A stretch of 20,000 bases of DNA from IMG/VR virus record IMGVR_UViG_3300011865_000032; one strand, written 5' to 3'. Position numbers and translations under genes: made by a program. Source of the stretch: an uncultured virus (IMG/VR IMGVR_UViG_3300011865_000032). Taxonomy: Duplodnaviria > Heunggongvirae > Uroviricota > Caudoviricetes. Of this stretch, positions 1 through 20,000 are shown one piece after another. The notes below the pieces were generated by a model. The model did no database searches, was not told the origin of the DNA, and saw only the letters and a program-made list of their open reading frames with translations. Numbering within the stretch: the stretch's first letter is position 1; each line of letters starts with the position of its first letter.

Positions 1-612
1 TTCATTTTTAACGATCATTATTATGGACTGAGTTTCTTAGAATCATTATTTGAAAATAATGAAGAGTTTATAAAATCATTGCAATATAATTTTATTTTTT
101 CTAATATTCAATCAATATCAATAAGTAAATCTGCGGTAGATGATATAGATAAAAATATAGATTTAATTACTTCTTTTATTAGTCAAAGGTTAGATAAAAT
201 AGATGATAAAGAACTCGCTTTATTGTTCTTAATTTCTTTTAATGATTTTCTAATGATATGTCCTTCTTTTAAACAGTTTAAACTTTCTTCTACTGATACA
301 GTTTATAACAAAGATCGGTATAATGAATATAAACCTATTTTATGGAATATGTCAGAAACTTGTAAAATTATTTTTTCTGATGACATGAAAAATATGGATA
401 TATTAAAACATATGCAAGTTTCAGATAATATTCAACATATGCTATTTGATTATTTAGAAGTGTTTAAACCACCATTTCTTGAAGGTATCAATATTAAAGA
501 AGCTTCATTAAAAATGAATATTATTGACATTTATTTTTTATATGAAAAAGATTTATTAGATAACACTTTTAAAGTGTACAATAAAAGTGTTAATAATAAA
601 AGAAGATTATAG
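1..612 (+). CDS. Hypothetical protein, 5'-truncated by the window edge; carries the shared C-terminal tail (EKDLLDNTFKVYNKSVNNKRRL)
   Basis: Frame 1 is open from base 1 to TAG at 610-612, so the TTG at 79 is probably not the real start. Confidence 0.75.
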   Translation, partial: FIFNDHYYGLSFLESLFENNEEFIKSLQYNFIFSNIQSISISKSAVDDIDKNIDLITSFISQRLDKIDDKELALLFLISFNDFLMICPSFKQFKLSSTDTVYNKDRYNEYKPILWNMSETCKIIFSDDMKNMDILKHMQVSDNIQHMLFDYLEVFKPPFLEGINIKEASLKMNIIDIYFLYEKDLLDNTFKVYNKSVNNKRRL

Positions 613-613
613 A

Positions 614-871
614 TTAATTTCCACGGCGAGCTATATATCCTTCTGGTTCGCTGTCCATATCTTTTAGTTTTAAAAATTCAGAATCTGCTAATGCCCTGTC
701 TTCAAAGCAAAAACGTTTTTCAAACCCCCATAAATTAACATTTGTATAAATTGCACGAGTGAATAATAAGTTTCCTATACCTACAATACTATTGTCTTCC
801 AGTTGGCGAACAGAAATAAATTCCCACATTTCTTTAATTTTTAAAAGTTCTTCTTCATTAAGTTTAGACAT
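614..871 (-). CDS. Small conserved phage-type hypothetical protein
   Basis: 85-aa ORF with its own promoter. The motif LLFTRAI...WGFEKRFCFE...EPEGY resembles a hypothetical family I recall from phages. Confidence 0.75.
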   Translation of the reverse strand: MSKLNEEELLKIKEMWEFISVRQLEDNSIVGIGNLLFTRAIYTNVNLWGFEKRFCFEDRALADSEFLKLKDMDSEPEGYIARRGN

Positions 872-904
872 GGTTTTATCTCATCTTCTGTTAACATTTT
901 ATCT

Positions 905-933
905 ACTATAGCTTAACTAAAGAGGTTACACAA
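905..933 (-). promoter_or_regulatory. Sigma70-type promoter for 614..871
   Basis: Minus strand reads TTGTGT-17bp-TATAGT. Confidence 0.55.
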
Positions 934-938
934 CTTAT

Positions 939-997
939 TTTTGTTCATGAAAATTATATGTTCATGATTCGTGAACACTGAAAATCCGTGAACAAAA
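939..997. promoter_or_regulatory. Symmetric four-box inverted/direct repeat (putative protein-binding site)
   Basis: TGTTCATGA at 942-950 and 959-967; inverted copies TCGTGAACA at 969-977 and CCGTGAACA at 986-994. Period 17 bp on each side, dyad centre at 968. Confidence 0.6.
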
Positions 998-1020
998 CAC
1001 TTTAATTTAAATCTATTTTT

Positions 1021-1029
1021 TGCTATAAT
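1021..1029 (+). promoter_or_regulatory. Extended -10 promoter element for the ferredoxin gene
   Basis: TGCTATAAT about 30 nt upstream of the ATG, followed by a GAGAGG/AGG RBS. Confidence 0.6.
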
Positions 1030-1060
1030 GAGATATTGTCAATAGAGAGGTTTAGGTATT

Positions 1061-1309
1061 ATGAGAGTATTAAACATTTTAAAATCAGAGTTTGAAAATT
1101 CTCAACACACTTCTATTTTAAACTATTTAATTGCTAATAAAATTGTTGTTAATTTCCATTGTGCTGATGGCTATTGTGGGATGTGTCATTCAGTGTTAAA
1201 ATCAGGTAAAATTCAAACAAGTGATAAAGCTATTGGTTATACTCCAAAAAATGAATTTTTGATTTGCTGTTCAAAACCTGTTAGTGATATTACAATCGAA
1301 TTATATTAA
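1061..1309 (+). CDS. yfaE: 2Fe-2S ferredoxin, YfaE-like (class Ia ribonucleotide reductase maintenance ferredoxin)
   Basis: HCADGYCGMC...LICCSKPVSDITIEL matches the plant-type C-x4-C-x2-C...C motif and aligns by eye with E. coli YfaE (QCREGYCGSC...LPCCCRAKGDIEIEM). Confidence 0.85.
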   Translation: MRVLNILKSEFENSQHTSILNYLIANKIVVNFHCADGYCGMCHSVLKSGKIQTSDKAIGYTPKNEFLICCSKPVSDITIELY

Positions 1310-1317
1310 GGAATTTT

Positions 1318-1659
1318 ATGGCAAGCGAACCAGTAAATAAGCGTTTTACTATTTTCAATAAACATAAATTTATCTTTAGGTTTTTGAAAAAAACAGAATT
1401 TAAAGATGACTCTATTTTTTCTATTGAAAATTCTGAAAAGAAAGAAAAATATGAAATTATTCTTTTTATAGGACATATTTTCTATAAAAAACATAACACT
1501 CATACTTTTTCTTTCATTTTTAAACGATTTTCCTTGACATATTACAACCATGAAAAACTTAAACCGATTCAAAATGATAAAACTTTTATCAATAAAGATA
1601 GAATTATATCACCTATGGTATTTTTCAAAAAAAAGATGCCTGAAACAAAAAAACTCTAG
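1318..1659 (+). CDS. Hypothetical basic protein, probably co-transcribed with the ferredoxin
   Basis: 113-aa ORF with an AAGGA RBS directly after the ferredoxin stop. Confidence 0.55.
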   Translation: MASEPVNKRFTIFNKHKFIFRFLKKTEFKDDSIFSIENSEKKEKYEIILFIGHIFYKKHNTHTFSFIFKRFSLTYYNHEKLKPIQNDKTFINKDRIISPMVFFKKKMPETKKL

Positions 1660-1685
1660 ACATTCTTCTTTTATCTTTATATAAT
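1657..1685 (+). promoter_or_regulatory. Sigma70-type promoter for the MazG-like gene
   Basis: TAGACA-17bp-TATAAT. Confidence 0.65.
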
Positions 1686-1715
1686 TATGACTCATTAATC
1701 AAAAGGAAATATGTT

Positions 1716-2372
1716 ATGAACTTGAACAAACTGCTGTCTTTTATCTTCACTACTTCACTCGAACTTAATCGTGTAAAAGACGATCCTTATCGCACAAATG
1801 CTTACATTTTTGAAAAAGTAGACGAAGAAGTTGGTGAAATGGCAACAGAACTTCTGATTCAGAAAAATAACTTCCTTAATCTTTCACCGGGTAAAGACGG
1901 TCTTGCTGGCGAAACAGTCGATGCTTTTGTCTCTATTGTTGATTTTTATTCAAATCAGCAAGTTGGCAAATGCAAACATGTTATTGCAAAAGAACTTATT
2001 GAAGCTCTGAACAACGAATATCAAACTACATTTGTTACGGTAGAAGATGTGTTTAATCATGCTTTTATTGCTTATGATGGCAAACTTGATTCCGAATCAG
2101 TTTTTAAAGGTTTGGTTGCTTTGAAAGGTGAAATTAATTGCCAGATGCATATTGATAAAGGCCTGAGCTATAAATTGCCAGAACCAGGCAAACTCGAAAA
2201 ACTGACGGTTCAGTTTATTGCTTTGAATATGTTCTATTATGAACTTATTTCTGATAAAACTACCGAATCAACTGTAGAAGACTTCTGCAATACCGTCTTT
2301 GTTAAGATGAACAAATGGCGTAAAACTCGTGGCTTTAAAGAAATTGATATTAATGCCTTCATGAATAACTAA
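1716..2372 (+). CDS. MazG-like all-alpha NTP pyrophosphohydrolase with an apparent second, degenerate copy of the domain
   Basis: EKVDEEVGEMA...GKDGLAGETVD fits the EExxE...ExxD metal-binding motif. AAAGGA RBS upstream. Confidence 0.7.
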   Translation: MNLNKLLSFIFTTSLELNRVKDDPYRTNAYIFEKVDEEVGEMATELLIQKNNFLNLSPGKDGLAGETVDAFVSIVDFYSNQQVGKCKHVIAKELIEALNNEYQTTFVTVEDVFNHAFIAYDGKLDSESVFKGLVALKGEINCQMHIDKGLSYKLPEPGKLEKLTVQFIALNMFYYELISDKTTESTVEDFCNTVFVKMNKWRKTRGFKEIDINAFMNN

Positions 2373-2383
2373 TACATTAAAAT

Positions 2384-2414
2384 AAAAAAGAGCAACTCCT
2401 GTTGCTCTTTTTTT
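2384..2414 (+). terminator. Intrinsic terminator (bidirectional form)
   Basis: AAAAAAGAGCAAC-TCCT-GTTGCTCTTTTTT. Confidence 0.85.
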
Positions 2415-2448
2415 ATATTTAATATTTCAAAAGGAGAGATATATAAAA

Positions 2449-4098
2449 ATGAAAAATAAACTCTCTATTATAGATAAATTTAAAGATTTATTAACTATAA
2501 ATAAAACATCACTAGAAGATAAAGTAAATCTTCAATTCATTAATTCTCTTTTAAAAGAATATCCTACTAATAGTTTAAACACATTTTCGTCTGCAGAAGA
2601 AAATGTTCAATATGATATTATACATAAAATAACCACTTTTTCTGACAACATTATTCTTAAACATCCAGAATGTCTTTTTTATCTAAATAGATATTTGAGA
2701 CATCAATTTTCTAATATGAGAACTTTTCTTAATAAAAAAAAATCTGTATATAAAGAAAATAAATTCTTAAATGAAAAATATGCTTATTATATTGAACTTT
2801 TATATAATAATGGATTAATAGAACCATTAAAATTACATATTAATGAACAACCACATTTTATTCATATATTTAATGAAATAAAAAATTTCAGTGTGAAAAA
2901 ATTGTGTTGTGACATTAATCTTTTAAATACACAAAAAAGAAAAAATAATGATTCTTTTAATACTTCTTCAAATAGTTTATACTTAGATTTATTATATAAA
3001 TTTAATCCTGAATTACACCTTCATTCTAACTCCACTTTTTGTAGTCTTTATATATCTAATCATAATTCCGAAAATTCACTTAATTCGGAAAATTTATCTC
3101 CTGTTATATTTAAAAATAAAGAAATATTTGAACACATCTTAAAGCAATGTGTTATACCTAAAAATGATTTATTTTTAAACATTTTTTTTAATAAAATGCT
3201 TTCTTTTTCTCAAGAAAAAATTATTAGTGAGGTTGAATTTAAAAATAATATTATTATAGCTAAACCTTTTATAGAAAATAATGAATTCTTTTTAAACAAT
3301 GTACGAAATTCTATTTTTCAACATATAAATTTAGAAGAACTAATAATATTAAATAATGAAACACCTAATTTTTACCAAGCTATTAAAGAAATAAATAACA
3401 TTTCTGTTTATAAAGAGCATATATATTGGGATAAATATGAAGATACTTTTAAATACTTTATTATGCAAGATTCTATTAATAATCAGAACACTACTAAAAA
3501 TATAGCTAATGTTTTTATTTTAAATGGAAATGAAGAACACTTATTATTTCTTTATAATATTTTAAAAAATAATGATACATTTATTCAATATTTAACTTCT
3601 TTATTTATTAATTCTGAAGAACATTGCTATAAAATGTCTCAAAGTACAATACAAAAAATTGGCAATAATATAAAAAATAAGATACCTTTTATTGAAAAAA
3701 TAATCAATAATGTAACAAATGAAGACATTATTTTGGATTTTTTAATTTCTTTTAATGAATTAAATTTAGTTTTTGCTTCTCCTGGTTTAGATTTAAACAA
3801 AGATCAAAATTACAAAGATTCCGATTCTGTCATTCACTGGATTTTTTCATCTTTTTGCAAAACTTTATTTTCAGTTGATTTTAAAAATTACAATATTTTT
3901 AATCAAATTAAAGAAAACTATACTTTTGAGAACCTTTTATTTAAATATATAAAAATAAATAAACCTGATTTTTTATCAGATATTGATTTTCAAAATACTA
4001 ATTTAAAGATGGAAGATATATCTAATTTATTTCAGAATAGATTGTTACAACAAACTTTTAAAATAGAAGAAAAGAAAAATAAAATTAAAAGATTATAA
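2449..4098 (+). CDS. Large N/K/I-rich hypothetical protein with the shared C-terminal tail (QNRLLQQTFKIEEKKNKIKRL)
   Basis: 549-aa ORF, AAGGAG RBS; no recognisable catalytic motif. Confidence 0.8.
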   Translation: MKNKLSIIDKFKDLLTINKTSLEDKVNLQFINSLLKEYPTNSLNTFSSAEENVQYDIIHKITTFSDNIILKHPECLFYLNRYLRHQFSNMRTFLNKKKSVYKENKFLNEKYAYYIELLYNNGLIEPLKLHINEQPHFIHIFNEIKNFSVKKLCCDINLLNTQKRKNNDSFNTSSNSLYLDLLYKFNPELHLHSNSTFCSLYISNHNSENSLNSENLSPVIFKNKEIFEHILKQCVIPKNDLFLNIFFNKMLSFSQEKIISEVEFKNNIIIAKPFIENNEFFLNNVRNSIFQHINLEELIILNNETPNFYQAIKEINNISVYKEHIYWDKYEDTFKYFIMQDSINNQNTTKNIANVFILNGNEEHLLFLYNILKNNDTFIQYLTSLFINSEEHCYKMSQSTIQKIGNNIKNKIPFIEKIINNVTNEDIILDFLISFNELNLVFASPGLDLNKDQNYKDSDSVIHWIFSSFCKTLFSVDFKNYNIFNQIKENYTFENLLFKYIKINKPDFLSDIDFQNTNLKMEDISNLFQNRLLQQTFKIEEKKNKIKRL

Positions 4099-4106
4099 AT
4101 ATTTCT

Positions 4107-5648
4107 TTATTTTTCACGGAAAAATAAATTCCTTTTAAATATAGTATTAGGATGATCGTCGCATAAATCTTCTGATCGTTTAAACCATACTGAAACATGT
4201 TCTTGTTGTTCTTTTCTTAATTTAGGATTATTTATAATGTAAATATTATAATATTGATTTTCTATTATGAGTTTCGCTGTTTTACTTTCACAAATAGATT
4301 CCCAGTCATATAAATCATCTACATTATTTAAATCTTTATAAATGTTTTTTACTCCATGACTTTCTAAATCATATCGTGAGAACCAATTATAATATGGTAA
4401 TTGAATGTATTTTAAAAAAGGTAAATTTTCTAAAATTTTAACACTATTGGGTGCGAAGTCCGGGTGACTATTTAGATATACTAAATCTTTTTCGTATAAT
4501 ATTTTATTTGAATTTATGTCTTTTGATATCCATCCTGATAACATAGAGTTATATTCATACTCATATTTATTTAAATTTCCATATTGATAACTTACTGAAA
4601 CAAAAAACAAATAAGTTAAACATGTTAAAGCACCACTCACTCTTATTATGTTTTTATTTTTTAAAGCATATAAATAAATAAAAGCTACAATCATATTTAC
4701 AACAATAAATACTCTTGGTCTTGCAAAAACTTCATCCAACAGTATAAAAGGACCCCATATAGATAAGAAAATTAATGGTATTGCTAAAACATAGATTAAT
4801 TTATTTGTTATTTTTTTTTCTTTTACTAAACCTATTAAAAAATTATAAATAAAAATAAAACATATTATTCCAAAAAATATCAAAAAAGGAGTAAACCAGA
4901 TACCATATAAAAATTCAGATATATAACTTATAGCTGTTTTCAAATTACTGAACAAATCTTTTATTTCTATTAACTTAGTTCTATTTGTTGATGCATTAGT
5001 TAATCTAAATAATGTAAAATAAATAATTAAAGATGCTAAATATAATAAAATCCCTTTCATTGTTTCTTTAAATTTTGTCTCTTCATTTTTCCATTTCATC
5101 AAAATATTCATAAATACTAATGCTATAAATAATTGAATGGCTGGTTGGAAAAAAGCAATTGCTATTGTTAATATTAATATTGTTGATAAATAATTTTTCC
5201 AGCTACTACATTTTATAATGTAAGCCATTAATACCAAAGCAACTGCTGATGACATAGTTAAACTATCATATTGATACGAAAGATTCTGAAGAAAAAGAGG
5301 AAATAAAATTAAAAAGCTTAGTGCTATATGATTAAATATGTTTTTTTCTTTTATTAAATGTTTCGTGAATAAATATAAACCTGAGCTTAATATAAAAAGA
5401 CTTAACAAAAATGTTAGTGGAGCTATATTTGTTAAACCACCCATATTAAATGATAATATGTGCATTAATGTATTAGCAGAACCTCGACCTAATGTTTCCC
5501 ATGCATTACCTTTTAATAATCTCACATAATCATCTCTGAAAGGTAAATTATTATTTATTAGGGGATAAATAAAAATGCCCAATAATAAAAAGAAAGCAAA
5601 GAAGCTCTCTTTTCCTGATAAATCTTTATTTAACCATTGCTTGATCAT
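4107..5648 (-). CDS. GtrII-family (Glucos_trans_II-like, GT-C fold) polytopic membrane glucosyltransferase
   Basis: FRDDYVR...W...GR, PLFLQNLSYQYDSLTM and FFQ motifs typical of serotype-converting GtrII proteins; many TM helices plus a C-terminal soluble domain. Start placed at MIKQWL (5648); the ORF track starts at 5711. Confidence 0.75.
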   Translation of the reverse strand: MIKQWLNKDLSGKESFFAFFLLLGIFIYPLINNNLPFRDDYVRLLKGNAWETLGRGSANTLMHILSFNMGGLTNIAPLTFLLSLFILSSGLYLFTKHLIKEKNIFNHIALSFLILFPLFLQNLSYQYDSLTMSSAVALVLMAYIIKCSSWKNYLSTILILTIAIAFFQPAIQLFIALVFMNILMKWKNEETKFKETMKGILLYLASLIIYFTLFRLTNASTNRTKLIEIKDLFSNLKTAISYISEFLYGIWFTPFLIFFGIICFIFIYNFLIGLVKEKKITNKLIYVLAIPLIFLSIWGPFILLDEVFARPRVFIVVNMIVAFIYLYALKNKNIIRVSGALTCLTYLFFVSVSYQYGNLNKYEYEYNSMLSGWISKDINSNKILYEKDLVYLNSHPDFAPNSVKILENLPFLKYIQLPYYNWFSRYDLESHGVKNIYKDLNNVDDLYDWESICESKTAKLIIENQYYNIYIINNPKLRKEQQEHVSVWFKRSEDLCDDHPNTIFKRNLFFREK

Positions 5649-5751
5649 ATTTATATATTTCCAGAAATTAGTTTCCAAAAACATAGTGAAATATTTTATA
5701 ACGATAGTCAATAAAGTAAAAAATTTTATTTAAAGTAAATTAATCATCTGA

Positions 5752-6618
5752 TTAAATCCGTTTTTTTATTACATTTTGTTTTATATCAGTGATAATATTA
5801 GATATTTCTTCTTTTTCTATCTCGCTTTTCACATGTTCTAATAAATTTTTTGGTAATGTCATGTTAAAATAATTTTTACCTGAATTGGTTTTAATCTCAA
5901 TGTTTACATTCTTTCTTACTAAAAATTTAAATAATTCCATACTTTCTGTATTGATTTCTCTTGTTGATAAATATTGACTTTCCATATTCAAAAGTAGTGT
6001 ATGTAAAACATTATATCCAGCTTTTAATGGTATTCTTCTTTCTAATTCTTCAACAGCAATAGAATTACTTGTTTCTTTAAAAAGTTTATAATGTTCCGAT
6101 TCAATTAAAGATATTAAATTCTCTGCTTTTATTTTATCTTTTTCGTTTTTAACAATAAATTCTAACAAATCTAATCTATTTTTTAAACATAAATTCGACC
6201 ATAGATTCATACTGTTATTATATGAAATACTTACAAAATCATGATTTCTTAAATTATATAATTCTTGAAATATTTTTAATTCATTGCTATCTGGATTTTC
6301 TTTTAATTCCATAAAAGAATTTAACATCGAATTAAAAAAAATAGTCAAATCATTCTTTTTTTCTAAATCTTTTTTCAGTGAAACAAAAAGATTATAGTTT
6401 TTATTTTTTATTGCATTTTGCAAATAACCAATAGCATCAATTTTTGTAGTATCATAATTAATTTTATTAGCCAAAAATTTGAATACTCTTTCATCATTAT
6501 TAAAACAAGCATAATATAACAGGTTATTCTCTTTAATATTTTCTTGTGATAATTCTTTTTTTTCTAAATCAGATAATGAGCAATAAGTCACGCTACTTTT
6601 TAAAAATTTTGTATCCAT
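5752..6618 (-). CDS. Ankyrin-repeat-like protein with the shared C-terminal tail (EKEEISNIITDIKQNVIKKRI)
   Basis: Degenerate ANK repeats: LLYYACFNNDERVFKFL, YLQNAIKNKNYNLF, and GYNVLH...LFKFLVRKNVNIEIKTNSGKN. AAGGA RBS before MDTKF at 6618. Confidence 0.65.
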   Translation of the reverse strand: MDTKFLKSSVTYCSLSDLEKKELSQENIKENNLLYYACFNNDERVFKFLANKINYDTTKIDAIGYLQNAIKNKNYNLFVSLKKDLEKKNDLTIFFNSMLNSFMELKENPDSNELKIFQELYNLRNHDFVSISYNNSMNLWSNLCLKNRLDLLEFIVKNEKDKIKAENLISLIESEHYKLFKETSNSIAVEELERRIPLKAGYNVLHTLLLNMESQYLSTREINTESMELFKFLVRKNVNIEIKTNSGKNYFNMTLPKNLLEHVKSEIEKEEISNIITDIKQNVIKKRI

Positions 6619-6694
6619 ATTTCTTCCTTTATTCTCTCTAACTATTATCATTCATCTTTCCTTGTGTGACAATATCTGATCATATTAAAATATC

Positions 6695-6723
6695 TAGACT
6701 TCCGTATGTTTTTTCGCTATACT
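6695..6723 (+). promoter_or_regulatory. Sigma70-type promoter
   Basis: TAGACT-17bp-TATACT upstream of 6751. Confidence 0.6.
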
Positions 6724-6750
6724 GTAATCATAAATTAAAGAGAGGTTATT

Positions 6751-6975
6751 ATGAAAAGTTTATCTATTCTTTCAACTTCCGAAGTCAGAGATATTTTTCT
6801 TACTCTGCTTTGCCTTTCTCTCAATATTTTGATGGCTTATGGAATGCACAATTTTAGTCAATCCTATGCTTCTAATAATCCATACCTTAAAGTTACTTTA
6901 ATTGTAGTTCTTAGCTTTGCATTTTTATTAAACATTTACTGTTTTAATAAAATTTTTGGAAAAAAATCCAATTAA
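6751..6975 (+). CDS. Small membrane protein with two TM helices
   Basis: GAGAGG RBS, two hydrophobic segments, basic C-terminus; flanked by a promoter and a terminator. Confidence 0.7.
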   Translation: MKSLSILSTSEVRDIFLTLLCLSLNILMAYGMHNFSQSYASNNPYLKVTLIVVLSFAFLLNIYCFNKIFGKKSN

Positions 6976-6978
6976 AAG

Positions 6979-7005
6979 AAAAAAGCCCTTTAGGGCTTTT
7001 TTTTT
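6979..7005. terminator. Bidirectional intrinsic terminator
   Basis: AAAAAAGCCCT-TT-AGGGCTTTTTTTTT between convergent genes. Confidence 0.85.
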
Positions 7006-7050
7006 ACCCTTCCTCCCCGTAAAGCCTCGTCCTAAGGGCAGGGAGTATCA
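7006..7050. mobile_element. Possible IS200/IS605-family terminal hairpin remnant (no transposase)
   Basis: GC-rich island TTCCTCCCCGTAAAGCCTCGTCCTAAGGGCAGGGAGTATCA, resembling the AAGCCyCGyCCTwwAGGGCGGGGAG..TCA subterminal hairpin of IS605/tnpB elements. Confidence 0.4.
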
Positions 7051-7671
7051 CAATCTGTTTCTTTTCTTTATATTAATATTTGGTGCTACTTTCATTACAT
7101 TTTTAATTTCTTGTTGATCTGATTCAATTAATTTGTTTTTGTAATGATCTACATAAGCATCAATATCTTTTATTGTTATGTTTTTAGATTTCTCAAATTC
7201 CATATATGTTTCGGCTATTTTTATCATCATAATAAATATGGTTAGAATAACACCTGTTGTTATGATTTTGTCTAACATATTAGATATAACAGGCATATTA
7301 AAATAAACAGCAAATTGTTGATAACTAATTATCATTAATGATAATGCATAATAACCAAAAAAAACAAACACATGAAAACCCGATTTTGAGAAAGAATTAG
7401 ATATATTTTCATACAAAAGAACAGATGATAATTCTTCTGTATTAGAGTTATTAAAAACTCTTCTTAATTTTCTAATAATAAGTGTTGTAGTCAAGACTTC
7501 TACTATTTTCATAACGAAGAACACTAATAAAGAAAAAATTGAAACAATAATTACTTTATTAAAATTAGAATGGCATAATTGACCCACAATTGCCGTAAAT
7601 ATAGTCATTAATATTAATGTTTTCATCAGCTTATTATCATTTTTTTCTACAAAATAAACTAAATTATTCAT
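7048..7671 (-). CDS. Membrane protein (about 4 TM) with the shared C-terminal tail (ESDQQEIKNVMKVAPNINIKKRNRL)
   Basis: 207-aa ORF, GAGGA RBS, four hydrophobic segments. Confidence 0.75.
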   Translation of the reverse strand: MNNLVYFVEKNDNKLMKTLILMTIFTAIVGQLCHSNFNKVIIVSIFSLLVFFVMKIVEVLTTTLIIRKLRRVFNNSNTEELSSVLLYENISNSFSKSGFHVFVFFGYYALSLMIISYQQFAVYFNMPVISNMLDKIITTGVILTIFIMMIKIAETYMEFEKSKNITIKDIDAYVDHYKNKLIESDQQEIKNVMKVAPNINIKKRNRL

Positions 7672-7757
7672 AATGGTTCCTCATTGTATTTTCACTGATT
7701 TTAGCATGTTTTTTACAGAAAAACAGCATTATTTTTTATAATAATTTCATATTTTTC

Positions 7758-7786
7758 TTGTGCTTTTTTCATATATTTGCTACATT
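7758..7786 (+). promoter_or_regulatory. Sigma70-type promoter with extended -10
   Basis: TTGTGC-17bp-(TGC)TACATT. Confidence 0.5.
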
Positions 7787-7812
7787 GATTATATCACTCA
7801 AAAAGGCGAAAA

Positions 7813-8430
7813 ATGAAAATGAACACAATTAACCCTCTTTCTATTATTCTTGATACTGATGGTGTAATCCTTGATTTTGATAAAGGTTACATTTCAGCAG
7901 GACAATATTTATTTGATAAAGAAATCAAAGAAGTTAAAAAATCATGGTCTCTTACTGAAAAATATAATCTTACGGTAGAAGAAGATAATAAAATTTGGGA
8001 TTATTTTGCAAAAGGCGGTTGGAAAAATTTACCACTTATCCCTGGTGCAGATGAAGCATTCCATGAATTGAAATCTCTTGGTTTCTCTATCCATGTAGTT
8101 ACAGGTATTCGTCCTGAACATTCAGATATGAGATTACAAAATTTTTCTAAATATGATTTAACACCAGATAGTATTGATTGTGTCGGTCATGGTAGTAGTT
8201 CAAAAACTTTTGCCATACAAAAATATAAACCAATTGCTCTTGTAGATGACAGACTTCAGCACATTAATGAAAATTTGTATGTCCCTAATCGTTGTTGGAT
8301 TGACTTAAATGATGATCAAAAAGAAAATAAACTTTGCACTAAAAATGCAACTTTTATTTCGGCAACCTTAAAGCATTTTGTGGATGAATGTAAAAATTTA
8401 TTGGTTGAACCATTCAAAACTGCCATTTAA
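7813..8430 (+). CDS. HAD-superfamily hydrolase, 5'(3')-deoxyribonucleotidase-like
   Basis: Motif I IILDTDGVILDF, motif II HVVTG, motif III K (SSKT), motif IV LVDDR. Confidence 0.85.
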   Translation: MKMNTINPLSIILDTDGVILDFDKGYISAGQYLFDKEIKEVKKSWSLTEKYNLTVEEDNKIWDYFAKGGWKNLPLIPGADEAFHELKSLGFSIHVVTGIRPEHSDMRLQNFSKYDLTPDSIDCVGHGSSSKTFAIQKYKPIALVDDRLQHINENLYVPNRCWIDLNDDQKENKLCTKNATFISATLKHFVDECKNLLVEPFKTAI

Positions 8431-8445
8431 TTTATAAAGCCTAAT

Positions 8446-8473
8446 AAAAAAAGACCTGCGAAGGTCTTTTTTT
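8446..8473. terminator. Bidirectional intrinsic terminator
   Basis: AAAAAAAGACCT-GCGA-AGGTCTTTTTTT between convergent genes. Confidence 0.85.
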
Positions 8474-8903
8474 ATTCTTCATCTTCATCTTCATCTTCAT
8501 CGGGATTATCTGTTTCTTGATTTTCTAATTCAAATAGTTCAAAAGAACATATTAATTCTTCTTGATTTAAATTAAATTGTAATTCTCGCATCAAATGCAG
8601 GAAACTTTTATTTTGTATTTCCTGATCATAAATTTCCAGATCTAATATTTTAAAAAAGAGTTGCAGAGCTAATAAATATTTAATTTGCTTTTCTTTATGT
8701 TCTAAATATATTTTGCTACTTAAAATATCATGAGATTTTAAACCAGATATATTTTCTGCTTTTTCAATTATATATTGGTGTTTATTTAACATTTCAAAAA
8801 AATCTTTAACATTCAGACTTTCATGAATAAATTCAATCAATGTATCTATATATAATTTGTTATACCTTTCATCTTTCAAATCTTCTAGTTGGTAATATCT
8901 CAT
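8472..8903 (-). CDS. Hypothetical protein with an acidic C-terminal tail (PDEDEDEDEE)
   Basis: 143-aa ORF with an AGGAG RBS. Confidence 0.75.
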   Translation of the reverse strand: MRYYQLEDLKDERYNKLYIDTLIEFIHESLNVKDFFEMLNKHQYIIEKAENISGLKSHDILSSKIYLEHKEKQIKYLLALQLFFKILDLEIYDQEIQNKSFLHLMRELQFNLNQEELICSFELFELENQETDNPDEDEDEDEE

Positions 8904-9029
8904 ATTAAAACTCCTGTTGAATCTTTTTATCTATTATATCTCTTTTATTTTTTTATGCACATTTTTCTTTAAAAACAGAGCAAAATATGATATCCTTTTG
9001 AAAGTTACAAATCAATATATGAGAATTTT

Positions 9030-9434
9030 ATGAATAATCAAAATCAATTTTTATCTTTCAAATATTTTTTAACCAACTTAAAATATTCCCAAAATATTCC
9101 TTTTTTTATTGATTTAAAAAGAAACATTATTAAATTTTATGCTACTTCTTTTTCATTATCTCTTTGTGTTTTAATCTTGGTTTCAACGATAACTTATTTT
9201 TTTAATAGTAAAATTTTTTATGTTCCTCTCATTACAGGAATGGTTTCTTACATATTTATGGCTGGATATTTTTTAATAACATTTCATAAAATATTTTTAA
9301 AGCGTCTTAATAATTATTTATCAACTGAACAAAAATATGAAGAATTTAATGTTTATCATGAAGATAAAATTATTAAAGAAACTTTAACTGTATCTCCCAC
9401 AAACAATAAGAAAACAATGCGTAAAAGACTTTAA
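9030..9434 (+). CDS. Two-TM membrane protein with the shared C-terminal tail (EDKIIKETLTVSPTNNKKTMRKRL)
   Basis: 134-aa ORF with two hydrophobic helices. Confidence 0.7.
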   Translation: MNNQNQFLSFKYFLTNLKYSQNIPFFIDLKRNIIKFYATSFSLSLCVLILVSTITYFFNSKIFYVPLITGMVSYIFMAGYFLITFHKIFLKRLNNYLSTEQKYEEFNVYHEDKIIKETLTVSPTNNKKTMRKRL

Positions 9435-9448
9435 ATCAGGAGAATATC

Positions 9449-10156
9449 ATGAGTACTCGTGTTCGCAAGCAAATTGGTTATTTTTTAGATATAGATAAAA
9501 TAAATTCTGTATTAGTAGACAATTATGAAGATATTTTATCAGAGGAAAATGCTATAAATAAAAGTAATATAGTAAAGTATTGGGAATTGTGGAGACAGGA
9601 ATATACCAAAAATAATGTATACAATTATCAAATAAGAGAATTTTTAAAAGACCCAAAAATAGACTCTATAAATACTTTTGTTAATGAAATTCTTCATTTA
9701 GATAATTTTAAAGGGATTTTATTGTTAACTCCCAAATTTAAAGAAGCAACACGACATAATAATTTGATTGATTCTTATGAAAATAATGAAATGAATTTTA
9801 TTTGTAAAAAAATTTACGAACCTATTTATCCTGAGATGAGTTATGTTTGTGTTAAAGAACCTCTTTTAACGGCTGATTCTTTAGAATATTTAGAAGAATA
9901 CTGTGACTTAAAAGGAATTAAAGTAGGAGAAGCATATACTCCTGATATATTGCATTCTCTTGGTATTCAAAATGAAATACATAAAGAACCTCTTGAGCTT
10001 AGTTATCCAAAAGGAGATGGAATAAAATATTTTCATCCTTATATAAATCCATTAGTTTACTTTATTTTGCAAGATGCTGAGTTATTAAAAAAAGATATCT
10101 CTTATCTTGATTTTATCATTCATGTAGAACCTGCTATTATTACTTCATGGGGCTAA
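9449..10156 (+). CDS. Hypothetical protein
   Basis: 235-aa ORF, AGGAG RBS, followed by a terminator. Confidence 0.8.
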   Translation: MSTRVRKQIGYFLDIDKINSVLVDNYEDILSEENAINKSNIVKYWELWRQEYTKNNVYNYQIREFLKDPKIDSINTFVNEILHLDNFKGILLLTPKFKEATRHNNLIDSYENNEMNFICKKIYEPIYPEMSYVCVKEPLLTADSLEYLEEYCDLKGIKVGEAYTPDILHSLGIQNEIHKEPLELSYPKGDGIKYFHPYINPLVYFILQDAELLKKDISYLDFIIHVEPAIITSWG

Positions 10157-10166
10157 TTTTTTAATT

Positions 10167-10198
10167 AAAAAAAAGACCTTTGGAAGGTCTTTTTTTTT
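10167..10198. terminator. Bidirectional intrinsic terminator
   Basis: A8-GACCTT-TGG-AAGGTC-T9 between convergent genes. Confidence 0.85.
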
Positions 10199-10206
10199 AT
10201 AATTAT

Positions 10207-10437
10207 TTAGTCAGCTTCATCTGCTTTTTGGAATCCGTCCCATGCACTTGGAGTTCTTTCCTGTTTAACTTCTGTTTTTACTGTTGGTGAAGATTTTTGA
10301 TCAACAAATTCTTGATACGATCTTGTTGACTGAACATTTTCATCACCATTACCACCTTCACTATTAGCAGCATGAGCTATTCCACCTAATGATAAACTTA
10401 AAGCTACTGCGGTTGCCATTAATGTTATTTTTTTCAT
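10207..10437 (-). CDS. Small secreted protein (Sec signal peptide, AHA cleavage site)
   Basis: MKK + hydrophobic core + AHA; AAGGAG RBS; paralog of 10486..10632. Confidence 0.8.
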   Translation of the reverse strand: MKKITLMATAVALSLSLGGIAHAANSEGGNGDENVQSTRSYQEFVDQKSSPTVKTEVKQERTPSAWDGFQKADEAD

Positions 10438-10485
10438 AATATTCTCCTTAATAAAATTAATTATAATATTTTACAATTCCATCTC

Positions 10486-10632
10486 TTATTTATTATTTAT
10501 AAAATCCTGATATGTCTTAGATTTCATAACATTATCTTGACCATTTCCACCACCGTGAGAATCGGAAGCATTAGCCATACTCATTGATAAACCAAATACC
10601 ATTACAGATAAAATCATTGCTATTTTTTTCAT
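10486..10632 (-). CDS. 48-aa secreted peptide precursor, missed by the ORF track (MKKIAMILSVMVFGLSMSMANASDSHGGGNGQDNVMKSKTYQDFINNK)
   Basis: Translated by hand. AAAGGAG RBS, signal peptide ending ANA, and a GGNG-x-x-NV-x-x-x-x-[ST]-YQ-[DE]-F motif shared with the downstream gene. Confidence 0.8.
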   Translation of the reverse strand: MKKIAMILSVMVFGLSMSMANASDSHGGGNGQDNVMKSKTYQDFINNK

Positions 10633-10653
10633 TGTTATTCTCCTTTGTTATTT

Positions 10654-10675
10654 ATTTGTGATGTAAATCACATTA
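10654..10675. promoter_or_regulatory. CRP-type binding site (perfect core)
   Basis: ATT-TGTGA-TGTAAA-TCACA-TTA matches TGTGA-N6-TCACA. Confidence 0.6.
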
Positions 10676-10682
10676 CATAGAC

Positions 10683-10711
10683 AATATAGAATATTATTTT
10701 TTATTTTTCAA
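10683..10711 (-). promoter_or_regulatory. Candidate sigma70 promoter for the secreted-peptide pair
   Basis: Minus strand reads TTGAAA-17bp-TATATT. The AT-rich context makes chance matches possible. Confidence 0.45.
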
Positions 10712-10968
10712 TCGCATTTCCATGGATAATATTGAAAATCTCTTTCAATATTTTTGTATATATTATAATCTATTGATTTGTAAGAATAATAATTTATAAT
10801 ATTAATGATTTATTAAGTTTAATAATAAAAAATACACATTTTTTCCATAATTTAATCAGCTATTTTCAATAACATATTTTTCTCATTGACCACTCTCCAT
10901 CCTTCAGATCTGGGAGCATAATAATCCGATTTCTATTTATAATTTTATGCTTTTATCATAAAAAAAGC

Positions 10969-10997
10969 TTGCAATACCACTAAGGTTTTGTTAATAT
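10969..10997 (+). promoter_or_regulatory. Sigma70-type promoter with extended -10
   Basis: TTGCAA-17bp-(TGT)TAATAT. Confidence 0.6.
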
Positions 10998-11049
10998 TAC
11001 TCCATAGCGATAAGACATATACTTAACAATAAACAAAAGGTGAAACAAA

Positions 11050-11196
11050 ATGCAAAGCTCCGCTAGTGGTAAAGTTGAAAAATTCAGTTCTTCTAAAAAG
11101 CAGTCTCGTATGGCTGGGGGTATGAAGGACGATTCACGTAAACGCAATAAAACCACACGTGGTAAAGATCGATACGATTTTACTGACGAGCAATAA
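11050..11196 (+). CDS. 48-aa basic protein, T7 gp1.1-like, missed by the ORF track (MQSSASGKVEKFSSSKKQSRMAGGMKDDSRKRNKTTRGKDRYDFTDEQ)
   Basis: Translated by hand. AAGGTGA RBS, own promoter and terminator, and a close paralog at 11361..11504. Confidence 0.85.
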   Translation: MQSSASGKVEKFSSSKKQSRMAGGMKDDSRKRNKTTRGKDRYDFTDEQ

Positions 11197-11197
11197 T

Positions 11198-11222
11198 AAA
11201 AAGCCCTCCGGGGCTTTTTTTT
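11198..11222 (+). terminator. Intrinsic terminator
   Basis: AAAAAGCCCTCCGGGGCTTTTTTT, identical core to 11509..11533. Confidence 0.85.
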
Positions 11223-11281
11223 ATTTTTTAACAATTGGTTAGTGGTTTTAAAAAATTAAATAATTTTCTAATAAAAAACTC

Positions 11282-11310
11282 TTGCTCTTATTTTTCATTC
11301 CTGGTACTAT
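11282..11310 (+). promoter_or_regulatory. Sigma70-type promoter with extended -10
   Basis: TTGCTC-17bp-(TGG)TACTAT. Confidence 0.6.
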
Positions 11311-11360
11311 GTAGTTATTGAAACAGCACAATCTTTTATCCATAAAATAAGGTAATTATC

Positions 11361-11504
11361 ATGCAACATTCTTCTTCAGCTAAAGTTGTTAAATTTTCTT
11401 CTTCTAAAAAATCTTCTCGTATGGAAGGAAACATGAAAGAAGATAGTCGAAAACGTAATAAAGTTTCTCGTGGAAAGAATCGTTATTTTGAAGATCAAGA
11501 ATAA
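11361..11504 (+). CDS. 47-aa basic protein, paralog of 11050..11196, missed by the ORF track (MQHSSSAKVVKFSSSKKSSRMEGNMKEDSRKRNKVSRGKNRYFEDQE)
   Basis: Translated by hand. TAAGG RBS. Protein similarity is kept while many synonymous sites differ, which supports coding status. Confidence 0.85.
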   Translation: MQHSSSAKVVKFSSSKKSSRMEGNMKEDSRKRNKVSRGKNRYFEDQE

Positions 11505-11508
11505 AAAT

Positions 11509-11533
11509 AAAAAGCCCTCCGGGGCTTTTTTTT
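11509..11533 (+). terminator. Intrinsic terminator
   Basis: AAAAAGCCCTCCGGGGCTTTTTTTT. Confidence 0.85.
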
Positions 11534-11534
11534 G

Positions 11535-11563
11535 TTGTGTTCAGTAGTTAATTTTGATATAGT
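11535..11563 (+). promoter_or_regulatory. Sigma70-type promoter with extended -10
   Basis: TTGTGT-17bp-(TGA)TATAGT. Confidence 0.6.
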
Positions 11564-11590
11564 TTCATAAACTCAATAAGGAATTATGCT

Positions 11591-11905
11591 ATGAAACATA
11601 AACTCTTTTTAATTCCGGTTATTGCCATTTCTTTGCTGCAAACAGGTTGCCTGCCAAAAGCACTTTCAGATGAAGAAGTTGCAAAAAAAGTTGCTGCATG
11701 TAAAGCAAAACAGCAAAAACCTTGGTATACCTTTGCAAAACAAGGTGATAAAAATAGTGGTGTTTTGTATGTAGAATGTGTTGACATGAATTACCCTGAA
11801 AGTGAAAAAAATAAAGAAAGTGATTCTTCGTTGTTTGATGATGACACTCCACTTTCTGCAACAGGTCAGCCAAGTCTCTCTGGTTTACCTGGTGGACCTT
11901 TCTAA
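11591..11905 (+). CDS. Putative lipoprotein
   Basis: MKHK + hydrophobic core + LQTGC lipobox-like site; TAAGGA RBS; two further Cys; low-complexity tail. Confidence 0.7.
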   Translation: MKHKLFLIPVIAISLLQTGCLPKALSDEEVAKKVAACKAKQQKPWYTFAKQGDKNSGVLYVECVDMNYPESEKNKESDSSLFDDDTPLSATGQPSLSGLPGGPF

Positions 11906-11941
11906 TTAATTATATTTAACTAATCATGGAAATAAAATAAA

Positions 11942-12256
11942 ATGACTACTACTCATTATCGTGACTTTGGGTTTAAAATTTTTATTGCTAAAATGCTGGA
12001 AAGCAGTGGTGTAGAAACATTTTACTGCTATGTTCAACATCCAGACCATAAAAAAGAACCAGGTCTGCTATCTTGTGAAGGTAAAGGTATTTTGAATACC
12101 TATAATGATACGGACATTGATAAAGTGCGATATATGGCAAGTATGTGGGCTAACTTCTTTGGTATGCCATTTGATAGCATTATTGATGACTTTACCGAAT
12201 CTCATCCAGAAGATTCATTTAATAAAGAATTCAGGATGGAAGAATTTTCAGATTAA
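11942..12256 (+). CDS. Hypothetical protein
   Basis: 104-aa ORF followed by a terminator. Confidence 0.7.
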   Translation: MTTTHYRDFGFKIFIAKMLESSGVETFYCYVQHPDHKKEPGLLSCEGKGILNTYNDTDIDKVRYMASMWANFFGMPFDSIIDDFTESHPEDSFNKEFRMEEFSD

Positions 12257-12273
12257 TACTTCAATTTTATTTT

Positions 12274-12296
12274 AGCCTCCTTAAGGAGGCTTTTTT
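12274..12296 (+). terminator. Intrinsic terminator
   Basis: AGCCTCC-TTAA-GGAGGCTTTTTT. Confidence 0.8.
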
Positions 12297-12366
12297 ATAC
12301 ATTAAAATTTTATCTTAAGATTTCTACAACTTAAAGTATAAAGTTTTTTTCTTTTATGGAATTAAT

Positions 12367-12398
12367 AAAAAAGCCCAGAATCGCTTCTGAGCTTTTTT
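12367..12398 (-). terminator. Intrinsic terminator for 12413..12610
   Basis: AAAAAAGCCCAGAA-TCGC-TTCTGAGCTTTTTT (gives a G-U pair in the minus-strand RNA). Confidence 0.75.
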
Positions 12399-12412
12399 AT
12401 CACTTATAAATA

Positions 12413-12610
12413 TTAACTTTCAATTAGTTCCAGTTCTCTACGACCACGAACTGGTTTATTAAGTTTTTTATTATCTACTTTTCCTTTCATAATTTTTCGT
12501 TTGCGAGAGAAAAAATTATTTTCTTTTTCGTTAAGGAAGTTTGCCATACGAGAGAATTGTTTGCCGTTTTTCATCAGACCATCTTCATTAAAAACAGTAT
12601 TCATTTTCAT
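12413..12610 (-). CDS. Small basic protein with a KLNKPVRG motif (gp1.1-like; distant relative of the 11050/11361 pair)
   Basis: AAGGAG RBS; own promoter and terminator. Confidence 0.75.
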   Translation of the reverse strand: MKMNTVFNEDGLMKNGKQFSRMANFLNEKENNFFSRKRKIMKGKVDNKKLNKPVRGRRELELIES

Positions 12611-12658
12611 AAACTTCTCCTTTTAAATAACACTTAACTACTTGCTTTCTATGTCTAA

Positions 12659-12687
12659 ACTATAGCACCAGATACATTTCGGAGCAA
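12659..12687 (-). promoter_or_regulatory. Sigma70-type promoter with extended -10
   Basis: Minus strand reads TTGCTC-17bp-(TGC)TATAGT. Confidence 0.6.
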
Positions 12688-12733
12688 TCTTTTTTTTCTT
12701 TAAATTAGTTTGATTGCTTCCTTTTTAATCATG

Positions 12734-13438
12734 TTATACTTTACGTTTTTTAAATGAATAATTATCAAAACCTTTACTATTTCTTTTATCAATATCTGAA
12801 ATTTCAATAATTTCTTTTTGCTCGATACCAAGTACTCCACCAATATACATTTCAATTTCTTGATATACTATGGAAGCTTCCATTTTAAATGATTTTGTTA
12901 AATCTTTTAATACAGGGTAAAGCATTAAACCATTATCTACTGTTTTAAAATATAAAGCTCCTGCTTGACGGAATACATCAGGATCTATTTCTTTATCTAC
13001 ACAATTTTTTAAAATATCTTCCCATTCTTTAATTTTTCTTTTTGAAGCACCAGCATAGCCATAACTTAAATGTCTATTTTCTATTTCAGTTTTAAGTTCA
13101 TCAAAATTGCTATAATAGGTTTCATTTGAACGTACAGTTACTCTTTTTCTTTTACCATATTGTTCTTCTGTTATTATGTCTTTAGATTCATAAATAACAA
13201 ATAATGGATATACTTTTCCACAAAAATATAAAAATTCTATTGCTGCGGAACAATCATGATCATCTGAATAATTTCTTCTTTTATAACGGCTTGTTGCAAG
13301 ACTAATCATTTTATAGGGAAGCCCATTTTTTATTTCTTTATAATCTATAATGTTAGTCTCACGTTTTAACATAATAGTATTATCATAAAAAATAGCGGCA
13401 GAATCGTAATAATCATGAAATTTTGAAATTATTTTCAT
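12734..13438 (-). CDS. Conserved phage-type hypothetical protein
   Basis: MKIISKFHDYYD...FCGKVYP...YQEIEMY...GFD..SFKK resembles a hypothetical family I recall from phages; AGGAG RBS. Confidence 0.8.
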   Translation of the reverse strand: MKIISKFHDYYDSAAIFYDNTIMLKRETNIIDYKEIKNGLPYKMISLATSRYKRRNYSDDHDCSAAIEFLYFCGKVYPLFVIYESKDIITEEQYGKRKRVTVRSNETYYSNFDELKTEIENRHLSYGYAGASKRKIKEWEDILKNCVDKEIDPDVFRQAGALYFKTVDNGLMLYPVLKDLTKSFKMEASIVYQEIEMYIGGVLGIEQKEIIEISDIDKRNSKGFDNYSFKKRKV

Positions 13439-13578
13439 ACAACTCCTGTTTTAATTAAATAAATAGAAACTTATTTTCTAATTAATATTTCAGTTTATAT
13501 TTGTAAAAATGTTTTGTCAAATATTTTTTATTTTATATACATTTTATTATATCTATAATGAAAAAATTCTTATTTATA

Positions 13579-13618
13579 TATACAAAAAAGGACACTTAAA
13601 AGTGTCCTTTTTTGTATA
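13579..13618 (-). terminator. Long perfect hairpin; terminator for 13631..14329
   Basis: TATACAAAAAAGGACACT-TAAA-AGTGTCCTTTTTTGTATA (18-bp stem). Confidence 0.8.
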
Positions 13619-13630
13619 CTTGTTAACTAT

Positions 13631-14329
13631 TTAAATTTTGTTTCTTTGAATTACTTTATTTTCTTCCATATTTGAATTTGAAGATATTCTATTTTTTAAT
13701 TTAGTCATTAAATTTTCTTTTTCTGGTATCTTCATTTCAACATAACTTTTGGTTTCATCTTCCAGCATTTGAGTTTTAGGATCATTTACTATTTCAATAA
13801 ATTTATACATAGCTTTTAATGCTTTATGTGCTTTTTCAGATACCAAATCGTCATTTTTTTCATTTCTTTCCATTTTACCATTATTCCATAATTTTCTAAC
13901 TTCAGTATAATTATTTATAGCTTGATTAACATCTGTTATATTTTTTGAAGTTAATAAAGCCTTACCCTTAGCTTCATTACTCTTTTCTTTATAAAAATCA
14001 CCTGCATTATAATCATGAGAAAATACACTTTTTAAAACGACACCAACAGATACTAAAGCAAGTGTCATACCTAGTGCTTTTAAACTACTAATGTCAGTAT
14101 TATTTGATAATGTTTGGAACAAAAGAAAAGATCCCAAACCTCCTAAACTATTAACAAAAGTTTCTTTTCTTTCTGCCATCACAATATTTTTTCTTTTATC
14201 TTCTAATATTTGAGCAGAATTATTATAGAAAGATTCTCTATTTTCCTCTTGTTTTAATGATTCTTTAAACTTTTTTTCAAATTCTAACCCACCTAATAGA
14301 GTAGTAAACCGTCCTTCTTTATTTTTCAT
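13631..14329 (-). CDS. Membrane protein with a hydrophobic hairpin and a basic C-terminal tail (EENKVIQRNKI)
   Basis: AGGAGG RBS before MKNKEG at 14329 (the ORF track starts at 14368); two hydrophobic segments. Confidence 0.75.
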   Translation of the reverse strand: MKNKEGRFTTLLGGLEFEKKFKESLKQEENRESFYNNSAQILEDKRKNIVMAERKETFVNSLGGLGSFLLFQTLSNNTDISSLKALGMTLALVSVGVVLKSVFSHDYNAGDFYKEKSNEAKGKALLTSKNITDVNQAINNYTEVRKLWNNGKMERNEKNDDLVSEKAHKALKAMYKFIEIVNDPKTQMLEDETKSYVEMKIPEKENLMTKLKNRISSNSNMEENKVIQRNKI

Positions 14330-14563
14330 GAAAACCTCCTTAATATTTCGTCCTTTTAAAAAAATCATTTTACGTTTTACCGATACTTAATATTATTATT
14401 GTAATCAATTTTAGAATTTTATCAAGATTTTACTTCTTTTTTGCATAAAATAATTTATAAATAATTATCTACACATAATGATATTTAAAAATTATAAACT
14501 TGATTTTTATCACATTTATTACATAATAATAATGTAATTAACAATTTTTTATAGGATATTCCG

Positions 14564-16534
14564 ATGTTTCATAACTTTATAATAACAAGGAGAGCTAAAA
14601 AATATAAAAACAAAAATAATGGTTTTTCATTAATGGAAATGATATTAACCATTTCTATTGTTTTAATATTAATGACAGCAGTCTTTTTCACATATCAAAT
14701 AGTTTCAGAAAGAAATAAAATTCAAAAAGCAACTAATGAATTAGCTTTAATAAAGAATGGTATCGATGAGTTAACAGAAAATCATGTTGTAGCAGTGGAT
14801 AATAACATCCTACTTAATTCCAGAAATATACCTAAAAATATGATCAATGGGAGTGACATTTTACATCCATGGAAAGGGAAAGTTATTATTTCAGCCTACC
14901 CAGGAGATAACCGTTTTTATAATATTGCTTATTCTAATTTATCAACTTCTGCATGTATTAATATAGTTAGTAATACAAAAGGCATGTTTAATACTATAAA
15001 AAATTCTTTTTCCGAATTAAATTCTGATAATATTAGTGACATTTCTAATTTTTGTTCTCAATTAAAGACTAATGATCAACTCATTTTTTCTAATTATAGA
15101 ACATTAGTTGCTGCTGGAGGCAACAATAATAATAGTTCAGCATCAACAAGCTCTAGTTTATCTGCTTCGACTTCTGCAAGTATTAGTTCTTCTTTAAGTG
15201 CAAGTAATTCAGCTTCTTTAAGTGCCAGTATGTCTAATAGTGTTAGTGCTTCAAATAGTGCGAGTTTATCAGCGTCCAATTCTGCGTCATTAAGTGCTTC
15301 GACTTCTGCAAGTCTTAGTAGTTCTTTATCCGCTTCTACTAGTTTAAGTAATTCTATGAGTCTTTCAGCTTCAGCGAGCAGGAGTACATCTACAAGCATT
15401 AGCACTTCTACCATTATAAGCACATCAGCGAGTATTAGTAGATCTACAAGCCTTAGTGCCAGCACTTCAACAAGTCTTTCAGCTTCAAGATCTGCTTCAA
15501 CGAGTCTTAGCACATCCGCAAGTCTTAGCACTTCAAATAGTATTAGTCGATCAGCAAGTTTAAGTGCCAGCACTTCGACAAGTCTTTCAGCTTCAAGATC
15601 TGCTTCCATTAGTTTAAGTACTTCTTCTTCTTTAAGTGCATCAACTTCTGCAAGTCTTAGCACTTCAATTTCCGCAAGTAATGTCGCTTCAATTTCCGCA
15701 AGTGCAAGTCGCAGTGCTTCTTTATCTACTTCAACAAGTTTAAGTAATTCAGCAAGCATTAGTGCTTCTACTTCTACTTCATTAAGTGCTTCAAGATCTA
15801 CATCAGCGGCAATAAGTACTTCAAATAGTTTAAGTGCCAGCACATCTACAAGCTTATCAGCCTCAAGAGTAGCTTCTGCAAGTTTATCAACATCAGCAAG
15901 CTTAAGTGCTTCTACAAGTGTAAGTAGATCAGCGAGTTTGAGTGCCAGCACATCTACAAGCTTATCAGCATCAAGATCTGCTTCTACTAGTCTAGCTACA
16001 TCAGCCAGTCTTAGTGCTTCTACAAGTGTAAGTAGATCAGCGAGTTTGAGTGCCAGCACTTCTGCAAGTTTATCAGCTTCAAGAGTAGCTTCTGCAAGTT
16101 TATCAACATCAGCAAGCTTAAGTGCTTCAAGATCTGTATCTACAAGTCTTAGTGTAAGTCGTTCAGTTAGCACTTCTACTTCTGTTTCAGCTTCTGTTGC
16201 TAAAGATGCCGCACGAGTTGCAACTATCAAGAAAAATATGACATACAGAACCGCAGTAGGTAATGGACCAGGAGGTAGACCTGGTGGAACAAATATTTTC
16301 TTAGAATTTAGAGGAAAAGGTCAAATGTATTTTGTGGCAAGTGGTATTAACTATTCAGGAAGCCCAGGAGTTTATGTTAATAATCAAAATGGAGCGAGAA
16401 CTAATGTTTCTATTTCTGCACCCAATTTACAAACAGCTATAAACAATGCTAAAACAATGGCACAACTTCAACAAGTTTTTAATGCGAATGGTTTATCAGT
16501 ATTATATAATTTCCTTTCTGGGGCTTATCCATAA
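14564..16534 (+). CDS. Type IVb (PilS-like) prepilin fused to a serine-rich repeat stalk and a ~110-aa C-terminal domain
   Basis: Basic 20-aa leader, G|FSLME class III cleavage motif with Glu+5, hydrophobic helix, HPWKGKV motif and the paired Cys (SAC...NFC) of R64 PilS-like pilins; then S-X dipeptide repeats. AGGA RBS. Confidence 0.85.
15134..16197 (+). repeat. Serine-rich (S-X)n coding repeat with a 108-nt (36-aa) higher-order unit near its 3' end
   Basis: TCTACAAGTGTAAGTAGATCAGCGAGTTTGAGTGCCAGCAC occurs at 15911 and 16019 (108 nt apart); AAGAGTAGCTTCTGCAAGTTTATCAACATCAGCAAGCTTAAGTGCTTC occurs at 15865 and 16081 (216 nt apart). Confidence 0.9.
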
Positions 16535-16552
16535 TAAATTAAATGAGTATAA

Positions 16553-16578
16553 AAAATGACACCATATGGTGTCATTTT
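16553..16578. terminator. Bidirectional intrinsic terminator
   Basis: AAAATGACACC-ATAT-GGTGTCATTTT between convergent genes. Confidence 0.75.
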
Positions 16579-16580
16579 CT

Positions 16581-17174
16581 TTATTTCCAACTTTCTATAT
16601 TTTTATTTCTATCTTGTATTAACTCTTCTTTTTGTTTTTTATTTTGTATTATTTCTGCTTCTCTAATATTAATTACTTTACACATTCTTTCACCTAATTG
16701 ATTAATATATTTTAAATACATATCTTTGTTCATAGTTAAAGATTTATCAGGAGTAACTAAAATTACCTTATTGGACCTAAATGATAATTTACCTACTATA
16801 TCAGATCTATCTATATAATTAGGTAAGGGTTCGTTTCCTGAAAATTCCCAGTCCCACATAAAATCAGAATCTGTTAATTTTACTTTAACATTTAATCTAT
16901 CTACTTGTTTTAATGAATTTTTATAATTAACAAACATCTCTAAATACATTCCAGAATAAGCTAAATTAATCTTCCTTACTCTATAATTATTTAAACATTG
17001 TAATGGTTTAACTAAATCTTTATTAATTTCTACTTTTGTACAACTAATACCACAAATATTATGAAATGAGGTTTTTTCTACATCGCTAATTTTATTTATA
17101 AATGTAAAAACAATAGCCACTATTCCAATAACAATAAAAAAAATTATTACAGGATTAATTTCTTTTTTCTTCAT
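16581..17174 (-). CDS. Single-pass membrane-anchored protein, paralog of 17181..17807
   Basis: N-terminal TM followed by DVEKTSFxNxCGISCxKVEINxxLVxPLQCLNN, shared with its neighbour. Confidence 0.8.
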   Translation of the reverse strand: MKKKEINPVIIFFIVIGIVAIVFTFINKISDVEKTSFHNICGISCTKVEINKDLVKPLQCLNNYRVRKINLAYSGMYLEMFVNYKNSLKQVDRLNVKVKLTDSDFMWDWEFSGNEPLPNYIDRSDIVGKLSFRSNKVILVTPDKSLTMNKDMYLKYINQLGERMCKVINIREAEIIQNKKQKEELIQDRNKNIESWK

Positions 17175-17180
17175 ATTTAT

Positions 17181-17807
17181 TTATTCCCAACGTTTTGAAT
17201 TTTCTTTTTCGTTCATTTTTTCTTGTTTTGCCTTTTCTTGTTTCATTTTTTTATCATAAACTATACTATAATCTTCACTTTTCATACTTTCACACATTTT
17301 TGGACCCAACTTATTTAAATAACTTAAATAATCTTCTCTGTTCATCTTTAAAGATTCTTTTGGTGTAATTAAATAAGTATATCCTGTTTTATTATCAAAT
17401 GATATTTTACCAATCATATCAGAATAAGAGTTATCAAATATTGAATAATTATCTTCATCTTCCCATATAAAATTACCTTTTACTGTTGTTGTTGTTTTGA
17501 GTCTTACTTCTTTATTTTCGATATTTTTATAATTTATGAACATATAAAGAGTATCAGGATATCTTCTATTGTAACCTAAATTGATTTTACTTACTTTATC
17601 ATTATTTAAACATTGCAATGGTTCAACTAATTTATTATTAATTTCTACTTTTTCACATGAAATACCACATAAATTATAAAAAGATGTTTTTTCTACATCT
17701 CTAAATAAAGAATTACATAAAATATATCCTAATATTAGGGATATCATAATAACAAGAAGAAATTTAAAACAATTGTCATCAATATCTTTATTATGTTTTT
17801 TATTCAT
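17181..17807 (-). CDS. Single-pass membrane-anchored protein, paralog of 16581..17174
   Basis: Same Cys-containing motif, plus shared GKxSF, LxTPxxSLxMN and C-terminal W. Confidence 0.8.
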   Translation of the reverse strand: MNKKHNKDIDDNCFKFLLVIMISLILGYILCNSLFRDVEKTSFYNLCGISCEKVEINNKLVEPLQCLNNDKVSKINLGYNRRYPDTLYMFINYKNIENKEVRLKTTTTVKGNFIWEDEDNYSIFDNSYSDMIGKISFDNKTGYTYLITPKESLKMNREDYLSYLNKLGPKMCESMKSEDYSIVYDKKMKQEKAKQEKMNEKENSKRWE

Positions 17808-17875
17808 TTTTAACCCTTTTCTTATATTTATTTTTAGTAATATTAACTTTTATTTATTATGATTTCAAATATTTG

Positions 17876-17904
17876 TTGTTTCATTTTTAAACATGTGGTA
17901 ATAT
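17876..17904 (+). promoter_or_regulatory. Sigma70-type promoter for tatD
   Basis: TTGTTT-17bp-(TGG)TAATAT. Confidence 0.5.
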
Positions 17905-17954
17905 CATGCACTAAAATACAAAAATACATTTAAAACTAAATAATGGAGAATATA

Positions 17955-18761
17955 ATGATTGATATCGGTTTAAACCTTGCTTCTCAACAATTTGATAAAG
18001 ACAGGGAACAAGTAATAAAAAATGCATTAGATAATGGTGTTGCAGGGTTTATTTTAACAGGAACCAGTAAAAAATCTAGTCAAGAAGTTTTTGATTTAGC
18101 ATCTAAATATCCAGATATTATGCGTTGTACTTCGGGTGTTCATCCTCATGATGCTAAAAATTGGGAGAAATCAAAACATTTAGTTGAGAAACTATGTGCT
18201 GAAGATCTAATTGTTGCTGTTGGTGAATGTGGTTTGGATTATGATCGCATGTTTTCTACAGTAGAAGAACAAAAACATGCTTTTGAAGAACAATTAAAAC
18301 TAGCCGTAAAATATAACAAACCTGTTTTTCTTCATGTTAGAGGGGCAATAGGTAAAGAAAAAGAAGTATTCCAGGATTTTATTAAGATATTTAAACCTTA
18401 TCACGAAAAAGGTGTTCAGGGAGTTGTTCATTGTTTTACTGGTTCTGGTCGTTCTCTTAACTCTATTTTAAATATGGGACTTTATGTGGGCATTACAGGT
18501 TGGGTTAATGACGATAATCGCGGGAAATCACTTCAGGAACTCATTAAATATATTCCGAATGACAAACTAATGATTGAAACGGATGCTCCCTATTTAACAC
18601 CTAAAAATATGCCTAAATCTCTTTATAATAAACGTAATGAGCCGGCATTTCTTAATTATGTTTTAGATAAAGTATCTGAATTGAAAAAAATTGATAAAAA
18701 TGTTTTAAATGAACAAATGAATAAAAATGTTGAAACTTTATTCAAATGGAAACCTGTTTAA
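17955..18761 (+). CDS. tatD: TatD-family DNase (3'-5' exonuclease), E. coli TatD type
   Basis: MIDIGLNLASQQFDKDR, GVHPHDA, GECGLDY, VHCFTG, IGITGW-like GITGW, ETDAPYL and RNEPA motifs. The GGAG RBS favours the start at 17955. Confidence 0.95.
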   Translation: MIDIGLNLASQQFDKDREQVIKNALDNGVAGFILTGTSKKSSQEVFDLASKYPDIMRCTSGVHPHDAKNWEKSKHLVEKLCAEDLIVAVGECGLDYDRMFSTVEEQKHAFEEQLKLAVKYNKPVFLHVRGAIGKEKEVFQDFIKIFKPYHEKGVQGVVHCFTGSGRSLNSILNMGLYVGITGWVNDDNRGKSLQELIKYIPNDKLMIETDAPYLTPKNMPKSLYNKRNEPAFLNYVLDKVSELKKIDKNVLNEQMNKNVETLFKWKPV

Positions 18762-18769
18762 TATTATTG

Positions 18770-18798
18770 AAATCCTGATCAACGTATGGTCAGGATTT
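18770..18798. terminator. Hairpin between convergent tatD and 18790..19287
   Basis: AAATCCTGATCA-ACGTA-TGGTCAGGATTT, overlapping the stop codon of the minus-strand gene. Confidence 0.55.
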
Positions 18799-19287
18799 AT
18801 TATTGCTCAACAATAACACTGCTTTTTTGAGCTTTAATAACTCATTATTAATATTATTAAGAACGGTTATCATTTTTTTTCTTCCTACCTGATATTGCCA
18901 AATTCTTATTTTATCATCACAAGAAGCTATCTCAAAATATACACATTCTTCTCCTGGTGGATAGCTCTCATTTTTTATTGCCCATGCGACTGAACCAGTA
19001 AATAAAGAATCTTCTGGATTTAACCATTCTTTCATAGGTTCATGTTCTTCATTATTAGAAAGACTTTTTATCATTAAATTTAAATGGGCTTTTATTTTTT
19101 CTAATTTATTCAAAAATTCTGATATTGGTCTATTATTATCATTATGCAGATAAACAAATGAAGAGCCCCATGCTATGTGAAATTCTGCATTTAACTTCTC
19201 ATTATCATCTAAAAAAGTTTTCCATCCTATTGCCTTTAAGTTAGGAGAATCTGTTAAAAACTTTCTACCTTGATAATTTCTTTTCAT
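18790..19287 (-). CDS. Hypothetical protein with an apparent internal two-fold repeat
   Basis: 165 aa, GGAG RBS; the halves share a [KE]-[FW]-L...[IV]-x-W...F-x-IA...helix pattern. Confidence 0.75.
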   Translation of the reverse strand: MKRNYQGRKFLTDSPNLKAIGWKTFLDDNEKLNAEFHIAWGSSFVYLHNDNNRPISEFLNKLEKIKAHLNLMIKSLSNNEEHEPMKEWLNPEDSLFTGSVAWAIKNESYPPGEECVYFEIASCDDKIRIWQYQVGRKKMITVLNNINNELLKLKKAVLLLSNNKS

Positions 19288-19341
19288 AATAATTTCTCCA
19301 TTTTTTCTATATCTTATTTTTCTTTTTTTATAAATACAAAT

Positions 19342-19365
19342 AAAAAAAGCCCATGAAGGGCTTTT
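19342..19365 (-). terminator. Intrinsic terminator
   Basis: AAAAAAAGCCC-ATGAA-GGGCTTTT. Confidence 0.8.
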
Positions 19366-19387
19366 GGTTTTAAATTAAATTTTTCTT

Positions 19388-19597
19388 TTATTTGGTTACT
19401 GCAACAATCCCCAGTGCCAAACCGGCTACTGCTGCTGCTCCAACAGCTACTGCACCAAGAGTATCCCAACGATCAGCATCTACAGCTTCTTTAGAAGCAA
19501 TGTAATTGCCATTTTCATCATAATGACCTTTTGCAGGGTTAGAAGAACAACCAGCAAGAGTCAGAGCGATAAGAGATGCAGCGATAATTTTTTTCAT
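19388..19597 (-). CDS. Small lipoprotein with a C-terminal Gly/Ala-rich hydrophobic helix
   Basis: MKKIIAASLIALTLAGC lipobox; AAGGA RBS before 19597 (the ORF track start at 19672 is too early). Confidence 0.8.
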   Translation of the reverse strand: MKKIIAASLIALTLAGCSSNPAKGHYDENGNYIASKEAVDADRWDTLGAVAVGAAAVAGLALGIVAVTK

Positions 19598-19694
19598 TTT
19601 TGTTTCCTTTATGTAGAATATGTAAAATAATTTAATGGCTTTTCGTCCATCCGATTTATCCTTTTTATACATAGAATAAACCGCTTCGATATCT

Positions 19695-19771
19695 TGGTGG
19701 CCCCTGCTGGACTTGAACCAGCGACCAATCGATTATGAGTCGAGTGCTCTGACCAACTGAGCTAAGGGGCC
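19695..19771 (-). tRNA. tRNA-Ile2 (CAU anticodon, lysidine-modified, reads AUA)
   Basis: GGCCCCTTAGCTCAGTTGGTCAGAGCACTCGACTCATAATCGATTGGTCGCTGGTTCAAGTCCAGCAGGGGCCACCA: cloverleaf with encoded CCA; acceptor and T arms match E. coli ileX as I recall them. Confidence 0.9.
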
Positions 19772-19817
19772 GTTTATACATCTTTTTTGTTATTCACTGC
19801 TTGTTTTCAGTATTAAA

Positions 19818-19846
19818 ACTATAGCACTTTGGTTCTTAAAACACAA
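19818..19846 (-). promoter_or_regulatory. Sigma70-type promoter for tRNA-Ile2
   Basis: Minus strand reads TTGTGT-17bp-(TGC)TATAGT. Confidence 0.6.
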
Positions 19847-19908
19847 CTCTTTTTTAAAATTTATTATACTTAACTTTTTGTTTTATAAAATTATATCTAA
19901 ATAATCAT

Positions 19909-19995
19909 TGGTGCCTCGAATCGGACTCGAACCGATACAGCTTTAAAGCCGAGGGATTTTAAATCCCTTGTGTCTACCAATTTCACCATCGAGGC
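19909..19995 (-). tRNA. tRNA-Leu (UAA anticodon), leuZ-like
   Basis: GCCTCGATGGTGAAATTGGTAGACACAAGGGATTTAAAATCCCTCGGCTTTAAAGCTGTATCGGTTCGAGTCCGATTCGAGGCACCA: long variable arm, encoded CCA. Confidence 0.95.
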
Positions 19996-20000
19996 TTTTC

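Follow-up and report, generated by a model that had tools for sequence, protein, structure and literature searches.

A shared two-part C-terminal tail on orphan proteins of a megaplasmid-like contig and its putative role as a type IVB secretion signal

Introduction

Known type IV secretion signals are located at the C-terminus and are basic or hydrophobic (PMC10025392). Among the closest described examples are the Dot/Icm substrates of Legionella and Coxiella, which carry an E-block bound by DotM or follow the IcmSW/LvgA route. The criterion for the Legionella E-block is an acidic, low-pI, Glu-rich block close to the C-terminus, and Meir et al. have proposed that, in other species, DotM co-evolves with tails that are not acidic (PMC5802825). 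Substrates of VirB/VirD4 systems (such as VirF and VirE2 of Agrobacterium, the C-terminus of MobA and the Bartonella Bep tail) have a basic cluster at the extreme C-terminus and last positions without acidic residues. A type IVB system on mobile DNA that is directed against bacteria has been described in the kib locus of Pseudomonas putida IsoF, with one effector-immunity pair and an FxxxLxxxK motif on the immunity protein alone (PMC9519443).

Recently, giant pMEGA plasmids of 1.4-1.6 Mb were reported from gut Enterobacteriaceae. About 80% of their genes lack an assigned function, and alpha-solenoid proteins "of undefined function", which Guitor et al. suggested may be secreted effectors, are encoded by more than 300 genes per plasmid (Guitor et al. 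2025, bioRxiv 10.1101/2025.09.30.679422). The string "c-termin" is absent from the main text of that paper and "translocation signal" from its supplements, and the shared tail described below is not reported there. Here, we analysed a window of 20,000 nucleotides (the whole stretch of DNA under study) and the 77-kb contig to which it belongs.

Identity of the contig

Judged by gene order and base composition, the contig is part of an Enterobacteriaceae megaplasmid that belongs to pMEGA clade 1. It is collinear with ORFs 942-1015 of pMEGA4, with 17 anchor genes in the same order, including those for a GtrII-family membrane glucosyltransferase (4107..5711, minus strand; ORF 996) and a TatD nuclease (17943..18761, plus strand; ORF 1015), neither of which carries the tail. 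TnpB was dropped as an anchor because its position differs in pMEGA4. AcrAB is near-identical in the two: by eye, 2 differences were counted among the 377 residues of AcrA and the first 400 aa of AcrB are alike, with an AcrB length of 3,117 bp in both. The paralog pairs 954/955, 973/974 and 990/995 are also present in the contig. Its GC content (26.3%) lies close to the 25.7-26.1% of clade 1 (pMEGA1, 4, 19 and 20), versus about 29.4% in clade 2 (Guitor et al. 2025, Table S7).

Other searches for relatives gave little. A DNA search of 5,426 complete E. coli genomes had no match, a search of PLSDB returned tRNA matches alone, a GTDB scan yielded one 937-bp contig, and the best plasmid match of PilV was a chromosomal piece. 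No useful close relative emerged when IMG/VR was scanned with PurA, a DotM candidate, the 5' portion of TnpB or the alignment of the paralogs. Using the 234-aa untailed product of a marker gene (12734..13438, minus strand) as query, we found that all nine plasmid records with homologs were Pseudomonas and Vibrio megaplasmids of 0.6-1.2 Mb. The element itself was present in runs from soil, roots, biofilms and isolates, in which no eukaryotic host is apparent; runs X20-X24, with a small word share, were left out.

This identity bears on the suggestion in the first-pass annotation that the tail loads proteins into a virion. The contig is filed as a virus in IMG/VR, and a jumbo-phage signal for packaging or ejection would fit that label. 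However, none of 82 contig proteins matched a structural PHROG, and no phage genes were found in the complete circular plasmid to which the contig corresponds, nor phage structural genes in the complete pMEGA genomes (Guitor et al. 2025). Virion packaging is largely refuted because the pMEGA plasmids lack virion genes, and we regard it as hardly conceivable.

The C-terminal tail and its carriers

The six C-termini that had been quoted as sharing a tail were all found where the first-pass annotation had placed them, and five of them end in R-L/I. The first belongs to a 557-aa all-helical protein (pMEGA4 ORF 990 by gene order), whose gene begins 1,061 bases before the window (G000:C1:56131) and whose 3' part occupies 1..612 on the plus strand; its tail (544..612 with the stop) consists of an EKDLL helix, a linker and an NKRRL end. 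The second, a 549-aa protein (2449..4098, plus strand; ORF 995 by gene order, in subfamily 0113 as is ORF 990), has a tail at 4033..4098 (plus strand, with the stop) that ends in KIKRL. The bodies had been described as unrelated, but these two proteins are paralogs (32% identity over 528 aa), and BLASTP among 26 bodies revealed five related pairs. A 299-aa protein on the minus strand (5752..6651; tail and stop at 5752..5817, EKEEI...IKKRI) corresponds by gene order to ORF 997, labelled "possibly alpha solenoid"; an ankyrin-like body had been named among the carriers, but Pfam gave this protein no match, and no ankyrin hit at E<=0.001. The remaining two are a 207-aa protein with three hydrophobic segments above threshold (7048..7671, minus strand; tail and stop at 7048..7119, ending in KKRNRL) and a 134-aa protein with two hydrophobic segments (9030..9434, plus strand; tail and stop at 9360..9434, EDKII...MRKRL). 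The sixth member, of 245 aa (13631..14368, minus strand), is doubtful: it ends in QRNKI, with K instead of R at -2, and has no helix motif.

In the whole contig, an R-L/I end was found on 25 of 84 ORFs of at least 70 aa (25 of 74 at >=100 aa), and in the window on 5 of 20 ORFs of at least 100 aa. The tail proved far commoner than composition predicts: internal dipeptides give an expectation of 0.36 (binomial p 7e-39), resampling from the last 15 residues of each protein gave a mean of 0.74 and a maximum of 6 in 20,000 rounds, and among 120 AT-rich viral loci, chosen by a tail-like DNA pattern, 8 of 1,040 ORFs had such an end (5 of 375 in the subset below 28% GC). These three controls rule out a composition artefact. 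A DNA repeat is likewise ruled out by codon diversity: the ends are encoded with five different Arg codons, six for Leu/Ile and each of the three stops, so the tail is conserved as a peptide and not as DNA.

The conserved part extends beyond the last two residues. Lys occupies -4 in 20 of the 25 tailed proteins and K or N occupies -3 in 17, and the last ten residues contain 3.6 K/R and 0.4 D/E (1.8 K/R in untailed proteins). Further upstream, at -30 to -14, an acidic-hydrophobic helix motif, [ED]xxx[LIM]xxx[LIFMV], occurred in 28 of 33 tailed proteins (the 33 being 25 from this contig and 8 from the distant contig L133), versus 9 of 48 untailed proteins (Fisher p 3e-9) and 15% of internal windows. 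Acidic residues at -26 to -16 average 2.1 in tailed and 1.7 in untailed proteins and are interspersed with Lys. Thus, the tail is a two-part C-terminal peptide, an acidic-hydrophobic helix and a polar linker followed by K-x-R-L/I, carried by about one third of the contig proteins. Its conservation among homologs, also raised in the first-pass annotation, held in all six that were compared (32-92% identical to the first paralog). In the AlphaFold model of one protein, the 557-aa one, a helix runs up to residue 545 and residues 547-557 are disordered (pLDDT <50). The tail is therefore predicted to be exposed and flexible within the last ~30 residues, as a broad type IVB substrate signal demands.

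The carriers form a restricted set. The tail occurs on all four ankyrin proteins and is missing from all 23 proteins whose Pfam match is to something other than ankyrin (Fisher p 4e-5), which include enzymes, pilins, lipoproteins and efflux proteins; a type IV prepilin with a long Ser-rich repeat region (14564..16534, plus strand) is one untailed example. The earlier remark that recognizable enzymes lack the tail was thus confirmed, and on this contig the tail is restricted to orphan helical, ankyrin and small membrane proteins. Foldseek with the 557-aa model gave no match at E<=0.001 and weak HEAT/ARM matches alone, and the ESM Atlas returned only unnamed clusters, all under 0.9. The four ankyrin proteins matched one candidate-system model in PADLOC, which we read as repeat similarity. 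By gene order, 17 of 18 solenoid-labelled pMEGA4 rows noted in 938-1015, a range whose 96x rows are partly covered, fall on tailed genes. The tagged genes thus appear to be largely the alpha-solenoids left unexplained by Guitor et al., and one sharp tag sorts these proteins of undefined function into a single class.

Soluble and membrane proteins carry the tail alike, which would also be expected if the tail served, without export, to dock proteins inside the donor at a scaffold, chaperone or membrane site encoded by the plasmid. TPR- and PDZ-type readers bind conserved free C-terminal tripeptides after flexible linkers, an arrangement that the tail resembles. On the other hand, no reader was found, and we know of no precedent for a single intracellular dock serving hundreds of unrelated, fast-evolving proteins, unlike one secretion signal. 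We therefore consider docking quite unlikely.

Comparison with type IV secretion systems

The pMEGA tables list a Dot/Icm type IVB system with DotL, DotM, DotN and IcmW in all 20 plasmids, clade 2 included; the machine is classed as Dot/Icm with a few VirB-like matches, and in pMEGA4 its genes, together with those for the coupling protein, relaxases and Rep, lie elsewhere on the plasmid (ORFs 20-70; Guitor et al. 2025). A DotI search of the 77-kb contig found none, and the absence of secretion genes from it counts against export. A sequence search did not recover the pMEGA DotM; the most AT-biased match was a Pseudoalteromonas protein.

Like the Legionella and Coxiella signals, the tail is C-terminal, about 25 residues long and built of a helix and then a flexible end; its carriers are likewise numerous unrelated helical, ankyrin and membrane proteins, and the same type of coupling complex is listed for the replicon in the pMEGA tables. 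It differs in being net basic, with a near-invariant terminal R-L/I, no Glu block and a far sharper consensus, and in residing on a conjugative plasmid instead of the chromosome of an intracellular pathogen; identity with the Legionella E-block was rejected. It shares the basic extreme C-terminus of VirB/VirD4 substrates, but is Lys-rich with one fixed Arg at -2, has no BID domain and belongs to a replicon whose machine is classed in the pMEGA paper as type IVB, not IVA. In contrast to the single pair of IsoF kib, the tagged proteins of the plasmid are estimated in the hundreds, and paired immunity genes are not evident.

It is probable, on the sequence evidence, that the tail marks proteins as substrates of the Dot/Icm-like type IVB system of the plasmid. 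The coupling complex would bind the exposed basic end, the upstream helix would set its spacing or bind an adaptor, and the cargo would share the channel used by plasmid DNA. From the more than 300 solenoid genes counted by Guitor et al., the tagged set would amount to some hundreds per plasmid. The most likely destination would be a bacterial mating partner; once inside, the solenoid and ankyrin proteins would act as binders that disable defences or reshape the new host cell. Alternatively, the cargo might be delivered into eukaryotic grazers or hosts.

In another reading, the tail serves as an address inside a eukaryotic target, either peroxisomal (PTS1-like x-R-L) or nuclear (K-K/R-x-K/R), and export depends on a different signal. 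The SRL, NRL and KRL ends resemble PTS1, although -3, mostly K or N here, is a small residue in canonical PTS1. Ankyrin and solenoid folds are common in eukaryote-directed effectors, as discussed in the pMEGA paper, yet the runs containing the element have no evident eukaryotic host. We judge such an address very unlikely.

The first-pass annotation named a shared degron as the alternative to delivery, and this has been somewhat strengthened. All 20 pMEGAs have ClpX and ClpP among their core genes, and three FtsH and a CtpB-like protease are also listed (Guitor et al. 2025); any of these could limit the lifetime of hundreds of cargo proteins that are costly or toxic. The MuA degron of ClpXP, RRKKAI, is also basic with a terminal hydrophobic residue (PMC8138137). 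A predicted disordered free C-terminus suits an unfoldase as well. However, the tail has Arg at -2, where MuA (Ala) and ssrA have a small non-polar residue, and a fixed helix 20-25 residues upstream, as in the tail, is not known to be part of the MuA and ssrA degrons. A degron is the main rival reading, though unlikely; if correct, it would be a plasmid-wide proteolytic label, unusual in scale.

Tags on other megaplasmids

The same tag was identified on 8 of 17 ORFs of L133, a distant 192-kb contig whose marker is 37% identical. It was found on 1 of 402 ORFs of a clade-2-like fragment (G002, 342 kb) and on 1 of 310 ORFs of G001 (259 kb), and no sharp tag was detected among 399 ORFs in 440 kb sampled from a type IVB megaplasmid of Vibrio, all of which count against export. 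The clade-2 result also speaks against a degron, as clade 2 has the same proteases, yet the sampled fragment lacks the tail. Small 41-kb samples of Methylorubrum, Rhizobium and Acetobacter megaplasmids had no sharp tag, with ORF calls that are unreliable at high GC.

A different tag was observed in pMPPla107, a Pseudomonas type IVB megaplasmid that encodes DotI, DotN and a DotM-like gene (DotL/DotM candidates at 74-80 kb were rejected, having no family support). Here, 118 of 773 ORFs end in D-L-G-L (0.05 expected), within a wider consensus R-D-x-x-F/L/M-G/A-x-D-L-G-L. These proteins form 67 families, and none of 69 scanned has a Pfam match. The two RecD2-type helicase/relaxase-like proteins of this plasmid lack D-L-G-L, which counts against export. 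On the other hand, cargo of the same kind bearing an acidic tag of quite different chemistry argues against a degron, and D-L-G-L matches neither a peroxisomal nor a nuclear pattern.

The type IV secretion reading of the first-pass annotation has thus gained strong circumstantial support. Export is strengthened because the megaplasmid clade is reported to have a full Dot/Icm-type machine with a substrate-recruiting coupling complex, and because pMPPla107 has its own mass tag. More tentatively, giant conjugative type IVB plasmids may inject hundreds of orphan proteins into other bacteria at mating or contact, each lineage using its own C-terminal postcode (K-x-R-L/I for pMEGA clade 1 and L133, the D-L-G-L consensus for pMPPla107). 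Conjugation machines are known to move a handful of proteins; hundreds of cargo proteins would place a plasmid on the Legionella scale and would bear on the origin of Dot/Icm effector secretion from I-type conjugation. If so, the full substrate list could be read from sequence and the largest unannotated part of these plasmids would be explained. The tag turns the loose effector suggestion of Guitor et al. into a testable proposal, and two sharp lineage-specific tags, one basic and one acidic, are much cleaner than the degenerate Legionella signal for studying substrate choice by the coupling complex.

The D-L-G-L genes of pMPPla107 start at about 174 kb, the onset of the cargo region, which its authors report to be losable in the laboratory (PMC6482414). 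One pair of pMPPla107 homologs differs by a C-terminal extension ending in E-L-G-L, which is what a bolt-on tag would give.

Identity of the record

The window covers the final 20 kb of a record that is 77,192 bases long (GC 26.3%) and that IMG/VR classes as a virus. Near-identical DNA was found in 13 further DNA runs from 7 studies, four of these runs being isolate-type assemblies of 7-9 million letters. The marker used to find relatives (an untailed 234-aa gene at window 12734..13438, minus strand) matched solely 0.6-1.2 Mb plasmids of Pseudomonas and Vibrio (9 records). Enterobacteriaceae megaplasmids of 1.3-1.6 Mb, the pMEGAs, have been described by Guitor et al. (bioRxiv 10.1101/2025.09.30.679422), and according to their tables 17 anchors of the record are collinear with ORFs 942-1015 of the clade-1 plasmid pMEGA4, in the order RNase H, Rap1a, WGR, alarmone hydrolase, oligoribonuclease, radical SAM, AlaRS, TROVE, AcrB, AcrA, PurA, vWA, kinase, ferredoxin, GtrII, nucleotidase and TatD. 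The AcrB protein and its tabulated pMEGA4 counterpart are equal in length, AcrA differs from the pMEGA4 AcrA at 2 of 377 residues when compared by eye, and the GC content listed for clade 1 is 25.7-26.1%. On the basis of anchor order, AcrB length, the near-identical AcrA and the clade-1 GC content, the record is a piece of a clade-1 pMEGA megaplasmid.

The first-pass annotation had considered that the tail might load proteins into a virion. None of the 82 proteins of the record matched a structural PHROG and Guitor et al. report, in the accessible text, no phage genes in pMEGAs; this proposal is thus not upheld, and a virion packaging signal deserves almost no weight.

Two other IMG/VR virus records, G001 and G002, also resemble megaplasmid pieces, as does the present one (two of the three are rated >90% complete). 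G002 encodes a PilV, a MutS and a chemoreceptor; its 106 proteins of at least 230 aa gave no Pfam match to capsid or terminase families.

A shared C-terminal tail

All six C-termini quoted in the first-pass annotation were found where it had placed them; five carry the R-L/I end, and the sixth (...QRNKI) is doubtful, having neither the helix motif nor the fixed Arg. The shared tail is confirmed and extends far beyond the window. When all 84 ORFs of at least 70 aa in the record are considered, 25 have R-L or R-I as their final residues, vs 0.36 expected from the internal dipeptide frequency (p 7e-39). Resampling from the last 15 residues of each protein for 20,000 rounds gave 0.74 such ends on average and never more than 6, so that composition does not account for the tail. 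In the window, where 20 ORFs reach 100 aa, 5 have such an end. For comparison outside the record, R-L/I was counted in 120 AT-rich viral loci, which had themselves been selected through a tail-like DNA pattern: 8 of 1,040 ORFs showed it (5/375 in loci below 28% GC). Two borderline ends without the fixed Arg are TKKL of a 113-aa ORF (window 1318-1659) and KPKI of the oligoribonuclease (G000:C1:20060-20704, on the contig of the record).

Among the 25 tailed proteins, Lys occupies position -4 in 20, position -3 is K or N in 17, and the last residue is Leu in 18 and Ile in 7; acidic residues are absent from the last five positions. The PTS1 pattern is the basis for reading the tail as a eukaryotic organelle address, which we regard as very improbable. 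Although the tailed set was defined solely by the last two residues, 28 of the 33 tailed proteins (25 from the record and 8 from L133, a distant metagenome contig) had the helix pattern [ED]xxx[LIM]xxx[LIFMV] at -30..-14, vs 9 of 48 untailed ones (p 3e-9), the background rate being 15% of internal windows. The tail codons varied, and therefore selection acts on the peptide. In an AlphaFold model of a 557-aa tailed protein (8-sequence alignment), the fold is predicted to be all-helical with mean pLDDT 79, and the last helix (528-545), which contains the motif, precedes 11 residues with pLDDT <50; Foldseek with this model gave no match at E<=0.001. That the tail is an internal docking peptide is also conceivable, with a rather small chance.

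The carriers include small membrane proteins and, among the 82 proteins scanned with Pfam, all four ankyrin proteins. The tail was found on none of the 23 proteins with a Pfam match other than ankyrin, which agrees with the earlier observation that recognisable enzymes lack it. The bodies had been described as unrelated, and this holds for most of them, but five BLASTP pairs exist, one consisting of the proteins whose genes end at 612 and 4098. The tail is conserved in the homologs looked at (6/6), and among the listed members of one 90% cluster it is present in 14 of 15, the exception being a 352-aa fragment.

Guitor et al. list >300 alpha-solenoid genes in pMEGA4, in families mostly without clade-2 members. 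Among the solenoid-labelled rows examined in their tables (ORFs 938-1015), 17 of 18 map onto tailed genes, a mapping that rests on gene order rather than sequence, with ORF 948 least certain and the 96x rows covered partly; the exception is GtrII.

Tags in related megaplasmids

L133 (192 kb, GC 29%), whose marker is 37% identical, carries the tag on 8 of the 17 ORFs covered and is a further lineage using it. R-L/I ends occur on 1 of 402 ORFs in G002 (342 kb, 29.6% GC) and 1 of 310 in G001 (259 kb), and the ankyrin proteins of both lack the tail. Considering its GC content and that its marker cluster lies on contigs up to 1.37 Mb, G002 probably belongs to clade 2. G001 and L126 (an 866-kb contig) have a GC content of 38-39%, far above both published pMEGA clades, and many genes are common to G001 and the clade-2-like G002; G001 and L126 possibly represent a third pMEGA clade. 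A few G001 and G002 proteins end in S/P-x-R-P-K/R-hydrophobic (SRPKL, KRPRI, NRPKI; at L144:18005, L145:42, L165:405, L165:2331, L144:11988 and L156:62), which is possibly a small ancestral form of the tag.

A different tag was observed in pMPPla107 (NZ_CP031226.1). This conjugative Pseudomonas plasmid of 972 kb carries DotI and DotN genes as well as a DotM-like one. In 830 kb of this plasmid, 118 of 773 ORFs of at least 120 aa end in D-L-G-L vs 0.05 expected (135 with close variants), preceded by a helix with R-D at -11/-10. The carriers span 67 families, and a Pfam match was found in 0 of 69 representatives. Their genes lie within 174-830 kb, with none in the first 170 kb (loci L181-L214 and L124); they begin at ~174 kb, the edge of a cargo region that, according to an unpublished remark in the accessible text of Smith et al. 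(PMC6482414), is largely losable in the laboratory. Another 13 ORFs form a smaller class ending in P-S-P or P-E-P (e.g., L216:18954-21305), and similar P-A-P/P-S-P ends were also seen in Methylorubrum and Acetobacter samples.

In a 440-kb sample of the Vibrio type IVB megaplasmid NZ_CP015514.1, no sharp tag was found in 399 ORFs. Since a tag on many ORFs is present in clade 1, L133 and pMPPla107 and was not found in G001, G002 or the Vibrio sample, mass tagging is a property of some, not all, type IVB megaplasmid lineages. Loose ends with a polar/acidic linker followed by S/T-L-x-L/M were noticed by eye in ~15-20 proteins of the Vibrio sample (L221-L240).

Proposed function

The tail probably marks proteins as substrates of the type IVB system that the plasmid encodes. 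The accessible part of Guitor et al. reports a Dot/Icm system and two relaxases in pMEGAs, and DotL, DotM, DotN and IcmW are each listed once in all 20. In pMEGA4 these are ORFs 20 (DotL), 27 (DotM), 61 (DotN) and 35 (IcmW), and the relaxases are ORFs 58 and 1394. The coupling complex would recognise the tail and the tailed proteins would pass through the system; a mated bacterium would be the likeliest recipient, given a conjugative machine and plasmids that spread among Enterobacteriaceae, and a eukaryote is possible. According to the portions of the literature available, the signals of type IV substrates usually lie at the C-terminus and are basic or hydrophobic (PMC10025392), bacteria can be targets of a type IVB system (PMC9519443), and Legionella recruits ~300 substrates via DotM and IcmSW, with co-evolution of DotM with other tails elsewhere suggested by Meir et al. 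(PMC5802825). Unlike the Legionella signal, the pMEGA tail fails the E-block test, and it is therefore not classed as an E-block signal.

The main rival, that the tail is a degron, appears unlikely. ClpX (ORF 1386 in pMEGA4) and ClpP are listed as core genes of pMEGA plasmids, and the MuA degron RRKKAI, as described in the accessible text of PMC8138137, is similar in kind. On the other hand, the tail has Arg at -2, includes an upstream helix and is all but absent from the probable clade-2 record G002, and the pMPPla107 tag is acidic.

Neither the pMEGA element nor the concept of type IV signals at the C-terminus is new. Neither tag was found described in the searched literature, in which subscription papers are poorly covered: neither Guitor et al. 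nor Smith et al. has 'c-termin' in the main text, 'translocation signal' had 0 matches in the accessible text of three supplements of the former, 'C-terminal' had 41 there (the two examined were annotation text), and no paper joining 'megaplasmid' with 'DLGL' was found. With one tag, hundreds of plasmid proteins of unexplained function would fall into a single class, and their role becomes directly testable.

Other features of the window

The prepilin gene (14564-16534) contains a long Ser/Ala/Thr repeat. In two isolate sequencing runs (X10 and X12), single contigs link 14347 to 16634 and the prepilin region is missing, and run X4 has a form of this region 108 bases shorter. Genes for tRNA-Met(CAT) (19695-19771) and tRNA-Leu(TAA) (19909-19995) lie on the minus strand. 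Directly after the tailed 207-aa gene there is a GC-rich palindromic stretch (~7010-7047), where contigs break or diverge in two of the runs; it may be an insertion-sequence end.

Follow-up and report, generated by a model that had tools for sequence, protein, structure and literature searches.

Two recent concepts, that of the modular pilin and that of the pilus subunit encoded by a phage, meet in the gene family described here. Modular type IV pilins, among them S. sanguinis PilB and PilC, ETEC CofB and V. cholerae TcpB, were catalogued by Raynaud et al. in 2021 (PMC8179133). These proteins consist of an N-terminal pilin module and an extra C-terminal module, not specific to pilus biology, for display on the filament, with a short linker between them; in CofB a flexible linker separates the pilin module from the distal domains. 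The second concept is represented by P-FimU of the F10-like Pseudomonas prophages and by P-PilA, which is encoded by Xylella prophages and by virulent phages (PMC12952977). These diverse pilin genes are reported to occur without assembly genes, their products are incorporated into the host pili by the host machine, and the role proposed for them is phage-versus-phage competition.

The family studied here is a modular pilin and probably also a phage-encoded pilus subunit, two known types. Instead of the short linker of the catalogued modular pilins (PMC8179133) it has a Ser-X tract of 357-363 aa, its head matches no known domain, its pilin module resembles the major pilin PilS and retains Glu+5, and the replicon that carries the gene is phage-like, with no pilus machinery detected. 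P-FimU and P-PilA are plain or truncated type IVa pilins, whereas a repeat tether or an added head is not known to be described for any of them (PMC12952977). Since the head has no InterPro-type signature, a protein of this kind would be missing from the modular-pilin catalogue (PMC8179133).

The window, i.e. the whole stretch of 20,000 nt that was analysed, carries the gene and its elements at the following positions:

14553..14556, + strand: Shine-Dalgarno-like AGGA, 7 nt before the ATG, read from the sequence
14564..16534, + strand: modular prepilin gene, 656 aa, ATG start, direct reading of the ORF
14564..14623, + strand: class III leader peptide, aa 1-20, basic, Gly20 last (N_methyl and TIGR02532 above cut-offs)
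14624..15121, + strand: mature PilS-type (type IVb) pilin module, aa 21-186 (PF08805; plasmid homology)
15122..16210, + strand: Ser-X dipeptide tract, aa 187-549, 363 aa (strict core aa 190-546, 357 aa)
15827..16128, + strand: higher-order repeat of 108 nt (36 aa), 2.8 copies, 85% matches (Tandem Repeats Finder)
16211..16531, + strand: head domain, aa 550-656, about 107 aa (AF2 model; no family matches)
16532-16534, + strand: TAA stop of the prepilin gene, a second TAA directly after it
16553..16578, + strand: terminator-like hairpin with an 11-bp stem, 3' of the prepilin stop, between convergent genes (1 such hairpin observed, 0.8 +/- 1.0 expected by chance)

The ORF was found exactly as the sequence-only reading had claimed, and the anatomy proposed there, a prepilin leader and PilS-type pilin module followed by a Ser-X tract and a C-terminal domain, was confirmed. 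That the gene stands alone is supported by the position of both flanking genes on the opposite strand, by its own AGGA and by the hairpin after the stop; promoter-like sites were not in excess (10 observed, 10.0 +/- 2.8 by chance). An antisense ORF of 378 aa (15094..16230, - strand) was rejected as a gene. Since it is located in the repeat, and the conserved flanking domains are in frame on the + strand only, it is regarded as a shadow of the repeat. Pfam profiles of 22 window proteins revealed neither pilus machinery nor a prepilin peptidase in the 20 kb, nor any further pilin, and in a megablast search with the whole window the tRNAs gave the sole matches (146 phage records, 36 plasmid records).

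The motifs that had been pointed out in the N-terminal part are present: G|FSLME at aa 20-25, HPWKG at aa 101-105, and the pair C131/C164, the sole cysteines of the protein. Prepilin peptidase cleavage is predicted at G20|F21, which places a Glu (E25) at +5, and is followed by the hydrophobic alpha1-N helix with about 20 hydrophobic residues. All residues of the cleavage motif (G, F, S, L, M, E) and both cysteines were invariant in an alignment of six homologues (6/6). With aa 1-189 as query both Pfam models passed their cut-offs (N_methyl PF07963, 27.1 bits against 21.2; PilS PF08805, 31.4 bits against 22, matching aa 53-165), and so did TIGR02532 of NCBIfam (24 bits against 16.3); with the whole 656-aa protein as query PF08805 was below the reporting threshold (E <= 1). 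Similarity to plasmid pilins was obtained by tblastn in 83 plasmid records, 46 of them with at least 80% query coverage and about 31% identity, the best match (E 3e-23, 31% identity) being annotated as 'type 4 pilus major pilin' in enterobacterial plasmids. Foldseek with the whole model gave type IVb pilins in 14 of the first 15 rows, with TcpA, S. Typhi PilS (3fhu) and CofA at the top; the best E value was 7.7e-3, no row reached 0.001, and the pilin-module model itself is of low confidence (pLDDT 32-71), which counts against the explanation favoured below. In a profile search of the PDB the matches were confined to the N-terminal helix. The pilin fold that had been supposed for this domain is backed by Pfam and by homology to the plasmid major pilins, and weakly by Foldseek. 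Judged by these matches, the N-terminal part is a class III signal peptide with a complete PilS-type pilin module. It has the PilS domain in common with the major pilin of the IncI/R64 and S. Typhi type IVb pili, at about 31% identity to the plasmid genes. In contrast to them, its mature N-terminus is Phe, a residue typical of type IVa rather than type IVb pilins, which also counts against the favoured explanation.

The Ser-X tract, delimited as aa 187-549 by a sliding window and as aa 190-546 by strict alternation, agrees in its 357-aa core with the approximately 355 aa estimated earlier. Within the core, Ser occupies 171 of the 179 positions of one phase (96%) and 5 of the 178 positions of the other, and the register shows no lasting shift. 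The X residues are mostly Ala (31%), Thr (22%) and Leu (19%), with Arg at 8%; there are 14 Arg and no acidic residues. The Ser codons of the repeat are mixed (AGT 65, TCA 42, TCT 40, AGC 20), and a pLDDT of about 20 over aa 178-544 predicts it to be disordered. The length of the tract varies from 97 to 363 aa in the family, and it differs even among near-identical proteins of 459, 467 and 493 aa.

The Firmicute SRR adhesins have a long aSec-type signal, a layout of SRR1, binding region and SRR2, and linked secA2, secY2, asp, gtfA and gtfB genes. The comparison with these adhesins (Fap1, GspB, SraP, PsrP), made in the sequence-only reading, held in one respect: long Ser-X dipeptide tracts, there a presumed glycosylated stalk that projects a binding region, occur in both. 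The rest of it did not hold, since the protein starts with a prepilin leader and not with an aSec signal, has one repeat region only, followed by a C-terminal head, and has basic rather than acidic X residues; no LPxTG motif (LP.[TSA]G) occurs in the whole 656 aa, and Pfam profiles detected no GtfA/B or SecA2/Y2 family in the window. The ser_rich, ClfA and Sdr (MSCRAMM) models of NCBIfam scored 16-52 bits, far below cut-offs of 650-2500. The likeness is compositional only, a convergence and not membership of the SRR adhesins.

The distal non-repetitive domain, foreseen as about 110 aa long, measures about 107 aa, with Asn (13%), Gly (13%) and Ala (11%) as prominent residues. Its AF2 model is confident (pLDDT 77.8, pTM 0.71), and the predicted fold is alpha/beta, with one helix, a four-stranded sheet and then three helices, separate from the pilin module in the predicted models. 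The structural match sought for it was not obtained: Foldseek against the PDB gave no match at E <= 0.001 (best 0.45), the BFVD none at the same level (best 0.048), VIA-align against 48,161 chains none with Z >= 5 (best Z 4.1, rmsd 3.8, 71 aligned), and the ESM Atlas nothing usable. At the sequence level there was no match in Pfam, NCBIfam, PHROGs or PADLOC, and none in PDB sequences at E <= 10. An exhaustive phmmer search with the head retrieved three proteins: one is an identical fragment of the protein encoded in the window, another is P0007, and the third is P0008, a doubtful match in aa 23-57 alone (E 9.7e-4). Homologous heads are present in the metagenomic proteins P0001-3, P0007 and P0009-11. 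Since no sequence or structure relative was detectable in these searches, the head may represent a new binding fold.

At least four other metagenomic lineages have proteins built in the same three parts: P0001-3 (3 matches among 342 candidates), P0004/5 (2 matches among 126 candidates, both sequences ending inside the repeat), P0007, and P0009-11 (6 matches among 7997 candidates). It is also found three times in a 341,648-bp IMG/VR record (the 341-kb record below). Its presence in independent contigs shows that the fusion did not arise by misassembly; on the evidence of these contigs it is real and old, its three parts conserved as a unit in several lineages. In a tree, the eight repeat-bearing pilin modules together with a plasmid PilS split from the five short pilins of the 341-kb record with a support of 100/100. 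No characterised homologue of the pilin-Ser-X fusion was found in the searches run, as had been anticipated. Scans of IMG/VR with the pilin of the window and with alignment A2 gave 0 relatives. JGI metagenome contigs yielded 24 loci, which matched N-terminal parts of the query alone (at most residues 16-127, 30% identity).

The window and the 341-kb record have eight ORFs and a tRNA-Met in common. The features of the window that bear on this relationship are:

4107..5711, - strand: GtrC-like GT-C membrane glycosyltransferase (Glucos_trans_II; PF14264, 87.3 bits; phrog_4829)
12734..13438, - strand: phrog_4243-family gene, a marker that links the window with records resembling jumbo phages (53% identity to a gene in the 341-kb record)
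19695..19995, - strand: tRNA-Met (CAT) and tRNA-Leu (TAA) pair, a Met/Leu unit of which the 341-kb record has repeated copies

In the 341-kb record the three pilin-repeat genes lie in tandem and adjoin short PilS pilins. They have the pilin module and the repeat in common, but by hhalign the heads show no relationship to one another (probability 0.5% and 0.2%); unrelated heads on one scaffold give new support to a recognition role. Altogether the record has 9 PilS-domain genes and 13 ORFs with a prepilin motif, a wardrobe in which short pilins of the major type occur together with PilV-like proteins, among them one with the Shufflon_N domain, and with repeat-tethered pilins. The record gave no match for the T2SSE (PF00437), Peptidase_A24 (PF01478), Secretin (PF00263) or T2SSF (PF00482) families. 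Many prepilin genes without machinery argue for dependence on the pilus machinery of the host. The PilV shufflon likewise combines variable C-terminal recognition parts with a constant N-terminal part. There the variation arises by DNA inversion, whereas here it takes the form of separate tandem genes with unrelated heads, and the linked assembly genes of the IncI/R64 pil system were detected neither in the window nor in the 341-kb record.

The GtrC-like gene of the window lies 8.9 kb upstream of the prepilin gene on the opposite strand. Its product is 26-30% identical, over the full length, to the products of two PF14264 genes of the 341-kb record, the sole two there, which are located inside the pilin cluster between the repeat pilins and the short pilins. 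This co-occurrence of GtrC-like GT-C genes with repeat-pilin genes gives new support to glycosylation of the repeat, and the GtrC-like protein is a candidate enzyme for its O-glycosylation, a link that we infer from two loci, both of which have a PF14264 gene within 10 kb. GtrC enzymes are known for O-antigen modification, which, like the distance and the strand of the window gene, counts against the link. They are also classic phage surface-conversion genes, and phrog_4829 is annotated as 'O-antigen conversion'. TfpW is reported to modify pilins. Like TfpW, TfpO/PilO, PglL and GtrABC, the enzyme would be a polytopic GT-C protein acting at the periplasmic face and encoded beside pilin genes; it differs from them in belonging to the GtrC/Glucos_trans_II family with no GtrA or GtrB in the window or the 341-kb record. 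The three-gene set of the GtrABC O-antigen module is incomplete: GtrA (PF04138) and GT2 (PF00535) are absent from both, and GtrC-like genes occur alone (one in the window, two in the 341-kb record).

The explanation that we favour, with moderate confidence, is a phage-borne modular type IVb pilin which is processed and assembled by the host and has a long tether, probably O-glycosylated, for the display of an exchangeable head. The prepilin would be inserted into the host inner membrane, cut by the host prepilin peptidase at G20|F21, and polymerised through its N-terminal helix by the host type IVb pilus machine. Since the bulky appendage must pass the secretin, entry into the filament would most likely be at low stoichiometry or at the tip; the appendage of about 470 aa may even prevent this passage, which counts against the explanation. 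The Ser-X tract would be a long flexible tether, keeping the head and the filament tens of nanometres apart, and it would probably be O-glycosylated on the periplasmic side by the GtrC-like GT-C enzyme from a host lipid-linked sugar. With the head as an exchangeable recognition module, the net effect would be that the phage alters what the host pili bind and what binds them.

A more far-reaching version, which we put forward tentatively, is 'pilus conversion' as the habit of a whole lineage of huge phages. Having a pilin wardrobe and GT-C enzymes of their own and no motor, secretin or peptidase, such phages would rebuild the pili of the host as glycan-coated filaments specified by the phage. 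The Ser-X tract would then be an independently evolved Gram-negative counterpart of the SRR stalk, glycosylated in the periplasm.

The same assembly steps would serve another purpose if the phage pilins replaced or coated the host subunits, and the glycan tethers and heads shielded a still working pilus against competing pilus-specific phages and the phage's own progeny. It is in the purpose alone that such receptor masking differs from the display of a recognition head; we consider it unlikely, while giving it real weight. GtrC-type enzymes as surface-conversion genes, the 13 pilin-like genes including the Shufflon_N gene without a motor, and the diversity of the heads, which fits an arms race, are all compatible with it. 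There are precedents as well: prophage FimU-like proteins in pili block tip-binding phages, and PilA-like genes are present also in virulent phages (PMC12952977), and pilin glycosylation protects from pilus-specific phages (10.1101/150227). However, mere shielding needs no conserved, well-folded head, nothing shows pili to be the receptor of this phage or of its competitors, and the PADLOC defence families matched 0 of the 20 window proteins scanned.

Display on host pili by a phage presupposes that the replicon is viral. The 341-kb record carries the IMG/VR label 'provirus', and PHROGs found no head, packaging, capsid, portal or terminase family among the 138 ORFs of at least 200 aa that were scanned, with 'tail'-category families in 2 of the 138. 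TatD in the window and MutS and a gene with an MCP-signalling domain in the 341-kb record are cellular-type genes, and no PilS-like pilin was present in 50,697 deposited phage records. All this would suit an AT-rich bacterium or its megaplasmid, with the gene as an ordinary minor pilin or adhesin of the host. Yet among 185,579 species, with one genome for each, no relative was found, the 12 loci obtained being short N-terminal matches only (at most residues 16-127, 30% identity). The 341-kb record is classed as viral with a CheckV completeness of 97%, has 34 tRNAs in repeated Met/Leu/Arg units and 555 short ORFs, nearly all on one strand, and encodes HNH homing endonucleases, a T4-type RNA ligase, a tail-collar fibre and many phage-only PHROG families. 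The window, too, has matches to phage families of PHROGs, and its best match is to jumbo phages. The replicon of the gene looks like a giant bacteriophage, and a cellular origin appears improbable to us.

The favoured explanation also presupposes that the protein enters a pilus. The machinery is absent in cis, and weak, sub-threshold NCBIfam matches to the GspG/GspH and ComG pseudopilins were obtained on the N-terminal helix alone; both would agree with an inner-membrane-anchored or pseudopilus-type (T2SS-like) periplasmic or surface protein, in which the pilin helix is an anchor or export signal. Since conservation extends to the entire globular PilS domain, the putative disulphide pair and E+5, and an extended tether of about 360 aa would by our estimate far exceed the width of the periplasm, we find this very unlikely. 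The chances are slimmer still that the protein is a poison subunit, whose appendage, unable to pass the secretin, would block or cap the pilus machine and leave the host without pili. Phages are known to have proteins that turn pili off, and a large C-terminal appendage on an assembly-competent module with G-1 and E+5 would be suitable for it. But jamming requires no conserved folded head, no three tandem heads and no repeats of 97-363 aa, and it leaves the short pilins and the PilV-like gene unexplained. Finally, acquisition of all or part of a Gram-positive SRR adhesin by transfer, or an assembly chimaera, suggested by the Ser-X composition and the sub-threshold ser_rich, ClfA and Sdr matches, is refuted at the level of sequence by the size of those scores, by the absence of LPxTG, aSec signal, Gtf and SecA2/Y2, by the mixed Ser codons and by the recurrence of the layout in independent contigs, and is given next to no credence.

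The design is rare and may let a phage re-equip the pili of its host. Being small, well defined and expressible, the gene lends itself to testing whether a pilus machine can handle a subunit with an appendage of about 470 aa, whether GtrC-type enzymes, hitherto linked to O-antigen, can glycosylate proteins, and whether large phages remodel host pili as they do O-antigen. Glycosylation of the Ser-X tract, if real, would mean that the SRR stalk of Gram-positive bacteria was invented a second time, independently, in a type IV filament.

Two tRNAs with a CTA anticodon were observed in the 341-kb record. Recoding of TAG, considered on account of these tRNAs, was rejected, since with TAG read through the number of stop-to-stop ORFs of at least 330 aa rises merely from 49 to 50. 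In the window, readthrough of TAG would slightly extend the ORFs at 79-612 and 1318-1659 and leaves the pilin gene unaffected.

The open reading frame that the sequence-only reading had placed at 14564-16534 is real, lies on the plus strand and encodes 656 aa. Since the neighbours on both sides run in the opposite direction, the gene stands alone. Its surroundings are as follows.

14564-16534 (+), pilin-repeat gene; a Shine-Dalgarno-like AGGA, read from the sequence, lies 7 nt upstream of the ATG (+), and the stop is a double TAA (+)
16553-16578, hairpin with an 11-bp stem and a T-rich tail, 3' of the stop
13631-14368, neighbouring ORF, opposite strand
16581-17174, neighbouring ORF, opposite strand

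Promoter-like sites occurred at the frequency of shuffled sequence (10 observed, 10.0 +/- 2.8 expected), and a 378-aa antisense ORF was discarded as a shadow of the Ser-X repeat. Directly downstream, 16581-17174 (-) and 17181-17807 (-) are tandem paralogues with 41% identity, each with a membrane anchor at the N-terminus and the conserved Cys motif CGISC...PLQCLNN. Neither matched a family or had a homologue in G001, a related 341-kb viral record.

The protein comprises a PilS-type prepilin that looks competent for assembly, a long Ser-X tract predicted to be disordered, and a conserved folded head. The leader of the prepilin is 20 aa long with Gly as its last residue, and the mature N-terminus, FSLME, carries Glu at position +5; the whole protein has two cysteines, C131 and C164. 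The earlier assignment to PilS-like prepilins was confirmed by profile searches with aa 1-189, which scored above the curated thresholds for Pfam N_methyl (27.1 bits, cut-off 21.2), Pfam PilS (31.4, cut-off 22) and TIGR02532 (24, cut-off 16.3); a Pfam scan of the full-length protein reports N_methyl only. When plasmids were searched with the pilin module by tblastn, 83 records matched, 46 of them at 80% query coverage or more, with approx. 31% identity and a best E of 3e-23. The matched genes are annotated as 'type 4 pilus major pilin' on enterobacterial plasmids of roughly 40 kb, and one such locus also has a DotA/TraY gene. The AlphaFold model of the whole protein was poor (mean pLDDT 37, pilin part 32-71), but the long N-terminal helix and, after it, a sheet are nonetheless seen in the pilin part. 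With this model type IVb major pilins, among them TcpA, S. Typhi PilS (3fhu) and CofA, made up 14 of the first 15 Foldseek matches (best E 7.7e-3, none reaching 0.001), while profile matches of the module to PDB sequences were confined to the N-terminal helix.

Strict Ser-X alternation extends over aa 190-546, where Ser occupies 171 of 179 positions (96%) of one phase and 5 of 178 of the other, and the register shows no lasting shift; when defined by a sliding window, the tract spans aa 187-549 (363 aa). The X residues are Ala, Thr, Leu, Arg, Ile, Asn and Val, none of them acidic. Since the Ser codons are mixed (AGT 65, TCA 42, TCT 40, AGC 20, TCC 6, TCG 3) and higher-order repetition is limited to the 3' part (108-nt unit, 2.8 copies, 85% matches), the DNA of the tract is not a simple, hard-to-assemble satellite. 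The pLDDT of about 20 from end to end is why the tract is predicted to be disordered. Matches to NCBIfam serine-rich/MSCRAMM models (16-52 bits against cut-offs of 650-2500) were rejected as compositional only.

The head (aa 550-656) was modelled from a four-sequence alignment with pLDDT 77.8 and pTM 0.71, and the predicted order of elements is a helix, four strands and three helices. No family was found for it in Pfam, NCBIfam, PHROGs or PADLOC, and PDB sequences gave no match. Structure searches with the model reached a best E of 0.45 in the PDB (Foldseek) and 0.048 in BFVD, a best Z of 4.1 with none at 5 or above in VIA-align over 48,161 chains, and nothing usable in the ESM Atlas. In the 156-aa metagenomic protein P0008 a motif that resembles the initial strands of the head domain (GP..FFGS.AVYLWWRG.GAMWF) occurs twice, a match (E 9.7e-4) that may be due to chance.

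Comparison with metagenomic homologues indicates that the pilin-repeat-head fusion is a family and not an assembly artefact, a reservation of the sequence-only reading that was not borne out, as the layout recurs in several lineages. P0001-P0003 (502-507 aa) have pilin modules with 63-64% identity and a Pro/Thr linker ahead of the repeat; the sequences of P0004 and P0005 stop within the repeat; P0007 is a fragment of repeat and head (45% identical), and P0009-P0011 were retrieved by the head profile. The last three have near-identical flanks, yet are 467, 459 and 493 aa long, and a single Pro-Thr unit distinguishes P0001 from P0002; thus the low-complexity parts change length quickly. Tracts of the family measure 97-363 aa, that of the window being the longest, with 0-1 acidic residues and 3-14 basic ones; the exception is P0005, whose fragment-length tract of 97 aa has 2 basic residues. 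Searches of 185,579 species (one genome each; 12 loci, matching N-terminal query parts only), of JGI metagenome contigs (24 such loci) and of 50,697 deposited phage records yielded no member. One member of the P0003 cluster sits on a 452,473-bp contig, and the NCBI name of another bears a putative 'Escherichia coli' label. A tree was built of 14 pilin modules; it leaves out P0007, which lacks this module, the near-duplicates P0002, P0004, P0009 and P0010, and five further prepilin-like ORFs of G001. In it, eight repeat-bearing modules and one plasmid PilS split from the five short pilins of G001 (100/100). The tree allows the repeat-bearing modules to have arisen once, with weak support (68/61).

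G001, reached through the P0011 lineage, is 341,648 bp long and is classed in IMG/VR as 'provirus', with a CheckV completeness of 97%. It is related to the window. Of the 33 window ORFs with 60 aa or more that were searched, and of the 23 treated as genes, eight have a homologue in G001 (25-64% identity; 53% for one of them in the genome search), and two further window proteins searched singly gave no match. The window ends with a tRNA pair.

19695-19771 (-), tRNA-Met(CAT)
19909-19995 (-), tRNA-Leu(TAA)

In G001, which has 34 tRNAs, this Met/Leu(TAA) unit recurs many times, often with tRNA-Arg(TCT) added; the window tRNA-Met is 89-95% identical to the nine copies there. G001 is probably a phage. 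It has 555 short ORFs (median 139 aa), nearly all on one strand, and phage-like genes for HNH endonucleases, a T4-type RNA ligase and a tail-collar fibre, besides many phage-only PHROG families; PHROG matches were obtained for 15 of 41 ORFs with 330 aa or more (E <= 1e-5) and 24 of 97 ORFs of 200-329 aa (E <= 1e-15). Since none of these 138 ORFs matched a head or packaging family, Pfam names only 11 of 39 scanned ORFs, and two tested proteins are only 31-43% identical to those of known phages, G001 may instead be a phage-like element, or an accessory part of a genome that is larger still. It also carries MutS, an MCP-signalling-domain gene, a TROVE/Ro-like gene and two near-identical HNH endonucleases. 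Because of two CTA-anticodon (amber-suppressor-like) tRNAs (90374-90447 and 174814-174888) TAG recoding was tested; the ORF statistics show no sign of it.

An 11-kb cluster of G001 holds, in this order, three tandem pilin-repeat genes (455, 460 and 552 aa), two Trypsin_2 genes, two GtrII-family GT-C glycosyltransferases and two short PilS genes. The heads are exchangeable: the three are mutually unrelated, and hhalign gave probabilities of 0.5% and 0.2% for the profile of the window-type head against the remaining two. The Trypsin_2 genes, in tandem and coding for lipoprotein-like proteases, separate the repeat pilins from the GtrC-like genes in locus L039 of G001.

8516-9136 (+), first Trypsin_2 gene
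9192-9758 (+), second Trypsin_2 gene

Their products may process or trim the pilins. G001 has no GtrII genes outside this cluster, and the GtrC-like protein of the window aligns with both of the two over its full length, the C-terminal periplasmic part included (26%, E 2e-44; 30%, E 7e-51). A GtrC-like enzyme co-occurs with pilin-repeat genes in both loci with context. Families GtrA and GtrB occur neither in G001 nor in the window, where the GtrC-like gene (4107-5711, -) is without either partner; the enzyme may modify protein rather than O-antigen. In G001 nine genes have a PilS domain, 13 ORFs have a prepilin motif and one protein is of the Shufflon_N (PilV-like) type. Large PilV-like prepilins, one with Shufflon_N, were seen at L051 18579-19934 (-) and at G001 238576-240243 and 259712-261262. 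G001 has no pilus machinery in cis: searches reading through stop codons found no T2SSE, Peptidase_A24, Secretin or T2SSF, families matched in 14, 12, 6 and 13, respectively, of 14 control genomes.

The window protein has the defining sequence features of type IV/PilS pilins and, linker length excepted, those of modular pilins, whereas of the features defining the serine-rich repeat adhesins of Firmicutes it shares only the repeat. The proposed fusion of a pilin to such a stalk stands as to its pilin module, Ser-X tract and head; the likeness to those adhesins is one of composition. We suggest that the host would process and polymerise the prepilin, the subunit sitting at the tip or at low stoichiometry; the tract would be O-glycosylated in the periplasm from host lipid-linked sugar, and the head would serve recognition. 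The purpose may be adhesion or aggregation, by analogy with modular pilins, which act as adhesins according to PMC8179133. It may also be shielding of the pilus from other phages, as PMC12952977 describes phage FimU/PilA-like subunits that enter pili and block phages, and 10.1101/150227 pilin glycosylation as a phage barrier. Among the papers returned by full-text literature searches, no title or abstract mentions such a fusion or pilin cluster; Dataset S1 of PMC8179133 and Table S3 of PMC12952977 may list relatives.

The G+C content of the window is 20-39%. Pfam matches at E <= 0.01 were obtained for 7 of its 22 other proteins, five above the curated cut-off (Fer2, GtrII, HAD, TatD, lipoprotein signal); additional ankyrin and HAD-related matches were below it. 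Phage-family matches include MazG-like, GtrC-like, ferredoxin and phrog_4243, the last with jumbo phages as best match (XaC1, 349 kb, 34% identity). The ORF-poor gap at 10.2-11.6 kb encodes two pairs of small paralogues, one pair with signal peptides and the other very basic.

10207-10437 (-), small ORF
10486-10632 (-), small ORF
11050-11196 (+), small ORF
11361-11504 (+), small ORF
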